Part shown: positions 1-64,000 of the stretch, piece after piece
How the letters are laid out: the number at the start of each line of letters is the position of its first letter
Position numbering within the stretch: the stretch's first letter is position 1
Virus record (IMG/VR): IMGVR_UViG_3300033147_000418
Location: 2,193 to 66,192 of that record
Length of the DNA stretch: 64,000 nucleotides
Origin: a virus
Taxonomy: Duplodnaviria > Caudoviricetes
Direction: 5' to 3' (one strand)
Notes under the pieces: generated by a model
Database searches by the model: none
Told to the model about the DNA's origin: nothing
Seen by the model: the letters and a program-made list of their open reading frames with translations, nothing else
Program-made: the position numbers and the translations under genes

Positions 1-5
1 GGAGA

Positions 6-557
6 TTGCCTCGCGCCATGCTCATCGACGCGCGCCTGTTCAGATACCTACGCAGCGTGGTCAACAGGGACTGGGCCGCGATAGACGTCTGCGCGAACCA
101 GCTGAGAGTGAAGGGCGCCGACTTTGCTGTCATCGCTCAGGCTGCATCCGGGACGGAGAAGAAAGACATCCGCGCCTGGCGAGACCTGATGCCTGACTAC
201 GGCGGTTTCTGGATGGCCGACCAGCGAGATCTTGAGCGGGTGTTGCGCAGCGCGACATCAGACGATATTCGAATCTGCATGGACGGCCTCAGGAACTCTC
301 TGTCGTTTGCAAGCCTGACGGATGGAGCTCGGTACAGAGAGGAGATGGCGGCGAAAGACTTCGGGGGGGCCAGCACTGTCGACGTCGTTGTCAACAAGAA
401 GCTGCTCCTTGATGCGGTGAAGGCTTGTCGGACAGGCCTGGTGCGGATGGAATTCAACAAGGACCTGCTCGAACAGAAGACTTCGCCGATCGTAATTCGT
501 GGAGACGACGAACTGTTCAGGGCGGTCGTGATGCCGATTGCAAAGGAGACCCGATGA
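6..557 (+). CDS. DNA sliding clamp (DnaN)-like protein, probably 5'-truncated by the window edge
   Basis: C-terminus NKKLLLDAVKAC..VRMEF...SPIVIRGDDELFRAVVMPI resembles the beta-clamp C-terminal domain (N.kyllDal....p........y.vvMP); stop overlaps the next start (ATGA). Confidence 0.5.
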   Translation: MPRAMLIDARLFRYLRSVVNRDWAAIDVCANQLRVKGADFAVIAQAASGTEKKDIRAWRDLMPDYGGFWMADQRDLERVLRSATSDDIRICMDGLRNSLSFASLTDGARYREEMAAKDFGGASTVDVVVNKKLLLDAVKACRTGLVRMEFNKDLLEQKTSPIVIRGDDELFRAVVMPIAKETR

Positions 558-1195
558 CGAGTGCGCAACTACTCCCCGATCCGACGGTGGTCGAAACCCT
601 TAGGCGGATGACTCGGCGCCGCCTGGCCGCCTATGAAATGGTGGCGGTGAAGACCTGGTGTCGGAAGTGCGGGCTCCCCGTGCTGTTGAATGTGGTCCGA
701 GACTACAACCTGGTGGTGCGCCACTTCTACGAGCTCGACGACCAGCCGATGTCCCACAAGAATCTCCACAGGGAGAACGGCGGGTGGGGCATACATTGGC
801 GCCTGGACGAAGTCCTCGCGACACTGTTCCCGCGCGAACACGCGGAGGACTGCTGGCCCAAGCCGGCGTGGTACGAGGGGGACGAGTCGGAGGGGTTCAA
901 CATCCTGGTGCTCGACAAAATCGATCTCGAAGAAGGGGTCGAGGGGCACGTCATGGACGTCGAGTTGCGGATGCTCGTGGAGGCCATCAATCGCGATCCT
1001 CGGTCACGCGAGGATCTGGAGGAGTACTTTGGCGAGGTGTGGGATACGTATGAGCTCTCGGAGCGATTCTCGGTGACTGGATTCCGTGCGCCGTTCGCTG
1101 TCGTCAAGGAGAAGGCCACCGGCGTCCGTGGTAGCGTGCTGTTTCAGAACGCCCCACGTTACTTCTTCGCGTTCGCACCGGACCGTGTGCTGTGA
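554..1195 (+). CDS. hypothetical phage protein
   Basis: ATG at 554 after AAGGAG, overlapping the upstream stop; this is the real part of ORF 425..1195. Confidence 0.7.
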   Translation: MTSAQLLPDPTVVETLRRMTRRRLAAYEMVAVKTWCRKCGLPVLLNVVRDYNLVVRHFYELDDQPMSHKNLHRENGGWGIHWRLDEVLATLFPREHAEDCWPKPAWYEGDESEGFNILVLDKIDLEEGVEGHVMDVELRMLVEAINRDPRSREDLEEYFGEVWDTYELSERFSVTGFRAPFAVVKEKATGVRGSVLFQNAPRYFFAFAPDRVL

Positions 1196-1377
1196 CCTGC
1201 TCTATCTGCAAAGCCGAGATTGCCCCCGGGACTCCCACTGCATCGGTGGTGGGGGGGTTTTTCCCTCGAGAAGACCCCGACTTCTTCATGGCCGATGAAC
1301 AGGTCCTGCGCGAGAGCTATGCTCACCTCGAGTGTTTGCTCAAGCCGTTCAAGGAGGGGGCGTTCCCCCGTGAGTAG
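1192..1377 (+). CDS. small putative Zn-binding protein
   Basis: CxxC...HxxC motif; GTGA overlap with the upstream gene. Confidence 0.55.
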   Translation: MTCSICKAEIAPGTPTASVVGGFFPREDPDFFMADEQVLRESYAHLECLLKPFKEGAFPRE

Positions 1378-1394
1378 CGGCATGCTAAAGTCGA

Positions 1395-1871
1395 ATGGAT
1401 GCGGGGAAAAAAACCGCACCCGATTGCATGCGAATACGGAGACCAATCAACACCGTCGCGACGGAGCAGGTTCGAGGCACTCCCAGCCAGCTACTGGCTG
1501 ATCGATGCCCCGACAGGTTGGTGGTGTTCCCGGAGACAGCGTGCACGAACCTCGGGTGCGAATTCCGCGTGAACAAGTCCGAGTATCTCAACTGCTCATT
1601 CGTTGCTGCCGAGGGAGGAGAACACACCCTTGAAGCGATCGGCGAGATGCTGGGGATCACCCGAGAGGGTGTTCGCCTGATCGAGCGACGAGCGTTGAGG
1701 AAGCTGCGGACATCATTGGACCAGCGCAATGCTAAAGCCTCCGTACAAAAACCGGGTATGGCTGCAGGGACGTGTAACGTCGCACCCCTCAGTAAAATCG
1801 CTCAGCCCCAGGACAAAGCTGACGGCCTTCCAGCTCTCGATGGTCGAGGGTTGGGAGAATGCGTCGGGTGA
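1395..1871 (+). CDS. Cys-rich protein with a sigma70 region-4-like HTH
   Basis: HTLEAIGEMLGITREGVRLIERRALRKLR matches the sigma region 4.2 consensus (TLEEVG..F.VTRERIRQIE..ALRKLR). Start uncertain; 3' end overlaps the next gene. Confidence 0.65.
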   Translation: MDAGKKTAPDCMRIRRPINTVATEQVRGTPSQLLADRCPDRLVVFPETACTNLGCEFRVNKSEYLNCSFVAAEGGEHTLEAIGEMLGITREGVRLIERRALRKLRTSLDQRNAKASVQKPGMAAGTCNVAPLSKIAQPQDKADGLPALDGRGLGECVG

Positions 1872-2631
1872 GTCCAAGGAACGCAAGAACCGGATAGCGA
1901 TCGAGGTTGTGGGCAAAGACTCCGCCCGCGTCGCAGCAGAACTTCGGATCGGCTCATGGGTAACCCTCGAGGGGTATATCCGGTCGGAAAATTTCAAAGG
2001 ACGCGAGTTCATCAAGGTGAGAACCTTGACGATCGACGTGTGGCACGACAAGCTCGCGGAGAGATTCTCTGCCGCCGAGCTCGAGACGGAAGGCCAACGC
2101 TTACCCGGCTGGCGCGACCTGCTCGAGAAGAACAACAAGGCTTCAAAGGCCATTGCTGAACGCCGCGAGCGCATCGAGTTAGCACTGCGTGACGAGGACG
2201 AGGTCCTCTTCCTGCGCGCGCTGGGCGAGTGGGACGCTGCTTGGTGCAGGGTCAACGAGATCCTCGCCGAAGAGTACAGGCAGTCCAACCCCGACTCGAA
2301 GACGTGGGAGCTGCGCTACTTCAAGTGGATGAAGAAGGTCAAGTTCATCCGGTTCGACTCACCGCTGGGGGAGTTCTACCTGGTTCCTCGCGAACCTGGA
2401 TCTCTGCCATCCGGCGCCCTCTGGTACACGGCCGACGAAATGATCGCCATGATCAAGCCCAGCGTGGCTGCTGCGATCACGGCGTTCAAGAAGCTCCCGG
2501 TAAGGGCCGAGACGCTCTCGCGCCCGGGCAAGGGAGAGAACCACATGCACATCGACTTCACCGGGAGCGAGCCGGTCGTGAAGTACGAGTTGTGGAAGGG
2601 AGGTCGCTTTGGTCGAGAAAGCATTCGTTGA
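1729..2631 (+). CDS. SSB/PriB-like OB-fold domain fused to an unknown C-terminal domain
   Basis: NRVWLQGRVTSHP...IEVVGKDS..VAAELRIGSWVTLEGYIRS is an SSB-like pattern; about 200 further aa are unassigned. Confidence 0.6.
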   Translation: MLKPPYKNRVWLQGRVTSHPSVKSLSPRTKLTAFQLSMVEGWENASGESKERKNRIAIEVVGKDSARVAAELRIGSWVTLEGYIRSENFKGREFIKVRTLTIDVWHDKLAERFSAAELETEGQRLPGWRDLLEKNNKASKAIAERRERIELALRDEDEVLFLRALGEWDAAWCRVNEILAEEYRQSNPDSKTWELRYFKWMKKVKFIRFDSPLGEFYLVPREPGSLPSGALWYTADEMIAMIKPSVAAAITAFKKLPVRAETLSRPGKGENHMHIDFTGSEPVVKYELWKGGRFGRESIR

Positions 2632-3073
2632 TGCACTGCAGAGGCATCTGAAGTCACGATACTCGGCGGTGACCATCCGTCCGTCGGACAACTACACGCT
2701 TGGAGTGCCGGATCTTTTGGTGTGGGTGCCGACCTGCAAGTCTGGTTCAACGCTCCCTGTTGCTTGGGCGATGGCTATCGAGGCAAAACAGTTGCGGCCG
2801 TTGATGCCGGATCCGTTTCATCGAGGGCGGCGCACGGGGCAGATGCTCAAGCACCCATTCACCGGTCCTCAGATCTCCATGCTGAGATCCCTCAAGGCCG
2901 CCGGGGTCGAAGCGTTCGGACTTGTCAGGGCCTCGGAGGATATTGCGTTTCGAATTGAGCCGGAGGCGATCCCCGCGAAGACAGGAAACTTCACCCACGA
3001 GGAGTTGGTGAAGTTCTCAGTGGTGGTTCGTCGCACCAATGGCAACTGGCAACTGTTTGGAGGAGAACCATGA
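2609..3073 (+). CDS. PD-(D/E)xK nuclease (Holliday junction resolvase / VRR-NUC-like)
   Basis: E near the N-terminus, GVPDLLV...AIEAK, and a downstream Q-helix (GPQISML). Confidence 0.65.
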   Translation: MVEKAFVDALQRHLKSRYSAVTIRPSDNYTLGVPDLLVWVPTCKSGSTLPVAWAMAIEAKQLRPLMPDPFHRGRRTGQMLKHPFTGPQISMLRSLKAAGVEAFGLVRASEDIAFRIEPEAIPAKTGNFTHEELVKFSVVVRRTNGNWQLFGGEP

Positions 3074-3864
3074 TCAAGTACCTGGTCCAAGACATCGAGA
3101 CAATCCCCGAGAGCGAGATCGCCGGCGACTGGACACCTTCCGAGTCGGACAAGGAGCGCTATCCAGACAAGGATCCGTTTCCTCCGATCTGGGCTCACAA
3201 GGTCGTCTGCATCGGGATGCTGGCGCTCGACGAAGACCTCAAGCCGGTCAAGGGTGGTTGCGCCGCCGGCGGCGCGGCGGGTGGCAAGGGGGAGCGCGCC
3301 GCCATCGAGCGGTGGAACGAAGCTGTGTCCGGCAAGATGTGGAAGCAGGAGCACGCGCTGAGGATGGTCGACTACAACGGTCGCGGGTTTGATGTACCGG
3401 TGCTTCAAACCCGCGCGTACCGCTATGGCATCCAGATGCCGTGGTACTTCGGCCTCCTGCCGGACAACAAGGGTGGCGTCTCGAGCTGGTCGAAGGAGTA
3501 TCGCGATCGCTACGGCGGCCGGCACATCGACGTCCAGGACCTGTGGACCAACAAGGGCGCGTTCCGGTATCCGCACCTCGAGAACCTGGCCAAGCTCATG
3601 GGCCTTCCGGGCAAAGTCGGGATCGATGGCAGCAAGGTGCACCAGGCCTACAAGGACGGGCAGCACAAGGAGATCGACACGTACTGCATGCAGGACGTGT
3701 TTCAGACGGCGTTCATCTTCCAGCGGATCAGGTACCTCTCAGCTCGACTCGACCTCGACGAATACCGCGCCGCGGCGGGCGCGCTGATCGACTTCATCGC
3801 TGAGCAGACGGAGCACACCGAGTTCCTGGGGGCAACAGACCGCGCTGCTGTTTTGCTCGAGTAG
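3070..3864 (+). CDS. DEDD 3'-5' exonuclease (PolB-exonuclease-like)
   Basis: ExoI DIETIP, ExoII YNGRGFDVPVL, ExoIII YCMQDV; SD GGAGGA. Confidence 0.85.
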   Translation: MIKYLVQDIETIPESEIAGDWTPSESDKERYPDKDPFPPIWAHKVVCIGMLALDEDLKPVKGGCAAGGAAGGKGERAAIERWNEAVSGKMWKQEHALRMVDYNGRGFDVPVLQTRAYRYGIQMPWYFGLLPDNKGGVSSWSKEYRDRYGGRHIDVQDLWTNKGAFRYPHLENLAKLMGLPGKVGIDGSKVHQAYKDGQHKEIDTYCMQDVFQTAFIFQRIRYLSARLDLDEYRAAAGALIDFIAEQTEHTEFLGATDRAAVLLE

Positions 3865-3879
3865 TGTAGAATCGGGGCC

Positions 3880-4233
3880 ATGCCCACCCTGAGCATCGCC
3901 GGTACCATCTCGTTCCCCCTCGGGACGGAGGCAACCCCTCCGTCCCGACCGTTCTCCGCGGAACTCGTTTACGCGGAGCGCAATGTCGACGATGTCGTGA
4001 TTACCGGCGCCGTCGCCGATGTCGACCTGATGGGCCGCATCACGGATGCGAAGGCCTGCTACATCGAGGTCGAGTCTGGCGCGGGCGATCTGAAGATCAA
4101 CGGCGCCTCGACTGTCCTTGCGATCTCGGTCGACGGCGGGTTCTGGGTGTGGTTCAACCCGAACGGCGGCCTGTCCGCGCTGACCGTCACGACCGCCGCT
4201 GACTCGGCCTTCAGAGTCTATATGTTCGCATGA
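3880..4233 (+). CDS. hypothetical beta-rich protein, possibly virion-associated
   Basis: Clean 117-aa ORF with beta-strand-like composition; TAGAAT 7 nt upstream. Confidence 0.6.
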   Translation: MPTLSIAGTISFPLGTEATPPSRPFSAELVYAERNVDDVVITGAVADVDLMGRITDAKACYIEVESGAGDLKINGASTVLAISVDGGFWVWFNPNGGLSALTVTTAADSAFRVYMFA

Positions 4234-4246
4234 TCGGTACGTCTGC

Positions 4247-4275
4247 TTGACGTAAGCAACGGATGATCGTAGCGT
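4247..4275 (+). promoter_or_regulatory. sigma70-like promoter
   Basis: TTGACG-N17-TAGCGT, ending 6 nt before ATG 4282. Confidence 0.55.
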
Positions 4276-4281
4276 CGGTTC

Positions 4282-4779
4282 ATGGGGCGCTTGTTCGACT
4301 CGTCAAGGTTGGTTTCCCAGGGAGAATCGCAGCGCGCGGCGCGCGCGCGCGTACGCGAGCGGGCGGCGGAGGCCGACGAGCTGCTGCGTGAGCTCGAGGA
4401 GGACGATGAGGCGAGTCGGGCGCTGGGAGACCGGCTCGCAAAGGCTCAGGTCGTTGCTCCGATCGTCTACGCCGAGTACCGGAAGCCGGGCGGCCGGTGG
4501 TTGATCGAGCACGCGTGCGTCGGGGACGACTACGTCTACCAGCTGTTCCCGGTCAAGCCGCCGAAGATCGTGTGGCAGGACGTCCTGGTGCTGGCCATCG
4601 CGGCGATGGACGTGATCTTCCCGAGCACTGTCGACATCCAATACACGCCACCGAGCGAGCAGTTCCAGGTGCAATTCTACACCATTAGGGCCAAGGGCGT
4701 AGTTGGTCGACCAGGCTGGAAGGACGCGTGCATCGAGCGCGCGCTCCCCAGTCTGGCGTCGATTGAGGCTTGGGGCTGA
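4282..4779 (+). CDS. hypothetical protein
   Basis: 165-aa ORF filling the gap, convergent with the minus-strand operon. Confidence 0.65.
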   Translation: MGRLFDSSRLVSQGESQRAARARVRERAAEADELLRELEEDDEASRALGDRLAKAQVVAPIVYAEYRKPGGRWLIEHACVGDDYVYQLFPVKPPKIVWQDVLVLAIAAMDVIFPSTVDIQYTPPSEQFQVQFYTIRAKGVVGRPGWKDACIERALPSLASIEAWG

Positions 4780-4780
4780 G

Positions 4781-5071
4781 CTACCGGCCGCGGCGCGACA
4801 TGCGCCCCACGGCCTTCAGTCCGAGCGCGGCGAGCAGCCCACCGACGACGCCTTTGCCCAGGGCACCCTTGAACGAGCCCTCCGGCCCGTAGTCGCCGGT
4901 CAGCCCCGCCTTCGTTACCTGGGCACCGTGGAGCGCGCCGGAGCTGAGGGCGCCTGTGGCGGCCAGTCGCTCGACGAGCCGATCTGGCCGCGGCCCCATG
5001 AACCGGGCAACCTTCTTTAGGCCGCCCGGTTCGATTCGAATGAGCTCGTCGGTGAATGCCTCGAGGAACAT
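4781..5071 (-). CDS. small Gly-rich putative internal virion protein (FxDEL leader variant)
   Basis: N-terminus MFLEAFTDELIRI; C-terminal GVVGGLLAALGL hydrophobic segment. Confidence 0.65.
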   Translation of the reverse strand: MFLEAFTDELIRIEPGGLKKVARFMGPRPDRLVERLAATGALSSGALHGAQVTKAGLTGDYGPEGSFKGALGKGVVGGLLAALGLKAVGRMSRRGR

Positions 5072-5073
5072 GG

Positions 5074-5850
5074 CTACTGGTTGGCGAACAGCGGAACTCC
5101 GGCGCCGGAGAGCATCATGCGGATGGGGCGAACCCTATCGAACTGGAGGCTGACGCCCTCCATGAGAAGGACCGACCCGGAGCTGATCGACAGCTGGTGC
5201 CCCTGAACGTAGCACTCCTCGAGGTAGACGGCGCCGAGCGTCATGTCGAGCTGGTTGCGGAAGTAGATCGCGAGTCCGGTGGGCTGGTTGAAGATGTCCG
5301 AGGCCAGGTTCAGCCACAGGTTGTCGAAGCCTGGGCTGTACTTGACCCGGTGGAGCTCCTGCTGGAGCGCGGGCAGCTCGAGCATGGTGGCGTTGGGGTG
5401 CGGGATGTCGATGCCGCCGATCGGAAGAGTGGCGTCTTTGCCCTCGGAGTTGATCTGGATGGCGCCCGACGCGGTCTGCTTGTAGTGAGCGTACAGCACC
5501 TTGAGCAGGGACGGTCCGTGGTAGAGGACCCTGCCTAGGGTCACCGACCCAATGGTGCGCCCGGGGATGAAGTAGCTGCGGCTCGAGCCGATCTCGAAGA
5601 TGCGCTGCAGCTGCTTGGACTGGCTCAGCCCCACGTTCTCGAGCACCCCGATGGGGAAGACCTGGTCGGCTTCGGGGTCGTCGATGGTCGAGTCACCGTT
5701 GCCGATGTCGGACAGCCTCGGCGGGCCGGCGGCGATCAGCGTTGTTTCAGCGCTGACGAACTCGCCACCAAAGAGCTCGCTCTGGACGTGGTGGTTGTGG
5801 AAGTCCCAGTTATTGAAGGCAGTTGTGGCTGCTGGACGAATACGAGACAT
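5074..5850 (-). CDS. putative tail tube protein
   Basis: Immediately downstream of the sheath; IGVLENVGLSQSKQLQRIFEIGS...GSVTLGRV is a tube-like pattern. Confidence 0.65.
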   Translation of the reverse strand: MSRIRPAATTAFNNWDFHNHHVQSELFGGEFVSAETTLIAAGPPRLSDIGNGDSTIDDPEADQVFPIGVLENVGLSQSKQLQRIFEIGSSRSYFIPGRTIGSVTLGRVLYHGPSLLKVLYAHYKQTASGAIQINSEGKDATLPIGGIDIPHPNATMLELPALQQELHRVKYSPGFDNLWLNLASDIFNQPTGLAIYFRNQLDMTLGAVYLEECYVQGHQLSISSGSVLLMEGVSLQFDRVRPIRMMLSGAGVPLFANQ

Positions 5851-5876
5851 GCGCGGTTCTCCTTCTCAGGGCTCCC

Positions 5877-8714
5877 CTACACCAGGAGGGTCAGCTTGAT
5901 GTTGTTGAGCGGCAGCGGCACATCGATGTCGATGTCGATCTCCACGGTGTCGGCGTTAGTCGAAGACTCTTCGATGCGAACGAGTGAGCCGTTGCGGATG
6001 GGTGCGCCCACGCGCGCGGCGCGCTGCTCGAGCAGGAACTGGATCCCAGCTTCGCCGCGGGTCTTGAGCAGGTCCAGCAGCGTGTCCGTGATGTTGTAGA
6101 CCCCGATGAACGGGCGATACACGGTGCGGAAGAACCGGGCGATGAGGTCCACGTTCTTGGTGACCGACAACTCCTGGAACAGGATCGCCGACAGGTCGGT
6201 GGTGAGCTGGTGGCGGATGCTGAGAGCTGCGTCGGCAACGGGCTGCGTGAAGATGAAGTTGCCGCCGCCGGCGATCGTGTCGAGCTGGGTGTCGCTGAAC
6301 CTGTCGTCCGAGTTCTCTCGGCCGACGAACCCGGCAACGCTCAGGTTGGTGAACCCGGCCTGGCTCGGCAGGCCAGCGCACATCCCGGCAAGGACGGCGC
6401 CGGCGAAGTAGCCGGGGACCTTCGTCGCGACCGAATTGACAGAGACCGCCAAGATGTCGGGCCACGTGTGGATGACGCGCCTGGAGGCGAACGACGTCGC
6501 GTAGCCTGCCAGGAAGGTCGCCTGCTCAGCCAGGGTGAGGTCCTTGACGATGGTGTAGACCACGTCTTCGATGGTGCCGCCGAATCCAGCGGTCGGGTCG
6601 GACACGAGGGCCAGCTGGCTCTCCGAGGTGATCGACTCGACCGCGTGCCGCGTCCCCGTGATGAACGCGTCCTCGGCCGTGCTCGGAGTGATCGAGAGGA
6701 GGTCCAGCGTGGTGAGTCCGGTCTGCGGCAGGAGGCCGGAGAACACCTCGGTGACCGGGGTGGTCAGATTGCTGGTGCGGACTTTGGTCGTGGACAGGAC
6801 GGCCTCGATGACGTGGTCGGCGTTGTTGCCGGCCTCCTGGGCCCCAGCAACGCTGAGCTTGCGGCCGACATCCTCGGACGTGAAGATCGCCCCCAGGATC
6901 GTCCATTCGCGGCTGGTGCCGTTGACTTCGTCGGATGCGATGTCGCGGGCCGGATCTCGATTGATGATGTAGATGTCGGCGGTGACGTCGCCCGCCGTGA
7001 AAGTCTCGGTGGCAGCGGGAACCTCGACGGTCGTGATGGTCGTAGCGTTGACGAACCCGCCGATGAGGAAGACCCCGTTGTTGCCGGCGGTGGGGGCGTT
7101 CGTGACGAACATGAGCCGCCCGACATCGGCCTCGGTGAATGCCCCGCCCGCGAAGACCCACGTCTTCGTGGCCGCGTTGACGTTGTCGGCGACGTTGACG
7201 CCGGAGCTGCGCGACAGATCGGCAATCCACGCGCGTGTGGTGCTCACCATGAGCTCGGCCGCCGCCGGCGCCGGCGAGACCGTGACGTTGACGGGGCTGT
7301 TGATGGTGCCGATGTCGTAGACCTGGTCGTTGCCAGGCGTGGTGGCGTCTCGGACCAGGATGAAGCGGACGAGGTCGCCGGAGACGAATGCCGCGTTGGT
7401 CATCTGGATGGCGAGCGCGGTGTCCTCGAACCAGTCACTCTCGTCCGGGGTGACCGAACGATGGATCCCCTGGACCGCCGTGTAGGCGCTGATCTCGATG
7501 AAATGGCCTACGTTGACGCCGTCGGTGATGTAGCCACCGTTCGTGGGGTCCTTGAAGATCTTGTTCGTTGCCCCGCTGGTGCCGTTGCCAGCTCCGGCCG
7601 AGGTCACCGACCCAATGCCGCTCGAGGGGACCACGGTCTCTTCCTCGACCAGGGTCCGGTTGATGAACGCGATGCGCTCCCGGCCGATGGTGGACAAGGA
7701 CATGCCTTCGACGTGAGTCTTGGCGGTCTGGTGGACGGCGGTGTTGTGGGTCAGGACAGAGATGGCGTAGACGTCCTTGGACTCCAGGTACTCGAACGCC
7801 GTCTGCCACGAGGCCTCCTCCGCAGAGAAGAAATCGCTCCCGAGCCCGGTGAAGGACACCTCGGTGGTGGTGTTCTGCAGGGCGAGGTTGACCGCGTAGG
7901 CGCCGGCGTTGGCCGGAACGACGGCACCGACACCGAAGATCGCTTCGAGCGAGTCCAGGTCGGTGAAGACGTTGAGGGCGCTGGCCAGGTCCGGGCGCAG
8001 CGCGCGCCACGACAGAAGGATCGTGGCTTCGACGACGGGGAGCGCAACGGTGTCGAGGGACGCGAGTCCGGGTAGAACGTCGACCGAGTCTGCGTCGGCG
8101 CTGATTCCGTTGTCGGAGAAGTCCGCGTTCGTGTATTCCTCTTCCTCGCGGAACTCGAGCACGCGATATTCGACGTTGGTCAGCGGCAGGGTGCTCTGCC
8201 ACTCGGCCGCGACGACGAGGTTGTTGTCGTCGGTCTTGCTGATGACCAGCTTGCGGCCGACATCTGCGGCGTCGATGCCCGCGGCCGCGATCACGTCGAT
8301 GTAGAACGTGGGAGCTCCGCTGGCGTCCGGATCGAACGCCGAGAATGCACCGGTGGAATTGTCCGTGAACACGTTCGGCGTTGCCAGCTGGCCCGTGATC
8401 AGGCTTGTCGACGGAAGCGTGGGCTCCTTGACGAGGTACGCGTTCGAGAGCTTCAAGCTCACTGGCTTGTGGGCGTTGGCCTCAGCCTCGCTCGTCGGCG
8501 CGGCGTCCAGGTCGACGACGGCGCCGGCCGTCAGGCCGCTGTACGAGTAGGACGTGATACCGAGATCATCCTCGGAGTACGCCCCGACGCTCACGTCTTC
8601 GGCGATTTGAAAGCCAGGGCCGGCCACGACGGCGGGCAAGGACGGCAGCGCGAGAGCGGCCGCGGCGTTCTGAAACTCTTGAATGACTTCGATTGCAGGT
8701 CGGCGGTATGCCAT
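5877..8714 (-). CDS. contractile tail sheath protein with inserted repeat domains
   Basis: N-terminus MAYRRPAIEVIQE; C-terminal sheath features (VPGYFAGAVLAG, IRHQLTTD, ELSVTKNVD, VPLPLNNIKLTL); 945 aa. Confidence 0.85.
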   Translation of the reverse strand: MAYRRPAIEVIQEFQNAAAALALPSLPAVVAGPGFQIAEDVSVGAYSEDDLGITSYSYSGLTAGAVVDLDAAPTSEAEANAHKPVSLKLSNAYLVKEPTLPSTSLITGQLATPNVFTDNSTGAFSAFDPDASGAPTFYIDVIAAAGIDAADVGRKLVISKTDDNNLVVAAEWQSTLPLTNVEYRVLEFREEEEYTNADFSDNGISADADSVDVLPGLASLDTVALPVVEATILLSWRALRPDLASALNVFTDLDSLEAIFGVGAVVPANAGAYAVNLALQNTTTEVSFTGLGSDFFSAEEASWQTAFEYLESKDVYAISVLTHNTAVHQTAKTHVEGMSLSTIGRERIAFINRTLVEEETVVPSSGIGSVTSAGAGNGTSGATNKIFKDPTNGGYITDGVNVGHFIEISAYTAVQGIHRSVTPDESDWFEDTALAIQMTNAAFVSGDLVRFILVRDATTPGNDQVYDIGTINSPVNVTVSPAPAAAELMVSTTRAWIADLSRSSGVNVADNVNAATKTWVFAGGAFTEADVGRLMFVTNAPTAGNNGVFLIGGFVNATTITTVEVPAATETFTAGDVTADIYIINRDPARDIASDEVNGTSREWTILGAIFTSEDVGRKLSVAGAQEAGNNADHVIEAVLSTTKVRTSNLTTPVTEVFSGLLPQTGLTTLDLLSITPSTAEDAFITGTRHAVESITSESQLALVSDPTAGFGGTIEDVVYTIVKDLTLAEQATFLAGYATSFASRRVIHTWPDILAVSVNSVATKVPGYFAGAVLAGMCAGLPSQAGFTNLSVAGFVGRENSDDRFSDTQLDTIAGGGNFIFTQPVADAALSIRHQLTTDLSAILFQELSVTKNVDLIARFFRTVYRPFIGVYNITDTLLDLLKTRGEAGIQFLLEQRAARVGAPIRNGSLVRIEESSTNADTVEIDIDIDVPLPLNNIKLTLLV

Positions 8715-8737
8715 CTAACGCTCCTCCTGATTGCTCG

Positions 8738-9403
8738 CTAGGGTGTGCCACTCCTGCTTGTCCGCACAACGATGTCTCGCAGTTTCCTGGATTTCGGGGT
8801 GACACTCCAGCGTCGCTGCACCATCGCCTGGATAGCAACAGGCACTACTGAAATCTCAGGTCTCGAATCCGTTTTTACCAGGGCTTCTTCGCCCATGCTC
8901 GTGGCCTCAATTTTGAAAAAGCCCAGGTGATTCGGGACCATGATACCTTGTCTTGCGATTTTCCGCAGGACGTCCCGGAATACCTGAAACGACTCGTGGA
9001 GGTAGCCGGCGATATCCTCGGCCTCCATGCCTTGCCTTGAGAAGCAAGAGAGCGTTGCGCTGCCCTGGATGAGGTCCGTGTGGGTCCTCTTGTCTGTCCG
9101 CAAGTCGATGGATTGAAGCTGGCGAAAGCCGCTGGTCTTCATCCACCGAAGAGGGCCACGGTTTGCCACAACCGCCGGGGTGCTACCGACCTGGTCGAGG
9201 TCGAACGAGTACTTGTCGACGACCATGATCTGGGTCTTTGATTGCTCGGCGTCCCAACAAAAGCCCAGAGGATTGCCCTCGTAGAAGAGTAGCTGCGCGA
9301 CCTCGAGGGCGAACCCCTTGATGACGTTGTGCGCCCGGACGTAGCGCTTCTCCGGGTTGTGAAGACTCCGCGCGTTGTCCTGGTGTGTGACCGGCTCGCT
9401 CAT
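8738..9403 (-). CDS. putative tail terminator / neck protein
   Basis: Position between head-completion genes and sheath; 221 aa. Confidence 0.5.
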   Translation of the reverse strand: MSEPVTHQDNARSLHNPEKRYVRAHNVIKGFALEVAQLLFYEGNPLGFCWDAEQSKTQIMVVDKYSFDLDQVGSTPAVVANRGPLRWMKTSGFRQLQSIDLRTDKRTHTDLIQGSATLSCFSRQGMEAEDIAGYLHESFQVFRDVLRKIARQGIMVPNHLGFFKIEATSMGEEALVKTDSRPEISVVPVAIQAMVQRRWSVTPKSRKLRDIVVRTSRSGTP

Positions 9404-9924
9404 TACTGCTCAGGATGCTGACGGGCAACTGTCTTGAACGCGCCTTCGTAAGCATCCACGATACCTGTACGCACCGTGTCTGTCACCGTCTGTTCCACGG
9501 TTGAGTCGGCTTGCTCCTGCTTCTGCTGAGCAAAAACCTCCTTGGCGCTGATGGTGCGAAAAACCAGACGCTCTTTCCCCGTAGCGTCCCTCTGCATCTT
9601 GGGCACCCCGGAGCTGGGCTCGAACAGTTCGTCCACGCTGCTGGCCATGGTCTGGTCGGTCTCTTCGACCTGGTCGCCGGCGGCGCCGAGGACTGCGCCC
9701 TGGTCGGCCCTGTCGATGACGAGCCGATTACCCTCCGCTGTCACTCGAACGGCCTGAGCTCGATGAGCAGATCTAACGTCGAGGCCGTGGTCGACTCGTC
9801 CGCGGAGTCTCAGCTGAACGTCTTCGGCTAGTCGTTCGCGGGCGAGTTCGTTGACCTCGTCTCGGCGAGTGATCCTGGCGTCCTCGGACGGAACGATCTG
9901 GATCATGTCGCCGAAGCCGATCAC
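9403..9924 (-). CDS. hypothetical protein (neck region)
   Basis: Translationally coupled to both neighbours. Confidence 0.6.
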   Translation of the reverse strand: MIGFGDMIQIVPSEDARITRRDEVNELARERLAEDVQLRLRGRVDHGLDVRSAHRAQAVRVTAEGNRLVIDRADQGAVLGAAGDQVEETDQTMASSVDELFEPSSGVPKMQRDATGKERLVFRTISAKEVFAQQKQEQADSTVEQTVTDTVRTGIVDAYEGAFKTVARQHPEQ

Positions 9925-10160
9925 TGCTGTCCCGCTGAGTATCCAACCATTTGGTTTGGGGTAGTGAGAGGGGTCGGCGCGCGCTTCGTCGGCGCCGGCG
10001 GGGTGAGCGTGGTGCGCCCCCCTTTTAGGCCCGACCCGGAGACCTGCTTCATGACAGCTGCCACCGAGCTTCCTGAGTCGTAGGAGGAGGCAACTTCGTG
10101 CTGGGGGAAAGCCCCAATCTTCATGAGTTCGTTGCCGAATCCGCGCAAGAAATGGTTCAT
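9921..10160 (-). CDS. small protein with GFxNELxK leader
   Basis: ATG at 10160 overlaps the upstream stop; begins MNHFLRGFGNELMKIGA. Confidence 0.7.
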   Translation of the reverse strand: MNHFLRGFGNELMKIGAFPQHEVASSYDSGSSVAAVMKQVSGSGLKGGRTTLTPPAPTKRAPTPLTTPNQMVGYSAGQQ

Positions 10161-11041
10161 CAGAACATCCGCTCCTCTTTGACCCTCTCCCATTCTTGCA
10201 CGATCTCGCGGAGCTCCGCGTCTGGAATCCTTTGCACCAGCCGGGAGTACTCGACTTCGTCTCGCTTGAGGGCGTTGAGCCGGCACAGATGCTGGATCGT
10301 CGTCCCCATGGGCTGGATGGTCTTGACGCTCTCGATGCGCCACAGAGCCGCGGGCATGACCTCGTAGATCAGGTCGCCTGGCTTGACCTGCGGGTACGCC
10401 GAGAACCAGCAGTCCTTTTGCTTGGGCTGCAGCTCTCCGAACTGGGAGAGCTGAACGAGCTTTTCGTCCGGGTTGTAGTCGACGAAGACGGGGATGGGTT
10501 CGAAGTACGGCCTCTGGCGCCCCGTCCCTAGACAGAGGGTGCACCTCGAGCTGGTCGGCCGTCCTGCCGTTGCGTCATAGCAGGGGCAGTGGGCTGCAGC
10601 GGTGGTGCGTTCCACGAACACGAACGAGGGGGTCCCCTGCAGGTACTGGAGGACGAAGTTGTGGCGCTCGATGATGGCGAGCTCGTGGGGACGCGGGCTC
10701 GTTTCCCATGTCCGGACTTCGGAGAGAGCGTCGGGGAACAGTAGGTTCGGCGAGCTGGCGCGGACTCGGTAGTAGTACTTCCTCCACCAGCTGATCAGGT
10801 TCGGCGTGATGTCGTCGTACTCGTACGCGAGTTGCCCGTCCGCGCCGGGGATCCCCTCGGACACAACCTCGAACTCGTCGGCCGAGAACTGCGGCGACAG
10901 CGAACGCTCGATCGAGAACGAGGTCTCGTCGAGTCCACTGTGCTGCGTGACGAGCTCCCAGCAGACCAGCACGCGCGCGTTCCCGCTCGGCGGCGCGCCG
11001 GGCTGGGCGATGATGACGTCGAGCCTGCGGAATGCGAGCAT
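10160..11041 (-). CDS. putative head-closure / neck protein with Fn3-like and Zn-finger domains
   Basis: YYYRVRA (Fn3-like), CPC...CTLCLGTG, and a head-tail-joining-like C-terminus (VKPGDLI...WRIESV). Confidence 0.55.
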   Translation of the reverse strand: MLAFRRLDVIIAQPGAPPSGNARVLVCWELVTQHSGLDETSFSIERSLSPQFSADEFEVVSEGIPGADGQLAYEYDDITPNLISWWRKYYYRVRASSPNLLFPDALSEVRTWETSPRPHELAIIERHNFVLQYLQGTPSFVFVERTTAAAHCPCYDATAGRPTSSRCTLCLGTGRQRPYFEPIPVFVDYNPDEKLVQLSQFGELQPKQKDCWFSAYPQVKPGDLIYEVMPAALWRIESVKTIQPMGTTIQHLCRLNALKRDEVEYSRLVQRIPDAELREIVQEWERVKEERMF

Positions 11042-11044
11042 CGC

Positions 11045-11524
11045 CTACCAGAAGTAGTTCAGGATCGAGTACTCGGACGCGACTCCTGCACCGGACAGGG
11101 CGCTGTTGATGTTGGTGGCGATCTTGAAATTCGTCTTCGTTCGCTCGTACTCAGCCACGAATTGCGCGATCCAGCTCTGATAGAGCTGCGTCTTGTCGAA
11201 GATGCGGACGCTCACTCCGCCGGAGCTGTAGGCGAGTTCGTTGCGAGACTGCAGAAGGCCAGCGCTGCGGAGCACATGGATCGAGGCGCCGTAGATGAGC
11301 AGGTACAACGAGGGGAAATTCGAAACCGTGTGCGATTGAAGCAACGGCGCCGTCACGTTGTAGTTGTCGATGGCCAAGTCGATCGCAAGATCGAGCTTGG
11401 TGTCGTTCGACTCCTCCCGACGGATCAGGCGGTTGAGCTCGGGAGTGTCGTTGAGGAACAGGCGCAGGAGCTTGCGTACGCGCTCCTTTTGGTCCTGCTC
11501 TGCAGTGCCGGTTGTCGTCGCCAA
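11045..11524 (-). CDS. putative head-tail adaptor
   Basis: Helical 159-aa ORF two genes downstream of the capsid gene; YSSGGVSV hairpin typical of adaptors. Confidence 0.5.
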   Translation of the reverse strand: MATTTGTAEQDQKERVRKLLRLFLNDTPELNRLIRREESNDTKLDLAIDLAIDNYNVTAPLLQSHTVSNFPSLYLLIYGASIHVLRSAGLLQSRNELAYSSGGVSVRIFDKTQLYQSWIAQFVAEYERTKTNFKIATNINSALSGAGVASEYSILNYFW

Positions 11525-11557
11525 TGGCTAGCCTCCTTCGGCGGGGTGCCGATGGGG

Positions 11558-12085
<528 letters not shown>

Positions 12086-12091
12086 GCCTAT

Positions 12092-12121
12092 ACGGTACGC
12101 CCCGCTTTACGCTCGGGTCAA
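12092..12121 (-). promoter_or_regulatory. sigma70-like promoter
   Basis: TTGACC-N18-TACCGT, 6 nt before ATG 12085. Confidence 0.55.
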
Positions 12122-12129
12122 GACGACGT

Positions 12130-13023
12130 CTAGGTGAGCGTCATCTTGGCCGCGGCGCGCAGGTTGCCGTAGCCGAGTCCGATGTACTCCCAGGTCTGCC
12201 ACGAGACCATGTCGGCCCGCTTCTCGATGTAGAACTTCGTGTCGTTGAGGATGTAGAAGTTCCCGAGGTACTTCGGGTCGGTGAAGATGTACAGGTCACC
12301 GGGGGGCACGATCGACGACTTGATCGTCACGACCAGCTTGTGGCCGAGGATGGTGTTGTACTTGTACCCGTTGACGAGAACCTCGGACGCCAGCGGCGAG
12401 CCGATGATCGCGGACTCCTGGGTCATGAAGTCGTCCCAGTCGGCCTTGTGCATCAGGATGCAACCGACGGCGAGTTCGTCCGTGTCCAGGGCCTTGAACA
12501 GCTTCACCAGGTTCTCGGACGTCGCGGGGCCGGCGGCCGCCGGGACGATCGTCTTGCCGTTCGCGACGATGACCGCGTCGGTGAACTCGATGAACTTGCC
12601 ATCCTCGATCTTCTGGATGTCCTTGACCGAGTTCTCCTCGATGACCTTGGTCACCGGGTAGTCGAAGGCCAGGAGCTCCGCTTCGTTCTTGCGAAACTTC
12701 TCGCTCTCGATCTTGAAGAACGGGATCTCGTAGCGGTCGCCCTCGATGTAGCGCTCGAAGGCCTTGCCGCGGAAGTTGACCGCGGCGGCGTTCGACTGCG
12801 GCTCGATGTCGACGATCTTGACGAGCGTGTCGTGGTTGACGGAGCGCTGGCAGTCCGCTTTGGTGACGTACTCGGGCGGCAGGATGCTGCGCGTGAACGA
12901 TACCTCGCGCAGGCGCTCGCGCACGAATGCGCCACCGGCCTGTGCAGCCTTCTCGAGCCCGTCGTGGGTGTCGAGGCGTGAGATGAAGAGGTTGTTGAAA
13001 GTGGCGGCGTCGATCTGGTCCAT
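12130..13023 (-). CDS. major capsid protein (HK97-like fold)
   Basis: 297 aa after scaffold/decoration genes; IQKIEDGKFI spine helix, ILGHKLVVT, VPPGDLYIF, WEYIGLGYGN; strong SD AAGGAG. Confidence 0.8.
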   Translation of the reverse strand: MDQIDAATFNNLFISRLDTHDGLEKAAQAGGAFVRERLREVSFTRSILPPEYVTKADCQRSVNHDTLVKIVDIEPQSNAAAVNFRGKAFERYIEGDRYEIPFFKIESEKFRKNEAELLAFDYPVTKVIEENSVKDIQKIEDGKFIEFTDAVIVANGKTIVPAAAGPATSENLVKLFKALDTDELAVGCILMHKADWDDFMTQESAIIGSPLASEVLVNGYKYNTILGHKLVVTIKSSIVPPGDLYIFTDPKYLGNFYILNDTKFYIEKRADMVSWQTWEYIGLGYGNLRAAAKMTLT

Positions 13024-13069
13024 GGTCCTTCTCCTTGTAGTCTCTGCTGGGGGTTAGCTCAGCCGAGGC

Positions 13070-13588
13070 CTACAGGCCTGGCGCCTCGTAGTGAAGAACG
13101 CCACCGGCGACTTCGAGAATGCGACCAACGGCCGCCTGCAGCTGGCGAATCGTAGCCGAGGATGGATCGACGGCATCGAGGATGCCGCCGGCCTGCGTTG
13201 CGTCGAAGATGGCAACCAGGAGGTTGCCGGGCGCCAACACGCCGCTGCCGGTGTTGTACAGCTTGGTCTTGGCCTGGTAGTTGCCGCTCAGGATGTCGAC
13301 CGTCTTGGTCGCGAGCGCATCGCTCTGGCCGAAGTTGCTGTCGTTCTGGCGGTACTTGGTCCAGGAGACCTTCGCGCCGAGCGCGGGTGCCGCGAGCGTG
13401 TCGACGCCGGTGGCGAGCTTGCCAGCCTTGGTGACGCCACCGCTGGTGACGGGCTTGATCCACTCGCCTACATCGATGGGCGAGGCTTCGACCGCGATCG
13501 CCATCGACTGGCGCAGCATCTCGTCCTGGCCGAGGACCAGTTCGAAGTCTCGCGTATCGCGAACGTCTGGGGGAACGGGAAATGCCAT
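13070..13588 (-). CDS. putative capsid decoration protein
   Basis: 172-aa beta-rich ORF immediately upstream of the major capsid gene. Confidence 0.55.
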   Translation of the reverse strand: MAFPVPPDVRDTRDFELVLGQDEMLRQSMAIAVEASPIDVGEWIKPVTSGGVTKAGKLATGVDTLAAPALGAKVSWTKYRQNDSNFGQSDALATKTVDILSGNYQAKTKLYNTGSGVLAPGNLLVAIFDATQAGGILDAVDPSSATIRQLQAAVGRILEVAGGVLHYEAPGL

Positions 13589-13611
13589 CTGAATCCTCCT
13601 TCAGGAATCGG

Positions 13612-13932
13612 TTAGTCTTCCGCCAGTCTATGGAAGAAGGCGGCGTGAGCATCTGCTGGGACGTCGCTCTCTGATGCGATCTTGCCGAATTCCGGCAGCG
13701 TAACATCGAGCTCGAGAGCCTCTGCCACGACGCGCAGGTCCTTCTGCATCAGGCCAGCGACCTTCTCCTCGAACTCGACGAACGACTCGAACGGCGGCAC
13801 CTTGCCGCGCTCGACCATCGAGAACGCAAGCTTCTCGGCATCGGTGCGAAGTTTGGCCAGCTCGAGCGCGTCGGCGGCCTCCTTGAGCAACGAGTCCTTG
13901 TTCTCGATCGGGGTGTCTTTGCTGGTTGACAT
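13612..13932 (-). CDS. putative scaffolding protein
   Basis: Acidic helical protein with KEA, KLA, KVA and KIA motifs, upstream of the decoration and capsid genes. Confidence 0.5.
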   Translation of the reverse strand: MSTSKDTPIENKDSLLKEAADALELAKLRTDAEKLAFSMVERGKVPPFESFVEFEEKVAGLMQKDLRVVAEALELDVTLPEFGKIASESDVPADAHAAFFHRLAED

Positions 13933-13967
13933 CGGGTCTCCGCCTGCGCTTTGTGGCGACCTTTTTC

Positions 13968-13995
13968 ATGGTACGCCGGGTGGGCTTTACGTCAA
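13968..13995 (-). promoter_or_regulatory. sigma70-like promoter for the capsid operon
   Basis: TTGACG-N16-TACCAT in the intergenic gap. Confidence 0.6.
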
Positions 13996-14065
13996 CTTGA
14001 CGCGAAATTTTCTCGGCCCCAACCGCCGCGCAACGGGGATCTGCAACAGCAAGCAGGCCAGAGAA

Positions 14066-14947
14066 CTACGAGTTCACGACGACGACGCCGCGCTTCCCGG
14101 AAGGCTTGTCCTTGCCGCCGCCGCCGATTGCGCGGTGCGCTAGAGCTCCGCCGCCGAGGTAGAGGGCGGGCTTTTTCACCTTGTCCAGCTGCTTTGACGA
14201 GAGTCCGACGCTCTTGTCCCCCACGTTGAGGCCGACTGCAGCCTTGCCGCCGCCGGTCGCGGCGCCACCTCCGGTCGCGGCAGCTTTGGGGACTGCTTTC
14301 TGCAAGCTCTTGTACGCATCCAGGTCCTTGAAGCCTTTGGCGTTTGTTGCAGTGAACACGCTCATCGCACTTTGCGCGCCGAGCTCTCGCTGCATGCGCG
14401 ACACCAGCGCGGCGCGCTCACCTTCCCTGAGGTTGCCGGACTTCTGTACGATGTCCTGCCACTCGCGGAAGTTGCGGCCTACCTGCGCGTCACCCTTGGC
14501 GATGGTTTTGCCGGCCTGTCGGGCGCCGCGGGCCGCGCGCCAGTTCTGAACTCCGCGAACGGCGCGCCCAAGAAAAGCGTTCTTCTCGAGGAAATCAGCA
14601 ACGGCTTCGGGGCTGTGCCCTTGCTCGAGGGCGGCCGCGACAAAGTCGGCCTCGCCCGGGTGTTCGGACGAGGCCGTCTTCGAATGCACTGGAGGGGTGC
14701 CGTTGTCGATGGCGCTGATCTCCGCCATGGCGCGGCGGATGACCGCAACGGAAGCCGTCTTTTCGACCAACCCCTGCGCCGCGGCCGCTTCGTGATCGGC
14801 GTCAGTTGCGTTGACGGCCGCGCGGCAGCGATCGGCGAGTTTCATGAGGTCGTGCTTGGCAGGCTCGGAAGCCTGCTTCGCAAGGTGAGCCCCGCTGATA
14901 CGGTTGACGCCCGTTTCGTCGAGGAGCTGGTCGAGTGTGTAGCCCAT
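14066..14947 (-). CDS. putative internal head protein (K-x-A family)
   Basis: Acidic N-half with KQA, KTA, KTA and KNA; basic Gly/Ala-rich C-half. Confidence 0.65.
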   Translation of the reverse strand: MGYTLDQLLDETGVNRISGAHLAKQASEPAKHDLMKLADRCRAAVNATDADHEAAAAQGLVEKTASVAVIRRAMAEISAIDNGTPPVHSKTASSEHPGEADFVAAALEQGHSPEAVADFLEKNAFLGRAVRGVQNWRAARGARQAGKTIAKGDAQVGRNFREWQDIVQKSGNLREGERAALVSRMQRELGAQSAMSVFTATNAKGFKDLDAYKSLQKAVPKAAATGGGAATGGGKAAVGLNVGDKSVGLSSKQLDKVKKPALYLGGGALAHRAIGGGGKDKPSGKRGVVVVNS

Positions 14948-14986
14948 TGCGATCTCCTAGCGTGAGGCAGTTGCCTCGATTGTACC

Positions 14987-15538
14987 TCAGCGGTAGTGCT
15001 TGGCGATCAGGTGAGATACGTACTCGGGGTCTTGGGCCATGCGACGAAGCACGCTGTCGCGGACCGATGCTTCTTTCTCGCCGCCCTTGCAGTCGGGGCA
15101 GTCAGAGCAGCCGTCGCCTTTGCAGGACTTGTGCGAGCACTTCTTGCACTTGTCCTTGTCGCCGCCCTCGCCGAACATGCCGGCCATCGCCTGCTTCTCT
15201 TCCTCGACCTTGTCCTTGTCCTTGTCCTTGTCGTCCTTGTCCTTGTCCTTGTCGTCGGACTTCTCGCCCCGCGCCTTTGCCATCAGAGCGGCGAGACCCT
15301 TGGACTTGTCGTCATCGGAAGCCTCGGGCATTTCCTCATCCATGGCTTGCTTGATGAGGTCGGCGAAGACGTTGTGGGCAAGGACGCGACCGATGTGGTC
15401 GTAGTCCTGGGCTTGCTTGATGAGCTCGGCGTCCACGTTAGCGAACGCCGGCCCGTGCTCCGCGACGGCCTGGGCCTGGGCCTCTTTGACGTGGTCCTGG
15501 CCCTGCATCGTGGTGAAGACTTCTTTGAGTGAATTCAT
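14987..15538 (-). CDS. scaffold/core-like protein with DK repeats and a Cys cluster
   Basis: LIKQAQDYDHIGRVLA motif; (DK)n; CKKCSHKSCKGDGCSDCPDC. Confidence 0.65.
   Translation of the reverse strand: MNSLKEVFTTMQGQDHVKEAQAQAVAEHGPAFANVDAELIKQAQDYDHIGRVLAHNVFADLIKQAMDEEMPEASDDDKSKGLAALMAKARGEKSDDKDKDKDDKDKDKDKVEEEKQAMAGMFGEGGDKDKCKKCSHKSCKGDGCSDCPDCKGGEKEASVRDSVLRRMAQDPEYVSHLIAKHYR
15208..15253. repeat. coding hexamer repeat (CCTTGT)n
   Basis: ccttgtccttgtccttgtccttgt... encodes Asp-Lys repeats. Confidence 0.8.
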
Positions 15539-15582
15539 CGGTAACTCCGCGTTCGGGTTGAGTGGGAGACGGGAGTCTGAGG

Positions 15583-16302
15583 CTAAGCCTGCAGGTCTCG
15601 CACCGTCGCGAACCCGACCGGCGCGCCGCCGCCGAGGCTGATGGCCGCACCTTCGGGATCGTCACCGGTACCCTGGCCAGCCGAGATCGTTTTCTTCGGC
15701 TTGAGCACGTCCTTGTAGACCTGCTTCGGGCCGGTGCCGGCCGTCTCGATCTTCTGATCGTGGGCCTCGTTGCCGGCGAAGTTGGTCTCGACGGTCGGAA
15801 GGCCGCGCTCACCGAGCGAGGGAGTCGACGCCGCGGACGGCGACTCGGTCATCTGGTTGGACGCCACGTCGGTGTCCATGTTGCCGGCGAGCTTGCTGAA
15901 CTCGTCGTAGAAGCCGCGCGCCATGATGCGACCGGCCGCGTCGTACTCGGACGCGATCTTGACGATCTCGTCGTTGGTGTCGGTCTCGACGATCTCCTGG
16001 GTCTCGGCGTCGGCGAGGTCCGAAGCCATCTTCGCGAAGTCGACGTCGGCAGACCCATCGTCCATCGTGACCTCCGGGGGAACGTTGGCGACCTGGTGGG
16101 CGATCTTCTCGTGGTCGGCGTCGGAGATTGCCATGTAGATGTCTTGCAGCGAGTTCATTTCGTCCCCTCCAGAGGCGATCTTGGTTGTGCCGGGAATCCC
16201 GGCGTCGAAGGCGTCCGGAGTGCTGCCGGACGTGGGAGCCGCGTTGATCTCGGCGTCTGGAGCCGAGGCAAACTTTTCCATGAGGTCGTTGAGTGTGGGC
16301 AT
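15583..16302 (-). CDS. acidic scaffold/core-like protein (K-x-A family)
   Basis: KFA, KIA x3, KMA, KLA; DAAGRIMARGFYDEFSKLA; probable internal start at 16158. Confidence 0.7.
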   Translation of the reverse strand: MPTLNDLMEKFASAPDAEINAAPTSGSTPDAFDAGIPGTTKIASGGDEMNSLQDIYMAISDADHEKIAHQVANVPPEVTMDDGSADVDFAKMASDLADAETQEIVETDTNDEIVKIASEYDAAGRIMARGFYDEFSKLAGNMDTDVASNQMTESPSAASTPSLGERGLPTVETNFAGNEAHDQKIETAGTGPKQVYKDVLKPKKTISAGQGTGDDPEGAAISLGGGAPVGFATVRDLQA

Positions 16303-16306
16303 GAAC

Positions 16307-18211
16307 CTATTCCTTTTTGCGCGATGCGAGTCGTCTGGTTGCGTTGAAGATTCTCGTGTCGATGGAGGCGCCGACTATCGAAGAAGGCACCGCCGACGCA
16401 GACGACCCGGCTGCGTACATGGCTGTGGTCCCAGGTGCGCTGCTGTGTTTTGTGAGGTCCAACACGTCCGGTCGCAATGACGCGAGCCGGTCGAACGATG
16501 TAGAGGGCGCGTTGCTTTGACATCGTTGTTGCTGGTTGCCTGCGTAGATGTATGCGAGAGGAATCAATCCCAACTGAGCAACAGGATTCATGCTCGCAGT
16601 CTTCGTGCCATGGTAGGCCCGTGCATTACCACCGTCAAGTCCACTCCCCGTACCGTGCGGAGTGATCTGACGAGCCGACGACATGGTCGAAAGGCCAACT
16701 GATGCTCCGACGCCTGCACTCATCAGCAGCGGAAGGAGCCACGGGTGTTTTGACAGAGCTCGAAGCGGAGAGGGGGCCTTGCTCATCAGCGAGGGGAAAT
16801 GCCTTCGAAACACCATGAAGCCTGCCGCCAGAGCAAGACTCGCCGGAACGAGCCCTTGGATCCCTGATGAGCGCCGCTTCTCGTCGTCGGTCATCGGGTA
16901 CCACTGGCTGTCTCGCTTGTAGGTGACCCCGCCCTGCTTCTCCATCCGCTCGAGCCGGTTGAGCAAGACTTCCGGGTAGCACGACCGGTCCTCGATGTAC
17001 GAGTACAGGACCATCGCGACTTTTTCGCTGACGTCATGCTCGGTCAAAACCCGAAGTGCCGCCGCCCACTTAGGCATCGTTGCCGCCGGCCTTGTCTCGT
17101 CGAACACAAGTCGGCGGGCGGCGAGCTTGTTTGCGAGCGCGGCCGCACCTTGCTTCACCAGAATGATGCGCTGGAACTCCTCCGGCTTCAGATCGATCCC
17201 GAGCGCAACCAGCGTAGCGAAGATGTCTTTGAGCGGGAACTGGGCCAGTGCGTCGAGGGCGCCTGGTGGGATGGACCGCTCGTTGGACTTGACCGCGGAA
17301 GCGTCGTCCATGAAGCCGGTGAGCTTCGCCTTGTCCTCCGACGTAACTCCAGAGATGTTTGCCGGTGGCGCGGACGGGACGTCCTTGTCGATCTCAGCGT
17401 TCTTGCGCTGGACGGCGGCCTTCTCCTCCGCGCTCAGCTTGGCGTAGTAGTGCTCACCGATTTCGGCCGAGGCCTTGATGTGGCCGCCGGGTTCGAGGCC
17501 GCGCTCCGTGATCCCGACGGATGACATCGCAACCTTCTTGAGAACGTGGCTGGCCTTCTCTGCGCCGATAGTCACGAAGCTGATGTCGAAGAACTTTGGC
17601 AGCCAGTTGTAGGCGAAGACCCTGCGGCCGTCGCTCAGGATCTTGTTCATCTGGTAGCGCAGATGGGGGCAGTACTCGGCGCGGTTGCGCGCGCGATTTT
17701 TGCAGATTGAGCACTCGTCCCAGGGAACCTTGCACCCCATCGATACGTCCCAGTACGTGCCGTTGGAGAGGTCTCCAAGGATGTCCTGGCACTTCGAGTC
17801 GTCGACGCGGATGATCAGAAGGACCCGATGCATGTTCGGGTCGTAGGACGCAAGCGCGACCTTCTCTCCGTACGCGCGCGCCGGGTCTTTGTTGACGTGG
17901 TGCTTGTACGGATACGCGTAGTGCATGAACGTCTCGTAGCCGTAGTCGCTGCCCTTGTGCGACAGCGCGACCTCGGGGAAGTAGTCCCCGTTGACGTTCG
18001 ATCCGTAGAACTCGCCGGCGCCCATGGCGTCGATGAGCAGCTGCGTCTTGCCGGCGATCGGCTTGGCGGAGCGGATGTAGTGCTCGATGTCCGGCGGCAG
18101 CGGCCGCGCCATCTTGATGTGGCCGATGGTCTTGTTGACGTCGGCCTCGATCGGGAAGATGTGCGGTCCGGTGCTGGAGTCGTAGCCCGAGAATGTGAGG
18201 AGCTTGTACAT
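16307..18211 (-). CDS. putative prohead (capsid maturation) protease with a C-terminal extension
   Basis: NVNGDYF, HHVNKD and VSMGC (candidate His/Ser catalytic motifs of HK97/assemblin-like proteases), CSIC...YCPH Zn motif, FFDISFVTIGA; upstream of scaffold and capsid genes. Confidence 0.7.
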   Translation of the reverse strand: MYKLLTFSGYDSSTGPHIFPIEADVNKTIGHIKMARPLPPDIEHYIRSAKPIAGKTQLLIDAMGAGEFYGSNVNGDYFPEVALSHKGSDYGYETFMHYAYPYKHHVNKDPARAYGEKVALASYDPNMHRVLLIIRVDDSKCQDILGDLSNGTYWDVSMGCKVPWDECSICKNRARNRAEYCPHLRYQMNKILSDGRRVFAYNWLPKFFDISFVTIGAEKASHVLKKVAMSSVGITERGLEPGGHIKASAEIGEHYYAKLSAEEKAAVQRKNAEIDKDVPSAPPANISGVTSEDKAKLTGFMDDASAVKSNERSIPPGALDALAQFPLKDIFATLVALGIDLKPEEFQRIILVKQGAAALANKLAARRLVFDETRPAATMPKWAAALRVLTEHDVSEKVAMVLYSYIEDRSCYPEVLLNRLERMEKQGGVTYKRDSQWYPMTDDEKRRSSGIQGLVPASLALAAGFMVFRRHFPSLMSKAPSPLRALSKHPWLLPLLMSAGVGASVGLSTMSSARQITPHGTGSGLDGGNARAYHGTKTASMNPVAQLGLIPLAYIYAGNQQQRCQSNAPSTSFDRLASLRPDVLDLTKHSSAPGTTAMYAAGSSASAVPSSIVGASIDTRIFNATRRLASRKKE

Positions 18212-18928
18212 CTAGACCGCAGACTTGCGAGGCGCTTGGGCGATCGGTGGAGCTGCTGCTGGTGCGGTGGGCGAGGTATACGCAGGACGAGTCCACCCGC
18301 GCATGGACGACGGAGTAGCACTCGACTGTGGAGCGTACGGAACGGCTCCCACCTGCCTTGGCGGTTGCGAGTTTTTGATCGATGTCTCTCGCGGGGTGTT
18401 CGAAACCCCTCCGCCGCTGGCTCGCGTTGCTGTTGCGGGGCCCTGCCTGGCGCCAGTGAGCTTAGAACCTTCCGCGGGAAGGGTCGTGGCTGGCTTTGAT
18501 CTATGAGGTGCTGGCGGCCTTGTTTTGCCGACCATCGGTTTGCCTTGGGCCGCGCTGGCGCCCGCTCCGGTGATAAACTCGTGCGCTTTGCGAACGGTCC
18601 GCCCCATGCCCGACTCGAAGGCGAGTCCTTGGTCTTGCGCCGGAGGCTTCGACCGGCCGCGCCTGGGCGGAGCCTTGGCCTTGACTGCGGTTTGCGCTCT
18701 CGCACCTGCACGAATCCCCGGCGACGGCCGCCAAGTTCCGATCGACCGCTTCGCCGGGGATTCCATTCGCTGCGTGGGGATCGCCTTCGAGAGCGCGTTG
18801 GTGGGACCAATGGAGTTGATGACGGGCGCCTTCTGTGACCCTTTCAACCATGTCGGCCCCCCGGCCGCAGCCGTAGCGACCGCTACCTTGAGCAGCTCGT
18901 CGCAGAAGCCTGTCAGGAAGCTGTCCAT
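18212..18928 (-). CDS. basic Pro/Ala-rich protein with GFxDELxK leader
   Basis: MDSFLTGFCDELLKVA followed by a low-complexity basic region. Confidence 0.65.
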   Translation of the reverse strand: MDSFLTGFCDELLKVAVATAAAGGPTWLKGSQKAPVINSIGPTNALSKAIPTQRMESPAKRSIGTWRPSPGIRAGARAQTAVKAKAPPRRGRSKPPAQDQGLAFESGMGRTVRKAHEFITGAGASAAQGKPMVGKTRPPAPHRSKPATTLPAEGSKLTGARQGPATATRASGGGVSNTPRETSIKNSQPPRQVGAVPYAPQSSATPSSMRGWTRPAYTSPTAPAAAPPIAQAPRKSAV

Positions 18929-18943
18929 TGGACGCTAACCAGG

Positions 18944-19237
18944 TCAGACCTTCGTCTTGCTCTGGGCGTTGAGCTGGGCGAGGTTGAGCTTGGGCGGCGG
19001 CGCCGCGGTTGCCCCGGTGCCGGCGGGCTGCTGCCCCGGTGCCTTCCAGGCCTTGGCGGCGACCGGCGGCGCCGGCGGCGCGGCGAGCTTGTTCATCTCG
19101 TCCGCGAAGCCGCGCGCCATGATGCGACCGGCGGCATCCTCTTCCTCGGCCTGCTTGACCAGTTCGGTGGCCTGCTTCTCGAGCTCGACGTCCATCGGGA
19201 CGATCGCCTGGTTGTACAGATCTGTGAGGGTATTCAT
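18944..19237 (-). CDS. small scaffold-like paralog
   Basis: LEKQA, LVKQA, DAAGRIMARGFADEMNKLA; SD AAGGAG. Confidence 0.7.
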   Translation of the reverse strand: MNTLTDLYNQAIVPMDVELEKQATELVKQAEEEDAAGRIMARGFADEMNKLAAPPAPPVAAKAWKAPGQQPAGTGATAAPPPKLNLAQLNAQSKTKV

Positions 19238-19264
19238 CTCGCTGCTCCTTGATGGTCTTTTGGG

Positions 19265-20146
19265 CTAGCCGCCCGTGATGACTCTCTTGAGGCCACTGGC
19301 GGCCTGGCCAAGTAATCCCTGTGGTCGTGGCTTCGCCTTCCCGCGGACGAGCCGTTTGGCTCCGCGGCCGACACCCTTGAGCCCTCGAAGACCCATCTTC
19401 CCGGCGAGTAGGGCGGCGACGCCCATGGCGATCGGGCTCCTGGTGACGGCCTGAAGGCCTTTGTCGGCGGTCGATGCGGCTTGGCGCCCGAGCTCCTTGA
19501 GGCTGTCTCCACCCTGGCTGGAGAGCTGCCCCCCGTAGCCTTCGGCCTTGCTGGCGTAGTCCTTGATGGCGCCGACTTTCGACATCCCGTAGCTCGTTCC
19601 GAGGAAGCGGGGCGGCGACGCCGATGCGTGTTTGCCGACCTGATGGCCGTATCCAGCCGGTCGACTGGAGCCGCCCGTCTCGGTCAGCCCGTGACGCACG
19701 CTCTTGCCCACGCCGAAGGACGGATTTGACGTCTCCGTGTCATGGAAGCGCTCACCCCCGGCCTCGAGCCCCTCTGGCTGCTCATAGGTGGCGCGATGAA
19801 ATCCTGTCGGAAGACCACTGTCGGCATCCCACTCGTTGGGCGTTTTGCCAGCGGTCTTGGCTCCGTCACCGGTACCATACATTCCGCCGCTCATGCCCTC
19901 GCCGCGCTCACCCATGCCGCCGACAGGGCCGCCGGTCGCGCCGATGTTGAGCTTCTCGGTGCCCGGCTTTGGTGCGCCGCCCTTGCCGTCGCCGGTGCCC
20001 ATCTTCGGAGCGACGTTGATGCCGCCGCCGGAAGGCGTCTGTCCGGGGGAGTAGCTGGACATCGACCCCTTTTCGAAGAAGTTGCCGTCGTCGCGCCCGG
20101 CCAGCTCGTGAAAGAAGCGCCCTTCTCTGTCGGTGGTCTTTGCCAT
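19265..20146 (-). CDS. Gly-rich putative internal virion protein (K-x-A family)
   Basis: Start MAKTTDRE after GAGGA; KTA, KHA and KVG motifs; C-terminal IAMGVAALLAG plus a basic tail. Confidence 0.65.
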   Translation of the reverse strand: MAKTTDREGRFFHELAGRDDGNFFEKGSMSSYSPGQTPSGGGINVAPKMGTGDGKGGAPKPGTEKLNIGATGGPVGGMGERGEGMSGGMYGTGDGAKTAGKTPNEWDADSGLPTGFHRATYEQPEGLEAGGERFHDTETSNPSFGVGKSVRHGLTETGGSSRPAGYGHQVGKHASASPPRFLGTSYGMSKVGAIKDYASKAEGYGGQLSSQGGDSLKELGRQAASTADKGLQAVTRSPIAMGVAALLAGKMGLRGLKGVGRGAKRLVRGKAKPRPQGLLGQAASGLKRVITGG

Positions 20147-20171
20147 GGGATCCTCTTCGCGCGTGACGAGC

Positions 20172-21002
20172 CTACTTCGACGCCTTCGATCGTCGCTGCA
20201 TGAGCGCTCGATGATAGGCGAGGACGCCTTCGCGTCGGCCAATCAAACGCGCGCGCGAGGCAACGTCCATGACGTCGTCGGAGCCTTCCTCGTACCCCTT
20301 CTTGCGACCCTTGCGCCCACCGACCACAGCACCGCCGGCGCCGGCGCCGCCAGCCATGAGCAAGCCCTTGCCCATGGTCATGCGACCGGTGCCACTTGCG
20401 CCAGCCTTGGCTCCACGGCCGATCATCGCTGCGAGGTTTCCGAGGCCTGGGCGGGCCGTTTTGAAGATCTCGTTGCTGAATCCTTCGAGGAAGCTCATGG
20501 CAACCTTCTCCTTGCTGACGCGCTCGAGCAAGCCGTGGATGAATCGCGCCTTGGCTGGAACACGCTTGGTCGTTTCGCCGTTGTGGATGAAAAACTCAGA
20601 GAAGGTGTCACAGAAATCCTCCTCGGGACTGGTCTTCGCGTACTCGTCGACGTAGCCATCGTCGCGTGTGGAAGTCGCCCATCGCTTGAGTAGCGCCGGT
20701 GATCCCCGAAGGATGGAATGGGCAAGTTCATGGTAGACAGAGCGGCGAAACTGCTCAGGATCAATCTCTCCGCCATGATACACGCCCTTGTCGAATACAA
20801 CAATTGTGCCGTCGTCGGGCTCGTACTTCGAGTGTCCCGGCGCCTCCGGCGGAGCGTTGGTTAGGACAGAGCGTCGATTGATCGAACGTAGGTGAGGGTT
20901 CTTTTCGACCCATGCTTGGGGTAGCGGGGAGAGGATCTTGACGAGCTCGCGGACCTCTTCAGGCCGCCACTTGCCGTCGAGCTGAAGCGCCCGAATCCTC
21001 AC
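20172..21002 (-). CDS. zincin-like metallopeptidase domain fused to a GFxNExxKTA-leader module
   Basis: YHELAH...YAKTSPEEDFCDTF; C-terminal MSFLEGFSNEIFKTA plus a glycine-rich hydrophobic segment. Confidence 0.7.
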   Translation of the reverse strand: MRIRALQLDGKWRPEEVRELVKILSPLPQAWVEKNPHLRSINRRSVLTNAPPEAPGHSKYEPDDGTIVVFDKGVYHGGEIDPEQFRRSVYHELAHSILRGSPALLKRWATSTRDDGYVDEYAKTSPEEDFCDTFSEFFIHNGETTKRVPAKARFIHGLLERVSKEKVAMSFLEGFSNEIFKTARPGLGNLAAMIGRGAKAGASGTGRMTMGKGLLMAGGAGAGGAVVGGRKGRKKGYEEGSDDVMDVASRARLIGRREGVLAYHRALMQRRSKASK

Positions 21003-22423
21003 AGAACCTTCAGGAGATCGCCGAAGAACTTGGAGAGGATACCGCCCGAGAGAGCAGCGCCGGCGGCGACCAGGCCGGCATACCTCATCGGGTGCTGCTC
21101 ACGCCATGAATCATCAACCTTCTGGGTGAACGGGACACCCTTCGGTCTCTTGGTGTAGGAGCTTTCGAGCTGCTCGGGGGAGATGCGCTGGCGAACCTCT
21201 TTGCCCGCCGGCGTTCCGTAGAGGTACAGCGCGCCAAGCGTGGCCGGGATGGCCGACGCGACCGAGCCCATGACGAACTCCGGGGATGTTCCAACCTCCC
21301 TGGCTCCCTGGCCAATGCGGCGTAGGAGGTTGGGCCCCTTGAGCAGTTCGGCTGTTTGCACTCCGACCTGGCGGCCGAGGTTGCCGATGTCCTTGGCGAT
21401 GCCGCCGCCCCACTTGAGGGTTTCCCCAAGGATGGCGCTGGTCTTTTCCAACTCGCGCATCTGCTGCTGGACCATGGAGTCGACCTCGGCTTTCTCCCCC
21501 CTGGCTTCGCGCATGTATTTGCGAGCGAGGGCCATGCCGACAACCGCAGGTATGGCGCCGAGTAGGTACGTCCCGAATGCGGGGGCCAATTTTTTGAGAG
21601 CCTCGACCGCTGCATGGCGCCCCTCGACCTTCGCTATATGTCTCAGGGCAAGACCTGTAGCCTTGGCTTCTGGGTAGAGCTGGGTTGCTGCGAGCGTCGC
21701 GCCAAGGATTTCTGGCGCATGGTCCTGCATGAACTCGATGGCCTTGTCGTCAATCGTGCCCGGCAGGATTTCCTTGATTCGATCGCCGGCAACCAATGCG
21801 ATAGGGAGGGCCGTCAAGACGCCGCGTTGAAGGATCGGCTCGGCGAAGCGGCGGATCTTTCCAATGCGTCCCGCAGTGTAGTCGGCGGCGTGGCCGAGTT
21901 CATGGAGGGCAATCGCTTTGCCGACGATGGGGAAGTTGACAGTTTTCGTTGCGACGTTGTAGTTCGGGCCCACCAGCCCAGACAGGGCCCCTCGGTGGAA
22001 ATTGACAGTCACTCCCTTTTGAATGAGCTTGTGCTTGTTCATGAACGATTCAACCACTGGGGCGATTTCGTTCATCTTGTCAGTAAATATCGGGCTGGCG
22101 ATGGCAAGGTCCGCCCGAATCCTCGGGCTGACCTTGAAGAGCCCCATGAACCGCGAAGAGAGCAAGTCGGCGCGCGGAACAATTGCCTCGACAGTGCCAA
22201 CTTCGGACAGTGGCTTTGCGACGACCCGGGAAATGAAGGGGACCGCCTTCGCCGCGATAGAGCCACTCACCGCCGCGAGCCCAGCCATGGCGCGCTCACC
22301 CGGGTCGAGGCTATCCCGGTCCGGGTTGTCAGTTATGTTGCGAACCGATGCCGAGTTGCTTGTGGTCGGCGCCGAGTCGGCCGTTTTCTCGTGAAAGAAA
22401 ACGCTGAGTGGATCCCTGGTCAA
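20999..22423 (-). CDS. membrane-associated HExxH zinc metallopeptidase-like virion protein
   Basis: LHELGHA...PEAKAT...LAPAFGTY; EKTA and EKTS motifs; several hydrophobic helices. Confidence 0.65.
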   Translation of the reverse strand: MTRDPLSVFFHEKTADSAPTTSNSASVRNITDNPDRDSLDPGERAMAGLAAVSGSIAAKAVPFISRVVAKPLSEVGTVEAIVPRADLLSSRFMGLFKVSPRIRADLAIASPIFTDKMNEIAPVVESFMNKHKLIQKGVTVNFHRGALSGLVGPNYNVATKTVNFPIVGKAIALHELGHAADYTAGRIGKIRRFAEPILQRGVLTALPIALVAGDRIKEILPGTIDDKAIEFMQDHAPEILGATLAATQLYPEAKATGLALRHIAKVEGRHAAVEALKKLAPAFGTYLLGAIPAVVGMALARKYMREARGEKAEVDSMVQQQMRELEKTSAILGETLKWGGGIAKDIGNLGRQVGVQTAELLKGPNLLRRIGQGAREVGTSPEFVMGSVASAIPATLGALYLYGTPAGKEVRQRISPEQLESSYTKRPKGVPFTQKVDDSWREQHPMRYAGLVAAGAALSGGILSKFFGDLLKVL

Positions 22424-22432
22424 GCCGCTACC

Positions 22433-23116
22433 TCAGCTGCCGGCTAGCATCGCCTTGGTAGCAAAGTCGGTGACCTTCATCGGCGACATGCGAACGATCT
22501 TCCGCTTCTCGGCCATGTCATCGATGCGACTCTGAGTCTCGGCGAGGCTCTTGATGAAGGGGACGTTGACTCCCTCCATCACGTTCATCGATTTCACGAT
22601 GGGTCCGGCCACGGCGGGCTCGGAGGCGAGCGACGGCGCGTAGCGCGCCAGGACTCCAAAATTGCGCTGCGTCTTCTCTCGGTCCCCTGGGACCACGAGC
22701 TCGGTGTCGTGCTTGATCATCTCCTGGTAGGAGTTCTTGACCCTGGCGTCGAGGTTCTTCGCGGAGCGATGGCTCATCAGGCCGCCGAGTCCCGCGGTCG
22801 CTCCGGCGGTCATTCCGGCGAGCGCCATCATCTTCGCGAGATTGGTCGTGACGTCGGACCACTTGGCGCTGTCAGGAGAGCCTGTGCGGGAGCCTGTGCG
22901 AAGCTTCGAGAGCAGCCCACCCCCCTTCTCGGCCTTGACTGCGCTCGACGTTGTCGCAGGGGCTCGGCGCATCGCCTTGAAGATGTTGATGGCGTACTTG
23001 CCCATGGCCTCTTTGATGAGCTGCTGGCGCCTGCGCAGAGCATCAGCGGTAGCTTCTTTTGAGAGGTACCCCTGCTGCTGGCAGGCCATGATCATGTCGA
23101 GAGAAGAGAGAGCCAT
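22433..23116 (-). CDS. putative internal virion protein (K-x-A family)
   Basis: KEA x2, KYA; MMALAGMTAGATAGLGGLM glycine-zipper-like segment. Confidence 0.65.
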   Translation of the reverse strand: MALSSLDMIMACQQQGYLSKEATADALRRRQQLIKEAMGKYAINIFKAMRRAPATTSSAVKAEKGGGLLSKLRTGSRTGSPDSAKWSDVTTNLAKMMALAGMTAGATAGLGGLMSHRSAKNLDARVKNSYQEMIKHDTELVVPGDREKTQRNFGVLARYAPSLASEPAVAGPIVKSMNVMEGVNVPFIKSLAETQSRIDDMAEKRKIVRMSPMKVTDFATKAMLAGS

Positions 23117-23124
23117 GCTTGCTC

Positions 23125-23436
23125 CTAGGAACGTTTGAACTTCTTTTCGTCGTAGTGACGGCTGACGTTCTTTTTGCGTTTCTTCTTGTTCCAGTTGATC
23201 AGGGCCGCCCGGCTGGGGGAGTCCTTCGTGGCGTGGAGATAGCGCGGCTTTTCGCCGCCAGCCAAACCTTCGCGATAGCCCCCTCGCGCCGCGAGCCCGG
23301 TGCCCACCAGGGTGGCGGTGCCGCCAAGGGCGAGCAGTGGGTTCTTCACAGCGAACCCTCCTACCCTCTTGAGGGCGCCCAGTGCGGACGCGTGCTTGGC
23401 GAGTTCATCGACAAAGCCGCCGAGGAATGGGGTCAC
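23125..23436 (-). CDS. small basic protein with GFxDELxK leader
   Basis: MTPFLGGFVDELAKHA, then a hydrophobic segment and a Lys-rich tail. Confidence 0.7.
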   Translation of the reverse strand: MTPFLGGFVDELAKHASALGALKRVGGFAVKNPLLALGGTATLVGTGLAARGGYREGLAGGEKPRYLHATKDSPSRAALINWNKKKRKKNVSRHYDEKKFKRS

Positions 23437-24377
23437 GACAGATCTCTCATCTTCTGATGGTAGACCTTGACCTGGTCGTCGATGCGCAACAGGTTGTGAA
23501 GCCCTTGCTTTACCTCGCCGGTCTTGCGTTGAACGGTATCGAGCGAGACCAGGACCGGGTGGGAGCCGTTGATCACCGTGACGTTGCCCATGTCATTGCT
23601 GATGAGTTCGTCTGGGACCTTGGCAAGGGCCTGCTTCTCGAGCCTGAGCCGCGTGGACCCGTGAGACTCGTCGACCAATCGTTGCTGCCATCCAGGGAAG
23701 TACTCCGCGGCGACTTTGCCCATGTCGCCGGCGCCGGCGGCCGTGTAGAGGTCTCGGAATGAAGCGCCGCCGAGGATCGTCTGCTTGAAGACCTCGAACG
23801 CTCGCTTCTCGAGCGACTCGAGCTGCATCCCCTTGTAGAGGATGTCGCTTTCGAGAGCGGAGCGCTCGCCGGCTTTCTTCTGGAGGATGATGATGATGCG
23901 CTTCTTCTCGCCATCGTCGTGCAGTCCGTTGTGCACGTTGGCCGGGTCGGCTCCCATCATCGAGATCATGGACGGCCCGGACTGAGGGATCCCCTTCGGT
24001 GGCCCGGCGTAGTCTGAATCGCACGATGACGGAGAGATCGTCGGGCTCTGCGGGTCGTCGGAGTCGAGGGGCTGCTTCTTGACGACTGAGACGACTGCCT
24101 TGGCGTCCGCGAGCTGGAACGCGATCGACTCCTTCTGGGCAGTCTTCCTCCACAGGCCCTGGTGGGTGGCGATGTTCGCCATCTCGCACACACGCTGCAC
24201 CTGGTTGGAGTTGAGATCGTTCTCGGTCGCGATCTTCTTGATCGTGTCGTTGAGAGCGACGCCCTCCTCGAGGTAGCGCTTGGCTGCTGTTTTGGCGAGG
24301 AGCTCGAGACGATCCGCGGCTACCTTGGTGTGCTGCGGCGTCCCCGAGAGAAGGTATGAGAAGTGGCCTACGTCCAT
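23433..24377 (-). CDS. putative head protein (K-x-A family)
   Basis: Eight K-x-A motifs (KVA, KTA, KIA, KTA, KKA, KRA, KVA, KQA). Confidence 0.65.
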   Translation of the reverse strand: MDVGHFSYLLSGTPQHTKVAADRLELLAKTAAKRYLEEGVALNDTIKKIATENDLNSNQVQRVCEMANIATHQGLWRKTAQKESIAFQLADAKAVVSVVKKQPLDSDDPQSPTISPSSCDSDYAGPPKGIPQSGPSMISMMGADPANVHNGLHDDGEKKRIIIILQKKAGERSALESDILYKGMQLESLEKRAFEVFKQTILGGASFRDLYTAAGAGDMGKVAAEYFPGWQQRLVDESHGSTRLRLEKQALAKVPDELISNDMGNVTVINGSHPVLVSLDTVQRKTGEVKQGLHNLLRIDDQVKVYHQKMRDLS

Positions 24378-24406
24378 CGGGGACCTCGCTTCAAGGGTTC
24401 CATCTG

Positions 24407-24435
24407 AAGGTATAAGCTATCAGAAATCAGGTCAA
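24407..24435 (-). promoter_or_regulatory. sigma70-like promoter for the head operon
   Basis: TTGACC-N17-TACCTT. Confidence 0.6.
24409..24425 (+). promoter_or_regulatory. putative phage promoter GGYATAAG-N6-G
   Basis: GGTATAAGctatcaGAA upstream of the + island gene at 24466. Confidence 0.5.
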
Positions 24436-24465
24436 GCAAGCGAAAAGACAGACAAAGGAGAACCG

Positions 24466-25140
24466 ATGAAATTTTGCCCCCATTGCGGCGGAGAGATCTC
24501 CAAGTACATGGAAGCCGAAGGCCGGAGTTCGGCTTCCAGCGTCGCAACGATCCAGGCGCCGGCGCGAGAATATAGCCAAGACGATATCTGGAGACGGCTT
24601 GTGTCTCGGGCCAGGGAGGTTCAGGCGTCTCCGCCGAGGTCGGATGAACTCGTTTTGGCGGCGGTGCAGCGCCTTGGAGCGGTGCACAAATTCCCTCTAT
24701 CGACGATCGTCCATGTTGCTTTTGATCGGAACATCGTTCCGACCGGCGGCGTGCTCTATCGAGCCACGATGCTGGAAGGCCGAACCCAGACATCGCCCGA
24801 GCAGCTCGAGGCGATGGGGTACGCGGTCAAGGACGGCGCTGTTCTCACGGTAGCGGATGTTCCTGTTGGCCAGGCATACAGCGCAGTCGACTACTGGGGC
24901 GGAGCGAGACAGCACAAGCGGTGGCATCTTGCTGAGCCGGTGAGCATCGAACCGAGTCGGAACGGGGATCCGTTCTTCATGGACGAGAATATGCTCGCCT
25001 TTGGAGCAAGATGGCGAGACCTCGAGCGCGTGGAGGAAGGGCTGCTTGGCCTGTTCGAGATGTTCACGGGCGGCATACAAGGCAAGGGTGCAGGCTCGCC
25101 CATCGCGATTCCGCTGGCGCTCGAGCTGGTCGGTCGGTAG
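24466..25140 (+). CDS. hypothetical protein with an N-terminal zinc-ribbon half-site
   Basis: MKFCPHCGG; SD AAGGAG. Confidence 0.7.
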   Translation: MKFCPHCGGEISKYMEAEGRSSASSVATIQAPAREYSQDDIWRRLVSRAREVQASPPRSDELVLAAVQRLGAVHKFPLSTIVHVAFDRNIVPTGGVLYRATMLEGRTQTSPEQLEAMGYAVKDGAVLTVADVPVGQAYSAVDYWGGARQHKRWHLAEPVSIEPSRNGDPFFMDENMLAFGARWRDLERVEEGLLGLFEMFTGGIQGKGAGSPIAIPLALELVGR

Positions 25141-25144
25141 CCGA

Positions 25145-25166
25145 ATCCGGGCATAAGAAGGGTGAA
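25145..25166 (+). promoter_or_regulatory. putative phage promoter (22-bp exact repeat of 56932-56953)
   Basis: ATCCGGGCATAAGAAGGGTGAA. Confidence 0.65.
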
Positions 25167-25181
25167 CGAAAGGAGTTCACA

Positions 25182-25613
25182 ATGATATCGAATCTGAAAG
25201 AGGCTACCGCCTACCTGCTGCGTGCTCGCAAACTTGCGGCCAAAGCCAAAGATCTGGTCATGGACTACCGCGCTACGGAAGCCCCCCTCGTCGCCCTCAT
25301 AATCGAGGAACGCATCGAGTTCAGTCAGAGTGAAGTGGTCGATCTTGAGATCGAACGCCTCATCCTGAACTCGACTGCGCAACTGATCACTGAGGCGCTG
25401 AATGATGCGGAAAGCTCCGCTAAACGCGCGGCCCACGTCTACACCCAGGTCGAGGCTCTGCGCCGCATTGGCACCGACGCCATCGACGAGACTGCAGACG
25501 AGTACGGAAAAGCCATCGACCAGACGATCATGCGCTCCGAGGAAGTTCAGACCCTTTGGAATCTACTGAAGGAGACCCAGCAGAGTATGCTGGAGAAACT
25601 TCCGAGCCTGTGA
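25182..25613 (+). CDS. hypothetical coiled-coil protein
   Basis: ATG after AAAGGAG; helical composition. Confidence 0.7.
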   Translation: MISNLKEATAYLLRARKLAAKAKDLVMDYRATEAPLVALIIEERIEFSQSEVVDLEIERLILNSTAQLITEALNDAESSAKRAAHVYTQVEALRRIGTDAIDETADEYGKAIDQTIMRSEEVQTLWNLLKETQQSMLEKLPSL

Positions 25614-25619
25614 GTGGCC

Positions 25620-25670
25620 GTGGGGGGCGTTTCGGCGCCCCCCACCCATCTCATTGCTCGATTTTTTAGC
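25620..25670 (+). terminator. hairpin terminator with TTTTTTAGC
   Basis: GTGGGGGGCG-TTTCGG-CGCCCCCCAC stem, then TTTTTTAGC 16 nt later. Confidence 0.6.
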
Positions 25671-25682
25671 TCTGTGTAGACT
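25654..25682 (+). promoter_or_regulatory. sigma70-like promoter
   Basis: TTGCTC-N17-TAGACT, 7 nt before ATG 25690. Confidence 0.5.
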
Positions 25683-25689
25683 GGACGGT

Positions 25690-26172
25690 ATGGTCCCCTT
25701 TCTCCGAGGCTTCACCGACGAGCTCGTGAAGATTTCGACCGTCGAAGACAAGCAGCTCAAGAAGCTCTATCGCGACGTGCGCAAAGAGCAGGGCCGGGCG
25801 CCGCGGCGCAAGATGTCTAATCTGCGTGGCAAGGGCCGCAAGGTGAGTCGGGACTATCTGGCTTCGATGATGCTAGGCGCCGCAGCGACTCCTGCGCTGA
25901 CGATCTTGGGTGGCAAGATCTCTCGAGGTCTGCACAACCGGACGATCCGGTCGGCGCTCAAGCGTGCGAAGAGCGCAAAGGACATCAAGGCTCTCCGTCG
26001 CGAGCTCCACACCGGAAAGACCGTGGGGCGAGTCGTGCCGGGCGGGCGTATCCAGCGCCAGCCGATTGCGACACCAGCGGATGTCGCAGGAGACGTTGCC
26101 AAGGGCGCCCTGTACGGCTCGGTGTTGCAGATGATGCGCGATCGCTACGCGGGCTCCGCCGGCGTCAGCTGA
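25690..26172 (+). CDS. basic protein with GFxDELxK leader
   Basis: MVPFLRGFTDELVKIS; Arg/Lys-rich with a hydrophobic segment. Confidence 0.7.
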   Translation: MVPFLRGFTDELVKISTVEDKQLKKLYRDVRKEQGRAPRRKMSNLRGKGRKVSRDYLASMMLGAAATPALTILGGKISRGLHNRTIRSALKRAKSAKDIKALRRELHTGKTVGRVVPGGRIQRQPIATPADVAGDVAKGALYGSVLQMMRDRYAGSAGVS

Positions 26173-26662
26173 GATGGAACTCGGACAGGCCTGGGTGCTT
26201 GTTCGCGACCAGGAGCAGGTCCTGTGGCGTCCATGTCGCCGGTTCAGAGAACTCCTCGAGCCCAGAAGCCAGCAGGAACCGCGCCACCGCTTCTGAGCAG
26301 AAGAGCTTGGTCGGGTTGTCCATGGGGTTGGACATCCGCTTCATGAAGCGACGCAGCAGGAACCCCAGGATGCCGACGTAGTCGTACTCGGAGCCGAGGC
26401 TGTCGGAGAGCTCGCGGAGCGATTCGATCTGGCGCGACTGGTCGACGGTCAGCGTGTAGCGGGCCACGATCTGGTTTCGTGCGCGCCACTTGCTCCAGGG
26501 CGTGAGCATGAATCCTCGCCCCGTTGACTCCATGACGAAAACCTTCCCGAGAGTTTCGTCCCTGAACGTGATGACTGCGTGGCTCACCTTCGAGCGGGTG
26601 AACCAGCGGATCGCTCGAGAGAACCACCCGTCGGTGGTGCTAAAGCAAACGTTGATGGACAT
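26165..26662 (-). CDS. permuted papain-like NlpC/P60 (YiiX/YaeF-like) amidase/peptidase
   Basis: IRWFTRSKVSHA (His before Cys), YDY, LFCSEAVA, TPQDL. Confidence 0.8.
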   Translation of the reverse strand: MSINVCFSTTDGWFSRAIRWFTRSKVSHAVITFRDETLGKVFVMESTGRGFMLTPWSKWRARNQIVARYTLTVDQSRQIESLRELSDSLGSEYDYVGILGFLLRRFMKRMSNPMDNPTKLFCSEAVARFLLASGLEEFSEPATWTPQDLLLVANKHPGLSEFHLS

Positions 26663-26663
26663 G

Positions 26664-26951
26664 TCACGTTCCGATCGCGAGCATCCCGAAGAACGACCCA
26701 GCGAAGGCCATGACTGGATCTGACACCCACCGATTCATCCACGACTCTTTGGTCATCTGCAAGTCGGTGCGAGCATCGAGCCACGTTTCGATGCCCTCCC
26801 AGACGAATGCGAACACGCCAACCATTGTCCAGCGCAGCCACTGCGCCATCCCGAGTTGCTCCATGTTCGCGCCGACCATGAACCAGAACGCCAGATGGAC
26901 TAGCGTCCATGCGTCGAAGAATGCGTCACCGCGTTTGCCGAAGAATCTCAT
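26664..26951 (-). CDS. small membrane protein
   Basis: Three hydrophobic segments; D.W...H, WE..E and ES..N...D pattern. Confidence 0.65.
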   Translation of the reverse strand: MRFFGKRGDAFFDAWTLVHLAFWFMVGANMEQLGMAQWLRWTMVGVFAFVWEGIETWLDARTDLQMTKESWMNRWVSDPVMAFAGSFFGMLAIGT

Positions 26952-27823
26952 TCGTTGGGCTCACTAGAGCAGTAGAAGGAAGCTGTCGCGTACGAACCAG
27001 TAAACGGCACATTGTGCTGCAGACAGACCTGGACCTCCATCCCGTACTCGGAATGAAGCCTGGTTGATCGCACGTAGTCCCAGTCGAAGATGTAGATGTC
27101 TGATGGCAGCCCGCGCCAACTCGCTCCGCCAAGACCGGCAGGATACTTGGGGAACGCCCTTACTCCGTCGTTGAGGAAATCGCGCATCCCCTTGTAGACG
27201 AGCGGGTTCTTCAGTGGAATGAGCGTCCCGGGCGGATACGGGTCTGGCGTGAGGTCGGGCGCGAAAACGTCAACGAACCCACGGGCCTGGAACGTCACGT
27301 TGTCTGTGAGTCCCACATCGGCACTGAACTGCACCTCGACGAAATCGATAAGCAGGTCGGTGCCAGCCGCTGGCTTGATCGTGACTAGACTCGACCCCGC
27401 GTAGTGGTACGTCACCTTCACCACGTCGGACTCACCAAGCACAGACAGGAACGTCACTGTGCCGGCCGAATAGTTGACGGTGTAGTCACCGCCGGAGCCG
27501 ACGTGCGGGTCCTGCTCGGTCTTCGCGACATCGTTGACCGTGACAACGGCTCGATAGCTGTTGTCCGAGGCGTCCACTAGAAAATCTTCCTGCGTAATGA
27601 ACCCGTGATACGTGTCGATGACGTTCACGTTTGCGAGGCTGTACGTGAGCTGGTCGCCGCCATCGGTCGCCGTCTCCTCGACAACGCGAGTTGACTCCTC
27701 GTACCACGTGGTTGGGTTGGTCCAGTCGTGAGAGTAGAGGGTGACCTTTGACGAGTCCGGTTTTTCGACGGCGATACGAGGGCGGCCGTCAGCGGTCTTG
27801 GGAGCGAGGCGCAGGTCAAGCAT
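26948..27823 (-). CDS. putative virion structural protein
   Basis: DYTVNYSAGTVTF motif common in phage tail and baseplate proteins. Confidence 0.6.
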   Translation of the reverse strand: MLDLRLAPKTADGRPRIAVEKPDSSKVTLYSHDWTNPTTWYEESTRVVEETATDGGDQLTYSLANVNVIDTYHGFITQEDFLVDASDNSYRAVVTVNDVAKTEQDPHVGSGGDYTVNYSAGTVTFLSVLGESDVVKVTYHYAGSSLVTIKPAAGTDLLIDFVEVQFSADVGLTDNVTFQARGFVDVFAPDLTPDPYPPGTLIPLKNPLVYKGMRDFLNDGVRAFPKYPAGLGGASWRGLPSDIYIFDWDYVRSTRLHSEYGMEVQVCLQHNVPFTGSYATASFYCSSEPNE

Positions 27824-28817
27824 TCGAGATGTCCTCCACGCCGTAGTGGCAATACGCTCTCAGTTCAGAAATTCCACGGAGATCGTCTCGGACGATAAAT
27901 TCCAGCACGTCGTCATCCGTAACAAGAACGTTGGCTGCGCCAGGCTTGACCATGAACCCGACCAGAAGGCTGTTGTCCGAGAATGCGAACGACTCTTGCG
28001 GGTGGTACTGCCCAAAGAGCTGGGAGTTGTTCTTGGTGATGAACTTCCACAGGACCTCGCCGGTAGAGATCTTCCGGTGCCTCATGATGAGGCCGCTGCT
28101 CAGCCCACCAACGATGTTGGCAAATGCCGAACTCGTCCACCCAGCAGTCGGAGCAGTCACCTGAAGCACGGCCATCGACAGATGGTAGATCGTGTCGGCG
28201 GGGGCCGCGATTTGAAATCTGTACGGACCTGCACCACTCGACGCCACTACCTCGATGTCGTCGAAGTAACAATGCTGGCCTGCCTGGTTGGCGTATCGAA
28301 TACGCAGCTTCTGGGCGCTCCCTGTGAGACCAAAATCGGTCATGGGAACTGAAATCTTCTGCCAGACCCCGAGGTCCATGTTCACTGCGTACTGATCCAG
28401 CCTGACGTTGTTGCCGATGCGCACATCTGAGCTATCCAGCCACCCAAGCTGCAGACGCGACCCAACAGGGAACGCTTGCGGATTCATCCACAGGTCGACC
28501 TGGTCGTAGGTTCCTGCAATGTCGATCATCGATCCATTGTCGAACACCGTGCTGTCGTTTATCGCAGCAACCCCGGTGTCCCATCCGTTGGTACCCGCGT
28601 GCATGGCGCCAGCCGTCTCGGACCCTGTGCCAGACGCGGTCCAGTCGGTGCCCGTATCCCCTGCACCACCACCGTTCCACAGCACTACCGGGGAGCCGGC
28701 AGCTCGCCCGTCGATGTTCATTAGCTCGGAGCCGTTATCGACACGCAGGAACGGGTCACGGCCGAGCGTCCTCTGTGTGATCGCGACAATCGCATTCCCT
28801 TGTGCGTCTCTCGGCAT
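27816..28817 (-). CDS. putative virion protein with a carbohydrate-binding-like beta-sandwich
   Basis: WQKISVPMTDFG...YFDDIEV pattern. Confidence 0.55.
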   Translation of the reverse strand: MPRDAQGNAIVAITQRTLGRDPFLRVDNGSELMNIDGRAAGSPVVLWNGGGAGDTGTDWTASGTGSETAGAMHAGTNGWDTGVAAINDSTVFDNGSMIDIAGTYDQVDLWMNPQAFPVGSRLQLGWLDSSDVRIGNNVRLDQYAVNMDLGVWQKISVPMTDFGLTGSAQKLRIRYANQAGQHCYFDDIEVVASSGAGPYRFQIAAPADTIYHLSMAVLQVTAPTAGWTSSAFANIVGGLSSGLIMRHRKISTGEVLWKFITKNNSQLFGQYHPQESFAFSDNSLLVGFMVKPGAANVLVTDDDVLEFIVRDDLRGISELRAYCHYGVEDISNA

Positions 28818-29920
28818 TAGACCTCGTACCCGCGAATCACGGTGTCGATCTCCTGCGAGGAATTACTCAAGCGAGAACGATAAATCCGAAGAGTTCCTTC
28901 GCCCGCTGTAGGCATCCCAATCATTGCCGTTCCGTCACGGGTCTCAGAGGTGTCCGGGTAGTTGCCGAACTGCGTTTGCCCGACGATGTAGATTCGGTCC
29001 AATAGACGTTCAGTGGTCCCGTCCCAGTAGAAGTACTCGCACTTGGACCCGTCGGCCGATGGATCTCCCTGGCAGCCTGCCACGATCTGCTGTATGTGCA
29101 GCGTCTTCCCGTTCGTGATTTCGTACTCTGTAAGATGGGGCGAGTTCGAGTTGCTAATCGCCAGAGGGGTGTCCGCAGAAACGGTCAGCTTGATACCGCC
29201 CTGGGGCGGAGGAGGGATTTGGACCGTGACTTGCCCCGTGATGGCAAGTCTGTGCAGTCCTGAAATCTGAGCATCTTCGACAGTCATCAGCTGGTGCTGT
29301 GTGGCCGACTCGTCTATGCCTAGTGCACCTACGTCACCGATGTCGTTCGTTCCTGCAGGTAGCGCATCGGTGATCTTCTTGATTCCTGCTGTATCGCGAA
29401 TCGCTGTGAGAATTGTTTCGATGTCTGAGCTGTTCACCAACAGCGCTGCAATGTCCCCTGCCTGCGCCGCCAGGGTCGCTTGGGTCGCGAAATCCTTCCC
29501 GTCAAGTGAGGCGAGGAGGGCACGAACGGCCTCGAGCTTGACCTCGGTCGAGAGAGTCGAGAGCGTGGCCTCCGTCGCGGCGCCAGTCGGGAGTGGGAGG
29601 CTCGCTACACTGACTGGCTGGGTTTCGGCCAAGTCCGCCTTGGTTTGGAGTTCGGCGAGCAGCGCGGCAAGGGTTGTCTGGGTCGCGTAGTCCACCGCTG
29701 CCAGCACACCAGTGTCCACGTCGATTGTGGCGAGGAGGGCGCGGACGGCCTCGAGCTTAACCTCGGTGGCAAGAGTGGCCACGGTGGCTTCTGTTGCCAG
29801 TCCATGCCCTACCTTGAGATCGGCCTCAACCTGCAGGCGATAGACCGCACCATCGAGCACAACACCCACCGGGTTGACGCCCGTGGAATCGTAGATGATT
29901 GCTGCTGGTGACTGCGCCAT
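28817..29920 (-). CDS. putative fibre protein with an internal duplication
   Basis: ATEAT.ATL.TEVKLEAVRALLA...D.ATQ.TLAA occurs twice. Confidence 0.6.
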   Translation of the reverse strand: MAQSPAAIIYDSTGVNPVGVVLDGAVYRLQVEADLKVGHGLATEATVATLATEVKLEAVRALLATIDVDTGVLAAVDYATQTTLAALLAELQTKADLAETQPVSVASLPLPTGAATEATLSTLSTEVKLEAVRALLASLDGKDFATQATLAAQAGDIAALLVNSSDIETILTAIRDTAGIKKITDALPAGTNDIGDVGALGIDESATQHQLMTVEDAQISGLHRLAITGQVTVQIPPPPQGGIKLTVSADTPLAISNSNSPHLTEYEITNGKTLHIQQIVAGCQGDPSADGSKCEYFYWDGTTERLLDRIYIVGQTQFGNYPDTSETRDGTAMIGMPTAGEGTLRIYRSRLSNSSQEIDTVIRGYEV

Positions 29921-30504
29921 TACGCGATCGTCCTAGTACGGGATGACTCGAATGCTCCTACGTACGATATCGCATCTGTGATGGTTGCCAGAACGGTACT
30001 TCCATCGGGGTCGAAAACCTTCCATACCTCTTGGGTAATTTTGGCTCCTGACCACGTTGTATCCAGAGAGACTATTTTCTTGAGCTTCGAAGAAGACTCC
30101 CACCAAATCTCGCTGGTCGGGAAAGGGCCGGTGGGAGCGCTTTCCTTGAAGGCGCCACTGGCGAACCCGCCTCCTGGTCCATCGTTTAGAAAGTGGATCA
30201 GCTGGCGTAGCGTCTTGTGGGACGACTCGGTAAGTCCCGCCGAACCCGCCAGGAGCTCGGTGAGGGTGTGCTCAGCCCCAGTAACGACATCCCGAAAAAG
30301 CATGTCACCCGTGGCCGAGTCACGGGTGACGTAGACGAGCTCATCCTTGCCGGACGAGCCCTGGAAGAAGATGCCGTGAACCTCGGGGGCGTCCTCGTTC
30401 GGGTCGAGGTGGACGGGATAGCCGTCCTCGGCGTCCGCCCCATCGCCCCCACCGGCCACGCTCTCATTCTTGAGAATCTGAACGCGGTCGGTGGGAGCAG
30501 CCAT
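29920..30504 (-). CDS. hypothetical structural protein
   Basis: 194-aa ORF, coupled to the downstream gene. Confidence 0.6.
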   Translation of the reverse strand: MAAPTDRVQILKNESVAGGGDGADAEDGYPVHLDPNEDAPEVHGIFFQGSSGKDELVYVTRDSATGDMLFRDVVTGAEHTLTELLAGSAGLTESSHKTLRQLIHFLNDGPGGGFASGAFKESAPTGPFPTSEIWWESSSKLKKIVSLDTTWSGAKITQEVWKVFDPDGSTVLATITDAISYVGAFESSRTRTIA

Positions 30505-30535
30505 AGAGCTAGGCTATCAGATCGTAGCCGGCTCG

Positions 30536-32314
30536 TTAGTTCACTTTGCCGAGGTACTGCGGCTCGATGTGCAGCTCTTGGCCGACAGTGTTTGCGCACT
30601 TGCCGATCACCATGCGGTGGTTGCCACTGGTGGCCGGAGGGATGACAGTCGTGAGACCGCCAGCGACGGCCAGGTAGACCAGGGCGCCCGCCACCGGCGT
30701 GGTGATGGCTACCGAACTCTGCTTACCTGCAGAGACGACCTCGACAGCAGCCGAAGCTCCTACCGTGGTCTTTGCGATACCGATGTACTTTCGGGTGTTG
30801 TTGTTGTTGGCAAGACACTTCGACACGATCCCGTTTGCCGAGATGTAGACCGGGTCGCCGGCCGTGACACCTGTGCCGTCCGTGGTGTACCCCGTCTCGA
30901 TCCGCTCTGCTTCGGCTGTTCCGGCGTGAACGTGCAGAGATGTTGTCGAGCCATCGGTCAGCTCGGTCAGCTCCGCACCCGTTGCTGCGGTATCGGAGTG
31001 AGATGCGATGGTGTGAGACTCGGCGTGATGCTGATCGCTGGTCACACCCGACAGATCGGTGTGAGCCATCGAGAGGTCACTGGCACTGTGGATATGCAGC
31101 CCGGCCGCATCCGAACCATCAGTGAGAGTGTTCAGCTCGGCACCCGTACCCGACGTATCGGAGTGAGATGCGATGGTGTGAGAGCCGACCGCGCTATGGG
31201 TGTGCAGAGAGTCGGCGTTCGAGACGTCGGTCAACGTGTCCAAGTTGGCTGCGGTGACCGTTGCTCCGGTAGCGGTTGCCCCGATCTTGAACAGATCCGG
31301 GACACCCACGACGTAGAGCCCGGAGGCATCCTTCGCCAACTCGTTCGCGCTCTTGAGGAGCAGGTCGAGCTTGTTCGAGGTGAACTGGAGACCGGGGTTG
31401 GTTGCCAGATCGACCGCAACATCGTTGGCGTTGGCAACGATACCGTCACCGCCCACGACATCGAGGGTGTTGGCGGTCTTGGTGAGGCCGTCGCCGGCGT
31501 TGATGTTACCGGTACCAGTGAACTGGATCCAGGCACCACTGGGGGACGTACCTTCGTACGTGTAACCTTCGTTGTCGTAAACACCGATGTGCCCTGGGTC
31601 CTGGATCAGGACAGCGGCGGAGTCCACGGCGTCGCCTGTGTCAGTGGGCGTGAGGCTCGCTCCACCGAACTCGTGGATCTCATCGTTGTCGGTGGCATCG
31701 GTGTGCGGAGCGATCAGAGTTCCGGTGCCCGACAGGATGACTCGGGTGCCGATGGGCGGGAACCCACCGCTGTTTGTGATCAGGATGATCCAGTCCGTGC
31801 CATCGAACTCCACGATGTCACCGGCCGCAACCGTCGGGTCGGCGCCAGCACCTTCGGTAAGATCGCCTGCATCGGACATGACGTAGGAGTCACCGAGCGT
31901 CCCAGAGAGGGCGTTGATGGTGGCAACGTCATTGGTGCCGAGCATGTTGAGGGTGACGACTCCCTCTTTCCAGCCGAGTCCGGAGACAAGACTGTCGACG
32001 TACGCCTTGGATGCGGCAGCCGTAGCTCCGGTGGGTACGGCCGGTAGGCCTGTGAGCTCACCGCCGCCGGCAACATCGATGTCTCCGCCGGAGGTGATTG
32101 TCAGGTCACCTAGCTCGGCACCAGTCTGCTGGTACCCGATGGCATCGCCATCAGCGCTCGCATCGCCCAGACCGGTGATCTTCTCACCCGCCATCGTAAT
32201 GCCGCCGCCGCCCGCATCCATGGTCAACGAGTTGATCGTGAAGTCGTCGGCGGTGGGATCATTTTCGACCGGAAAACCATCCGTGTCGAACTTGAACATT
32301 TTGATCTGGGCCAT
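30536..32314 (-). CDS. fibre protein with His-rich (HxH) repeats
   Basis: AASKAYVD, AGDGL and GGDGI fibre repeats; repeated LTDGS...H.H; decoration-like C-terminal domain. Confidence 0.7.
   Translation of the reverse strand: MAQIKMFKFDTDGFPVENDPTADDFTINSLTMDAGGGGITMAGEKITGLGDASADGDAIGYQQTGAELGDLTITSGGDIDVAGGGELTGLPAVPTGATAAASKAYVDSLVSGLGWKEGVVTLNMLGTNDVATINALSGTLGDSYVMSDAGDLTEGAGADPTVAAGDIVEFDGTDWIILITNSGGFPPIGTRVILSGTGTLIAPHTDATDNDEIHEFGGASLTPTDTGDAVDSAAVLIQDPGHIGVYDNEGYTYEGTSPSGAWIQFTGTGNINAGDGLTKTANTLDVVGGDGIVANANDVAVDLATNPGLQFTSNKLDLLLKSANELAKDASGLYVVGVPDLFKIGATATGATVTAANLDTLTDVSNADSLHTHSAVGSHTIASHSDTSGTGAELNTLTDGSDAAGLHIHSASDLSMAHTDLSGVTSDQHHAESHTIASHSDTAATGAELTELTDGSTTSLHVHAGTAEAERIETGYTTDGTGVTAGDPVYISANGIVSKCLANNNNTRKYIGIAKTTVGASAAVEVVSAGKQSSVAITTPVAGALVYLAVAGGLTTVIPPATSGNHRMVIGKCANTVGQELHIEPQYLGKVN
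30990..31183. repeat. 29-bp direct repeat pair (30990-31018 and 31155-31183)
   Basis: GTATCGGAGTGAGATGCGATGGTGTGAGA twice, encoding SHTIASHSDT. Confidence 0.85.
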
Positions 32315-32332
32315 GCTGGTGTCTCCTACTGG

Positions 32333-32821
32333 TTATGTTGGAGGCGCGATCGGAAGAACGACCCCCGTGTCTGAATCGAACGAGAAATCCTTGAGCTCCT
32401 CGGGCTTGATCCCGAGCTTCCTTCCGCACTCGAGCTGGATCTGAGCAAGTTCAGTGCGCTTTGCGCGTACGTCCTTGATGATTTGGTTCTGCTCGTTGAG
32501 TGCGCGAGTGACTTCGAAGTGAACGGGTTTGGACAGGAGAAGCTCCACCCTTGCCTTGGCGACTTCGGTCTTCGCCATGACCTCGCCCATCTCGGCCGCG
32601 GCGGCCTTGAAGCGGAGGTGCAACGTCCCCCTCAGCTTCATGGGGTAGGGCAGCTCGCCGGCGACGGCTCCTACTCCAGGCGTTGAAGCATTCTTCTTCT
32701 TGGTTGCGGGAGTCTTTTTTGCCGTCGCGGCAGACGCCTTCTTCTTGGCGGCTGCTCGTTTCTTGGACGCGGCAGTTCTCCCGACAGCCTTCTTCGCTGT
32801 CTTGGAATTTTTCCTTGCCAT
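32333..32821 (-). CDS. hypothetical protein with a histone-H1-like Lys/Ala N-terminus and a coiled coil
   Basis: KTAKKAVGRTAASKKRAAAKKKA. Confidence 0.65.
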   Translation of the reverse strand: MARKNSKTAKKAVGRTAASKKRAAAKKKASAATAKKTPATKKKNASTPGVGAVAGELPYPMKLRGTLHLRFKAAAAEMGEVMAKTEVAKARVELLLSKPVHFEVTRALNEQNQIIKDVRAKRTELAQIQLECGRKLGIKPEELKDFSFDSDTGVVLPIAPPT

Positions 32822-32830
32822 CTCTCTTGA

Positions 32831-33289
32831 TTATCCTCTGAGTTTGACTGGGTTGAGGTCGGGTCGGAGCATCAGGATCGAGCCCTCAAGCGCCACCCCC
32901 GCCACCTGGACAACTATCGTACCACTAGCCGGTGTTGCTGGCGGAGCATTTGCGAGCTTCGAATCGGCACCGATCCAATATCGGTTGTCGACACCGGGAG
33001 ACAGCCCCGTGGTCGCGAGCTCGCCAAGTACCTGCACGACACATCGCGTTGCGGTGCTCTTCGAAATGATGATGCCGGGCGAAGGCATCTTCGCGGAATC
33101 GGTAGGCTCACATTTGGCTACCTGTCGGAAGCCTCCAATCGGCACGCCGGTGACGTAGATGAAGTGGCCGACCTCGTCGCTCGACAAACAGTCCGCGTCC
33201 CACGAAACAAAGTCCGGTGTCGGCGCCGGCGTTGTACCGCTCCCGTCGTCGCACAGTAGACAAGAAGACTTTCCATCACGAAACGCCAT
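32831..33289 (-). CDS. putative decoration / head-fibre-like protein
   Basis: Similar to the C-terminal domain of 30536..32314 (VG..VY.......GI........V...G). Confidence 0.55.
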   Translation of the reverse strand: MAFRDGKSSCLLCDDGSGTTPAPTPDFVSWDADCLSSDEVGHFIYVTGVPIGGFRQVAKCEPTDSAKMPSPGIIISKSTATRCVVQVLGELATTGLSPGVDNRYWIGADSKLANAPPATPASGTIVVQVAGVALEGSILMLRPDLNPVKLRG

Positions 33290-33293
33290 CTGA

Positions 33294-33686
33294 TCAAACC
33301 GTGGATTGCAACGTTATGCGGGCGATGAGTTTAACCGTCGCCCCGGTCGAGCGGATCACGAGGGATTGCTTCTTGGACAGCACCACCGACTCTCCGACGG
33401 TCGTGACGAAGTCTGTTTCGTCGGTCCCGCACAGGAAGAGCAGCTCGTCACCATCGCGGTCGCGTTTGTGCACGGTCCACGAGGTCTGTCCGCCGAGCTT
33501 GAGCTCGACAGAGCGCACCATCAACGGTTCCGTGAGCTCGGGATCGGGTGTGAACAGCCCACCCACGGCGCCTATCGGATAGGCCTCGAGGTGGTCGCCA
33601 CGGATGATGGCGTCGACGGGCACGACCCCGGTCCAGTCGTTGGCCGCGAGCAGCTTCTGCTCGATGATGCGCAGGCCGTTCGCCAT
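33294..33686 (-). CDS. hypothetical protein
   Basis: 130 aa, coupled to the terminase stop. Confidence 0.6.
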   Translation of the reverse strand: MANGLRIIEQKLLAANDWTGVVPVDAIIRGDHLEAYPIGAVGGLFTPDPELTEPLMVRSVELKLGGQTSWTVHKRDRDGDELLFLCGTDETDFVTTVGESVVLSKKQSLVIRSTGATVKLIARITLQSTV

Positions 33687-35455
33687 TAGAATCTCCCGTG
33701 GCTGATGTCGGCTGCCAGCTTGCAGTAGGCCAAGCTGTGCAGCGCGTCGTCCGGCTGGTCGATGGGGTGGTCGTACATCATCATCCTGGTGCGATCATTG
33801 TACTCCACGTACTCGGCGAGGATGTCGGCCCCGAATGGCTCGAACTCATCCCAGGCCGGGAACATGAACCGCTCCTGCTTGATGTCCTGGAACAGCTGCG
33901 AAAGCACAGCGTTCCTGTTCACGATGAACTTGAACGCGTTTGGATCCCAGCGCTTGCGCTCGCCAAGCGACGTCGAGTAGGCGAATTGCATGACGGCGTC
34001 ACGGCCGCGGGCCGCAAACAGCCGACTGTTCATGCCCCACCCGTGTCCCCAGTCTGCGCCCAGCACCTCGACGTTCCAATATCCGCAGAGATGGATTACG
34101 TCGGGCAGGATGAACTCGGGATCGATCTCCTTGCCGACATACCGCTTCATCATGAACGGCCAGAAGAGTTCCTCGTTGAGGTAGCCCCCGATGGTTAGCA
34201 CGGTCCACGAAGCGTACTTCTTCCGTCCGCCGACTCTCTCGCCCTCCTCTCGCCCTTCCCCCCAGTCGATCCCCGCGAAGAGTCGCATCCCAGCGTGCTC
34301 ACTGGACCGTCGATGGATGAACGCGGCGGACGACTTTCCCTCGACCTGCTTGCTTGGATGACAGCACCGCTGGACGTCCATTCGTGTAACAGGCGCCGAG
34401 GCTGTGTCGAAAGCAAAGCCCAAGATCTCGTTGTTGAACTTGGACTCGGGCCACTTCTCGAACGGCAGCACAATCTCTGCGTGCCAGGCCTCGGGTGATT
34501 GTTTCCATGGCACCATCAGCTGCGAGATGTGGTAGCCGACATAGAATTCGTCAGGCTGGAAGGAAACCCATTGCCCCTGTGCTGGGTTGATTCGCTTGCC
34601 ACAGTTCGAGCAGATCAGGCCAGCCTTCCCTATGCAGTTCGAGTCGAGAAAATTCCAGAACCTGGGCTTTTTGCAATCACACGGAACAAGCCATTCGTTC
34701 TGAGTCGACCAGCTCCAATACTCCTCGAGCGTGTTCGAGAAGGTCAGCGGTGTGCCGGTGAGCATCTCGCTGCCCTCGACGCCGGCGGCTAGCCTCGAGG
34801 CCGACAGCGACTGGCTGATGACCTTGATGTTGTCCTTCAGCAGGTCCTGGGCTTCATCGAAGAACACGCGACTCGCCGGGATGCCTCGGGCGCGCGCCGC
34901 GGTCAGGAAGGCGTAGCGCAGGAACATGTAGGAGCCGTTGAGCAGCGTCTTCTCGAAGACCTGGTCAGTGATCCCCTTGCCGACGAACACGTCCTTTATG
35001 AACGGAGAATCGTAGATCGTTGGACGCAGTTTCTCGTTCGAGTACTGCCGGGTCTGAAGAGCCGACGGAGAGACGTATAAGCTGCGCCAGTGCGGCCGGA
35101 TCACAGCCTCGAGCAATTGCAGGTTGCAGATGGTGGTCGACTTCGCGACCTGGCGCGAACACTTCAGGACAATGCGCGGGTCCTCGTTGTTGTAGACGGG
35201 AAGCAGGAATGCGTGGTTGTCAAGCCTGAGCGGGCGACCAAGGTGGTGAAGTATGGACTGCGCAATGTCGCTCTTGCGTCCACGGAAAGCCGGCTTGTCC
35301 GTCTCCGTGTCGATCTCGAGCAAGCGAGGCTTCCAGTCGTAGGCCTTGTTCCAGTCGATGTTGGTCGTGAATTTTGGTGGTTCGGTATAGCCGGTGAGAT
35401 CGAAGGGATCAGCGTCAAGGGCTTCGTCGGTTTCGGCTGCGTTGATGTCGGCCAT
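33686..35455 (-). CDS. terminase large subunit
   Basis: Walker A VLKCSRQVAKST, Walker B VFFDEAQD, GTP coupling motif, nuclease AGIDWG and PDDALHSLAY. Confidence 0.9.
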   Translation of the reverse strand: MADINAAETDEALDADPFDLTGYTEPPKFTTNIDWNKAYDWKPRLLEIDTETDKPAFRGRKSDIAQSILHHLGRPLRLDNHAFLLPVYNNEDPRIVLKCSRQVAKSTTICNLQLLEAVIRPHWRSLYVSPSALQTRQYSNEKLRPTIYDSPFIKDVFVGKGITDQVFEKTLLNGSYMFLRYAFLTAARARGIPASRVFFDEAQDLLKDNIKVISQSLSASRLAAGVEGSEMLTGTPLTFSNTLEEYWSWSTQNEWLVPCDCKKPRFWNFLDSNCIGKAGLICSNCGKRINPAQGQWVSFQPDEFYVGYHISQLMVPWKQSPEAWHAEIVLPFEKWPESKFNNEILGFAFDTASAPVTRMDVQRCCHPSKQVEGKSSAAFIHRRSSEHAGMRLFAGIDWGEGREEGERVGGRKKYASWTVLTIGGYLNEELFWPFMMKRYVGKEIDPEFILPDVIHLCGYWNVEVLGADWGHGWGMNSRLFAARGRDAVMQFAYSTSLGERKRWDPNAFKFIVNRNAVLSQLFQDIKQERFMFPAWDEFEPFGADILAEYVEYNDRTRMMMYDHPIDQPDDALHSLAYCKLAADISHGRF

Positions 35456-36348
35456 CAGGATTTGCCCTCGGACTGCTTGGCGTCCTTGTGGTCGGAAACG
35501 CTACCTTGCAATTCCGACAAGGAGATGTGCTTCGACTTCGTGACCTGCACAGAGAAGAGCCCATCGAAGTCGGACCTCGACGGAGCATCCGGATTTTTCG
35601 CGCTCTCGCGTGCAGCAGTATTCGATGCATTCCATGCCTTGAGAGTCGCCTCGTGCCATTTGAGTGCGCCGGATGATTCTGGGTGCGGCGCCCTCATGGC
35701 GGTCTTGAACTGGCGATAGGCAGAGCCAATCAGATCTTCGATGATGCTGCCATGGTTGACCTGCGGGTCTGCGTCGAGCACCTCTCGTATTCGCTCGGCC
35801 GTTGGAGACGAAAGTCCGACGCCTAGGTAGTGCTGCTCCTCCTTTGTGAGAAGCATTTCGATGAACATCGGCCAGTCGTCGCGCGCCAGGATCGAGATGT
35901 CCCAGAACAAAGCCTTGTAGAGGGCGAAGGTAGAGGGGCTGAACGAAATGCCGAACTGCGTTTGGAGCAGATCCGCCACCTCATCGCTATCGGCGTTCGA
36001 AAGGAGCAGCATCCCGCAGGCCGCTCGAGCATGAGGGTTGACGAACACCTTGAACGCTGCCCCGAGCTCGAGGTTCTCGATGGCGCCAAACTCTGGCTGG
36101 TACTCCCATAGGCAGCGAAACCCCTCATCGCCGGCCCACTCGAGGACACCCGCTACCGCCAGCAGCTGGCTGTCGGGTACATCGATGTACGAAACGATGC
36201 CAAACGGCGCTTCGGCGCGGATGGAGCTGCGCGCGCGCGCGACCCACAGGTCCCCTACAGGCGGAAGGCCGTAACGCTCTAGCTTGGCGTTGACATCAGC
36301 CTTGCGCGAGACAAGGAATCGAAGAAAGCGCTCGTAGGGGTATCTCAC
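35455..36348 (-). CDS. hypothetical protein (terminase small subunit candidate)
   Basis: Directly upstream of and coupled to the large terminase gene; function inferred from position only. Confidence 0.5.
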   Translation of the reverse strand: MRYPYERFLRFLVSRKADVNAKLERYGLPPVGDLWVARARSSIRAEAPFGIVSYIDVPDSQLLAVAGVLEWAGDEGFRCLWEYQPEFGAIENLELGAAFKVFVNPHARAACGMLLLSNADSDEVADLLQTQFGISFSPSTFALYKALFWDISILARDDWPMFIEMLLTKEEQHYLGVGLSSPTAERIREVLDADPQVNHGSIIEDLIGSAYRQFKTAMRAPHPESSGALKWHEATLKAWNASNTAARESAKNPDAPSRSDFDGLFSVQVTKSKHISLSELQGSVSDHKDAKQSEGKS

Positions 36349-36354
36349 GCAGTA

Positions 36355-38550
36355 TCATCGTGTGAAGCCAACGGGGGCCGCGGCCTCGACAATGCGGCCC
36401 CCGGCCAGACGGGGCTGAGGCCTCGCTGCAGAGGTTTTGGTTTGGTCGCCGTTCAGCTTCAGACGACCGAGGCCGTCGATGACCCGTTGGAGGTGTTGCA
36501 GGGCGGACCGAACCGCTTCCTCAGGGATGTCCTCCATGCCCAGGCGCGCAGCGAGGAGGAGCTTCGAGAGCATGTGGCTGACCTCCCAAAGCAAAGGCTT
36601 TGCCGTCGAGAAGCGCTCGAGGTTCTCTTCGTTGACGAATCCGAGCGAGAGAACGGAGTCGACGGACTCTGAGTCGTCGAAGTTGGCGGCTATCTTCACG
36701 AGCTCATCGATCGGCGGCTTGATCTGCTGAGCGAGCCGTCTGTGCGCGAGGTTGGGCGCAGCGGTCTTGATCTCGGCGGGGAGCGGGGGGAAGCGGAGGT
36801 GGTGCACCTCGAGCCGAACGCGGCTGTGCGCGCCGTTGAGGACCTCGGCGGTCTTCTCGTGGCTGAGCCCCCACGAGCACAGGAGGAACTCGGCCTCGTG
36901 GCGCTGCAGGTGGTTGAAGTCGAACGCCTGCTTGGCAGCGGAGCTGTACTTCGAGGTGGCAGCGTACTTCGAGATAGCCCCACCGCGCAGGATGTACCGT
37001 CCATTGGCGGTCGCCACCTTGATCGGGTTGATGTCCAGATGCTCGAGCGCGATGCGCTTGAAGTCGTCGGGGCTTTCAGAGATCGGGCACAGCCGGGGCA
37101 TGCGAACGAAGAACATCTTGGCCGACACGATGTAGTTGGCCTTGGGGCCCATGAGCGGTCCGAGCTCGGGGCGCTGGCTGTCGGCGACGCGAACGATGCC
37201 GTCGACGTTCGGGGACAGGATCAGGTTCGCGTGATTGCCCTTGTAGTCGACGACGCTCAGGCTTCGAAGGTTGTTGAACACGACCACGGACGTGATCTGG
37301 AACGGCACGGTGCCCATAATGCGTTCGCCGTCGCGGTACACCAGCGTTCCGATTTTCCCGGTGTCGGCGCGGTCGGCCTTCAGCGACGTGTCGTCATCGT
37401 CATCCAGGCGGATCCCGGAGATGCGGCTCTGGAAGGAAGCCAGGGCTTTGCCCAGGAACAGCTTGATCGGCGCCGGCTTGCCATCGAAGCTCACCACGTT
37501 GGGGATTACCCAACCCTTCGCCAGAACACCGTCCCGATCTCGCACCCCGTAGCGGCCGTATTTGTCGATCGTCGTCACGACACGATCGTCCTGGAGCGGA
37601 TCGAACACCCACGGGTTCTTGTGAGGGCCCAGGTTGGCGCCGTAGCCGCCAGAGCCGTCGACGCCAGACCCACTGGGCCCATCGATATCGGCCCCGTAAA
37701 CGGGCTTGGGGGGCTCGATGGTGAAGTGGCCGATGTGGTCGATGTGCGTGAGCGGATCCTTCTCGAATTCGTCGAGCTTCGAGCAGCGGAGATCGAGGTA
37801 GCGCTTCATCCCCTGACGATCTGTCGTGACCATGCTCGGGTCGTAGACTCCGTCGTTGGCCGAGTAGAGGCGATAGGCGTCGGGGCCATCCTTCTTGATC
37901 GTGAGTACCGCCGCGGCGCGCTCCTTGTTGATCGCGTCCTGCTCGTCCTCTTTGGGCTTGTTGTCCGCGGCGAACTTCTGCAGAACGTCGAGGGTCCCGT
38001 GGCGGTGATACCCGGCAAGCAGGCTCGGGTTGGACTGGACGGCCTGCTTGAGCAGATGGATGTCGTCGGCGCCACGCGTGCCGTCGATGATCTCCGAGAG
38101 CGGAGCCGAGTAGGAGTACTTCCCCCCCAGCGGGGGATTTCGTGCGTCAGCGAAGACGTCGTCCGTCATCTGGGGCGGCGGCTTCCTTGAGGCCAGCCCC
38201 ACTCCGAGGCTGCTCTGATAGAACGCCTTGGCGACGTTGTCGTCGCTCAGGGGGTAGACCTTGTTGTCGGCGAAGAACAGGTCGATGGGGGCCAGATGCC
38301 ACGACCTGACGATTACCGGAATCCCGATCTGCTTGCCGCCGCTCACGTCGCGGGCAATCGCGGTTCCGACCGCATACCCCTTTTCGTCATCCACCTTCTG
38401 GAAAACGACGGTGGTGTCGAGATCGAGCCCCTTCGGAAGATGCTCCGCGACGATCGCGGAGACCTCTTGCTGCCATTCACGTACGTTGTCCGAGAGCTTC
38501 TTGTACTGGACTCGGCGGAACTGCGGATCTTCTGAGAAGAGGTTTTCCAT
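36355..38550 (-). CDS. large putative head protein (K-x-A family)
   Basis: Start MENLFSED after AGGAG; KFA, KYA, KQA, KTA x2, KIA. Confidence 0.7.
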   Translation of the reverse strand: MENLFSEDPQFRRVQYKKLSDNVREWQQEVSAIVAEHLPKGLDLDTTVVFQKVDDEKGYAVGTAIARDVSGGKQIGIPVIVRSWHLAPIDLFFADNKVYPLSDDNVAKAFYQSSLGVGLASRKPPPQMTDDVFADARNPPLGGKYSYSAPLSEIIDGTRGADDIHLLKQAVQSNPSLLAGYHRHGTLDVLQKFAADNKPKEDEQDAINKERAAAVLTIKKDGPDAYRLYSANDGVYDPSMVTTDRQGMKRYLDLRCSKLDEFEKDPLTHIDHIGHFTIEPPKPVYGADIDGPSGSGVDGSGGYGANLGPHKNPWVFDPLQDDRVVTTIDKYGRYGVRDRDGVLAKGWVIPNVVSFDGKPAPIKLFLGKALASFQSRISGIRLDDDDDTSLKADRADTGKIGTLVYRDGERIMGTVPFQITSVVVFNNLRSLSVVDYKGNHANLILSPNVDGIVRVADSQRPELGPLMGPKANYIVSAKMFFVRMPRLCPISESPDDFKRIALEHLDINPIKVATANGRYILRGGAISKYAATSKYSSAAKQAFDFNHLQRHEAEFLLCSWGLSHEKTAEVLNGAHSRVRLEVHHLRFPPLPAEIKTAAPNLAHRRLAQQIKPPIDELVKIAANFDDSESVDSVLSLGFVNEENLERFSTAKPLLWEVSHMLSKLLLAARLGMEDIPEEAVRSALQHLQRVIDGLGRLKLNGDQTKTSAARPQPRLAGGRIVEAAAPVGFTR

Positions 38551-38558
38551 TGGGGCTC

Positions 38559-39002
38559 CTACAAGATCGGAACAACCACTCCCGGGGGAACGGTCACCTT
38601 GACTGCGCTCAGGGTGAAGCTGCTGATGACGGCTGCGAGACCGTCGGCTTGCTGCTGCGGAGATGCGTCGTCGGGTTGTTGACTGGTAACGCCGCCGGTT
38701 GGAACGACGCCCGTGACGACTCCAGCCTGGGCTGGGACAGGTAGGCCTTGCCAGAAGACGGAAAGCGCCTGAATGAACAAGGTGGGGCCGCCGCCGGCGA
38801 GCTCGGGGTTGAACGCCGCCGCGAGCGCCGATGCAAACGCCCGCTTCTTGGGGGTGGCGGGGATACCGCCGGCGAGCGCGTAATCGGTGTATGCCTGCGC
38901 CCAAGTCTCGGCCGCATCCTTGGTGGATGATGGAGCTGTCTCCGCAACGAACATCGGAAGAAGTCCCGTAGCGAGGACAGATGTGACATTGGCCAGAGGC
39001 AT
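38559..39002 (-). CDS. hypothetical protein (baseplate region)
   Basis: 147-aa ORF downstream of the spike-like gene. Confidence 0.6.
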   Translation of the reverse strand: MPLANVTSVLATGLLPMFVAETAPSSTKDAAETWAQAYTDYALAGGIPATPKKRAFASALAAAFNPELAGGGPTLFIQALSVFWQGLPVPAQAGVVTGVVPTGGVTSQQPDDASPQQQADGLAAVISSFTLSAVKVTVPPGVVVPIL

Positions 39003-39008
39003 GAAGCG

Positions 39009-40013
39009 TTACCCGAGATCAGCCGGGTCCTTCGACAAGAATAGAAAAGTCGAGAGAATTTTACCAGATAGCGATGATTTGAGCTGGTTGAGCTCTGACT
39101 GGATCCCTGGCAGTGGGGGCGTCGACGGGCCCCAGGCCGTGTTGACCTGGAGTCTGTTGATGATGTCGATGAGTTTGCTGAGCTCGTCGACCAGTTGCTG
39201 GCCGAGGACGGCGGGTTCGTCCGCGCTTTCGCCACCCCACTGATATTTGGGGCCCTCGCCAACCCACGATCCGTCGTTCTTGTAGGACTCTCTGGTAACG
39301 ATCGTGGCGGACTCTTGCCCGCCGGCAATGGTCACCGAGGCTAGCGTAAGCCGCCGGCGCGAACCATTCGACAAGGTTCCGTGCTCTACTCTGAACCTGT
39401 CGTAGGAGGCGCCCACCTGGTCGAGAAACTGCTCCGAGTGCTGGGTTTGCGGGGCTGTGTCCCCGGGGGTTAGCCGGCCTTGGCTCGCGAGATACCCGTC
39501 CGCACTCTTGCGGAGGTTGGCCGCACGAAGCGATGCCTGGTTGTTCGAGGGGTTCAGTAAGAGGCTGGTCCCAGCCCCGCCCTCGAAGATCACTGCGCCG
39601 CCTCGCTTCAGGATCATGCTCGCGCCGCCCGCGGTCCTGTAGACCTTGTCGCCGGGAACGGCGTTGTCGTCGGGGTTCCCTACCTCGGGCGGGTCATCGG
39701 TGTCGTCATCGAACTGAGGGAGGGCCTGAAATCCACAAACGAAGAGCTGCTTCCCGTCGTTGGTTCCGAGTGCTACGCAGGCGGCGCCGGCGCGAGGTTT
39801 CGTCGCCTCCCCTCGACCATTCGCGTCGGCGTCTGGCGATAGGATGTGGGCGTCCGGAACAGAGATACCGCAGGTTGAGTTGAATCGGTAAGTCCCTGGG
39901 TGGTTTGAATTCTCCTCCCCGAGAGTCCCGAAGAAGATCTTGTTCTGTGCGCCGGCGCCAAGCAGTTCCCATGGGTTGCCCACAGGGGCATGGTACCCCA
40001 AACCACGCATCAA
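39009..40013 (-). CDS. putative baseplate central spike (gpV/gp45-like)
   Basis: OB-like N-region, PGDKVYRTAGGASMIL, and C-terminal EPAVLGQQL...GPSTPP. Confidence 0.55.
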   Translation of the reverse strand: MMRGLGYHAPVGNPWELLGAGAQNKIFFGTLGEENSNHPGTYRFNSTCGISVPDAHILSPDADANGRGEATKPRAGAACVALGTNDGKQLFVCGFQALPQFDDDTDDPPEVGNPDDNAVPGDKVYRTAGGASMILKRGGAVIFEGGAGTSLLLNPSNNQASLRAANLRKSADGYLASQGRLTPGDTAPQTQHSEQFLDQVGASYDRFRVEHGTLSNGSRRRLTLASVTIAGGQESATIVTRESYKNDGSWVGEGPKYQWGGESADEPAVLGQQLVDELSKLIDIINRLQVNTAWGPSTPPLPGIQSELNQLKSSLSGKILSTFLFLSKDPADLG

Positions 40014-40018
40014 CTAAG

Positions 40019-40035
40019 GGCATAAGCATTTCGAG
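40019..40035 (+). promoter_or_regulatory. putative phage promoter GGYATAAG-N6-G
   Basis: GGCATAAGcatttcGAG upstream of ssb. Confidence 0.55.
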
Positions 40036-40070
40036 AGGGCAATCACGCCCAGTGAAGCATAAGGAACAGC

Positions 40071-40505
40071 ATGTCAGCCAACGTCAACAAAGTAATCCTG
40101 GTCGGCAACCTTGGGGCCGATCCAGACCTGCGTCACACGTCCAACGGAACTGCGGTTTGCGAACTGCGGCTCGCTACCAACGAGAGTTGGACCGACAAGG
40201 ATGGCAAGAAACAGGAGCGCACCGAGTGGCACCGCCTCGTAGCGTGGGACAAACTTGGAGAGATCTGCGCCGAGCATCTCTCCAAGGGGCGGCAAATCTT
40301 CGTCGAGGGGCGCTTGCGTACGCGCAAGTGGGAGGACAAGGACGGCAACGATCGCTGGACGACCGAGATCGTCGCGAAGGACGTCCAGTTCCTCGGGAGC
40401 AAGGATGACGGGGGCAGTGGGGGCGGAGGAAGCAGCAGCTCTCGCAGCGACGATGATGCTCCGCCGTCCTACAATGGCGGCTCCGTGGATGACATTCCGT
40501 TCTAG
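40071..40505 (+). CDS. ssb: single-stranded DNA-binding protein
   Basis: [14 protein letters not shown]...TEWHR...[16 protein letters not shown]...DDIPF. Confidence 0.97.
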
Positions 40506-40520
40506 AGAGAGGACGGCTCG

Positions 40521-40952
40521 ATGTTCTATCACGCGAGACAAGCCACCTACCCCGCAGGGGTCACCGACGTGGGGGTCCTGCTCTCTCTGCCAGAGCCGAT
40601 GAAGCCCGTCGTTGCCTCGTGGCACATGTTGCCAAAGGCTCTCGTGAGCCTTCGGGGGATCACCACCGGCGTGGTCGATCTCGACCTGGCCGGCGAAGTC
40701 CTCGACTTCGATATTCGCAAGCATGGCGATCGCCTCGAGCAGGTGCTCGGATCCTACGATGCAGCCGACGGCGAGTGCGAGCTGGGGCACGACTCGGACT
40801 TCGTCGAGCAGCTCGAGGCGATCATCGCCTGGGCCTGCTCCCTTGGAGAACACTGCTCCTCCAAGAGCGTTCGAGATCAACTGCAGACGCTGGCGCGGCC
40901 AGAGCAGTACGACTTCGAGCTCGCGGATATCCTCAGCGCTGCGTCGAGGTAG
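40521..40952 (+). CDS. hypothetical protein
   Basis: SD GAGGA; acidic, 143 aa. Confidence 0.65.
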   Translation: MFYHARQATYPAGVTDVGVLLSLPEPMKPVVASWHMLPKALVSLRGITTGVVDLDLAGEVLDFDIRKHGDRLEQVLGSYDAADGECELGHDSDFVEQLEAIIAWACSLGEHCSSKSVRDQLQTLARPEQYDFELADILSAASR

Positions 40953-40961
40953 ACTAGCGAT

Positions 40962-41414
40962 ATGGACGTCGAGCAAGTTGCCGCTAAGGCCAGGGAGGCG
41001 CTGCTGTCGACGGCGCCAGAGCACGTACGCAGGCTTGGGGGGATTCTCCGGGGCTGCATCGAGAGCGGAAAGCACGACAAGCTCAAAACCTTCCTCGAGG
41101 AGGAAGGCTTAGATGTCGACGTGACCCTCATGGGAGAGTTCCGTGATGTCCTGATCGTCGGAAGAATCGACCTGATGGACTTGGTCCCCGCCGCGCGCGA
41201 ACGACTGCGTACGCGAACACTCGCCAATCAGCCACCGGACTCGATGACAGACGAATACCGTGCCGCTGAGGCGGCAGGCAAGAAGCTGCACTGTCGCGAT
41301 TGCAGATACTTTGTCGTTCCGCCCAGGGACGGAACCGACGAAGCCGACAAGGCGTGCGTCGAGTTCGGGACCAAGGGGATCGACAAAGCCTGCTTCGGCT
41401 TTCTATCGAGCTAG
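40962..41414 (+). CDS. hypothetical protein with a C-terminal Cys cluster
   Basis: CRDCRYF...C...C..F. Confidence 0.65.
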   Translation: MDVEQVAAKAREALLSTAPEHVRRLGGILRGCIESGKHDKLKTFLEEEGLDVDVTLMGEFRDVLIVGRIDLMDLVPAARERLRTRTLANQPPDSMTDEYRAAEAAGKKLHCRDCRYFVVPPRDGTDEADKACVEFGTKGIDKACFGFLSS

Positions 41415-41420
41415 CACAGT

Positions 41421-41461
41421 GGGGGAGGGGTCGGGTGGTTCCCCCCTCCCCCCTTTTTAGC
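41421..41461 (+). terminator. hairpin terminator with TTTTTAGC
   Basis: GGGGGAGGGG...CCCCTCCCCC stem, then TTTTTAGC. Confidence 0.7.
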
Positions 41462-42563
41462 CTGCCTTGGCGATTCGGAACCCTCTTTGAGGGTTGTACA
41501 AGGACTCGAGAAGGTCTTTGTAGTAGGCGAGGTTTGACGGGGGCTTGGCCTGAGTGCGCCCTCGAGCGGTCGCGTTGAGCCGTGAGTTGGGCTTGATATC
41601 CTTCGGCTTCGGGGGGGTGGCTCCGCCGATACGCCATGCTGCCGCCGCGCTGTTGCGCAAGACGCCAGGGGCTTTGATCTCGGCACCAATCTGCGCAGCG
41701 GTTTTCGAGCCTTCCTCGCGACGCCTGTGGAGCGCCTTGACGAGGTTGCGCGCAACCACGGTTGCGATGATCGGCGCTGCCGCACTCGCGATGTACGTCC
41801 CGAACGCCGGCGCGAGCTCCTTGATTGCGCGAAGGGTCCCGATGTTGTGGAGCTTCGCCCCCCTTACGGCCCGAAGCGACGCGCGCCCTTCCTCCGCCAG
41901 CTCGGGCAGCATGGTCGCGCCGACGAACTCCGGTGCGTGGTCGTACGCAAACCGACGCGCGCGCGAGGCGTCTTCGTCGGGCGGCAGCAAAACGTTGCCG
42001 AGCGCAGCGTATCTTGCCAGCGCTCCAGCCCGCCCGCGTTGCCCGAGCCCCATTCCGATGTCCTGAACGAGTCGCCGAGCGCGAACGCTTCCCCGGATAG
42101 GGGCAGCGTGCCCGATCTCATGGAAGGCGTGGGGGACCGACGACCTGGTCAACCCAATGTGCGAGGGAAGATCTGGTACGTCGCGCTTCAGAACACGCTG
42201 ATAGAAAGTCTTTAGCCGATTCGTTGGAAGCTCTTTGTCGTAAAAATACGATTGCCCAGGCACAACTGACGACTTGATGGGCTCGACTACTCCACTTTTT
42301 TCAGCGAAGCGTTTGATTGCTTTGACTTCGGCTCGTGTGAACTCTGCGATGCGCGCGAGCGGTGTCTCTCCGTCGGCCTTGATAGATTTCCCGCTTGCCA
42401 GAAGATCAGTGAGGCCGCTCGGCAAGTCGCTGAGCAGTTGCCGGGTAATGCGCGGGAGACCTTCGTACACGGCTGCGCCAGCAAGCGCAGGGGCGACGCC
42501 GAGTTCTTTGCGGATCGCATTCTCGCGCTTGATTACGGACGGACGCTTCTCGCTTTTTGGCAT
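41457..42563 (-). CDS. HExxH zinc metallopeptidase-like virion protein (paralog of 20999..22423)
   Basis: FHEIGHA...DHAPE..GAT...EEGRAS...LAPAFGTY; SKTAA; TGATG coupling to the RNAP stop. Confidence 0.65.
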   Translation of the reverse strand: MPKSEKRPSVIKRENAIRKELGVAPALAGAAVYEGLPRITRQLLSDLPSGLTDLLASGKSIKADGETPLARIAEFTRAEVKAIKRFAEKSGVVEPIKSSVVPGQSYFYDKELPTNRLKTFYQRVLKRDVPDLPSHIGLTRSSVPHAFHEIGHAAPIRGSVRARRLVQDIGMGLGQRGRAGALARYAALGNVLLPPDEDASRARRFAYDHAPEFVGATMLPELAEEGRASLRAVRGAKLHNIGTLRAIKELAPAFGTYIASAAAPIIATVVARNLVKALHRRREEGSKTAAQIGAEIKAPGVLRNSAAAAWRIGGATPPKPKDIKPNSRLNATARGRTQAKPPSNLAYYKDLLESLYNPQRGFRIAKAG

Positions 42564-45500
42564 CAATACACGCCTTCCGTCTTGGATCGGCTGGTGGTTT
42601 TAGCTTTGCCCTGCAGGTCGAGCCCACCCTCTGCACCAAACTCTGCACCGTAGACGAATGAGGGGACGGGTGCATACCCGTGGATGTCTGACTCTTCTCC
42701 CTCGGTGGCTCCGCGGACGAGCGACTCGACAAGCTTGCGATATCCGAGTTGGCTCATCCAATCCTTCCTGAGCATCGGAACTCGCTCAATCCCGTGGAGC
42801 TCAGGCAGGTCGATGATCGGCCGGGGGCCAACCTCGACCTCGGATTTGCCAGCACGCTGGATCAACGTCTTCGTTCGCTCGTCGATTATGCGCCCCTTCT
42901 TGGCGCCCGGAATGTCTTCCTTCAAGATGTGGCCGACCACATCGTCGACCGACATCTTGCCCAATGACTGCTCGTTGAATGAGCGAACCTCCGTCCAGGG
43001 CGCGAGTTCGTTCCTGAGGTATGAGCTCCCTCCAGGGTCAAGGATCTTGGTCGTGTTTCCGATTGACCGGAGAACCGTCTCTATGTTGCGCCGTTTGATA
43101 GGAGCGCCTTGCTTGTCGTAGGCATCCTGGATTTCCCCGGAGATGTAACTCAATGCTGTTGGCAGATCCTTGGTTAGCTCGACGAGCTCCTTTGGCTCAA
43201 CGATGCCGTCGGACAGGATCTGCCCCTTGGTCACAACGCTACCCGTGCGAATTCTGCTGGAGTTCCACTCTGGCTCGGGAATGAAAACTGGCTTGGGGTT
43301 TCCTTTCTTGTCGACGGCTCCATCGATGAACACATTTCGTCCGCGGCCGTCGGGGTCTTTCTCGATCCGCTGCACTCGCCCGGCAGCTGGTGCCAACATC
43401 GCCTTGCCCTGCTTGACTTTGTACATCTTGAAGAGCTTGTCGATTTTCGCGTAGCCGCTGATAGCCGTCCTGGTGCCAGAGATGCCGCCCTGATGGAACG
43501 TTCGCATTGTCATCTGCGTGAGTGGTTCGGACAGCGACTGACCGGCGACTGCCCCGATGTTGTCCCCGATGGCCGGAAGCGTGCCAAACTCGTTCAGGCC
43601 GTAGCATTTTGCGCAGGTCCCCTTTGGCATCTTGCACATGATAGGGGAGCGAACGTCGATCTGCTCGATCTTGCGCTTCTGTAGCTCGGCAAGCATCACC
43701 GAGGTCACCGCGTCGCCAGCCTTCGCGAGCACCCGTCCGCCGACTCGGATGTCCTTGGACAAGAAGCGGTCCTCCACATCCACGCTCTCAGTGGGCAGCT
43801 TGAGTCCCTCAGTCGTCATGCAGTCATCCTTCGAGACGACGTTGGTAATCGCGGCGGCCATGATGTCTTTGTTGAACGCACCGGGGTTCGCCGTCTGGAG
43901 CTGCTTATCGACCGCAGACGCCCGCGCTCCATAGAGCGTGCTCCAGTAGTCGGAGAACGGGAGACCCGCCGCGAATGACGTCGTGATTGGGATGGGGCTT
44001 GGATTCCCCCTGTGGTCATCGACCATGAACGGCGCCGAGACGATCTGCTTGAGCTGGTTCATGTTGCCTCGCGCGCCGGAGCGAACCATCAAACGGAAGT
44101 TGTTGCCTTGCTTGTCGAGGCTCTTCTCTACAATCGCGTCGATTTCCTCGTTGACCGCATCTAGCTTGTCCGCCGCCGCCTCTCGCCCCTTCTTGGTGTC
44201 GAGCCGCAAAGCGGAGACTTCGGCAAATGTCTTCTTGAAGAGAGCGTCCTTCTCCGGGATCGGAGGGAGAAGATCGTTGAGGCTAACGGTAACTCCGAAG
44301 TTGTACGCGTGGTCGTCGCCGAGCCTCTTGAGCTTGTCGACTACGTCGCCGTACTCGTTCGGAAGTTCATCGGCTACCGACTTGACCATCCCGTCGAGAA
44401 CCTCCTGGGTGAGCACCTTGCCACCGAACTCCTTGCTGGTTTTGGGCGGAAGCACCGCTGCGATCTGCTTGCGGAGCTTCGGGTCCTTCGACATCAAGTA
44501 GAGGCCAAGCGAAGATTCGTTCTGTGGCGCGATCATGACCCGGCCCGTTCCCGGGTTGTATAAATGCTTCGAGGGGAGCATCCCTTCCGCCTCACGGATC
44601 GCATCGTCGAGTATGGGAACGTGGACGGTCATCGCGTCGCCATCAAAGTCGGCGTTGAACCCCTTGACGACCAGCGGAGGAATCTTGATCGCTTTCCCGT
44701 CGGTCACTTGTGGCTTGAAGGCCATGATGGAGAACTTGTGGAGCGACGGGGCTCTATTCAAGATTACCGGCCGCTTCTGCATCTCCTGGGTAAGCATCGC
44801 CGCGGCCGCGGCGGACCTATCCGCAACCGCCTCCTGCGCCTCCTGCGGGCTCATGCCGCCGTGCACAACTAGGCGCCGGCGAACGAAGGGGCTGTAGAGC
44901 TTCCACGACATGTCGAGCGGGAGTCCCACCTCGTCGAGTCCGAGCTTGGGCTCAGGGATGATCGTCCCGCGCCCAACCAGGTCTTGCCGCCGGCTGACTA
45001 GCTTGTCCTGGAAGAAACCCGTCTTAGGACTGGTGCCCTTGATTTGTTCAACGATGCCCTTGGGGCGGCGCTTCTCCGGATAGTAGGCGATCGGCGAAGT
45101 GAATCCAGCGAGAGCTTTGGTCCCCTCGTACAGCTTGCCTCTCCACTGCGCCTTGATGGCATCGGTGATGAACGGGACTTCGTTCTGCCACTTGAGCTCG
45201 TTGTTGATGAGGCCGATGTCGCGGTAGAGGTTGTTCAGCCCCGGCACGGACAGGTCGCCATCGGCCATTTCTATGATCGGGCGAAACACGGGCGGCATGA
45301 CCGGGATTTTGGTTTGAAGGTATGCATCCTCCGGCCGAACCCCCAGCTTCTTCAGAGCGCGGAGATACTTAATCTTCGTGTGCGCTCGATTCAGCTTCGT
45401 GGTGCCCCGCGCCTTCTTTGCTTCATCGGTCCAGTGAGCCAGTTCCGTGTCAACATCGATCTTTGAAAGCAGGTACTTGAACGCTGCGCCACCGGTAAGG

Positions 45501-48500
45501 CCTTGTTCGGCGAACTCCCCGGTCTCGGGGTCGATGAAGACTTCTCCTCGGATCAGTCCCTCGAACTGCGCCTTCTTCAGCTCCGTTTTCTTTGGTCCGA
45601 TGTCGATTAGCTTCTTGATGGGGGTTTCGAACACGGGATTCGGGATCGGCTCCGCGAGCTCGATGTGCCCCCAGCGAGTGCCTTCCCTGCCCCCGAAGAT
45701 TTGCCGGTCCATCAAGCCGGTCTTCATCTCGCTCATCTTCCCCGAGTAGATGAATACAGGCGACTCCACCTCACCATTGCTCAGGCTGGCCGTCTCCTTG
45801 TCCGTCATGGGGCCAACAACCAGCCTTGAGCCGTTTCGCTCCACGTTTACGCCCGCGGCCTTCAAGTAGGCTTCGAACTTCCGATAGGCGAAAGTCGGCT
45901 TTGGTGGCGGGGGAGCCTGAATGCCCGTGTGCTCCGCGGTGCCGGTCAACCAGGTCCAGAAGTCCTCGTTCTTCTCCGCCTTGTACGTCGCCATCTCTCG
46001 AAGGTTTGCTCGCGCGCCGTGCGCCAGCATCGAGTACATCGAGATCATGTCGAGAGACTTCGAGCCGTCGTCTCCACCGCGCAAAGGCTGGCGGTTGATG
46101 TCGTATTTTCCATCGTCGCGCGCCGAAAACTGAGACGTTGCCTGCTTCGACAGCTTGAGGATGTACTGGGGGCCGACAAGCACCTCGCCGAGAGGCTTCT
46201 TGCTCTTCGGATCGTAAAGCGTTTCGACGTCTGAAATACCCGCAACGGCGAGGGCCTTCTTCACGGTTACGGCGTGATTTTCACCGTTGAAGTTATCCAC
46301 CGCGTACGGCTTCTTGCCGAGGTCCGCGATCTTGGCTGCCGCTGTTTCAAGCAGCTGCGAAGGGTTGATCCTACTCACCACGCCGGCGGGGTTCAGCAGG
46401 ATATCGACAGGCTTCCCATCGGCTGTGTGTGGTGCGTCACTGACCGGGATGATGCGCGTGATGATGCCCTTGCCGCCGTGTCGGTTGGTCAGCTTGTCGC
46501 CGATTTGCGCAGGCTCTTCGGTCTTCACGTAGACCTTGACGCGCTGCCCTTCCTTCACGACGTCAATGACCGTACCGACCGCATCCCCATGCCAGGTTTC
46601 CTCAAAGCCTAGAACCTCCTTGTGGGTCTTCAGCATCCGCTTAGCGGTGATGATCTCCGGGTCGTACTTGTTCTGGCGAACGCCTGCCCAGAGCGGGTCT
46701 CCCTTGTGGATCTTCGTCCCCTTCTTGATCACCCCATCGTCGTCCAACATAGCGAGCAACTCAGGTGAAAGCCCGTTCGCCTTGTGCGCGCGGTATTTGG
46801 CTTTGGACAGCTCCGAGCTGCCCTCGATCTTGAACACGTATTCGTGCAGATGTTCGCTGGTGAGCTGCTCGGCCGCATCCTCCGTGATGACGATCCCGTC
46901 TTCGAAGTTGTAGCCTTTCCACGGGATGTACGCGGCGCGCAAGTTCGTGCCCAACGCGAGCGTCCCGTCCCTGGTGAAGTTCGAGTCCGCAAGCACGTCG
47001 CCCGCGCCGACTTCGTCGCCCGGCTTCACCGTAGGTGTCGCGTTGAGAAAGGCTTTGTTGTTGAGGGGCAGGTTGTTGTAGACCGGGTATTCGACATCTC
47101 GCCCCCGGGTGGTGATAACGATCTTGGTCTTCGACACGCTCTTGACGACGCCGGCGTCGATTGAGCGAATCGAAAAGCCTGAACCCAAAGCGTCCTCGAT
47201 CGTGCCACGGCCGATCTTGACCTGGACAAGCGGGGCTTGGCGATGCTTGAGGGGGATAGCCTGCTCGAGCATCTTCGTCGCCATCTGTGCGCGAACGCCC
47301 TGCGCCGACGCCAGGAACGGGATCGTGTTCGACGCGACAGAGAATGCCTGGCGCGCGCTCTTCAGCACCACGTCGACCTTCTTTGGGTCAACCAGCTGAT
47401 GTTCGCCGGCCACGAGGGCCTTGACCTTCTTGCCAATGGGTTTTCCATCAGGGAACTGGTCGGGGAAAGAGAGAACCAGATCCTTCATCTCCGAAGGAGA
47501 GACCCTGCGCGTGGACTTCTTTCGTCGGTCGTAAACGAGGGTCATCAGCTGATCGCCGCTCTTGGTTACCCCGACAGGAAGAGTCATCACCAGCCCGATG
47601 TTCTCTGAGTCCGGCGTGTGAATAGGATCGATGAAGCCTGCCTGCGACGGATGGAGCGAATGCGCTGCATTCCCGGCGCGCTGGGCGCTGGCCAACCCCC
47701 CTTCGCCCAGTACCGTGATCTTGGACATTCCGTTGATCATGTTGAGCGGGTTGGTTTGATCGGTGGTGTTCGAGAGCGCGCTGCTGGTAAAAAACGAGTC
47801 GATGATCGGCGAGAGAGCGCTTGGGCGAATGACGTCCTTGACGGCCTCTGGCTTGTATCTGTAGCTGCGCAGCTTCTTGAGGATCCCCTTCCGAAACCCC
47901 TCCATCACGGGAGTGAGTTCACCGTTCTCCTTGATGAACCGTTCCTTGATGAGGTCGGAAACGCTAAGCGTTTTCTTGTACTCGAGCGCATGGCGGTCGT
48001 CCGGTCGCCGATCCCCGGTGGTAGCGAGCATGACCTGCTTCGCTGCGTCGGCCAAAACTTCGCCACTGACCTTCTTGTACCGAACGCCGACCGTCTCCTC
48101 GGTTACGTTGGGATCCAACACCGCTTCTGCAAACTGCTCGCGGAGCTTCTCTACGGCCTGGTCGGCCGACACGTACTCCCCCGGGTGCAAAGCCTTCGCG
48201 ATACTGATGACAGACTGAGCACTTTTCTTTTCGCTGATGGCCTTGTTCGCCGCGAGCGTCGACTCGCCCCACTTTTTTGCCAGCAGCGAATCTGAGATTC
48301 CGAGCCTGGACAAGAGCGGATAGAGAGGCCACGCGCTGGATCCGCGCACAACGCTGAACTTGCCAGTAGCAACGTCCATCTCGATCCCGAACGAGCGCCC
48401 CGTCGTCATCACCTCCGCTTTCATGTCGCGGCTCTTCTTCTGGGTGACGTAGATGCCCGGGCGACGACGCAACTGGTTGTAGACCTGGTAGTGCTTGCCG

Positions 48501-48820
48501 TTGACGATGAAGCTGCCGAGTGTCGTGTTTTTGGGGAGGATGGCCAGCCGTATCTTCGGTTCGCGCGAGAGAACCTTCCCGGTGTTTCGGTCTATGAGCT
48601 CGACGTCGGCGTAAACCGGAACGCCCCAGGTCTTGTCCTTGCGCGAAGCGTCGCGCTGCCCTTTCCAGTCCTGCGGGTCCTTGTTGTCGTTGACCCAAAC
48701 CTTCCTGGCTCGCAGCGACAGCCCCGCCTTCGCCGCGTCTGCGGTGAGAGCCTTCGTGAACGCCTGCGCGACGTTCTTTTTGATGAGCTCAAATTGGCCG
48801 TCGTAGTCGAAGGTCTCCAT
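42563..48820 (-). CDS. rpoBC: single-chain DNA-directed RNA polymerase, beta-beta' fusion (~2085 aa)
   Basis: Beta motifs GSFIVNG, DQTNPL, TPDSENIGL, GYNFEDG, GDKLTNRHGGKG, NPAGVVSRIN; beta' motifs GHIELA, NRAPSLH, NADFDGD, SGARG, CAKCYG, MRTFHQGG, all in one frame. Start is ATG 48820 or GTG 48832. Confidence 0.95.
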   Translation of the reverse strand: METFDYDGQFELIKKNVAQAFTKALTADAAKAGLSLRARKVWVNDNKDPQDWKGQRDASRKDKTWGVPVYADVELIDRNTGKVLSREPKIRLAILPKNTTLGSFIVNGKHYQVYNQLRRRPGIYVTQKKSRDMKAEVMTTGRSFGIEMDVATGKFSVVRGSSAWPLYPLLSRLGISDSLLAKKWGESTLAANKAISEKKSAQSVISIAKALHPGEYVSADQAVEKLREQFAEAVLDPNVTEETVGVRYKKVSGEVLADAAKQVMLATTGDRRPDDRHALEYKKTLSVSDLIKERFIKENGELTPVMEGFRKGILKKLRSYRYKPEAVKDVIRPSALSPIIDSFFTSSALSNTTDQTNPLNMINGMSKITVLGEGGLASAQRAGNAAHSLHPSQAGFIDPIHTPDSENIGLVMTLPVGVTKSGDQLMTLVYDRRKKSTRRVSPSEMKDLVLSFPDQFPDGKPIGKKVKALVAGEHQLVDPKKVDVVLKSARQAFSVASNTIPFLASAQGVRAQMATKMLEQAIPLKHRQAPLVQVKIGRGTIEDALGSGFSIRSIDAGVVKSVSKTKIVITTRGRDVEYPVYNNLPLNNKAFLNATPTVKPGDEVGAGDVLADSNFTRDGTLALGTNLRAAYIPWKGYNFEDGIVITEDAAEQLTSEHLHEYVFKIEGSSELSKAKYRAHKANGLSPELLAMLDDDGVIKKGTKIHKGDPLWAGVRQNKYDPEIITAKRMLKTHKEVLGFEETWHGDAVGTVIDVVKEGQRVKVYVKTEEPAQIGDKLTNRHGGKGIITRIIPVSDAPHTADGKPVDILLNPAGVVSRINPSQLLETAAAKIADLGKKPYAVDNFNGENHAVTVKKALAVAGISDVETLYDPKSKKPLGEVLVGPQYILKLSKQATSQFSARDDGKYDINRQPLRGGDDGSKSLDMISMYSMLAHGARANLREMATYKAEKNEDFWTWLTGTAEHTGIQAPPPPKPTFAYRKFEAYLKAAGVNVERNGSRLVVGPMTDKETASLSNGEVESPVFIYSGKMSEMKTGLMDRQIFGGREGTRWGHIELAEPIPNPVFETPIKKLIDIGPKKTELKKAQFEGLIRGEVFIDPETGEFAEQGLTGGAAFKYLLSKIDVDTELAHWTDEAKKARGTTKLNRAHTKIKYLRALKKLGVRPEDAYLQTKIPVMPPVFRPIIEMADGDLSVPGLNNLYRDIGLINNELKWQNEVPFITDAIKAQWRGKLYEGTKALAGFTSPIAYYPEKRRPKGIVEQIKGTSPKTGFFQDKLVSRRQDLVGRGTIIPEPKLGLDEVGLPLDMSWKLYSPFVRRRLVVHGGMSPQEAQEAVADRSAAAAAMLTQEMQKRPVILNRAPSLHKFSIMAFKPQVTDGKAIKIPPLVVKGFNADFDGDAMTVHVPILDDAIREAEGMLPSKHLYNPGTGRVMIAPQNESSLGLYLMSKDPKLRKQIAAVLPPKTSKEFGGKVLTQEVLDGMVKSVADELPNEYGDVVDKLKRLGDDHAYNFGVTVSLNDLLPPIPEKDALFKKTFAEVSALRLDTKKGREAAADKLDAVNEEIDAIVEKSLDKQGNNFRLMVRSGARGNMNQLKQIVSAPFMVDDHRGNPSPIPITTSFAAGLPFSDYWSTLYGARASAVDKQLQTANPGAFNKDIMAAAITNVVSKDDCMTTEGLKLPTESVDVEDRFLSKDIRVGGRVLAKAGDAVTSVMLAELQKRKIEQIDVRSPIMCKMPKGTCAKCYGLNEFGTLPAIGDNIGAVAGQSLSEPLTQMTMRTFHQGGISGTRTAISGYAKIDKLFKMYKVKQGKAMLAPAAGRVQRIEKDPDGRGRNVFIDGAVDKKGNPKPVFIPEPEWNSSRIRTGSVVTKGQILSDGIVEPKELVELTKDLPTALSYISGEIQDAYDKQGAPIKRRNIETVLRSIGNTTKILDPGGSSYLRNELAPWTEVRSFNEQSLGKMSVDDVVGHILKEDIPGAKKGRIIDERTKTLIQRAGKSEVEVGPRPIIDLPELHGIERVPMLRKDWMSQLGYRKLVESLVRGATEGEESDIHGYAPVPSFVYGAEFGAEGGLDLQGKAKTTSRSKTEGVY

Positions 48821-48840
48821 CAAGGCACTCACGTTGTTGC

Positions 48841-48857
48841 GGCATAAGCCTAGTGCA
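48841..48857 (+). promoter_or_regulatory. putative phage promoter GGYATAAG-N6-G
   Basis: GGCATAAGcctagtGCA, divergent from the RNAP gene. Confidence 0.5.
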
Positions 48858-48952
48858 GGAGGAGTTATAGGAACTCGTCGACGATCGCGAGTAGCGTTGG
48901 CGTCGGAACGATCGCATCCTTCGGTCTTCCGCTCATCGGTCACGGGCTTACC

Positions 48953-49147
48953 ATGTCCGAGGTTCCCTCGATCGCCCTGGGCGCGGGCAAGAGCGTCTTG
49001 CTCTTCGGGGGCAAGGCACTCCTCTTCCTGGGGGTTGGCGTCGGGATCCTGTACCTCGGACGCTGGGTGCTCAGCGGCATCCTGGACTGGGCCGATAGGG
49101 TCGAGGCGCGCGTGGAGCGTATCCGCCCCCGGGCGGAAGTAGTGTAG
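48953..49147 (+). CDS. small membrane protein
   Basis: ALLFLGVGVGILYLG transmembrane-like segment. Confidence 0.55.
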   Translation: MSEVPSIALGAGKSVLLFGGKALLFLGVGVGILYLGRWVLSGILDWADRVEARVERIRPRAEVV

Positions 49148-49148
49148 C

Positions 49149-49610
49149 GTGATTACCGCCGCGCACCTCTGGTACAGGTACGGAATTGGACCCCAGAAGA
49201 ACGACAAGAAGCCGTCGTTCTTCGGGTTCGCTCGCGTTGCTGGTGTTGCCGCGGTAGTCGTTCCCGCCCATGGATACGTGATTGGCAGTCGAGGCGCTGT
49301 GTCGCTCGGTCTCCAATCGATCAGGGGCCCCCTATGGAAGATCGTGAACAAGTTCTTCGGCGCGGTGGCGTGGATGTTTGCCATCTCGGCCGGGCTTTGG
49401 CTTGTGCAACACTTCACCGAACGGTGGACTGGTGCCGGGTATCCGATGATCTTCCCAAGCGTCGCCACGATCGCCGGTCAGCAAGCAGGGAACACGCAAC
49501 CAGGTAACAGAAGGGACGGTATCCCGAACGGTCTCGGAGCCGGCTCTGCACATAGGAGGACGCAAAGTAACGACTCGGACCTGTCGGACATCTTCTTCTC
49601 CGGTCGCTAG
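49149..49610 (+). CDS. putative membrane protein
   Basis: Two hydrophobic segments; convergent with 49607. Confidence 0.55.
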   Translation: MITAAHLWYRYGIGPQKNDKKPSFFGFARVAGVAAVVVPAHGYVIGSRGAVSLGLQSIRGPLWKIVNKFFGAVAWMFAISAGLWLVQHFTERWTGAGYPMIFPSVATIAGQQAGNTQPGNRRDGIPNGLGAGSAHRRTQSNDSDLSDIFFSGR

Positions 49611-50065
49611 TCAAGTAGGGGACGAACAAGGAACCCGGCGAGTACAGCAGTAGACACTGCAGCAAGGGACCAAGCCACGGGAGATCCCCACCGTGGCTTG
49701 ACCCTTTCGTCTTGGTACTTCTTGTCTAGGTCGATCAGGTCCTTGGTGAGCTTGTCAGTCTGCGCGACCAGGGCCTTTTGGCTTGAGGCGTACACCTCGA
49801 GCTGCCCACTCACCAAATCGACCTGGAGCGCCAGGATTGCTGAGCGAGCGAGTTCTTTTTTTAGCTTCGACTTGGTGACCACGAACTCGGCGTCGACAAC
49901 GAGAACACCCTTCCATTCGTCGAGCGTGTAGCCGCAGATCTCCCCGGAACCAACGGTCTTGTAGACCGTGCACTTCGGGATGATCTTCGCTTCGTACTTG
50001 GGCTCAGCGAACGCCGGCGTCGCGCCAAGAACCAATGCTATCGATAGCGCGCAGATCAGCTTCAT
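49607..50065 (-). CDS. exported coiled-coil protein with a C-terminal anchor (spanin-like)
   Basis: Signal peptide MKLICALSIALVLGATPAFA, coiled coil, C-terminal TM; overlaps the upstream gene. Confidence 0.5.
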   Translation of the reverse strand: MKLICALSIALVLGATPAFAEPKYEAKIIPKCTVYKTVGSGEICGYTLDEWKGVLVVDAEFVVTKSKLKKELARSAILALQVDLVSGQLEVYASSQKALVAQTDKLTKDLIDLDKKYQDERVKPRWGSPVAWSLAAVSTAVLAGFLVRPLLD

Positions 50066-50447
50066 AGCGACCCTCCTCGGCACGTTCGTCAGCAGCGATG
50101 ACCCGAAGCGCTTCGCGGGCGGCCGCGAAGGCGCGGTCCGCAGCTGCGATTTTCTCGTCACCGTCGGCGAGCATTTGAATGGTCTTAGCATTGGCCGCGA
50201 GAATCCTGGCCTTGTTCTTTTCGTGGCGAAGCCTGGCGAGCTCTCGGACGTGGCGTCTGTTGAACCATGACCAAGCAGCAAAGCCGGCAAGCACCACCGC
50301 GATGATCACGATGGTGCTCAGCCAGGACTTGCCGACGCCGCCGGGGGACGTGTTGTTGGAAACGATACCCTTGAGCTTGCTCAGCAGGTCGCTGGGATCA
50401 AACGACGGTTTCTTGACGCCGTTTGGGTCTTTGTCCCCATCTGGCAT
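50004..50447 (-). CDS. membrane-anchored coiled-coil protein (i-spanin-like)
   Basis: TM IVIIAVVLAGFAAW followed by a coiled coil. Confidence 0.5.
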   Translation of the reverse strand: MPDGDKDPNGVKKPSFDPSDLLSKLKGIVSNNTSPGGVGKSWLSTIVIIAVVLAGFAAWSWFNRRHVRELARLRHEKNKARILAANAKTIQMLADGDEKIAAADRAFAAAREALRVIAADERAEEGRYEADLRAIDSIGSWRDAGVR

Positions 50448-50450
50448 TGG

Positions 50451-50969
50451 CTAGATGGGGGTGACCGGCCTGCCAGTCTGATCGCGAGAACCTTCGTCCA
50501 TGCGGAGCTCGAACAAGTGGGCCTCGATGAGCCCCTCGAGCTTCTCGCGCGCGAGCTCAGGGAGCTTCTGCGCCTTCGCCATCTCGATAGCCCAGTTCGC
50601 GGAGACCTCCATGACCTCGTTGCCAGGGATCTTCTTGCCCTCGGCCAAAGCCTTCGTCTTCTTGCGAGCCCATTCGCCGCCGCGCAAAGCCGCCTTGCGG
50701 GCGAGGTTCGACCAAGCAGTAGCGGTCTTCTCGCCGACGTCGACGCCGAACTTCTTCTGCACCTTGTGCAGGAGCCAGGTCGCCAAGCCGCCAATGAACG
50801 CGACGAAGACGGGGACCAAGATGTTCATGATCTCGGCCGACAGGTTGTCGAGCGAGGTCTTTGCCGCCTGCGCGAACGCGATGCTCGGAATGAAGAAAAT
50901 GACCAGTGCGATTGCGCTAGCTACCAGAAGATACGCTCTGCAGATCGCGCTGTTTTTGCTCGTCCTCAT
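50451..50969 (-). CDS. holin-like membrane protein
   Basis: Two hydrophobic segments followed by a basic helical domain. Confidence 0.45.
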   Translation of the reverse strand: MRTSKNSAICRAYLLVASAIALVIFFIPSIAFAQAAKTSLDNLSAEIMNILVPVFVAFIGGLATWLLHKVQKKFGVDVGEKTATAWSNLARKAALRGGEWARKKTKALAEGKKIPGNEVMEVSANWAIEMAKAQKLPELAREKLEGLIEAHLFELRMDEGSRDQTGRPVTPI

Positions 50970-51261
50970 CGGATTCTCCTTTGGTGCGTTTGGGGGGTTT
51001 CTCCCAGTAATGTACCACCAGGTACACGTCTTCCTGGGTGGTCACGATCCCTTCGGGGCCACCCTCTCTAATCACCGTCTTGCGGGTGTACTCGCGGATT
51101 TGCTCGATATTGATTCCGCTCGAAGCGTTGTTCGCGTTGGTGCGAAGGTCGCCGTAGGTGACCATGTCCTCTGGTTCGAACATGTTGAACGACTTGCACC
51201 TGAATTCGCCCATGCTCTTGGCCGAATCTGCGAACTTGACCTCGGTTGCTTTGGCGGCCAT
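50917..51261 (-). CDS. hypothetical protein
   Basis: Coupled to the portal stop; 114 aa. Confidence 0.6.
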   Translation of the reverse strand: MAAKATEVKFADSAKSMGEFRCKSFNMFEPEDMVTYGDLRTNANNASSGINIEQIREYTRKTVIREGGPEGIVTTQEDVYLVVHYWEKPPKRTKGESDEDEQKQRDLQSVSSGS

Positions 51262-53321
51262 CAGACGCTCCCGTCCTTGCGCCGCGGCGGCGCCTTCTGA
51301 GGCAAAGGCTTCATCCGGTCGGAGACGGCCGCTGCGGTTTCGCCAGGCCGCATCTGACCGAGCAGTTGTTCCACGATCCGAGCCATGTTCGGCATGCGGC
51401 GTCTCAGGTCATCCAGGACAGCGACGCGCTGAGCTGACTCCATCTTGGAGATTTTGTTCGCCCACTGCTTGGCGATACGAGCGGCATCCATCTCGACGAC
51501 TTGCCCGCCCCCAGACTGCTCACCGGCCTGTCCTGCCACCTGCGCCGGCATCTCAGCTGCTTGGCCTTGAGCTGCCTGGGTGGCCATCTGGCTGTCGTCG
51601 GCTACAGCGCCGCCCGAGGGCGGCGGCGCCGCTCCTGGCTGCTGTGGGGCTGCCTGCCCCGGCGGCTGTTGACCAGCCTGGCCCGGCGCACCCTCCTGGG
51701 GCGGCGGCGCTCCTGGCTGCTGTGGAGCGCCACCTTCGCCGGACACCTGCCCCTGGGCCTGCTCGGCCTGTGCCGGCTGGCCGCCAGAGATCGCACCCTG
51801 CGCCTCATTGAACGCCTCTTGCGCGCGCGCCTGGTACTTGGCCTGAACAATCTGCGATTCGCCCTGAGCCTCGGCCTGAGCCTTCATTGTGATGGCCTGG
51901 ATCCGGTTGCGCGACTCGGCTTCCTTCTCGATCATCTCCTGCTCGTCGTCGTAGTCGAAACCGAGCTCGGTGAGCATTGTGTGATCGGAAATCTTGTTGG
52001 CGGCGTTCAGCTGGATGACGATCTGCTTGCGCTGGATGTCGTCCGCCATCTTGAACTCGGTGAAGCCGATGTCGACATCGGGCATCCCGAGATAGAGGCG
52101 CAGGCGATTCTTCGCCCAGTTGACGAAGCGAAGCAGAAGTCGCCGGTACATGAGGAAGTGGTTCTCGAGGGTGCGAAGAGACACGCTCGAGCCAGACCAG
52201 GAGAGCCCGCCGAAGACGAACTCGATGGGCACGCCCATCCCGCCCGTGATCTCCTTGTTCGTGACCTCGATCTCGGGCCCGAGCAGAAGCGCGCGACCGT
52301 CGCCGCCGAGGCGCTCGAAACCGAGCGGAACCGAGACCACGGAGATGTAGTTCGGGTCGACCCGCCACTTGCGGATCTCGGTCTGCACCGTGCCTTGCCA
52401 GCTCGAGAGGTTGACGTGCTGGTAGGGGTCCTGCTGGCCGTTGGCCTGCGGGAAGATGAACTCGAGCGGCATGATCCGCTGCAGCGCGATCGCTTCCTGC
52501 GCGCGCCGGAGCACGTACAGGTAGAACATCCGCCCCATCGAGTGAATGATGAGCGGCTTGCCCCAACCCATGTCTTGCTCGGCGAGTGTGGGGCGCTTGA
52601 AGTGGAAGAGGTTCTGATCGCTGAGCGCGATAGACCGCTTCTTCCGGAGCGCCTCAAAGAAGATCGCCGGGATGTCTACGATGATCTCCCGGGTGCCGTC
52701 CTGGATAGCCTTGCGGATCTTGTTGGGGATCTTGTAGCGGTACTTGGACCGCCCCGTGATCGGGTTGTAGTGGATGTCGATGTTCTTCGGATCCCATCGA
52801 ACGAAGTTGATGCCTGTCCGGTCGCGCACAGGCACATCCACGATTTCGCCGATCACGTTACTGCCGCAGCCTGGGCACGCGATGCTGAACTGGAAATTCT
52901 TGAACGAGAACTTGAACTCGGGGTCTGCCAGCTTGTGCATGGACTTGCAGACAGGGCAGCGAATCCATCGAATGAACGGCAGGTTCAGCGAGATGAACGC
53001 GTTGCCGTAGCAGAAATAGTCGAGCCCGATCTCGATCAGGAACGGCTTGAAGTTGAGGGTGTCCTCGAGCAGCTCGCGCCATGCCTCGCGGACGTGCTTC
53101 TCTTGGGCGTTGTAGACGAAATCCGTGACCGGGTACTCGGCGACCTTGGTCACCACGGCCCCGATCATCGGGTCCTTGTAGAAGAAGTACTGGCACCACC
53201 GGAAGAGCTCCTTCACGGTGGGCGGCATGTAGGTTTGCGCGATGTCGAAGAACGGTGACGGATACACCGTCCCGCGACGTCGGTCGACCTGCGACAGCCC
53301 TATCGATTGGTCATCAGCCAT
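51261..53321 (-). CDS. portal protein
   Basis: DYFCYGNAFI, RWDPKNI, GWGKPLI, ITGGMGVPIEFVFGG; Zn-ribbon insert; Q/P/A-rich tail. Confidence 0.85.
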   Translation of the reverse strand: MADDQSIGLSQVDRRRGTVYPSPFFDIAQTYMPPTVKELFRWCQYFFYKDPMIGAVVTKVAEYPVTDFVYNAQEKHVREAWRELLEDTLNFKPFLIEIGLDYFCYGNAFISLNLPFIRWIRCPVCKSMHKLADPEFKFSFKNFQFSIACPGCGSNVIGEIVDVPVRDRTGINFVRWDPKNIDIHYNPITGRSKYRYKIPNKIRKAIQDGTREIIVDIPAIFFEALRKKRSIALSDQNLFHFKRPTLAEQDMGWGKPLIIHSMGRMFYLYVLRRAQEAIALQRIMPLEFIFPQANGQQDPYQHVNLSSWQGTVQTEIRKWRVDPNYISVVSVPLGFERLGGDGRALLLGPEIEVTNKEITGGMGVPIEFVFGGLSWSGSSVSLRTLENHFLMYRRLLLRFVNWAKNRLRLYLGMPDVDIGFTEFKMADDIQRKQIVIQLNAANKISDHTMLTELGFDYDDEQEMIEKEAESRNRIQAITMKAQAEAQGESQIVQAKYQARAQEAFNEAQGAISGGQPAQAEQAQGQVSGEGGAPQQPGAPPPQEGAPGQAGQQPPGQAAPQQPGAAPPPSGGAVADDSQMATQAAQGQAAEMPAQVAGQAGEQSGGGQVVEMDAARIAKQWANKISKMESAQRVAVLDDLRRRMPNMARIVEQLLGQMRPGETAAAVSDRMKPLPQKAPPRRKDGSV

Positions 53322-53335
53322 GGTTCAAGGTCGCG

Positions 53336-54544
53336 CTAGTCGCCGAAGGCGACTTTGCCACCGATGTATGCGGTGAGACCAGCCTGAACCTTCTCGCCGG
53401 TGGTGAGCGAGTTCACGCCCTGGCTCATGATCTTGTCGACGATCCCCTTTGGCGCGCCAGCGTTCTGCGCTGTTTCCGCTGCGGCGGTCGGGCTGGGGGC
53501 CGGCTTGGGAGCGGCCTGCGGAGCAGGCCCATCCGTTCCAGTACCCTTCCTAATCGGTACGACGTTGTCCGGCTGCTTCGTGGCCTTTGCTGCGTCGTCC
53601 ACGGCGCGCGTGCGCCCCGATTCGGACTTGATCGCCTTGGCCTCGGTGGTCGCGGCCACGGTGGCCGCCGGCGTTTTGGGTGGGGCGGTTGTTGCCGGCG
53701 CCGCCGGCGGCTTCGGTGTCGCGCGCCTGTTCGCTTTACTCAGCAGCTTTTTCTGCTTGCCAGAAAGGTTTGCACCAGCGCGCTCCATCTTCTTCAGACC
53801 AGCGACCTGCGCAGCGTGGCCGCTTTGATGGGTCTTGATCAAGCTTTGCTTGTAAGCCCTCCCAAGTGCCCCTTTCGCCTTGACCTTGCCGAGAGCTCTC
53901 CCGGCCATCCTGGCCTTGCTAGCCCCCATCGTCGCCTTGATGTGGCCCATCCCCCCGGAAATCCCTCTCCTGGTTTGGCTGAGGCCACTCTTCGCACCTC
54001 TCGCCAAGGCTTTGGCGCCCGCCCCAACGGCCGCTCCGGCCGCCCGCGTATGCATGAGCCCCTTGCTAAGCAATCCGATGATCGCCTGCTTTTCGAGTTC
54101 CGCATCGGCGGCGAGCTCGAACCCGATTTTTGAAAACTCGGCCTCGAGCCAAGGCTTCAGGTCGTCGGGGCACTCAGCGCCCAGTTGGGCCAGCGAAGCT
54201 TCGATGTCGGTGGAGATTGCCTCGGCGGCGACCTTGTCGAACAGCTCCCCGAACTCATCCGGGCTGAGGTCGCAATTCGTGAGCAGCACGTCGATGTACG
54301 CGTTCGCCCTCTTGCACATTCCGAAACTGGTTCCGCAAGCCCCTGCGATCTTCAGGATGACTATGTCACGATCGAGTCTCGCCGCGACTTTCTCGAAGCT
54401 GGTCTTCGGCGCGGCAGCGGTCTTCTCGATAGGCGCAGGGTCCGCGGCGGTCACTCCGTGGATACGCTCAGCAGCTTCGCAGGCAGCCTTCGTGAAGAAG
54501 TCGCCCGCCGGCTCATCGAGTAGGTATGAGAAATGGTCACTCAT
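53336..54544 (-). CDS. putative internal virion protein (K-x-A family)
   Basis: Start MSDHFSYLL after GGAGG; acidic N-part with KAA, KTA, KVA, KIA, KVA, KQA; basic Ala/Gly-rich C-part. Confidence 0.7.
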   Translation of the reverse strand: MSDHFSYLLDEPAGDFFTKAACEAAERIHGVTAADPAPIEKTAAAPKTSFEKVAARLDRDIVILKIAGACGTSFGMCKRANAYIDVLLTNCDLSPDEFGELFDKVAAEAISTDIEASLAQLGAECPDDLKPWLEAEFSKIGFELAADAELEKQAIIGLLSKGLMHTRAAGAAVGAGAKALARGAKSGLSQTRRGISGGMGHIKATMGASKARMAGRALGKVKAKGALGRAYKQSLIKTHQSGHAAQVAGLKKMERAGANLSGKQKKLLSKANRRATPKPPAAPATTAPPKTPAATVAATTEAKAIKSESGRTRAVDDAAKATKQPDNVVPIRKGTGTDGPAPQAAPKPAPSPTAAAETAQNAGAPKGIVDKIMSQGVNSLTTGEKVQAGLTAYIGGKVAFGD

Positions 54545-54546
54545 GC

Positions 54547-54735
54547 TCAGCCTCCGTTGGCCCACCAGGGCCCGCGACCGCTACCGGCGGCCGGATCGTA
54601 ACCGGACTTGGCGACATCGTCGCGCGCACTTCTCACGCTATTGGCAAGCCGGTCCAAGTACTCTTTCCGAAAATCGGACAACAACCGTGCAATCTCTCGC
54701 GCTGCCAGGGTTTTCTCCTGCTCAGTCTCACTCAT
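54547..54735 (-). CDS. small hypothetical protein
   Basis: MSETEQEK..., ATGA-coupled to the upstream gene; fills the gap. Confidence 0.55.
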   Translation of the reverse strand: MSETEQEKTLAAREIARLLSDFRKEYLDRLANSVRSARDDVAKSGYDPAAGSGRGPWWANGG

Positions 54736-55706
54736 GATGGCACAGCCGCGCTTGTGGTTGTAGACCCTACGTCGATGCCCAAGGGCGCGCCGCGGAGCGC
54801 CTCTTGCCGGTTGAGGTAGTCCTGGACAGCGAACAGCTTCACGATGTGCACGTCGACCGGGTTGTCCTTGCGCCACTCGATCTCGACCGGGTCGTGCTCG
54901 CGTACCTGCAGCCACGTCGCCTCAACATCGCTGCGTAGCCCTACGGTCCAATCCTTCCGGTCCAGTAGCGCTTGGGCGCCCGCGAAGTACTCCTCCGGCG
55001 CATAGACGAACCCGTACTCCTCGAGTATGGCTGCGATGTACGCGTTGATCTCGTTCTCGAACGCCTCGCTCTCCCGTACCCCGCGGAGGATCTGCACGGT
55101 GAAGGCTGCCTGCGACGGCGTCATCGGCTGATAGGCCCCGAATATTGGGGCGACCCCGTTCCAGGCAAGCCCGGCATTCTCGAACACGTCCCAGTCGAGC
55201 CAGAGAGTATCCGTCAGGGCTGCGACGCGGAGAGCCCCGATCTTGTCGCGCGCGAGCTTGCCGACGGGACCAAAGTCCCTCCGCAGCGCCCACCACAGCG
55301 TGGGCGGCTCCCAGGACGCCCACTGCTCCTTGTAGCGAAGGTTGAGGGTGTCGAAAATCTCCAGCGGGTGCGATCGCTTGTCAGAAAAGAGCACCCCATG
55401 CGTCAGCCTCGAGGGGAGCTCTGGCTCTGGCGTCGGCTCCTCCCCGGGCGCGAGCTCGGGCTCGGCATCTGCAGTTGGGACCTCCGTGGCCTCCTCGGGC
55501 CCGGCAGCCTCGGGGGCTGTCTCTGGCTCGCTGGCGCCATCGGCGGCCTGGGCCTCGAGCTGCTTCAGGACCGTCGGCGACACGCTCTCGACGCCGAGAG
55601 CGCTGGCGGTGTCCGGATCGAGCTCAGCAACCTTCTCTACCGGGGCATCCGAGATGATGGCCCCGAAGAAGGCTTGTTCGACCTCGTCGGGTGTATGTCG
55701 CCCCAC
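54732..55706 (-). CDS. hypothetical head-region protein
   Basis: GTG 2 nt after the upstream stop; EKVA, an acidic Pro-rich linker, and a Trp-rich globular domain. Confidence 0.6.
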   Translation of the reverse strand: MGRHTPDEVEQAFFGAIISDAPVEKVAELDPDTASALGVESVSPTVLKQLEAQAADGASEPETAPEAAGPEEATEVPTADAEPELAPGEEPTPEPELPSRLTHGVLFSDKRSHPLEIFDTLNLRYKEQWASWEPPTLWWALRRDFGPVGKLARDKIGALRVAALTDTLWLDWDVFENAGLAWNGVAPIFGAYQPMTPSQAAFTVQILRGVRESEAFENEINAYIAAILEEYGFVYAPEEYFAGAQALLDRKDWTVGLRSDVEATWLQVREHDPVEIEWRKDNPVDVHIVKLFAVQDYLNRQEALRGAPLGIDVGSTTTSAAVPS

Positions 55707-55708
55707 CG

Positions 55709-56851
55709 CTAGGCCTCGCCGGAGATGACCTGCTTGATGAGGACCTTCTCGGGCGTCGGCAGCGATTCGAATACTTCGGATGGATGCTCGGAGAACTGGC
55801 GAGCGAACGACTCGCCGAGGTAGCCGGCGATCTTCTTGATGGTTGCCGGTTTGCGAAGGTCTTCGTCGGTGATCGTCCGTCCGTCGATGTCGGCAGACCA
55901 GCCGTCGGCTTTCTTGCTCATCGAGCTCGCAAACGGGTCCGTCAGCCCACGGTCGTAGTACCGCGTGAGACCGGTGGCCTGGTCGAAGGTCTGGAGCGCA
56001 GACGCCATGTCCTCCGGGTCCGTCTCTTCGAGCGCTGCAGCCAGCTTGTTGAGCACGGCGCAGGCGCCCTCGTTGCGTGGAAGGAGCGACTTGCGCTGCT
56101 CGATGTGGGCGACCACGTGACGGTTCCAGGTACTCGATGCCCACTTGCTGAGCAGCATGTTGTCGGAGACGTCGACGCCGAGCTCGGTTGCCCGGTTTGT
56201 CACCGAGGTTGCAAAGCGATGGCGGTGCTCCGGCGCAAGGTCCATCGCGTACTTGTCGAAGTAGTTCGCTGCCAGCTTGACATGCCCCGCGTCGGGCATC
56301 GCGTACTTGCGGATGACGGTTCCATCGCCGTCACGAGCCACGAGAGCAAAGTGCTCGTTCGGCATGTCGATGAGTGCGTTGATTTCGACAGCGTCGGCTT
56401 GCTTCGTCATGAGCTCGCGCTTGGCCAGCTTTTGCAGCATCCATCGCTGCTCGGAGCCTTCGGTGAAGGTGTTGTGCTGGACGTCGTCAGATGCACGTGC
56501 GGCATAGCCATCGACAAGCGGCGACGTCGGCACACCGTACGCGTCGCACGCCGACTTGATGAACTTCGCTGCGACGAACCTGGCGGGGAATGCCAGTTTC
56601 TCGTGTGTCTGCTGGAAGTACTGCGCGCTTAGCCACGCATTGCCCGGGTCGCAAACAGGGAACTTTCGCAGAACAGAGGCGCGCTTGGTGAGCACAACCA
56701 AGCCAAAGTCTGTGTCTGGCATCTGCTCGATCTGCTCGGGTGTCAGCACGGTAACGTGCGTGTCCCCGAGGGAGTCGGGCATCGCGACTTTGCTCATGAG
56801 CTCGTGAGAGCTGTCGTCGTAAAAATCGAGAACCGCGGCCGAAATCGTCAT
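55709..56851 (-). CDS. putative head protein (K-x-A family)
   Basis: About 12 K-x-A motifs; internal duplication of a D..F.LV......RK(F/Y)...D......A.YF...L motif. Confidence 0.7.
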   Translation of the reverse strand: MTISAAVLDFYDDSSHELMSKVAMPDSLGDTHVTVLTPEQIEQMPDTDFGLVVLTKRASVLRKFPVCDPGNAWLSAQYFQQTHEKLAFPARFVAAKFIKSACDAYGVPTSPLVDGYAARASDDVQHNTFTEGSEQRWMLQKLAKRELMTKQADAVEINALIDMPNEHFALVARDGDGTVIRKYAMPDAGHVKLAANYFDKYAMDLAPEHRHRFATSVTNRATELGVDVSDNMLLSKWASSTWNRHVVAHIEQRKSLLPRNEGACAVLNKLAAALEETDPEDMASALQTFDQATGLTRYYDRGLTDPFASSMSKKADGWSADIDGRTITDEDLRKPATIKKIAGYLGESFARQFSEHPSEVFESLPTPEKVLIKQVISGEA

Positions 56852-56880
56852 ATGAGACTTCCCCCTGGGGCTACTTCAGG

Positions 56881-56909
56881 ACGGTATCACCTGCTCCAAA
56901 CAGGGTCAA
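56881..56909 (-). promoter_or_regulatory. sigma70-like promoter for the portal operon
   Basis: TTGACC-N17-TACCGT. Confidence 0.6.
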
Positions 56910-56931
56910 TATTGGCCAAACCACCCACCCT

Positions 56932-56953
56932 ATCCGGGCATAAGAAGGGTGAA
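56932..56953 (+). promoter_or_regulatory. putative phage promoter (22-bp exact repeat of 25145-25166)
   Basis: ATCCGGGCATAAGAAGGGTGAA. Confidence 0.65.
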
Positions 56954-57037
56954 GGGAAATACCTTCATCAACGCTGAGTGTGGCTGCCGTGCCCCTCGTT
57001 GTAAATCTAACGGCGCAAAAACAAGGAACCACACACT

Positions 57038-57340
57038 ATGCCCATCGCCAAGATCCAGGACGACACCAACGCCCCCGGCCTCTTCTCGCAGTTCAGCGAC
57101 TGGACCTCCCGCACCTCGCTCTCGCTCGTCCGCAACCACCCGCTCAAGACCCAGATCGCCTCCGCCGCCGCCGGCGCCGTCGTCGCCAAACATGGCGCCA
57201 GCGTCGTCCGCAAAGGCGCGAGCAAGATCTCCGGCCTGTTCGGTGGTGCGACGCGCAGCGCAGCGACGGTCGCGGCGGAGTCCACCGGTGAGACTGCCGC
57301 GAAGGGGCTCTTCGGCGGACTCGTGAAGTCCGTCCTCTAG
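57038..57340 (+). CDS. small Ala/Gly-rich amphipathic protein
   Basis: Stand-alone gene with its own promoter motif, SD-like AAGGA and terminator. Confidence 0.7.
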   Translation: MPIAKIQDDTNAPGLFSQFSDWTSRTSLSLVRNHPLKTQIASAAAGAVVAKHGASVVRKGASKISGLFGGATRSAATVAAESTGETAAKGLFGGLVKSVL

Positions 57341-57353
57341 CGTCCTTCGGGCG

Positions 57354-57388
57354 CCACCCCCCTCACGGGGGGTGGTTCCTTTTTTAGC
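57354..57388 (+). terminator. intrinsic terminator with TTTTTTAGC
   Basis: CCACCCCCC-TCAC-GGGGGGTGG stem, then TTCCTTTTTTAGC. Confidence 0.8.
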
Positions 57389-57687
57389 TACACGAGGTCG
57401 GCGAAGTCTGCCGTCGACGTCGCTGGGATGATGATCTCTTTCCTCAGGTTGATGTCTGGGATCTCGAGGTCAACGGTAGAGCCCTGCAGTAGCTGGATCG
57501 TGAAGGTTCCGTCGTCGGCGGTGATCGCCGAAACCACATCGGACGTGACACCGACGCCGCCGGCGATCTGTCCGCCCTGATCCGCCTGGGTCGACTTGAT
57601 GGTCGCCCGGACCTGAGCTCCGGCCTTGGCGGTTCCGTCGACTCCGCAAATCGTTCCGCTCACCTGACAAACTGGACCGCTGGCCAT
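57388..57687 (-). CDS. small beta-sandwich (prealbumin-like) protein
   Basis: VSGTI...G.....VRAT...T.DDGTF pattern. Confidence 0.6.
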   Translation of the reverse strand: MASGPVCQVSGTICGVDGTAKAGAQVRATIKSTQADQGGQIAGGVGVTSDVVSAITADDGTFTIQLLQGSTVDLEIPDINLRKEIIIPATSTADFADLV

Positions 57688-57690
57688 GGC

Positions 57691-57990
57691 TCATTCCTTT
57701 CGCGTGCGGGGGTCGTCGAACTTCCGACCCGCCCAGTAGAACGTGAGGTTCGCATAGCTGGCAACGAGGAGAGAGCATCCTGTCGAGACGTACGCTACGA
57801 CCTCGCGCCGCACCGAGCCGGTGATCCCCCAGATACCTGCAACCGCGATCCACATCAGCAGCAAGACGGCTGCGCAGATCGACAAACTGATGGGGTTCCC
57901 GCGTTTTACCCAGTTCCGGTAGAACCTCAGAAGGATGGGCACCCACAGAACCACGGCGGCGCCGGCCAGTAGAAAATAGGCTTCAACCAC
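57691..57990 (-). CDS. small 3-TM membrane protein
   Basis: Three hydrophobic segments. Confidence 0.6.
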   Translation of the reverse strand: MVEAYFLLAGAAVVLWVPILLRFYRNWVKRGNPISLSICAAVLLLMWIAVAGIWGITGSVRREVVAYVSTGCSLLVASYANLTFYWAGRKFDDPRTRKE

Positions 57991-57991
57991 G

Positions 57992-58252
57992 TCATCTCAC
58001 GATAGCCTGGCGACCTTTTTTTACTTCGGGGTACCAGGAGTTCGATTCCCCTGGCGCATTTGTAGAAGCGCGGCCGAAGCGTGCGAAATGCTTTTTCTCT
58101 GCAATGTTGCCGATCTCTGGCAAGGCTTGAGACGCGGCGTCCTCGGCTGCGTCTTGCACGATGCGGCTTCTCCGCGCAGCCAAGACCAACCCGATGACAA
58201 CGCCAACCATGACCACTGCCCACCCTATGAACGAAATTGTCCCAACGCTCAT
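57992..58252 (-). CDS. small membrane-anchored protein
   Basis: N-terminal TM followed by RRSR. Confidence 0.6.
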   Translation of the reverse strand: MSVGTISFIGWAVVMVGVVIGLVLAARRSRIVQDAAEDAASQALPEIGNIAEKKHFARFGRASTNAPGESNSWYPEVKKGRQAIVR

Positions 58253-58255
58253 CGT

Positions 58256-58474
58256 TCAATCTCCCTCCGGTGGCGCCGGCGGCGCGCCGTTGACACGCGT
58301 CGTCTCGATGTGGGTGTCGACGGACTTTGCAAGAAGGGCCGTCGCCTGCATCAGCGAAGCCATGAGCGCGATCAGCCGGTCGACGCGCTTCTCGAGGCGC
58401 CACATGAACCAAACCGCTACGAATACCGGGAACCCGAACTCTCGAATGAGAGCTATCCCCTGATCGTAGGTCAC
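58256..58474 (-). CDS. holin-like (BhlA/YvrJ-like) small membrane protein
   Basis: IREFGFPVFVAVWFMWRLEKRVDRL: one TM plus a coiled coil. Confidence 0.55.
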   Translation of the reverse strand: MTYDQGIALIREFGFPVFVAVWFMWRLEKRVDRLIALMASLMQATALLAKSVDTHIETTRVNGAPPAPPEGD

Positions 58475-58496
58475 ATTCTCAGCGTACCACGCCGAC

Positions 58497-59117
58497 CTAC
58501 AGATCGGTGAACAGCACCTGAGCCTGATCCGGGATGGTCACTTTGCGCGTGTAGCCTACATCGGCGATGTCGAGTGCAAAAATCGCACCCCGAACCAGGG
58601 GTAGGTCGAAGTCCCCGAGCTCGTTGGTGTAGGTCGCGACGATTCGATCAGACTGTACGACCCGACCGAGGGCGTCCGTGAAGACCGGCTGGAGCGTGGC
58701 GCGCACCAGCGTGTTGGCGGCGGGGTCGCCCTGGCCGTCGTAGATCGTCCCTTGGACGGAGCAGAGCTCCAGGCTCGCCGAGCCCGCGAGGGGGCCGAAG
58801 ATCAGATCTTCGTACTCCTGCGCGGTCGGCGATCCGGTGTTTGTCTTCTTGACGATGTACTTCGTCGAGGCCGCAAGCACATCGAGCGACTGGGCGAAGT
58901 CGAAGTGGTAGCGCCCGGGCAGGTTCACCGAGTCGGTCTGAACCGTGGGGTTCTCGACCACCGCGGTTTGCCAGGTTCCGTCGGACGCCTGGAACCACTT
59001 GCTGTCGGCCACGCGCTGAAGAGCCATCGTGGGGCTCTGGCTGATGACGCCGGCGCCGGCGCTGATGAGATCCATGAACAGGCGCACGGTGGCGCCGCGG
59101 CTATGTCGGCTCAGCAT
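58497..59117 (-). CDS. two-domain beta-sandwich structural protein
   Basis: C-terminal half resembles 57388..57687. Confidence 0.6.
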   Translation of the reverse strand: MLSRHSRGATVRLFMDLISAGAGVISQSPTMALQRVADSKWFQASDGTWQTAVVENPTVQTDSVNLPGRYHFDFAQSLDVLAASTKYIVKKTNTGSPTAQEYEDLIFGPLAGSASLELCSVQGTIYDGQGDPAANTLVRATLQPVFTDALGRVVQSDRIVATYTNELGDFDLPLVRGAIFALDIADVGYTRKVTIPDQAQVLFTDL

Positions 59118-59442
59118 TCGAACCCTCCTTCAGAAGCTTGCCCTGCTTGGCGTCGTAGGTCCAGGTACCGGGGGGTAGGTCGAGCTCGCGTGCGACCACC
59201 GCCAAGATCGTTGAGCGCTGTTTCTCGGCCTCTGCCGCCGCGGCCGTGCACGCTGCGATGCAAGCTTTGGATTTTGCGAAAGCGGCTTCCGCCGCTTTGT
59301 GCTGAAGGTAGGCTGCGCCAAGTTCGGCCATGGCCTCGAGTACCCAGAGATCGGCTTTGTCGAGCGGCGTGATGTGCTCGTCGCCCAAGCGGACGTCGTT
59401 GACGACTGCGGCGGATACGCCTTCCGGTTTTGCGTTGGTCAT
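59101..59442 (-). CDS. hypothetical coiled-coil protein (possible fibre chaperone)
   Basis: Directly downstream of the large tail protein; ATGA-coupled. Confidence 0.55.
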   Translation of the reverse strand: MTNAKPEGVSAAVVNDVRLGDEHITPLDKADLWVLEAMAELGAAYLQHKAAEAAFAKSKACIAACTAAAAEAEKQRSTILAVVARELDLPPGTWTYDAKQGKLLKEGSNAEPT

Positions 59443-62400
59443 GCGGGGTTCGGCAGCTGCGAAAACAGCTCAACGAATTCGTAGTACGTCGTACGGGCGA
59501 CTGCGATGAACATCTTCTTGTAGATATGAAACGACCACGTCCCAAAGGACGAGATCGTGCCCGACCCTGGAAGAGCTGCGTTGTACGCAATGGTGTCGGT
59601 GGACTTCCACTCCGGAGTGGTTCCGATTCTGTATGCGATCTCGGTGAGCGAGATCATTGCAACAGTGACGTAGTACCACTGGTCAACGGTTGTCGTGCCG
59701 AAACCTGTGTCGATCGTTTGCGGATTGGATGCATTGTCCGTGAATCGGATCTTGAAATTATTGTCCACCGACGTGTCTCTCTCCAGCGAGAGCACTTCGC
59801 CCGATGCACCCCATCCGATTCGATCGATCGTACTGGTAGTAAGGCTCTTGAACGTGAACGCGCACGAGAACCCAGGGAGCATGTCGACGTTGAACGACTC
59901 CCTGCCCTGGACATCGACCTCCCCGTTGATGGCGGCCGGGGCGGCTAGGGCTAGACGGTTGTCTTGCGCAAACCCAGTTCCGGTTCCGCCGGTATAGGTC
60001 GTGGATTCCCAGAAGCTATTTTTCGCGCTCCCCTCTTCGAACCAGTTGAAGTCGTCGCGTATGCGTGGCCCGGGGAACTGGGACGGACCGAGGGGGTTGG
60101 CAAGCCATGTCGGGATATCTCTTGCTCCACGCAGGCGCGCGAAGAACCCTGTTTGCTGGTCATGCGCCGTCGCCTGATGGATGAGGGTGTCCGCAGACGC
60201 GCCGCCGATGTTGCTAGCCTCTAGGCGGTGGGCGTTTACGAGTTCCATCCGAGCGCCTGTGCCGATTTCGCGGGTGTCGGCCGTATCCGCAACCAGGTTG
60301 GCTGCCATGATCAGGTTGGCGTCCATCGTGAGCGTTCCGCTCATGGTGTCGCCGGCCCGCAAGAGACGCTCATTGACGGCGTCGGTGATGACCTCCTTGG
60401 AGACTCCGTCGAACTCCTTGTGCGTCGAGCTCGTCAGCTTGATCGCCTTGTCAACGATCGTCGACGCCCGCGTATTGCCGTCCTCGAGCTCGAGGCCGCT
60501 ATCGTCGGTGGTGTCGTAGATCTCCGGGACGCGCACGCGACGCCCCACGTTGGTCTGGATGACCGCAAGATCGTCCTCGTCGCCGGCGATCCGCCCCTCG
60601 ACGTTGACCACGTAGATCGGGGTAGCGCGCCCGCCGTCGATCTCGACGTCGATGATCGTGGCGGTCGGGTCACTGCCATCGGCATGGATGAATTCGAACT
60701 GCGGGTAGGTGCACCCGTTGCCAACCATGATCTTGGGGCCGCCGTCGCGCAGCCGACAATGCCTCGTCATGGGACTTTCTACGAACCCAGAGGGTTCACC
60801 GAAGTTGATCGCGTAGTGCCCTGTCGGGGCATTGAACTGTGTGAAGTCGATCTGCTCGATCAAGGGCATGATGCTCTTGGTGCCGAACGCGATCGGGGCC
60901 CCCGGAGTGCCGCCCACGTTGGTATGCGATCCGACGAACGCAAGGTTCCGGAGCACCATTTGGAAACTGCGCTCCACCCTGATGATGTCGGCAGCGCCGG
61001 TGGCCACCACGCCGGCGTTGATGCACAGGTTCTCAATTCGGAAGCCTGTCGGGTAATGCGCGATGGCCGTTCCTGCTGGCGGCGTTCCGGTCGTCGCTCC
61101 GTAGGCGTCGTCAACGATGACCGTAATCCCCGTCGTACCCAGATCTGTCACCTGAGCAATGCGATGGAACCCGGTCCCGCCTCCGCCGGTCAGCTCAACG
61201 AAGTCCCCTGCTCGTGGGTGTATCACCCCAATCGCAAGGGCCGGGAAGACGACTTTGTTGGCCGTGATGGTCGGGGTCCACGTCGTGGATTTTCCGATCA
61301 GCAGAGCCTTGCCCGTCCCTTCCGTGACGGCGTCGAGATACGCCATCCCGTCACCACAAATCGACATGCTGCTGCTGATCTGTACGCTCGCCCGCAAGAC
61401 GTGGCGCCCGGCGCGGAGGACTACTTCCCCCCCGACGCGGTTGGCTTCCATGATGGCGCGGTCGAGCGAGTCGTACCCCTGAAAATCTCCTTCGTCGCCC
61501 ACGAGAATCGGGTAGTTCAAACGCTTCGGGCGCGTGTTGAACACCTCGAAGGTGCTCGCGAAGACTCCGTCCGAAACGGGGACAACACCCGTTGCGCTGC
61601 CGGCGACCCGGTAGGTTTTCAGAACGACATCTTGCGGATGGACCGCGTACTCGGTGGGGGTCGGCGGCACCGGCCCCGTCGCCCCTCTGAAGATCTCCCT
61701 CCGCTCAGAGACCCCAGCTGAGCCCGTGTGCAGCGAGACTACGACATCCCCGCCCGAGCCGATGGACACGGGGACATGGGGGTCCAGTGTCAGGGTCTCC
61801 TGGACGAGGAAGTTGCTCACCAGCACTGTTCCGGCTAGACGCCCCTCCGGGGCCGGCACGGTGTCGATGGCGCTGAGGACTACGTCGACAGGCGGGCCAT
61901 TTTGAGCGAAGTCGACGAGGGCCATCCCGCCCTGATCGTTAGACGTGAGTCCGCACGCAAGGAAGCCGCCCGCCGCGGTCCTGACAACGAATAGGTCCCA
62001 GCCAATGCGTGCGCGAAACGCTGGGCTGAAGAGCAAGACATCTTCCACCCCGGCGCCACCGTTCGGCGAGCCAAGAACAGCAGCATAGATCTCGTCGTGA
62101 GGGGTGACGACGATCGAGGGCTTGCGGAAGTCATCGTACACCTCGTTAATGAAGCCCGCTCCGAGATCCTCTGCGGCCGCGCTGCCAACCAGGTACGTGT
62201 TGACGGCTCCGTCGACGAGGGTCCCCGCATTGTTGATCTGCGCGTAGACCAGGTCGCCGTATTCGTTGGCGCCCGTGCCGGTGATGTACGCAATGTGGGC
62301 GGTTCCGAACCGGTCGACCCCAATCGACGGCCAGGTGTCGTTCTTCGCCGTGTTCGCGCCAGCGACGATTCTCGGCGCAATCGCGGCCGTCCCAAATACC

Positions 62401-63539
62401 GCCGTCGCAGTCTCGATCTTGGCGTAGTAGATCTGCTGTTCGGTTCCGTCGTCGTGCTCAACGACGAGGTGCAGTCGGCCGCTGGAGTCCAGCACGCCGC
62501 TCGGGCGGACGATCGCGTTTGGCAGCTCGGTGGCGCCAATGGTGACCGGAGCTTCCGCAACAGTCCCCGCCGCGTCATCGAACGCGAGCACCTTCAGGGC
62601 GGTGCCGTCCATGTAGAGCAGAATGACCGCGTCGTCCGCGGGGCGCTGCCCAGCAATCCAGCATCCGGTGATTGCGCCTGACGTAAGGTACGGGTTGGGA
62701 TCGGCAAAGCCGCCGCCGGCGGGGCCGCCGAGGATGTGCAGATCATTCCCGTCGCCCCACGCCCACCACTGTTGGTTGAGCGTGCCGCCGGGGCGGCCGT
62801 AGAAGCTCGGGCGCGTTGCCGTACCGCTGGCGGCGATGGTTACCCGTGGCGTGTACGACGAGCCGGTCAGGGTTGAGCCCCTGAGAACCGTCAGCGCTGG
62901 GCTGAACGATTCGCGCTGCCGCAGGACCAGCTGGTCGTTGCGCACGTACGCCTCGTGAGGGGTCGGCGGCAGAGCGCTCGCAACCTTGGCCGACTCGCCG
63001 GCTTCGGGCGCCACATCGCGCCGAGAGGCGTCTGGATCCACCACGCGGCCGGTAGCGACGTCGAGCTGGTTGAGGAAACCGCTGCCGTCGACGCCCAGGG
63101 TTGCCGCAAAGCCAGCCTCAAGGCCCACCTCCGCCGCATTCTGGGCCGCGGCCGCGGCATCGACCGCGCGCGGGTTCTGCCACGAACCATTGGTCTTGTA
63201 CGCCACGATGACGCCGGTCTGCGCGAGCGTGAGGTCAGTGGTGACCGAGACGACGATACCGCTGTCCGGGTCGTCGTCGGGGATGGATGCCAGGACGAAC
63301 CAGGGCTCCGCGGCCGTGGGGACCGGGAGGCCCACAACCGCCTCGAGGCTATCTGCGACGATTCCAGACTGCACCACGCTGAACAGCGCGACGCCTATGA
63401 TCGAGCCGTTGTCGGTGGTAAGCCCGCCGCCAAGATACCCGTCACGGCCGAGAACCTTCTCCGCGAGACGCTGGAAGGTTTCACCCGCGTACGGGCTGCG
63501 GAACGAGACAGTCTTGTTCGATGTGACGGTGACGGCCAT
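59439..63539 (-). CDS. large tail fibre / tailspike receptor-binding protein (1366 aa)
   Basis: Propeller-like repeats (PSIGVDRFGTAHIAY, PSGVLDSSGRLHLV), a beta-helix entry (LDRAIMEANRVGGEVVLRAGRH), LLRAGDTMSGTL, and a lectin-like C-terminus. Confidence 0.7.
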   Translation of the reverse strand: MAVTVTSNKTVSFRSPYAGETFQRLAEKVLGRDGYLGGGLTTDNGSIIGVALFSVVQSGIVADSLEAVVGLPVPTAAEPWFVLASIPDDDPDSGIVVSVTTDLTLAQTGVIVAYKTNGSWQNPRAVDAAAAAQNAAEVGLEAGFAATLGVDGSGFLNQLDVATGRVVDPDASRRDVAPEAGESAKVASALPPTPHEAYVRNDQLVLRQRESFSPALTVLRGSTLTGSSYTPRVTIAASGTATRPSFYGRPGGTLNQQWWAWGDGNDLHILGGPAGGGFADPNPYLTSGAITGCWIAGQRPADDAVILLYMDGTALKVLAFDDAAGTVAEAPVTIGATELPNAIVRPSGVLDSSGRLHLVVEHDDGTEQQIYYAKIETATAVFGTAAIAPRIVAGANTAKNDTWPSIGVDRFGTAHIAYITGTGANEYGDLVYAQINNAGTLVDGAVNTYLVGSAAAEDLGAGFINEVYDDFRKPSIVVTPHDEIYAAVLGSPNGGAGVEDVLLFSPAFRARIGWDLFVVRTAAGGFLACGLTSNDQGGMALVDFAQNGPPVDVVLSAIDTVPAPEGRLAGTVLVSNFLVQETLTLDPHVPVSIGSGGDVVVSLHTGSAGVSERREIFRGATGPVPPTPTEYAVHPQDVVLKTYRVAGSATGVVPVSDGVFASTFEVFNTRPKRLNYPILVGDEGDFQGYDSLDRAIMEANRVGGEVVLRAGRHVLRASVQISSSMSICGDGMAYLDAVTEGTGKALLIGKSTTWTPTITANKVVFPALAIGVIHPRAGDFVELTGGGGTGFHRIAQVTDLGTTGITVIVDDAYGATTGTPPAGTAIAHYPTGFRIENLCINAGVVATGAADIIRVERSFQMVLRNLAFVGSHTNVGGTPGAPIAFGTKSIMPLIEQIDFTQFNAPTGHYAINFGEPSGFVESPMTRHCRLRDGGPKIMVGNGCTYPQFEFIHADGSDPTATIIDVEIDGGRATPIYVVNVEGRIAGDEDDLAVIQTNVGRRVRVPEIYDTTDDSGLELEDGNTRASTIVDKAIKLTSSTHKEFDGVSKEVITDAVNERLLRAGDTMSGTLTMDANLIMAANLVADTADTREIGTGARMELVNAHRLEASNIGGASADTLIHQATAHDQQTGFFARLRGARDIPTWLANPLGPSQFPGPRIRDDFNWFEEGSAKNSFWESTTYTGGTGTGFAQDNRLALAAPAAINGEVDVQGRESFNVDMLPGFSCAFTFKSLTTSTIDRIGWGASGEVLSLERDTSVDNNFKIRFTDNASNPQTIDTGFGTTTVDQWYYVTVAMISLTEIAYRIGTTPEWKSTDTIAYNAALPGSGTISSFGTWSFHIYKKMFIAVARTTYYEFVELFSQLPNPA

Positions 63540-63542
63540 GAC

Positions 63543-63998
63543 TTACCTCCGCGCAATGATGCGCAGCTCAGCCGGCGAGGTAACGTCCGACCCGGCCGCG
63601 TTCGTGAAGATCGCCGAGGGCTCTGCGGGGCTCGACGTTGGTGCATCGCTGATGAGCTCTACCGTCACGTCCACCTCGGTCGAATACACGTACATCGAAG
63701 GGACCAAGAGGACGTTCTTCTTGGCATCCCCAGCATCGACGGTGGTATTGCCCTCGTCGAAGTGTGTGACCATCGTACGCCGGACAAGCGGACGGTACGC
63801 CGGTGACGTAGCGTCCTCCCTGACCCATAGGTCGATGTTCGCGGGAAGCACTCCGAGATTGTGGTTGAGCAGCACTGTTGCCCACGCCGCCCCATCCACC
63901 GAGATCCACCCCGAGTCGTAGACTCCACCCTTGGTGAACGAGATTGCGCTTGTGATTGGCGTGCCTGCCTGAACTCGACCGATGTAGACGCGGCCGGC
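63543..63998 (-). CDS. tail-associated protein, 5'-truncated by the window edge
   Basis: Frame stays open to the window end; YDSGW and LNHNLGVLP motifs are typical of tail fibre C-terminal domains. Confidence 0.6.
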   Translation of the reverse strand, partial: AGRVYIGRVQAGTPITSAISFTKGGVYDSGWISVDGAAWATVLLNHNLGVLPANIDLWVREDATSPAYRPLVRRTMVTHFDEGNTTVDAGDAKKNVLLVPSMYVYSTEVDVTVELISDAPTSSPAEPSAIFTNAAGSDVTSPAELRIIARR

Positions 63999-64000
63999 GA

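Follow-up and report, generated by a model that had tools for sequence, protein, structure and literature searches.

A shared N-terminal leader and a head-specific K-x-A motif as a candidate T4-style capsid-loading and cleavage system in a clade of RNA-polymerase-carrying phages

In phage T4, a capsid-targeting sequence (CTS) of 10 residues is described on the proteins IPI, IPII, IPIII and Alt, and the prohead protease gp21 is described with the motif (L/I)-x-E (PMC9026906). The prohead proteases gp175 of phiKZ and gp245 of SPN3US are described with S/A-x-E or A-x-E sites (PMC9026906, PMC10052503). The herpesvirus assemblin, in the account of PMC4498786, is fused to a scaffold protein and has R and M sites such as YLQA-T and VQA-S. 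We analysed a stretch of 64,000 nucleotides from an uncultured tailed phage (IMG/VR record IMGVR_UViG_3300033147_000418), hereafter referred to as the window, in which a peptide shared by otherwise unrelated proteins had been predicted to form, together with K-x-A sites, a code analogous to that of T4 but different from it. We give a probability of roughly 0.55 to the reading that the locus encodes a T4-style capsid-loading tag and a prohead-protease cutting rule, the sequences of which differ from those of T4.

The leader has the consensus M-x-x-F-L-x-G-F-x-D-E-L-x-K-x-[A/G]; it opens six proteins and is internal in two scaffold-like proteins. It is 15–16 residues long and amphipathic, and the six proteins headed by it are otherwise unlike, most of them being small, basic and Gly/Ala-rich. 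Leader starts lie at 5071, 10160, 18928, 20498 and 23436 (the last a GTG) on the minus strand and at 25690 on the plus strand. The minus-strand genes encode a 96-aa protein (MFLEAFTDELIRI...; 4781..5071), which is Gly/Ala-rich with a basic C-terminus, is encoded downstream of the tail tube gene and has a leader of a weaker subtype (Q[AS]F.DEL in relatives); a 79-aa protein (MNHFLRGFGNELMKIG...; 9921..10160), whose start codon shares 1 base with the stop codon of the preceding gene; a 238-aa protein (MDSFLTGFCDELLKVA...; 18212..18928), the remainder of which is rich in Pro, Ala, Arg and Lys (net charge +25); the 276-aa product of 20172..21002, described below; and a basic 103-aa protein (TPFLGGFVDELAKHA...; 23125..23436; +15 after the leader). 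The plus-strand gene, 25690..26172, encodes a basic 160-aa protein (MVPFLRGFTDELVKIS...). The internal copies are in a 239-aa scaffold-like protein (15583..16302) and a 97-aa scaffold-like paralogue (18944..19237; AAGRIMARGFADEMNKLA), both encoded on the minus strand. Three regular expressions applied to the six-frame translation of the window returned 6, 8 and 7 copies, whereas 100 second-order Markov random sequences averaged 0.0, 0.01 and 0.02, and the eight peptides originally quoted were all found where they had been placed. For five of the six leaders, the helical hydrophobic moment was matched by just 0.3–2.5% of their own shuffles. Several leaders terminate in K-x-G, K-x-S or R-x-E, not K-x-A; an end of the form K-x-[A/G/S] fits the head-enriched context of K-x-A, the putative cleavage motif.

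Related genomes carry the leader at the same gene positions. In the syntenic genes of close relatives (88–96% capsid identity), leader identity was compared with that of the rest of the protein, giving 0.57 versus 0.26 for the 7 genes of the 18212–18928 family and 0.63/0.45, 0.49/0.39 and 0.50/0.45 for others; the 25690–26172 family is kept, leader included, in five relatives. The F-x-D-E-L-x-K pattern, searched at the DNA level in five whole related contigs, gave 4, 7, 7, 7 and 9 matches, and the reversed control gave 0. The loci fetched from five relatives contain 31 distinct leader-motif sites: 16 located 3 to 8 residues past a Met, 2 likewise N-terminal with the ATG out of view, 4 placed after an HExxH domain as EK.A-M, 8 scaffold copies and 1 other. 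The cargo lengths of the relatives' leader proteins range from 101 to 411 aa. The most widely kept copy of the motif is a scaffold-like helix, GR.MAR.F.DE..K.A, which almost all relatives encode directly upstream of the capsid gene, and the motif of the 15583 type is kept down to 46% capsid identity. In its build the leader matches the T4 CTS: it is short, N-terminal, common to unlike proteins and ends in a presumed cut site.

To evaluate K-x-A quantitatively, we took expected numbers from residue shuffles of each protein and defined the genes at 9.9–26 kb as the head set. The head set contained 71 K.A, compared with 44.7 expected (1.6-fold; z 4.4), and all the remaining window genes contained 85, compared with 75.9 expected (z 1.1), so that the anticipated enrichment over composition-matched controls was borne out. 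The control patterns R.A, E.A, A.K, K.L and K.G were flat in the window proteins relative to the shuffles. The combined pattern K.[AGS] was weaker than K.A in the head set (z 2.9) because K.G and K.S contribute nothing; the code is therefore K-x-A and not K-x-[AGS]. When all residue pairs were scanned without supervision, D..K, L.K, K.A, E..A and EK ranked highest in the head set; these combine into one motif, and L.E was absent from the top enriched pairs.

Individually, minus-strand genes rich in the motif encode an acidic 106-aa head protein with 4 sites (13612..13932; 1.3 expected, z 2.6), another head protein, of 293 aa, that has 8 sites and a C-terminus both basic and rich in Gly (14066..14947), an acidic 183-aa scaffold-like paralogue with 5 (14987..15538), the 239-aa scaffold-like protein of 15583..16302 with 6 (1.6 expected, z 3.5), a 314-aa protein with 8 (23433..24377; 2.2 expected, z 4.4), an 849-aa protein with 9, one of which reads DELVKIA (36355..38904; 3.9 expected, z 2.9), and a 380-aa protein with 14 (55709..56851; z 8.0). 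The 15583 protein has all its six sites in the acidic N-half, the last within AAGRIMARGFYDEFSKLA, and its conserved C-terminal 100 aa are without a site. Sequence was proposed to be acidic before the last site and basic after it, which describes the 15583, 18944, 19265, 20172 and 23125 proteins but is not a general rule. The major capsid protein, of HK97 type (12130..13023, minus strand; phrog_2522 at 1.3e-15), has two sites. One of them, K25-A-A27, lies close to the N-terminus and is a candidate for the site of maturation; neither K25 nor A27 varies in 20/20 sequences, and K.A is present in 25/26.

Across orthologs, the K and the A of the sites were each kept in 245 of 323 cells (76%), compared with 51% and 50% for K and A residues elsewhere in these proteins and 54% for the middle residue of the sites. 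In the 13612 protein both residues were kept in 24/24 cells and in the 18944 protein in 18/18, as against 1/30 for the other K residues of the latter. We then extended the count to 12 distant relatives, which are not all mutually independent, have a GC content of 34–53% and include the cultured Salmonella phage Arash. The proteins encoded upstream of the capsid gene were enriched for K.A in 12/12 (z 2.6 to 5.9), with a sum of 551 observed and 298.6 expected (~1.85-fold), whereas those encoded downstream showed no enrichment (121 vs 131.2); A.K, K.S, K.G, R.A and E.A were flat, and tail proteins showed no K-x-A enrichment. The 406 upstream-protein sites in the relatives yielded the logo [DE][DE][MFLI]E-K-x-A-[ES], and no logo emerged from the 95 downstream-protein sites; the context in the head-module proteins of the clade is [D/E][D/E]-hydrophobic-E-K-x-A-[S/E/A/M]. 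As a positive control, the T4 motif [LI].E occurred 55 times in T4 head proteins, where 29.0 were expected (1.90-fold), and 48 times in tail proteins, where 47.4 were expected. These patterns support the notion that K-x-A behaves as a cleavage code, as judged from sequence: its enrichment is confined to the head module across the clade, and it is conserved, has a free middle residue and marks both ends of the protease domain as well as the N-terminus of the capsid protein.

The presumed protease is a 634-aa protein (16307..18211, minus strand) encoded between scaffold-like genes and close to the major capsid gene, with a gp21-type prohead protease domain, assigned by fold match, at residues 1 to ~228. 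Its AlphaFold model (pLDDT 82.4) had T4 gp21 as the top Foldseek match (5jbl, E 2.5e-3), and VIA-align to 5jbl_A gave a Z of 12.1 with an rmsd of 3.1 and 142 of 165 residues aligned; the VZV and HCMV proteases came next (Z 5.7 and 4.6), and unrelated rows had Z ≤4.6. The modelled N-terminal part is thus of the T4 gp21-type (assemblin) fold, in agreement with the protease call of the original prediction. H104, H105 and S157 (in V-S-M-G) are invariant in 19/19 protease sequences, and phrog_18299, 'head maturation protease', matches at 1.5e-5. Pfam Peptidase_S78 matched weakly (E 0.089) in 1 of 19 family members, and a PDB profile search with the family matched no solved structure. The domain contains a CxxC..CxH knuckle and is followed by a C-terminal extension of ~400 aa. 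The protein has nine K-x-A sites. Of these, K33-M-A35 and K226-V-A228 border the domain at its two ends, and the extension holds 6 more. In the family, K.A occurs at residues 27–34 in 19/19 and K-[VLI]-A at the domain end in 18/19, the latter within the disordered tail of the model. The gp21-type fold and the head-specific, conserved K-x-A support the predicted analogous but different code in part; its K-x-[G/S] component, flat in the window and in the relatives, is dropped.

The wide conservation of the scaffold-like helix also suggests a reading without cleavage, in which F-x-D-E-L-x-K-x-A is a scaffold-derived docking element that joins core proteins to one another, to the shell or to the portal, with K and A kept for packing and no scissile bond. 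We regard this as unlikely, although the widest-kept copy being that helix, upstream of the capsid gene, and the amphipathic helices of the leaders agree with it. K.A, which is not the cut motif of T4, is mildly enriched in T4 head proteins (25 vs 16.7, z 2.0) without a cleavage role; part of the signal could therefore reflect helical scaffold proteins generally. The sites of the 55709 protein, the strongest single outlier, lie partly within structural repeats, RK[FY][PA]..D...YF; they are kept in relatives at 68–73% identity, are mostly lost at 22% and are doubtful as cut sites. Packing, on the other hand, sits poorly with lone K-x-A islands that are conserved amid variable acidic stretches (for instance T-K-x-A-S in the 15583 family), with sites at both borders of the protease domain in 18 to 19 of 19 sequences, one of them in a disordered linker, and with the freedom of the middle residue. 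Moreover, an acidic 172-aa protein of the distant relative L021 holds up to 7 sites, resembling the multi-cut propeptides described for phiKZ and SPN3US.

It is improbable that the leader is instead a membrane or localisation signal and that the small Gly-zipper proteins act in lysis, superinfection exclusion or membrane-bound prohead assembly rather than as packaged cargo. The N-terminal helices are amphipathic, the proteins have Gly-zipper-like hydrophobic stretches and basic tails, and weak, sub-threshold matches to a holin family (E 0.092) and a Gly-zipper family (E 0.023) were obtained. The leader genes, however, are within the head module and adjoin the protease and scaffold-like genes, soluble acidic scaffold-like proteins carry the motif internally, and the leader terminates in the head-specific K-x-A context. 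A Kyte-Doolittle scan for transmembrane-like 19-mers at threshold was positive for 3 of 24 proteins and for 0 of the 6 leader proteins.

HExxH metallopeptidase-like proteins (20172–21002, 20999–22423 or 41457–42566) could also be the cutters of K-x-A in place of the gp21-type serine protease, which we hold to be slightly more improbable still. Lysine-directed metallopeptidases exist, and the head module has genes for two HExxH proteins, one of them fused to a leader: the 276-aa ORF at 20172..21002 (minus strand) consists of an HExxH peptidase-like N-part, EKVA-M, the leader MSFLEGFSNEIFKTA and a basic Gly-zipper-like tail. The ATG of this in-frame leader, at 20498, is preceded by EKVA and has its own aaggag 9 nt upstream, and the same in-frame join is found in 6 relatives. 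Within the DNA examined, an iterative search nevertheless found the HExxH proteins solely in the window and 7 close relatives, whereas the gp21-type protease and the K-x-A enrichment both reach distant relatives and Arash, and the serine protease itself has sites at the borders of its domain. Finally, it is very improbable that the pattern is an artefact of chance or of composition, arising from helical proteins rich in Lys, Ala and Glu in a genome of high GC: the proteins had been chosen once the motif was seen, and five of those named, 19265, 20999, 22433, 41457 and 53336 (2, 2, 3, 1 and 10 sites), have no individual enrichment (z -1.7 to 1.2), but the flat reversed pattern A.K and four other controls, the recurrence of the enrichment at 34–53% GC, the common flanking logo and the conservation of the sites above that of other K and A residues all contradict it.

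Under the tag-and-protease reading, the gp21-type protease would cut at K-x-A, probably after the Ala (K as P3, A as P1), trimming itself at either end of its catalytic domain, taking ~27 residues off the capsid protein and chopping the acidic scaffold-like proteins into peptides. The first half of the leader (FLxGF) would dock the cargo on the assembling core, perhaps by imitating the scaffold helix GRIMARGFxDExxKLA, and the second half (DELxKxA) would be the cut site that releases the cargo within the head, where the cargo proteins, internal or ejected, may remain with the DNA. It is solely the Gly-zipper-like stretches that hint at the membrane-active cargo, ejection conduit or compartment originally envisaged; basic internal DNA-associated proteins, like the IPs of T4, would fit at least as well. 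In the Arash paper, 'protease' and 'cleav' occur nowhere in the main text, and its Table 2 gives 80–100% coverage for gp218–gp226, which, if it is true residue coverage, would leave little room for removed propeptides and so counts against cutting. Tentatively, and at slightly less than even odds, the myoviruses of a largely uncultured but widespread clade, which carry an RNA polymerase and include the cultured Arash, would mature their heads with a gp21-fold enzyme of undescribed specificity that takes Lys at P3 with Ala at P1. They would also use a portable, amphipathic 15-residue tag, derived from their own scaffold helix, by which any cargo could be co-polymerised into the core of the prohead. 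The tag would then be a second capsid-loading handle, orthogonal to the T4 CTS, and K-x-A would allow mature virion proteins to be predicted from sequence clade-wide.

Compared with the T4 system as described, the phage has in common a short peptide at the N-termini of dissimilar head proteins, mostly small and basic, which terminates in the presumed protease motif, a protease of the gp21 fold (Z 12.1), acidic core proteins rich in sites, and a motif that is ~1.9-fold enriched in head proteins only. It differs in that the tag is ~15 residues long, compared with 10, with its own consensus FLxGFxDELxKxA and a copy also inside scaffold-like proteins, in that the motif is K-x-A instead of (L/I)-x-E, and in the Zn-knuckle insert and ~400-aa C-terminal extension of the protease. 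Since the tag ends in K-x-[A/G/S] and L.E is not a top pair, we treat the leader as analogous to the T4 CTS sequence family rather than as belonging to it. The accounts of phiKZ and SPN3US share with this phage many head proteins whose long acidic propeptides, here presumed, each hold a number of redundant sites of three residues (6 in the N-half of the 15583 protein), and a protease that is itself processed, as this one probably is. Relatives of the phage also package an RNA polymerase, the beta subunit of which gave the most spectra in Arash virions (Arash paper). Those phages have Glu at P1, whereas Ala at P1 and Lys at P3 are presumed here and E.A is flat; the contigs here, 66 to 190 kb, represent smaller genomes; and a shared N-terminal tag is present here, while in the excerpts of PMC9026906 and PMC10052503 a CTS is described for T4 and none is mentioned for phiKZ or SPN3US. 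As in the described herpesvirus assemblin, a long C-terminal part follows an N-terminal protease domain, a candidate site of self-cleavage falls exactly on the domain border, and a small residue, Ala, precedes the presumed cut, often with Ser after it. The folds are related (VZV Z 5.7, HCMV Z 4.6), though the match is far weaker than that to gp21, and a Lys at the presumed P3 belongs to the sites here and not to the quoted herpesvirus ones.

The virus contig has 66,192 bases, of which the window covers 64 kb, with a G+C content of about 62%; the minus strand carries nearly all of the window genes. Family searches identified a tail sheath protein (5877-8714), an HK97-type major capsid protein (12130-13023), the large terminase (33686-35455) and the portal (51261-53321). 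Among cultured phages, Salmonella phage Arash is the nearest by capsid protein (32% identity). IMG/VR contains 34 related loci, eight of which are close relatives (capsid identity 88-96%, G+C 51 to 69%), the remaining ones showing 43-51% capsid identity and a G+C content of 34 to 50%. The capsid gene is adjoined by a gene (11558-12085, minus strand) for a 175-aa protein with a long low-complexity run (AEAEAEAE / AAKAEAE) and a KKKKRGGKN tail, which is weakly conserved in the close relatives (identity 0.33).

We measured the frequency of K-x-A, the candidate cleavage code of the head-module proteins, against residue shuffles of each protein. In the products of the genes at 9.9-26 kb (the head set), K-x-A was observed 71 times versus 44.7 expected (z 4.4); in all other window genes the count was 85 versus 75.9. 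R-x-A, E-x-A, A-x-K, K-x-L and K-x-G were flat in the same test. The original prediction named the code K-x-A and proposed an enrichment test for K-x-[AGS]; K-x-A was enriched, K-x-S and K-x-G were flat, and the broader form was rejected. Among all residue pairs with gaps of 0 to 3, the top ones in the head set were D..K, L.K, K.A, E..A and EK, which, when combined, spell [D/E][D/E]-L-E-K-x-A. When the proteins were aligned with those of as many as seven close relatives, 245 of 323 cells (76%) retained the site lysine and equally many the site alanine, as compared with 51% and 50% for the other lysines and alanines of the same proteins and 54% for the middle residue of the sites. In the family of the 239-aa scaffold-like protein (15583-16302, minus strand), T-K-x-A-S forms a conserved island within a variable acidic stretch. 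In a scaffold-like paralogue (14987-15538, minus strand), a Cys-rich patch (CKKCSHKSCKGDGCSDCPDC) comes after a (DK)n run.

The same signal was found in the more distant relatives. In all 12 examined, Arash included, the products of genes upstream of the capsid gene were enriched in K-x-A (z 2.6 to 5.9; 551 sites versus 298.6 expected in sum, the 12 loci being partly interdependent), and those of downstream genes were not (121 versus 131.2); A-x-K, K-x-S, K-x-G, R-x-A and E-x-A were flat. The 406 upstream sites from nine relatives gave the logo [DE][DE][MFLI]-E-K-x-A-[E/S], which did not appear at the 95 downstream K-x-A sites. A 172-aa acidic protein in a relative with 37% G+C has seven sites, and the K-x-A-[S/A/E] pattern is also present in Arash gp222, the putative protease, and in gp223 and gp224.

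As a control, we applied the observed/expected pair count used for the 12 distant relatives to T4. In T4 gp20, 67, 68, 21, 22, 23 and 24, [L/I]-x-E occurred 55 times versus 29.0 expected (1.90-fold); in 14 neck, tail and terminase proteins it occurred 48 times versus 47.4. As the proven T4 rule yields a 1.90-fold enrichment, the K-x-A signal has the size of that of a true cleavage code. Another reading is that part of the signal is generic: K-x-A itself is mildly enriched in the T4 head proteins (25 versus 16.7, z 2.0), and helical core proteins may therefore add some of it. A further point against cleavage comes from the Arash paper, the main text of which does not mention 'protease' or cleavage. 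It lists 80-100% 'coverage' for gp218-226, the last of which is the capsid protein; if residue coverage is meant, this argues against removed propeptides. All considered, K-x-A probably marks cuts.

The 2301-aa putative RNA polymerase ORF (42563-49468, minus strand) has fewer K-x-A sites than expected (9 versus 17.0, z -2.1). In Arash virions the beta subunit of the polymerase gave more spectra than any other protein, so this polymerase may be packaged and may avoid cut sites. As a general feature of proteins that must stay whole, avoidance was rejected, the signal being too weak both in the polymerase and in the tail-side proteins of the relatives.

The original prediction assigned the cutting to the 634-aa product of 16307-18211 (minus strand), hereafter the protease. 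Its residues from about 1 to 230 are strongly conserved among 19 sequences, all of which share H104, H105, S157 (in V-S-M-G) and a CxxC...CxH knuckle. Neither a profile search of this domain against PDB sequences nor a Pfam search with the 19 members returned a usable match, and PHROGs gave a modest match to 'head maturation protease'. The AlphaFold model (pLDDT 82.4) had T4 gp21 as its first match (Foldseek E 2.5e-3; VIA-align Z 12.1, rmsd 3.1, 142 aligned residues), with the varicella-zoster protease (Z 5.7) and the cytomegalovirus protease (Z 4.6) next in VIA-align. The modeled fold thus supports the assignment of this product as a putative head protease. K-x-A is present at residues 27-34 of the protease in 19 of 19 sequences, and K-[V/L/I]-A at the end of the domain, within the disordered tail of the model, in 18 of 19 (K-V-G in the other). 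In the capsid protein, K25 and A27 are invariant in 20 of 20 sequences and the middle residue varies. A complex prediction for the capsid protein, the protease domain and a 79-aa leader protein scored 0.01 against a mark of 0.32, which speaks neither for nor against binding.

The three peptidase-like proteins with an HExxH motif (20172-21002, 20999-22423 and 41457-42566, all minus strand) could instead be the cutting enzymes, but within the DNA searched they were found solely in the close relatives. The 41457-42566 protein is a distant paralogue of the 20999-22423 protein (E 4.4e-50, iterative search). In every close relative, one of the three proteins is fused in frame with a leader module.

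The eight leader peptides of the original prediction were all located at the positions it gave, and six of them stand at the start of an ORF or directly after a Met in frame. The N-terminal form, M-x-x-F-L-x-G-F-x-D-E-L-x-K-x-[A/G], has five minus-strand starts (5071, 10160, 18928, 20498 and 23436, the last a GTG) and one plus-strand start (25690); internal copies, AAGRIMARGF[Y/A]DE[F/M]xKLA, are within the scaffold-like proteins of 15583-16302 and 18944-19237. Random sequences with matching trinucleotide statistics contained 0 to 0.02 copies on average. The helical hydrophobic moment of five of the six N-terminal leaders was equaled by just 0.3-2.5% of their own shuffles; the tag is thus an amphipathic helix. 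In close relatives the tag occurs at the same gene positions and the remainder of the tagged proteins diverges faster, most clearly in the gene directly upstream of the protease (identity 0.57 for the tag versus 0.26 for the remainder). A DNA pattern for F-x-D-E-L-x-K matched 4, 7, 7, 7 and 9 times in five whole related contigs; the reversed control gave 0.

The examined loci of relatives contain 31 distinct tag sites: 16 lie 3 to 8 residues past a Met, two are similarly placed with no ATG in view, four follow an HExxH domain as EK.A-M, eight are scaffold copies and one is of another kind. Some tags finish in K-x-G, K-x-S or R-x-E, which counts against the reading proposed below. The scaffold copy (GR.MAR.F.DE..K.A) is conserved most widely; in distant AT-rich relatives, too, it precedes the capsid gene by about 2 kb. 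Leader regular expressions did not find FLxGFxDELxK in 40 kb of Arash, where gp224 has a short N-terminal stretch finishing in K-S-A; this tag may be confined to part of the clade. The tagged proteins have 101 to 411 aa and are mostly basic and Gly/Ala-rich. The largest tagged cargo seen, a 411-aa protein of an IMG/VR relative (L043:1480-2712, plus strand; leader MNHFLSGFTDELVKIA), is a candidate packaged enzyme, the body of which had no match in Pfam. The leader, scaffold-like and K-x-A-rich window proteins had no above-threshold match in Pfam or PHROGs, nor did six leader proteins from relatives in Pfam.

Other parts of the original prediction fared less well. The proteins at 19265, 20999, 22433, 41457 and 53336, named as K-x-A carriers, are not individually enriched. 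The 55709-56851 product (minus strand) does have 14 sites, but it is doubtful as the best substrate, the sites being partly inside structural repeats and mostly lost in a relative with 22% identity; the repeats, RK[FY][PA]x.D...(H)V.LAA.YF at residues of about 62-80 and 180-200, had no family match. Acidic sequence before the last site and basic sequence after it describe some proteins and not a general rule. Gly-zipper-like stretches are the sole basis for the suggested membrane conduit, and no leader protein contains a 19-mer above the hydrophobicity threshold.

We propose, with a probability of roughly 0.55, that tag loading is combined with K-x-A cutting by a gp21-type protease. By cutting at K-x-A, most likely after Ala, the protease would trim the capsid protein, the acidic scaffold-like proteins and its own chain. 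The first half of the tag would load cargo onto the core, and the second half would be the cut site that frees it. Given the close similarity between tag and scaffold helix, cargo may enter the core by mimicking the latter. That the tag targets cargo is the more tentative component, for which we would give not quite even odds.

A limited search of the open-access literature, which is not proof of absence, found no paper on a K-x-A prohead cleavage rule or on the tag. To our knowledge, the cutting rules of prohead proteases are experimentally known for few phages, T4, phiKZ with its relatives and SPN3US among them; a sequence-defined targeting tag is well characterized mainly for T4. If correct, our proposal would add a second pair of rule and tag with unrelated sequences, implying repeated evolution of such a rule-and-tag logic around one protease fold. 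In a large uncultured clade, mature virion proteins could then be predicted from sequence; the small basic proteins and the 411-aa protein would probably be cargo, either injected or internal, and the tag would offer a new handle to load foreign proteins into capsids. The proposal can be tested directly in Arash, a cultured phage in which the K-x-A pattern is present as well.

The K-[V/L/I]-A at the end of the protease domain recalls the self-release site layout of the herpesvirus protease-scaffold fusion, the sites of which end in Ala according to an excerpt of PMC4498786. The proposed tag follows the same logic as the T4 capsid targeting sequence, a targeting part and then a processing part; an excerpt of PMC9026906 describes residues 4 and 7 of the latter as targeting and residues 8 and 10 as directing processing. 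The logic proposed here is likewise that of phiKZ and SPN3US, in which propeptides are cut at several sites.

Follow-up and report, generated by a model that had tools for sequence, protein, structure and literature searches.

The octamer GGYATAAG recurs ahead of plus-strand genes in a phage fragment that encodes its own RNA polymerase, which raises the question of whether it is a promoter and, if so, which enzyme would read it. The contig (IMG/VR record IMGVR_UViG_3300033147_000418) measures 66,192 bp, and its coding fraction is 0.94 according to the gene models of this analysis, made with a simple codon-usage caller that is poor for the 68% G+C record G002. The whole stretch of 64,000 nucleotides analysed, positions 2,193 to 66,192 of the record, is denoted the window. 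Judged by the completeness estimates of relatives, the full genome would be about 160-190 kb. The polymerase is a fused beta-beta' multisubunit-type protein of 2085 aa, encoded on the minus strand (42563 to 48820; Pfam Rpb2_6 1e-53, Rpb1_2 2.8e-25, Rpb1_5 5.2e-25). Its residues 1050-1450 align with residues 163-516 of E. coli beta', and the clamp coiled coil is retained. On the structural strand, in this contig and in relatives alike, its gene sits in the interval from portal to terminase, and each genome has one polymerase gene. Vibrio phages provide the best full-length matches to the protein, at 30% identity. A 22 kb nucleotide search against a phage collection gave no match, and Rfam and tRNA scans of the window were both empty.

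Five copies of GGYATAAG are found in the window, all on the plus strand, against 0.83 expected on both strands (mean of 100 dinucleotide-preserving shuffles, with a maximum of 4 and none reaching 5). A sixth copy, outside the window at genome position 1345, has the same orientation. All six fall outside gene models, and all have a G after the six bases that follow the motif; in five of the six the first T of the -10 is replaced by C. The preliminary description had listed the five window sites as intergenic elements of the plus strand, placed 25-105 nt upstream of genes. They are present where it put them, with the flanks quoted, and none overlaps a gene model. From motif end to start codon they measure, in order, 49, 24, 44, 104 and 93 nt, and the distance is 18 nt at genome 1345. 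One-mismatch variants number 15 in the contig; 12 are located within gene models, and the only possible further site among the 15 is GGCACAAG at window position -1412. The sites are referred to below as class I.

The first site, GGTATAAG at 24409-24416, has a predicted start at G 24423 and is followed by the ATG at 24466; its orthologue in G001 is a T variant as well. It opens the first plus-strand island (24466 to 26172), which encodes a zinc-ribbon protein (24466-25140) and two further proteins (25182-25613 and 25690-26172), the first and third genes having homologues in G001 and G002. A second copy within this island, GGCATAAG at 25150-25157 (predicted start G 25164, ATG 25182), has orthologues in G001 (55523) and G002 (69057). 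The same sequence at 40019-40026 (predicted start G 40033, ATG 40071) precedes the second island (40071 to 41414), formed by the ssb gene (40071-40505; Pfam SSB 1.2e-38, PHROG 44 3.5e-55) and ORFs 40521-40952 and 40962-41414. A motif is found ahead of ssb, at the orthologous place, in L001, G001 and G002. The copy at 56937-56944 (predicted start G 56951, ATG 57038), with orthologues in G001 (86420) and G002 (94285), precedes the fourth island, a single gene for a 100-aa protein (57038 to 57340). The 25150 and 56937 sites have 22 bp in common, atccgGGCATAAGaagggtgaa, as had been noticed.

The remaining site, at 48841-48848 (predicted start G 48855, ATG 48953), is 21 nt away from the start codon of the divergent polymerase gene, and its position is kept in L001, L003, L004, L006, L009, L011, L014 and L018. 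It precedes the third island (48953 to 49610), which encodes two small membrane-type proteins, 48953-49147 (GC3 0.88) and 49149-49610. An ORF running to 49468 would make this site genic; that assignment was rejected, because alignments of relatives put residue 1 of the polymerase at 48820. Homologues of ORF 49149-49610 are found in L001-L003, likewise divergent from the polymerase gene. Given these homologues and a polymerase start at 48820, the 48841 site is intergenic and all four internal plus-strand islands are preceded by the motif, as originally claimed.

Two islands are closed on the plus strand by a hairpin with a U-run: that of ssb (41418-41454; -26.7 kcal/mol, z -2.19) and the fourth (57349-57380; -26.7 kcal/mol, z -4.15). 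The copy at genome 1345 begins 1 nt past a terminator of -29.3 kcal/mol and ends 6 nt ahead of GAGGAGG-N4-ATG. Squeezed between terminator and Shine-Dalgarno sequence, it leaves no space for another promoter there. This placement bears on the idea that the octamer binds a regulator of phage origin, whether activator or repressor, or else is an RNA 5'-end signal. Fixed orientation and a location upstream of genes would suit such a role. The motif is non-palindromic, however, its distance from the start codon varies from 18 to 104 nt, hence it is no translation signal, and the window has no Rfam match. As nothing speaks specifically for the phage activator that had been put forward as an alternative, and as the copy at genome 1345 has no other promoter to act on, we consider a regulatory or RNA-level role very unlikely.

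The preliminary description had proposed a scan of the whole contig and of related phages carrying the fused polymerase. In these genomes the motif is enriched and strand-biased. In the whole records of five relatives, the copies on the strand opposite the polymerase and on the polymerase strand number 10/0, 9/0, 27/9, 25/4 and 16/2; the reversed pattern, used as a control in the same strand order, gives 2/0, 0/0, 10/5, 4/5 and 0/4. Nine of the ten G001 matches are intergenic, and each of the nine has a gene on the same strand 4-129 nt further on. In G003 intergenic copies are 21 of 27 on the major strand versus 1 of 9 on the other; G002 was left out of these intergenic counts because the gene caller fails there. 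Over 29 non-redundant sequences GGYATAAG is found 44 versus 5 times by strand, and variants with T, A or C as last base stay at background (14/13, 11/12 and 9/15, respectively). The motif is kept across genomes ranging from 35% to 68% G+C and is retained at orthologous intergenic sites, the flanks of which have diverged. The G after six bases is present in 19 of 25 and 12 of 19 sites of relatives. In high-GC sites an A-rich/CAC element is also seen at -19 to -11; it runs into the 5' ends of divergent genes, has no counterpart at 25150, and is seen in sites that are not mutually independent.

An exact copy is absent from 12 of 34 loci. Loci L029-L034, with polymerases 25-27% identical, have 0-1 copies each, and no enrichment is found in the cultured Vibrio phage D69, the polymerase of which is 30% identical (5/9, control 10/5); the motif is thus not universal among fused-polymerase phages. 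Searches of the phage collection turned up no cultured member that carries it. Strand-specific enrichment, orthologous retention, the wedging between terminator and Shine-Dalgarno sequence, and islands ending in hairpins together give strong comparative support to the promoter reading. On the strength of these comparisons, GGYATAAG is very likely a phage-specific promoter, and promoter function as such can be regarded as highly probable.

The review PMC7598289 names the T at -7 as one of two bases that are key to sigma-70 recognition. In class I sites the A at -11 is kept, and the base equivalent to -7 is a G in every counted site, where the canonical -10 has T. A -35 is similarly missing, in line with the initial impression that no TTGACA-like element accompanies the sites: TTGAC at a spacing of 16-18 bp was found in 1 of 52 major-strand sites of G000-G003. 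As to the extended -10 element, the G at -14 is invariant; none of the six contig copies has T at -15, which is seen at 9 of the 25 high-GC sites and at 12 of the 19 low-GC ones. A sigma-70 consensus scan of the window listed none of the five motif sites. Judged by its sequence, class I is not a canonical sigma-70 promoter. A likeness to sigma-28 promoters was also considered and dropped, since ATAA alone aligns with the sigma-28 consensus.

Canonical promoters are predicted from sequence in the same genome on the polymerase and structural strand, where they fit TTGACN-17-TAnnnT and are denoted class II. On the minus strand of the window, TTGACC-17-TACCTT at 24407-24435 would serve the operon starting at 24377 and is conserved in G001 (54782-54810) and G002 (68300-68328); four bp of its -10 are shared with the divergent 24409 motif. 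TTGACC-17-TACCGT at 56881-56909, for the minus-strand operon starting at 56851, is conserved in G001 (86364-86393). TTGACG-16-TACCAT at 13968-13995 lies upstream of the capsid gene group, and TTGACC-18-TACCGT at 12092-12121, after the major head gene, is conserved in both G001 and G002. Among intergenic sites on the polymerase strand, the last -10 base is T in 4/4 for G000, 3/3 for G001 and 2/3 for G002. In G003 a consensus TTGACC-17-TATAAT is located about 60 nt upstream of the polymerase gene.

These data have to be set against the view that class I is an unusual extended -10 promoter for the host primary-sigma holoenzyme, the plus-strand genes being ordinary host-transcribed early genes. 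The -10 geometry and the A kept at -11 agree with it. In low-GC relatives, moreover, T often precedes GG, and the resulting TGGTATAAG is one base away from the extended -10 element TGnTATAAT. Many G003 copies are clustered before small genes at the genome end, and host-read early promoters are found in such positions in other phages. Yet the last base is always G in the counted sites, the T variant being at background, and T is never found before GG in the contig copies. In the same genomes, the opposite strand carries a canonical class of its own, which has TTGAC and ends in T, and the sigma-70 scan listed none of the five window sites. Reading of class I by the host holoenzyme is accordingly judged unlikely.

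Sigma factor genes have been identified in relatives. The motif strand encodes a SigA-like sigma; a divergent one is on the polymerase strand in all three genomes where it was found, and in G002 it is located at L055:10283-11131. No divergent sigma was detected on the 66-kb contig or on G001; the gene of this phage would sit past the right end of the contig. Pfam and PHROGs scans of the contig proteins revealed no full sigma factor, and only a 158-aa ORF with a sigma-70 region 4 helix-turn-helix (1395 to 1871, plus strand, which is the motif strand; Pfam Sigma70_r4 3e-10), matched at collinear places in G001 and G002. In a model of the complex, region 2 of the divergent sigma is placed on the clamp coiled coil of the polymerase with a score of 0.79, the best of three controls scoring 0.42. 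At least 37% of contacts agree between runs, and the pLDDT of the partner is at least 66. Of 80 solved complexes 58 reach the mark that the model passed, as do 2 of 110 mismatched pairs; since sigma-core complexes have been solved, passing it may be due to likeness and nothing more. The divergent sigma is paired with class I by elimination, since the other sigma looks SigA-like.

A phage sigma could also steer the host core polymerase to the motif, the fused polymerase having some other task. Sigmas of this kind are the textbook case, T4 gp55 and SPO1 gp28 both redirecting the host core, and the sigma-70-family genes of the relatives and the sigma-type promoter geometry would fit. Against this stand the core enzyme that the phage itself encodes, with the clamp coiled coil preserved, the location of the divergent sigma on the strand of the polymerase wherever it was found, and the tracking of the motif with the polymerase lineage, as seen in its near absence from L029-L034. 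Recruitment of the host core thus appears quite improbable.

Since a sigma-type -10 geometry goes together with sigma genes in relatives, the reader is likely a holoenzyme of polymerase and phage sigma rather than the polymerase alone. We give about an even chance to the full proposal, in which class I is a -10-type core promoter of phage-encoded specificity, read by the fused polymerase together with the divergent phage sigma. The motif would occupy about -14 to -7, with transcription predicted to begin with a G (or A) seven bases downstream. Class I would drive the plus-strand units, namely ssb, various small genes and a left arm that carries genes of replication type, and the fused beta-beta' enzyme carrying a divergent sigma-70-family factor would be its most probable reader. 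Class II would suit the primary sigma of the host or else the SigA-like one that relatives encode on the class I strand. The timing of class I is plausibly early, possibly by means of a virion-delivered enzyme. The lead towards virion delivery is the place of the polymerase gene on the structural strand, between portal and terminase. A look-up of sequencing runs for 39900-49800 of the window found none, RNA included. The TTGACC-17-TATAAT found in G003 implies that host polymerase could make the phage enzyme, which weakens the early, virion-delivered version.

Early promoters of the phiKZ and AR9 type, read by virion multisubunit RNA polymerases, are described in the review PMC7598289 as highly conserved AT-rich elements of about 10 nt, centred near -10 and recognised by comparing the sequences ahead of early, non-structural operons. 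By that general description class I is similar, being a short conserved AT-rich element near -10 before non-structural operons in a phage encoding a beta/beta'-type polymerase; its 8-nt core is found upstream of non-structural units in the contig and five relatives, with the -10 centring taken from the predicted start. In the phages of that account, in contrast, the polymerase is made of 4-5 fragments and is not a single fused 2085-aa protein, and they differ also from the present group in that recognisable sigma-70-family factors are found here in relatives and canonical -35/-10 promoters in the same genome.

Extended -10 sigma-70 promoters (TGnTATAAT) resemble class I in position relative to the predicted start, in T-A-T-A-A, in the G at -14 and in needing no -35; they differ because class I has a final G in place of T, a second conserved G at -13, and no contig copy with T at -15. 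The T4 late promoter TATAAATA, used by gp55, a phage sigma, also lacks a -35. It similarly consists of a single extended -10-like AT-rich box with a sigma-family reader of phage origin, as proposed here, but it serves late genes and the host core, whereas the box described precedes non-structural genes in a phage with its own core enzyme. Phage N4 uses a virion polymerase for early genes and host sigma-70 for late ones. It likewise has two promoter classes split by gene class, with the sigma-70 type before structural genes; its virion polymerase is however a single-subunit enzyme acting on hairpin promoters, unlike the fused beta-beta' enzyme.

Most knowledge of cellular-type phage polymerases comes from jumbo phages of the phiKZ and AR9 kinds, where promoters and specificity subunits are unlike those of bacteria. 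Text searches of the literature found no report of the motif, literal motif strings matching primers only, and the word promoter is absent from the main text of the paper describing RNAP-encoding Caudovirales.

For a group of phages not yet cultured, the findings provide a wiring diagram that is concrete and open to test, and supply defined templates, such as the 40019 and 56937 sites, and point mutations for in vitro work. More tentatively, the phages could possess a self-contained system made of a fused core and two phage sigmas wired crosswise. The divergent sigma, driven by class II from the structural strand, would read class I, possibly as a virion holoenzyme, and the SigA-like sigma, driven by class I, would activate class II; the final G would then represent a -7 specificity new to the sigma-70 family. 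The group may also offer a compact set of polymerase, sigma and promoter with a specificity differing from that of host sigma-70.

All five GGYATAAG copies listed in the preliminary description (24409, 25150, 40019, 48841 and 56937) were found in the window, each on the plus strand; 0.83 are expected on both strands, and none of 100 dinucleotide-preserving shuffles reaches five. The flanks had also been quoted correctly, including the 22 identical bases common to the 25150 and 56937 copies. The window spans bases 2193-66192 of a single virus record of 66,192 bp; the whole record hosts a sixth plus-strand copy at genome position 1345, and the G proposed to follow the motif after six bases is present in all six. 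The one-base variant GGCACAAG is found once in the contig, at window position -1412 (genome 781), at the end of the first gene, and perhaps represents a weaker version of this signal, denominated class I.

Genes were delimited by a hand-corrected codon-usage model, and their limits are approximate. Plus-strand genes form the left arm (to 4779), the first island (24466-26172), the ssb island (40071-41414), a third island (48953-49610) and a single gene (57038-57340). The minus strand encodes tail sheath, major head and protease-like proteins (4781-24377), terminase and others (26165-39991), a region including the 2085-aa fused beta-beta' polymerase (41457-48820), portal and others (49607-56851), and a holin-like gene with a 1366-aa protein (57388 to the end). 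In this model all plus-strand units are preceded by the motif, as had been claimed for the internal islands; the 25150 copy is a second motif, internal to the first island. The 48841 copy falls inside a long open frame, rejected as a gene because relatives match the polymerase from residue 1 at 48820, because the small plus-strand ORF 48953-49147 has a GC3 of 0.88, and because ORF 49149-49610 has homologues at the same divergent position in three related loci (L001-L003). The ssb island and the gene at 57038 each end in a hairpin with a U-run, another such hairpin lies after 25613, and none was found after 49610.

Two genes of the SSB family are present, the canonical 144-aa ssb (40071-40505, plus strand) and one for a 300-aa protein (1729-2631, plus strand) that matches SSB over its N-terminal 100 residues (Pfam, 9.9e-10). 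Neither the 1366-aa protein (59439-63539, minus strand) nor a protein of up to 849 aa (36355-38904, minus strand), kept beside terminase across the family in 16 loci, has a Pfam or PHROG match. A DNA polymerase gene is absent from the contig.

No close relative of the contig was found in the phage collection, at either nucleotide or protein level. A related polymerase is encoded at 34 loci of IMG/VR, identity being 55-64% at three of them and 25-39% at most of the rest; the genomes searched contain one polymerase gene apiece. The contig lacks a terminal repeat and is collinear with 27-89 kb of relative G001 and 40-101 kb of relative G002, of estimated completeness 51% and 71%. Since the contig corresponds to the middle of larger, themselves incomplete records, the window represents only part of a bigger genome. 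Among the relatives, G003 (189 kb) is complete and bears terminal repeats; its reverse transcriptase domain gene (171983-176070, minus strand; RVT_1, 3e-20) adjoins MoxR-type AAA and VWA genes.

The exact motif occurs in 22 of the 34 loci and is missing from 12. After dropping six duplicates (L015, L022, L023, L024, L028, L032), 29 non-redundant sequences (724 kb) hold 44 copies opposite the polymerase gene versus 5 on its strand. Forward/reverse counts in whole records, with those of a reversed-pattern control in brackets, are 10/0 (2/0) in G001, 9/0 (0/0) in G002, 9/27 (5/10) in G003, 4/25 (5/4) in G004 and 16/2 (0/4) in G005. In all five relatives the motif-rich strand is that opposite the polymerase gene, over a G+C range from 35% to 68%. 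Of the ten G001 copies, nine lie between genes, each with a same-strand gene 4-129 nt downstream. In G003, 21 of 27 copies are intergenic on the major strand, compared with 1 of 9 on the other; ten of the copies on the major strand fall within the initial 19 kb, among small genes. Sites at corresponding positions exist in G001 and G002 for all six of the contig, within diverged intergenic sequence, where the variants GGCACAAG (twice) and GGTATAGG (once) are found. Eight of 28 non-redundant loci carry an exact copy, opposite in strand to the polymerase gene, in the 160 nt that precede its start, and seven more have one-base variants with the same spacing, identified by eye. Loci L029-L034 have 0-1 copies each. 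The proposed scan of relatives revealed no enrichment in the cultured Vibrio phage D69 (polymerase 30% identical; 5/9 copies, control 10/5). The motif is therefore a feature of some members of the fused-polymerase group only. The fused-polymerase region of D69 (OZ195729.1, 5881-12932) is annotated as four 'hypothetical protein' genes, the polymerase being unnamed; in D181 and D148, its sister phages, the polymerase match coincides with a homing endonuclease.

Among 44 sites, 19 of 25 high-GC and 12 of 19 low-GC ones have G six positions past the motif; the base there is usually preceded by T and followed by A-A. With T, A or C in place of the last G of the motif, the counts for the two strands are 14/13, 11/12 and 9/15, versus 44/5 for G; these variants are background without strand bias. 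The copy at genome 1345 starts one base past a terminator (-29.3 kcal/mol, then five U) and ends six bases before GAGGAGG-N4-ATG. The start is predicted within or just after the motif, because the transcript must include the ribosome site and nothing upstream can be promoter. A -10 element spanning -14 to -7 would agree with this layout, the conserved G being the predicted start. Judged from sequence, class I elements very probably function as promoters. The reported lack of a TTGACA-like -35 is confirmed, as just one of the 52 major-strand sites of four genomes has TTGAC at that spacing. In a consensus scan sigma-70-like sites were at chance level, with none at the five window motifs. By these features class I is not a canonical bacterial promoter. 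Reading by the host holoenzyme is nevertheless a live rival, because the low-GC form TGGTATAAG differs from the extended -10 consensus by one base.

Canonical promoters (TTGACN-N16-18-TAnnnT, class II) number six in the contig versus 2.1 expected, five being intergenic and five on the minus strand. They precede the operons starting at 24377 and 56851 and surround capsid genes. Minus-strand sites fitting TTGAC(C/G)-N16-18-TA(C/G)C(N)T lie at 24407-24435, 56881-56909, 13968-13995 and 12092-12121, and a plus-strand site at 4247-4275; in G001 and G002, class II sites recur at orthologous positions. G003 has eleven intergenic examples on the polymerase strand, among them TTGACC-17-TATAAT about 60 nt before the polymerase gene. 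The final T is found in 4/4, 3/3, 2/3 and 10/19 intergenic polymerase-strand sites in the contig, G001, G002 and G003, respectively, and is lacking in genic matches. The -10 of the 24407-24435 promoter has four bp in common with the complement of the 24409 motif. The two are consequently back-to-back overlapping promoters, and the 24409 copy and its G001 counterpart have T, not C, at position 3.

A sigma factor of 272-317 aa that comprises regions 1.2, 2, 3 and 4 is encoded by G003, G004 and G005 on the motif strand, adjoining DNA polymerase A in relatives. That of G003 matches SigA chains (E 1.6e-51) and retains the segments TYATWWIRQ and TRERVRQI; given this likeness, class II promoters would be its natural targets. 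A second, divergent sigma-family protein (243-282 aa) is encoded on the polymerase/structural strand in G002, G003 and G004, its gene being surrounded by structural ones; its best solved relative is a sigma factor (E 5.6e-7). Genes of the two types lie at 75251-76069 (minus) and 149820-150551 (plus) in G003, 110286-111128 (minus) in G002 and 155123-155827 (plus) in G004. The divergent sigma was not found on the contig or G001; its G002 gene lies about 9 kb beyond where the contig ends. The window polymerase aligns without large gaps to residues 163-516 of E. coli beta', a segment which we take to include the sigma-binding clamp coiled coil. Modelled as a complex with residues 1040-1470 of the G002 polymerase, the G002 sigma scored 0.79, versus 0.42 for the best of three controls. 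Of 80 solved complexes 58 attain that mark, as do 2 of 110 mismatched pairs; since sigma-core complexes are already solved, the score may reflect likeness only. At least 37% of contacts are shared between runs, the partner has a pLDDT of 66 or higher, and polymerase residues 1220-1253 contact sigma 82-98. The only sigma-type protein of the contig is a 158-aa ORF (1395-1871, plus strand) with a region-4 helix-turn-helix (Sigma-70 region 4, Pfam 3e-10). It has a Cys-rich N-terminal part, lacks region 2 and extends past 1729, where the next gene begins; in G001 and G002, region 4 is matched at the collinear positions. The ORF may encode a fragment of a sigma or a mimic of region 4.

Literature text searches retrieved no report of the GGYATAAG motif, and the words 'promoter' and 'sigma' are absent from the main text of the paper defining RNAP-encoding Caudovirales. 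The closest case described is, going by excerpts of PMC7598289, that of phiKZ-/AR9-type phages, in which a short AT-rich element centred near -10, found by sequence comparison before early operons, is read by virion polymerases. Here, in contrast with those excerpts, the core enzyme is fused, the geometry is of sigma type, relatives have recognisable sigma factors, and canonical promoters occupy the other strand. Specificity for class I is probably phage-encoded, and we lean towards the fused polymerase as its reader; delivery of this enzyme in the virion seems rather doubtful. The host-type consensus before the G003 polymerase gene fits synthesis of the enzyme by the host polymerase, and class I genes would accordingly be 'middle', not 'early' as first proposed.

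Follow-up and report, generated by a model that had tools for sequence, protein, structure and literature searches.

Alignment shows that a gene at 42563..48820, minus strand, of a 64,000-nucleotide stretch of a virus record (IMG/VR record IMGVR_UViG_3300033147_000418; this whole stretch is hereafter the window) has as its predicted product a catalytically competent single-chain two-barrel RNA polymerase (RNAP), in which beta is joined head-to-tail with beta'. Our preferred reading, to which we give a probability of roughly 0.55, is that this enzyme would be expressed with the morphogenesis operons, packaged, ejected with the DNA and used to start phage transcription, probably together with a phage sigma factor. 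The source record is a 66-kb fragment of a ~180-kb phage (CheckV: 36% complete). Dozens of independent viral contigs, as well as cultured phages, carry this gene in the same phage surroundings; the lineage is large and mostly uncultured, with Salmonella phage Arash and Vibrio phages D69, D148 and D181 as its cultured representatives.

On the minus strand the frame is open without interruption from 42563 to 49468, or 2301 codons counted from a GTG. Comparison with relatives puts the true start at the ATG at 48820, for a product of 2085 aa plus the stop: alignments of relatives begin at residue 1 of the 2085-aa protein, and the 216 codons upstream of this ATG overlap a conserved opposite-strand gene (49149-49610). 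An earlier note on this DNA had described one frame of ~2085 aa carrying beta motifs and then beta' motifs, and the ORF translation, the order of the Pfam domains, the alignments and matches to PHROGs 24349 and 25354 bear this out. The chain is also, as claimed, shorter than the beta plus beta' of enteric bacteria (1342 + 1407 = 2749 aa in Salmonella). G+C is uniform across the RNAP region. A near-identity DNA search with 25 kb against phage records gave zero matches, and scanning the window for Rfam families and tRNAs produced no hit.

Pfam places Rpb2_3 and Rpb2_6 at residues 353-915 and, after these beta domains, Rpb1_1, Rpb1_2, Rpb1_4 and Rpb1_5 at residues 1123-1934; Rpb1_1 scores slightly below its cut-off (37.3 versus 39.7 bits), and PF00562 and PF00623 match at 1e-53 and 2.8e-25. 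The best matches among solved structures are bacterial beta' (1e-99) and bacterial beta (1e-90). In a MAFFT alignment with 7 bacterial beta sequences, the beta module (residues 1 to ~998; 45827..48820, minus strand) aligns to Salmonella RpoB 31-1342, without the first 30 residues and without the E. coli-type insertions SI1 and SI2 (boundaries in E. coli numbering). Its active-site motif GDKLTNRHGGK (G774-K784; 46469..46501, minus strand; GDKLTNRHGGKG at 774-785) contains the lysines K776 and K784, which align to the Salmonella beta motif, and G774, D775, K776, R780, G782 and K784 are invariant in 11/11 and 19/19 aligned sequences.

The beta' module (residues ~1001-2085; 42566..45820, minus strand) was delimited by alignment with 7 bacterial beta' sequences and by PDB matches; its lid, clamp helices, rudder, switch 2, bridge helix, trigger loop and jaw can all be aligned, and SI3 is missing. 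The catalytic motif NADFDGD (N1389-D1395; 44636..44656, minus strand) is retained in 19/19 family members, with N389, A390, D391, D393, G394 and D395 invariant in 14/14. All 37 bridge-helix positions align to Salmonella beta' (11 identities), as do all 30 trigger-loop positions (17 identities), and the alignments to Salmonella RpoB and RpoC thus agree with the previous observation that NADFDGD, both beta lysines and the trigger loop are intact. A contiguous xxDxDGD motif is present in 111 of the 120 closest clusters; 7 of the other 9 are long forms, and in the 4 inspected an insert splits the motif. The alignments also show that the chain retains the parts to which sigma binds in bacterial RNAP: the clamp helices of beta' and the position of the beta flap tip.

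Four cysteines of the second beta' zinc site (Cys1667, Cys1729, Cys1736 and Cys1739; 43604..43822, minus strand) align to Salmonella beta' positions that we take to be Cys814, 888, 895 and 898. They are the sole conserved cysteines of the family and occur in 18/19 members, the exception (P0022) having lost all four. At the carboxyl end lies a clade-specific tail (42566..42676, minus strand) of the form P-x-P-(A/S)-F-x-Y-G-A-E-F-G ... G-x-Y. The 19 family members share it with Arash gp216, Vibrio D69 and the majority of IMG/VR relatives, and it was not found in 9 bacterial beta' sequences or in the other phage RNAPs compared.

At the beta/beta' junction (residues 975-1048; 45677..45898, minus strand), the Salmonella beta C-terminus (residue 1342) pairs with window residue ~998, and a family profile of the segment after the junction matches bacterial beta' N-termini at residues ~20-80 (iE 1.8e-5 to 3.9e-3) in 5 of the 9 bacterial beta' sequences offered. 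Both results bear out the suggestion that the junction has essentially no linker; a phmmer search of solved structures with the 180-aa junction piece alone gave 0 matches. The four-Cys zinc ribbon of the beta' N-terminus is replaced by a 32-residue gap, with no Cys in residues 975-1075. The segment is also free of cysteine in 17 further clade ORFs and 19/19 family members, and the predicted zinc-ribbon deletion is clade-wide. Junction length is constant in 19/19 aligned family members. A frameshift artefact at this point is very unlikely because the junction is crossed by 150/150 representatives among the matches listed. The junction piece alone matches 1030 protein clusters at 50% identity, and on this comparison fusion is the normal arrangement throughout a family of ~1000 such clusters.

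The genes around the polymerase place it inside a virion gene block, as the earlier note had proposed. Upstream on the same strand is a portal protein gene (51261..53321, minus strand; PHROG 64 and 16240; 29% identity to Arash gp204). Downstream are terminase, a gp218-like protein and the major capsid protein (MCP), in an order collinear with Arash: the terminase large subunit gene lies at 33686..35455, minus strand (PHROG 675, 3.4e-50; Pfam GpA_ATPase, PF05876; Arash gp1), and the MCP gene at 12130..13023, minus strand (32.6% full-length identity to Arash gp226, annotated as MCP, and a weak match to Pfam Phage_capsid, PF05065). A portal gene stands upstream of the RNAP gene on the same strand in 23/36 loci, some of which stop at contig ends, including Arash and D69; in these two phages the portal gene overlaps a small gene, which in turn overlaps the RNAP gene. 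The portal run and the RNAP gene do not adjoin in the window, where the latter has a 132-nt upstream region of its own. Between them stand a small unconfirmed ORF (48953-49147) and a gene for a 153-aa hydrophobic protein (49149..49610, plus strand), homologues of which, found by tblastn, are opposite in strand to the RNAP gene in 3/3 close relatives (L003, L004 and L005). The RNAP stop codon and the start codon of the gene that follows share bases (TGATG), a translational coupling that fits the coupling described before. That gene (41457..42563, minus strand) encodes 368 aa with HEIGH (HExxH) at residue 148, a motif retained in 3/3 homologues; the protein falls into 29 clusters, 0 with a Pfam family, and its protein atlas matches are all viral.

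An 8-nucleotide motif, CTTATGCC, lies 21 nt upstream of the RNAP ATG (48841..48848, minus strand) and is a candidate promoter element. Three further copies, all on the minus strand, stand ahead of a 334-aa gene that heads the gp218-like/terminase run (40019..40026, with orthologous copies in L003, L004 and L005), 86 nt before a conserved 380-aa gene (55709-56851) that heads the portal run (56937..56944) and 70 nt before ORF 24697-25080 (25150..25157). The window thus has 4 copies versus 0.60 expected, all on the gene strand and within the intergenic 7.4% of the window. In the three closest relatives 11/11 copies are on the gene strand at orthologous places; the motif was found by enumerating 8-mers, and copies that relatives have at orthologous places do not count as separate events. 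Among the forms tried only the exact 8-mer stood out: the 11-mer AGGCTTATGCC, with 2 mismatches allowed, showed no enrichment (14 matches versus 9.8 expected), a generic repeat finder gave no promoter-like family, and a scan of 41000-51500 for the sigma-70 consensus found 0 sites versus 2.1 expected. By sequence, CTTATGCC is a conserved upstream motif common to the RNAP gene and other morphogenesis operons.

A search of the 66-kb record for alpha (PF01000), omega (PF01192) and sigma region 2 found none of the three. A 158-aa protein (1395..1871, plus strand) has a sigma-70 region-4 helix-turn-helix alone, and the claim that a full sigma gene is absent, like that for alpha and omega, holds for this record, which is 36% of the phage. 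PF01000 and PF01192 were found in 0/5 near-complete relatives, with controls positive in 14/14 genomes. Each of these five (including a 189-kb genome that has terminal repeats) has one gene bearing PF00623, a model that might overlook a strongly diverged second polymerase. Two relatives have 271-272-aa ORFs with sigma regions 1.2, 2, 3 and 4, homologous to Arash gp10; domain matches thus show that some relatives encode predicted full sigma-70-family factors, which could instead serve the host polymerase.

We propose that the RNAP gene would be co-expressed with the morphogenesis operons via a common compact promoter, TTCA...CTTATGCC...GAGTG, that its protein would be loaded into the capsid and then ejected along with the DNA, and that the ejected enzyme, probably with a phage sigma, would start phage transcription before any phage protein is made. 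Fusion might be favored under this scheme: a single chain would dispense with alpha-assisted assembly, and there would be no separate subunits to reunite once the tail has been crossed. The earlier note had likewise supposed that the enzyme is made late, packaged and injected; the Arash virion proteome, the portal linkage and the shared motif lend this indirect support. A broader version, which we regard as rather doubtful, would rest the whole transcription programme on a 230-kDa chain without alpha, omega or zinc ribbon, with tail-directed co-packaging with sigma, ejection as a holoenzyme ready to work, and compact CTTATGCC-type promoters read independently of the host polymerase. It would extend to ~180-kb tailed phages across the ~1000 50%-identity clusters, with the clade-specific C-terminal tail as the loading route.

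The alternative that survives best, though we consider it unlikely, is a non-virion polymerase made during infection from its own promoter and transcribing middle or late genes, in the manner of T7 RNAP or the phiKZ non-virion enzyme. Such an enzyme would suit the gene's own upstream region and the at least one conserved opposite-strand gene between it and the portal run; as the only RNAP of its genome, the enzyme may be needed throughout infection. Against this, non-virion phage polymerase genes known so far sit among early or middle genes, whereas this gene shares CTTATGCC with morphogenesis operons, and in Arash and D69 there is an overlap between its counterpart and the portal-proximal gene. 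The particle proteome of Arash, whose homologue is 33.5% identical to the window RNAP, bears on both sides. In it, gp206 has the most spectra of all proteins (3516, versus 1333 for the capsid protein), gp216 has 1210, and the sigma-like gp10 has 467 with 100% coverage (PMC10585845). The particles came from a single sucrose gradient, and plainly non-structural enzymes (ribonucleotide reductases, dNMP kinase and pyrophosphatase) are on the same list, with carry-over raised by the authors as an explanation (PMC10585845). On the non-virion reading, detection of the polymerase would be lysate carry-over too.

Packaging of an active enzyme also has to be weighed against a polymerase that has lost its activity and persists as a structural or cargo protein. 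We found nothing specific in favor of this, apart from the loss of the four zinc cysteines in P0022, and consider it very improbable, as family members down to 40% identity keep the catalytic aspartates, both beta lysines, the bridge helix and the trigger loop.

We built two trees, from the beta' core and the beta core. Both are quick searches with no bootstrap, and both recover a 33-row phage-only clade with SH-aLRT 99 (beta') and 98 (beta), in which the window is joined by 18 metagenomic fused proteins and 12 IMG/VR loci as well as Arash and D69. The only cellular sequences in the trees, 9 bacteria that represent several phyla, fall on one side of a branch (support 90 and 100), and the window enzyme is apart from them, not nested among them in either tree. 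It is likewise separate from the phiKZ-like and Rhizobium-phage enzymes, and split-chain forms are a subclade within the fused forms (SH-aLRT 98). A scan of 185,579 species genomes returned bacterial rpoB/rpoC matches only, at no more than 31% identity, with no prophage copy and no hint of a host (best 80 of 600 matches). The NCBIfam equivalog cut-offs were missed for both rpoC (468.8 versus 963.5 bits) and rpoB (351.2 versus 801.15). The suggestion that the enzyme is a host rpoBC or rpoB-rpoC captured by chimeric assembly, which its motif-level likeness to bacterial RNAP and its best solved-structure matches might favor, is refuted by the low identity, the failure of every equivalog cut-off, its place outside the bacteria in both trees, its recurrence in viral contigs and cultured phages and the even G+C, and has a negligible probability. 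The virus record, the phage neighbor genes and the phage-only clade all support a phage-encoded single polypeptide.

The closest known systems are Arash (gp206 and gp216) and Vibrio phages D69, D148 and D181, whose RNAPs are ~30-34% identical to the window enzyme and share its clade, ribbon-less fused junction and C-terminal tail, along with an upstream portal gene and collinear morphogenesis genes. The window chain is uncut, whereas theirs has a single break within beta', close to window residue 1453, with nine genes between the two parts in Arash and other genes intervening in the Vibrio phages too. This is a natural split site because the boundary between the cyanobacterial rpoC1 and rpoC2 models of NCBIfam, which on the window end at residue 1451 and begin at 1492, respectively, brackets it.

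The novelty implied in the earlier note was overstated: ~1000 clusters share the fusion, cultured members exist, and a phage lineage with deep-branching beta/beta' was published in 2020 as mReC, for multimeric-RNAP-encoding Caudovirales (Weinheimer and Aylward 2020, PMC7481178). Like the source of the window, mReC are metagenomic tailed phages encoding beta and beta' with NADxDGD amid hallmark virion genes; their RNAP branches apart from cellular RNAP (PMC7481178), and in our trees the window enzyme stands apart from the 9 bacteria. In the window, beta and beta' matches each span at least 800 aa and NADxDGD is present, as in the mReC definition, here applied with Pfam and NCBIfam models where the paper used COG models. 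The mReC MCP and TerL belong to PF07068 and PF03237, detected in 8/97 and 31/97 contigs (PMC7481178), whereas those of the window match PF05065 (weakly) and PF05876. The three mReC representatives named in the paper come from datasets other than those of our 34 IMG/VR loci, and its main text uses 'fused' or 'fusion' for crAssphage only and does not contain 'virion' (PMC7481178). We found no published description of a fused bacterial-type beta-beta' in a phage.

A functional model for the window enzyme is the phiKZ/AR9-type virion RNAP, a packaged, alpha-less, multisubunit-type enzyme that starts early transcription (PMC13282480, PMC7598289). That type is split into four or five far more diverged polypeptides, whereas the window enzyme is one chain. 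The earlier note's view of the latter as unusually close to bacterial RNAP is upheld, as it is closer than the phiKZ type and its best solved structures are bacterial. The beta' tree puts Ralstonia phage RP13, with a beta' split in this way and presumably phiKZ-like, into a group apart. Phages of the phiKZ/AR9 type are not known to have a sigma-family factor and have a second, non-virion RNAP set, whereas relatives of the window have one PF00623 gene per genome. The crAss-like phi14:2 gp66 and the N4 virion RNAP, which is T7-like, are giant single-chain polymerases carried in the particle. The crAss-like enzyme is mentioned in the mReC paper and has no detectable match to COG beta/beta' models (PMC7481178), unlike the window RNAP, which Pfam and NCBIfam find readily. 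The order of beta then beta' is also that of bacterial RpoBC fusions of the Helicobacter/Wolbachia type, whose models NF007172 and NF011417 give the best NCBIfam E-values for the window. Their scores, 561.6 and 502.1 bits, are far from the cut-offs of 5372 and 4632, and the profiles have 2890 and 2839 positions versus 2085 aa. Bacterial RpoBC fusions work with alpha and omega.

The window gene is ordinary for its family, and its value lies in the family-wide features gathered here (default fusion, zinc-ribbon loss, a single RNAP gene in each genome, linkage to the portal gene and an upstream motif in common), none of which we found in print. Arash, as a cultured relative, already permits decisive tests. 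If the enzyme is indeed packaged as one chain and works with a phage sigma, it would be the simplest natural bacterial-type RNAP that keeps the sigma-binding elements, and a minimal natural form of the sigma-dependent enzyme. It would then make it easier to study how polymerases assemble, how proteins are ejected through a tail and the early RNAP evolution discussed in the mReC paper (PMC7481178), and might find use as a compact orthogonal transcription module.

The RNA polymerase (RNAP) gene occupies 42563–48820 on the minus strand. An ORF scan of the window found a single open frame at 42563–49468, and full-length relatives align from residue 1 of the 2085-aa protein that starts at the ATG at 48820. 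The 216 codons 5' of this ATG overlap two opposite-strand ORFs, which stand between the portal run and the RNAP gene. One, a hydrophobic gene at 49149–49610 (+), is conserved in all three of the closest homologous loci (L003–L005); the other, a small hydrophobic ORF of 64 aa at 48953–49147 (+, GC3 0.88), had no match in these loci, unlike its neighbour.

Pfam beta domains (Rpb2_3, Rpb2_6) were found at residues 353–915 and beta' domains (Rpb1_1, Rpb1_2, Rpb1_4, Rpb1_5) at residues 1123–1934. RpoB and RpoC from Salmonella and six further bacteria served for alignment, with feature boundaries placed by what we take to be the E. coli numbering. The beta part, from residue 1 to about 998, aligned to Salmonella RpoB 31–1342; it keeps the flap-tip position and lacks SI1 and SI2. 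In the beta' part, residues about 1001–2085, we could align the lid, clamp helices (46 of 46 positions aligned with bacterial RpoC, 15 of them identical), rudder, switch 2, bridge helix, second zinc site, trigger loop and jaw, with NADFDGD at residues 1389–1395. SI3 is absent, and the N-terminal zinc ribbon is lost to a 32-residue gap. As far as alignment can show, the catalytic core is intact within one chain, and we consider it very improbable that the gene is an inactive relic. Residues 345–371 (window 47708–47788) align to E. coli rifampicin cluster I; at the positions we presume to be H526 and S531 of E. coli the protein has Gly and Thr, and rifampicin insensitivity is therefore predicted. 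In one family member (P0022, 2094 aa), all four Cys of the second beta' zinc site are lost and the catalytic motifs are kept.

The earlier note had proposed that beta runs into beta' with no linker, and this was borne out by a profile search in which the junction profile matched bacterial beta' N-termini directly after the end of beta. Its description of the gene proved right in every point that the ORF scan, domain searches and alignments could test; the fused beta-beta' RNAP gene is real and was correctly described. The C-terminal tail (residues about 2049–2085, window 42566–42676, minus strand) is specific to the clade; it contains PxP(A/S)FxYGAEFG and finishes with G-x-Y. It also occurs in gp216 of Salmonella phage Arash, a cultured relative whose RNAP is divided between gp206 and gp216, and in Vibrio phage D69. 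The bacterial beta' sequences compared do not carry this tail, which may serve as a signal for packaging or ejection.

The record is a linear IMG/VR virus record of 66,192 bases, rated 36% complete by CheckV, and a search with 25 kb of DNA gave no near-identical match in the phage collection. The RNAP gene sits within a long minus-strand run of morphogenesis genes, with the portal gene upstream (51261–53321) and the genes for the terminase large subunit (33686–35455) and major capsid protein (12130–13023) downstream, all on the minus strand. Also downstream are a weakly gp218-like protein, a gp222-like protein and homologues of Arash gp233, gp234, gp236 and gp237. Gene order in Arash agrees with that of the window, except that the terminase gene is gp1 in Arash. 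The proposed coupling of the RNAP gene to the next gene held as well: a TGATG overlap joins it to a 368-aa gene at 41457–42563 (minus strand). The encoded protein has a zinc-peptidase-like HEIGH motif at residue 148, retained in three of three homologues, and none of the 29 clusters of its family has a Pfam family. In at least 8 of these 29 clusters, the longest contig has the same size as that of the RNAP homologues. Further upstream, the longest-ORF call at 54732–56144 probably extends too far on its 5' side; comparison with relatives favours a 380-aa gene (55709–56851, minus strand) and, after it, a gene starting near 55703. Elsewhere, an 86-nt segment occurs three times (15343–15428, 15885–15970 and 19081–19166; 64–76% identity), inside or near adjoining minus-strand ORFs that may be paralogous small virion genes.

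Upstream of the RNAP gene lies an 8-mer, CTTATGCC. The window has four copies where 0.60 are expected, and 2 of 100 shuffles gave at least as many. Each copy is on the gene strand and intergenic, with intergenic DNA making up 4738 of the 64,000 bases. On the minus strand, one lies 21 nt upstream of the RNAP start (48841–48848) and one 86 nt upstream of the conserved 380-aa gene at the head of the portal run (56937–56944); the other two precede a 334-aa gene leading the terminase run (40019–40026) and the ORF at 24697–25080 (25150–25157). In the three closest relatives we counted 2, 4 and 5 copies, every one of the 11 on the gene strand and some at orthologous places (L003 7577, 15904; L004 1458, 17722, 19321; L005 1570, 9631, 9975, 18992); two of the 11 fall within the 380-aa gene and resemble conserved coding sequence. 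The extended consensus adds TTCA 5–9 nt upstream and GAGTG 8–10 nt downstream. The motif looks like a compact phage promoter, a candidate common to the RNAP gene and the morphogenesis operons.

The absence of alpha, omega and full sigma genes, claimed from the window, was upheld across the whole 66,192-base record. Alpha and omega genes were found in none of five near-complete relatives; the controls were positive in all 14 genomes. Each of the five relatives has one gene bearing PF00623. Two relatives encode full sigma-70-type factors (regions 1.2, 2, 3 and 4) homologous to the sigma-like gp10 of Arash. The window itself encodes a 158-aa protein (1395–1871, plus strand) with only the region-4 helix-turn-helix of sigma-70 (Pfam, 3e-10; NCBIfam sigma C-termini, around 1e-7), and beyond this helix it showed no homology to the relatives' full sigma factors.

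We propose that the RNAP would be made together with the virion proteins, packaged and then ejected, and that with a phage sigma factor it would carry out the first round of transcription. We put the probability of the packaged-and-ejected role at roughly 0.55, on the basis of the Arash proteome, portal linkage and the CTTATGCC motif, which supports production with virion proteins, packaging and ejection. According to the available part of the Arash study, its particles yielded 3516 spectra for gp206 (100% coverage), 1210 for gp216 and 467 for gp10 (PMC10585845). Portal linkage is seen in 23 of 36 loci, where the portal gene lies upstream of the RNAP gene, and in Arash and D69 the ORFs for portal, a small gene and RNAP overlap. 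A role for the enzyme outside the virion is less likely. Several points limit the certainty of packaging. The Arash particles were purified on one sucrose gradient, their protein list includes ribonucleotide reductases and other enzymes, and the authors offer carry-over as well as early transcription as explanations, in the part of their report available (PMC10585845). The window's RNAP gene is separated from the portal run, and the relatives' sigma factors might serve the host polymerase instead. If the RNAP is indeed packaged and ejected, a single chain would spare it subunit reassembly; the portion of one review that was available raises the problem that an ejected polymerase has to bring its subunits back together (PMC7598289).

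The fused form is widespread. A word-based search scored 1419 proteins at E ≤0.001, and both PF00562 and PF00623 were present in all 120 of those listed. Among these 120, 98 are 1995–2105 aa long and 22 are 2358–2883 aa; intein or LAGLIDADG Pfam families were found in 15 of the 22 long forms (e.g., P0043, P0055, P0060, P0061), and in four that we examined the insert lies inside the NADFDGD motif itself. Searching 1.84 billion representatives at 50% identity with a 201-aa junction piece (residues 900–1100) matched 1030, of which 923 scored 1e-10 or better; a single match spans the junction in all 150 listed of the 1030. Only about eight close family matches were shorter than 1146 aa, and some of these may be cut by contig ends. 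Contigs of relatives reach 170–189 kb; one of them (189,182 bp) carries terminal repeats and has a completeness rating of 100%. In the beta tree, the split forms (Arash, D69, L015, L022 and L027) make up a subclade inside the fused forms, and even in these the beta/beta' junction remains in one ORF. Arash is cut near window residue 1453, which coincides with the boundary between the NCBIfam cyanobacterial rpoC1 model, whose alignment ends at residue 1451, and the rpoC2 model, whose alignment begins at 1492. Nine small genes separate the RNAP parts in Arash, and in D181 and D148 a homing endonuclease gene lies within the stretch under the RNAP match.

Host origin was rejected. Across 185,579 species (one genome each), the best 80 of 600 matching stretches were bacterial rpoB or rpoC with at most 31% identity to the window RNAP, which also fell below all NCBIfam equivalog cut-offs by a factor of two to ten. 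Phylogeny, the check the earlier note had suggested, placed it in a phage clade outside nine bacteria in both trees, which were quick searches with neither bootstrap nor archaeal or eukaryotic outgroup. In the beta' core tree (47 rows, 350 columns), one clade (SH-aLRT 99) unites the window's protein with Arash, D69, 18 metagenomic fused proteins and 12 IMG/VR loci. The bacteria lie on one side (90), and a separate group (95) comprises Rhizobium phage Y65, Vibrio Va2, Ralstonia RP13 and E. coli phage IME392. The beta core tree (50 rows, 626 columns) recovered the same 33-row clade at 98 and the bacteria at 100. An assembly artefact is exceedingly improbable. Six IMG/VR contigs of 118–275 kb (L031–L036) represent a second phage group with a separate beta gene of about 1350–1390 aa; they adjoin the bacteria in the beta tree (SH-aLRT 95) and are distinct from the window's clade. 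Four records of the phage collection (OR844998.1, OR846602.1, CAKLQH020000005.1 and AFYI01000006.1) carry ordinary bacterial rpoB-rpoC and look like host contigs; the Staphylococcus, Acinetobacter and Salmonella records among them group with bacteria.

The window RNAP belongs to the known Arash-like lineage, which is probably part of the multimeric-RNAP-encoding Caudovirales (mReC). As described in the available text of Weinheimer and Aylward (2020), these are 97 metagenomic tailed-phage contigs with beta and beta' in a deep-branching clade; the capsid and terminase families detected there differ from the window's, and the main text uses 'fused' or 'fusion' of crAssphage only and does not contain 'virion' (PMC7481178). 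The available portions of two reviews (PMC7598289, PMC13282480) and a comparative study (PMC7824862) do not describe a fused bacterial-type enzyme, and our literature search found no publication describing a fused bacterial-type beta-beta' RNAP in a phage. What we found unstated in print holds family-wide: fusion is the default architecture, the zinc ribbon is lost, a C-terminal tail is present, each genome has a single RNAP gene, and there is a common upstream motif, CTTATGCC.
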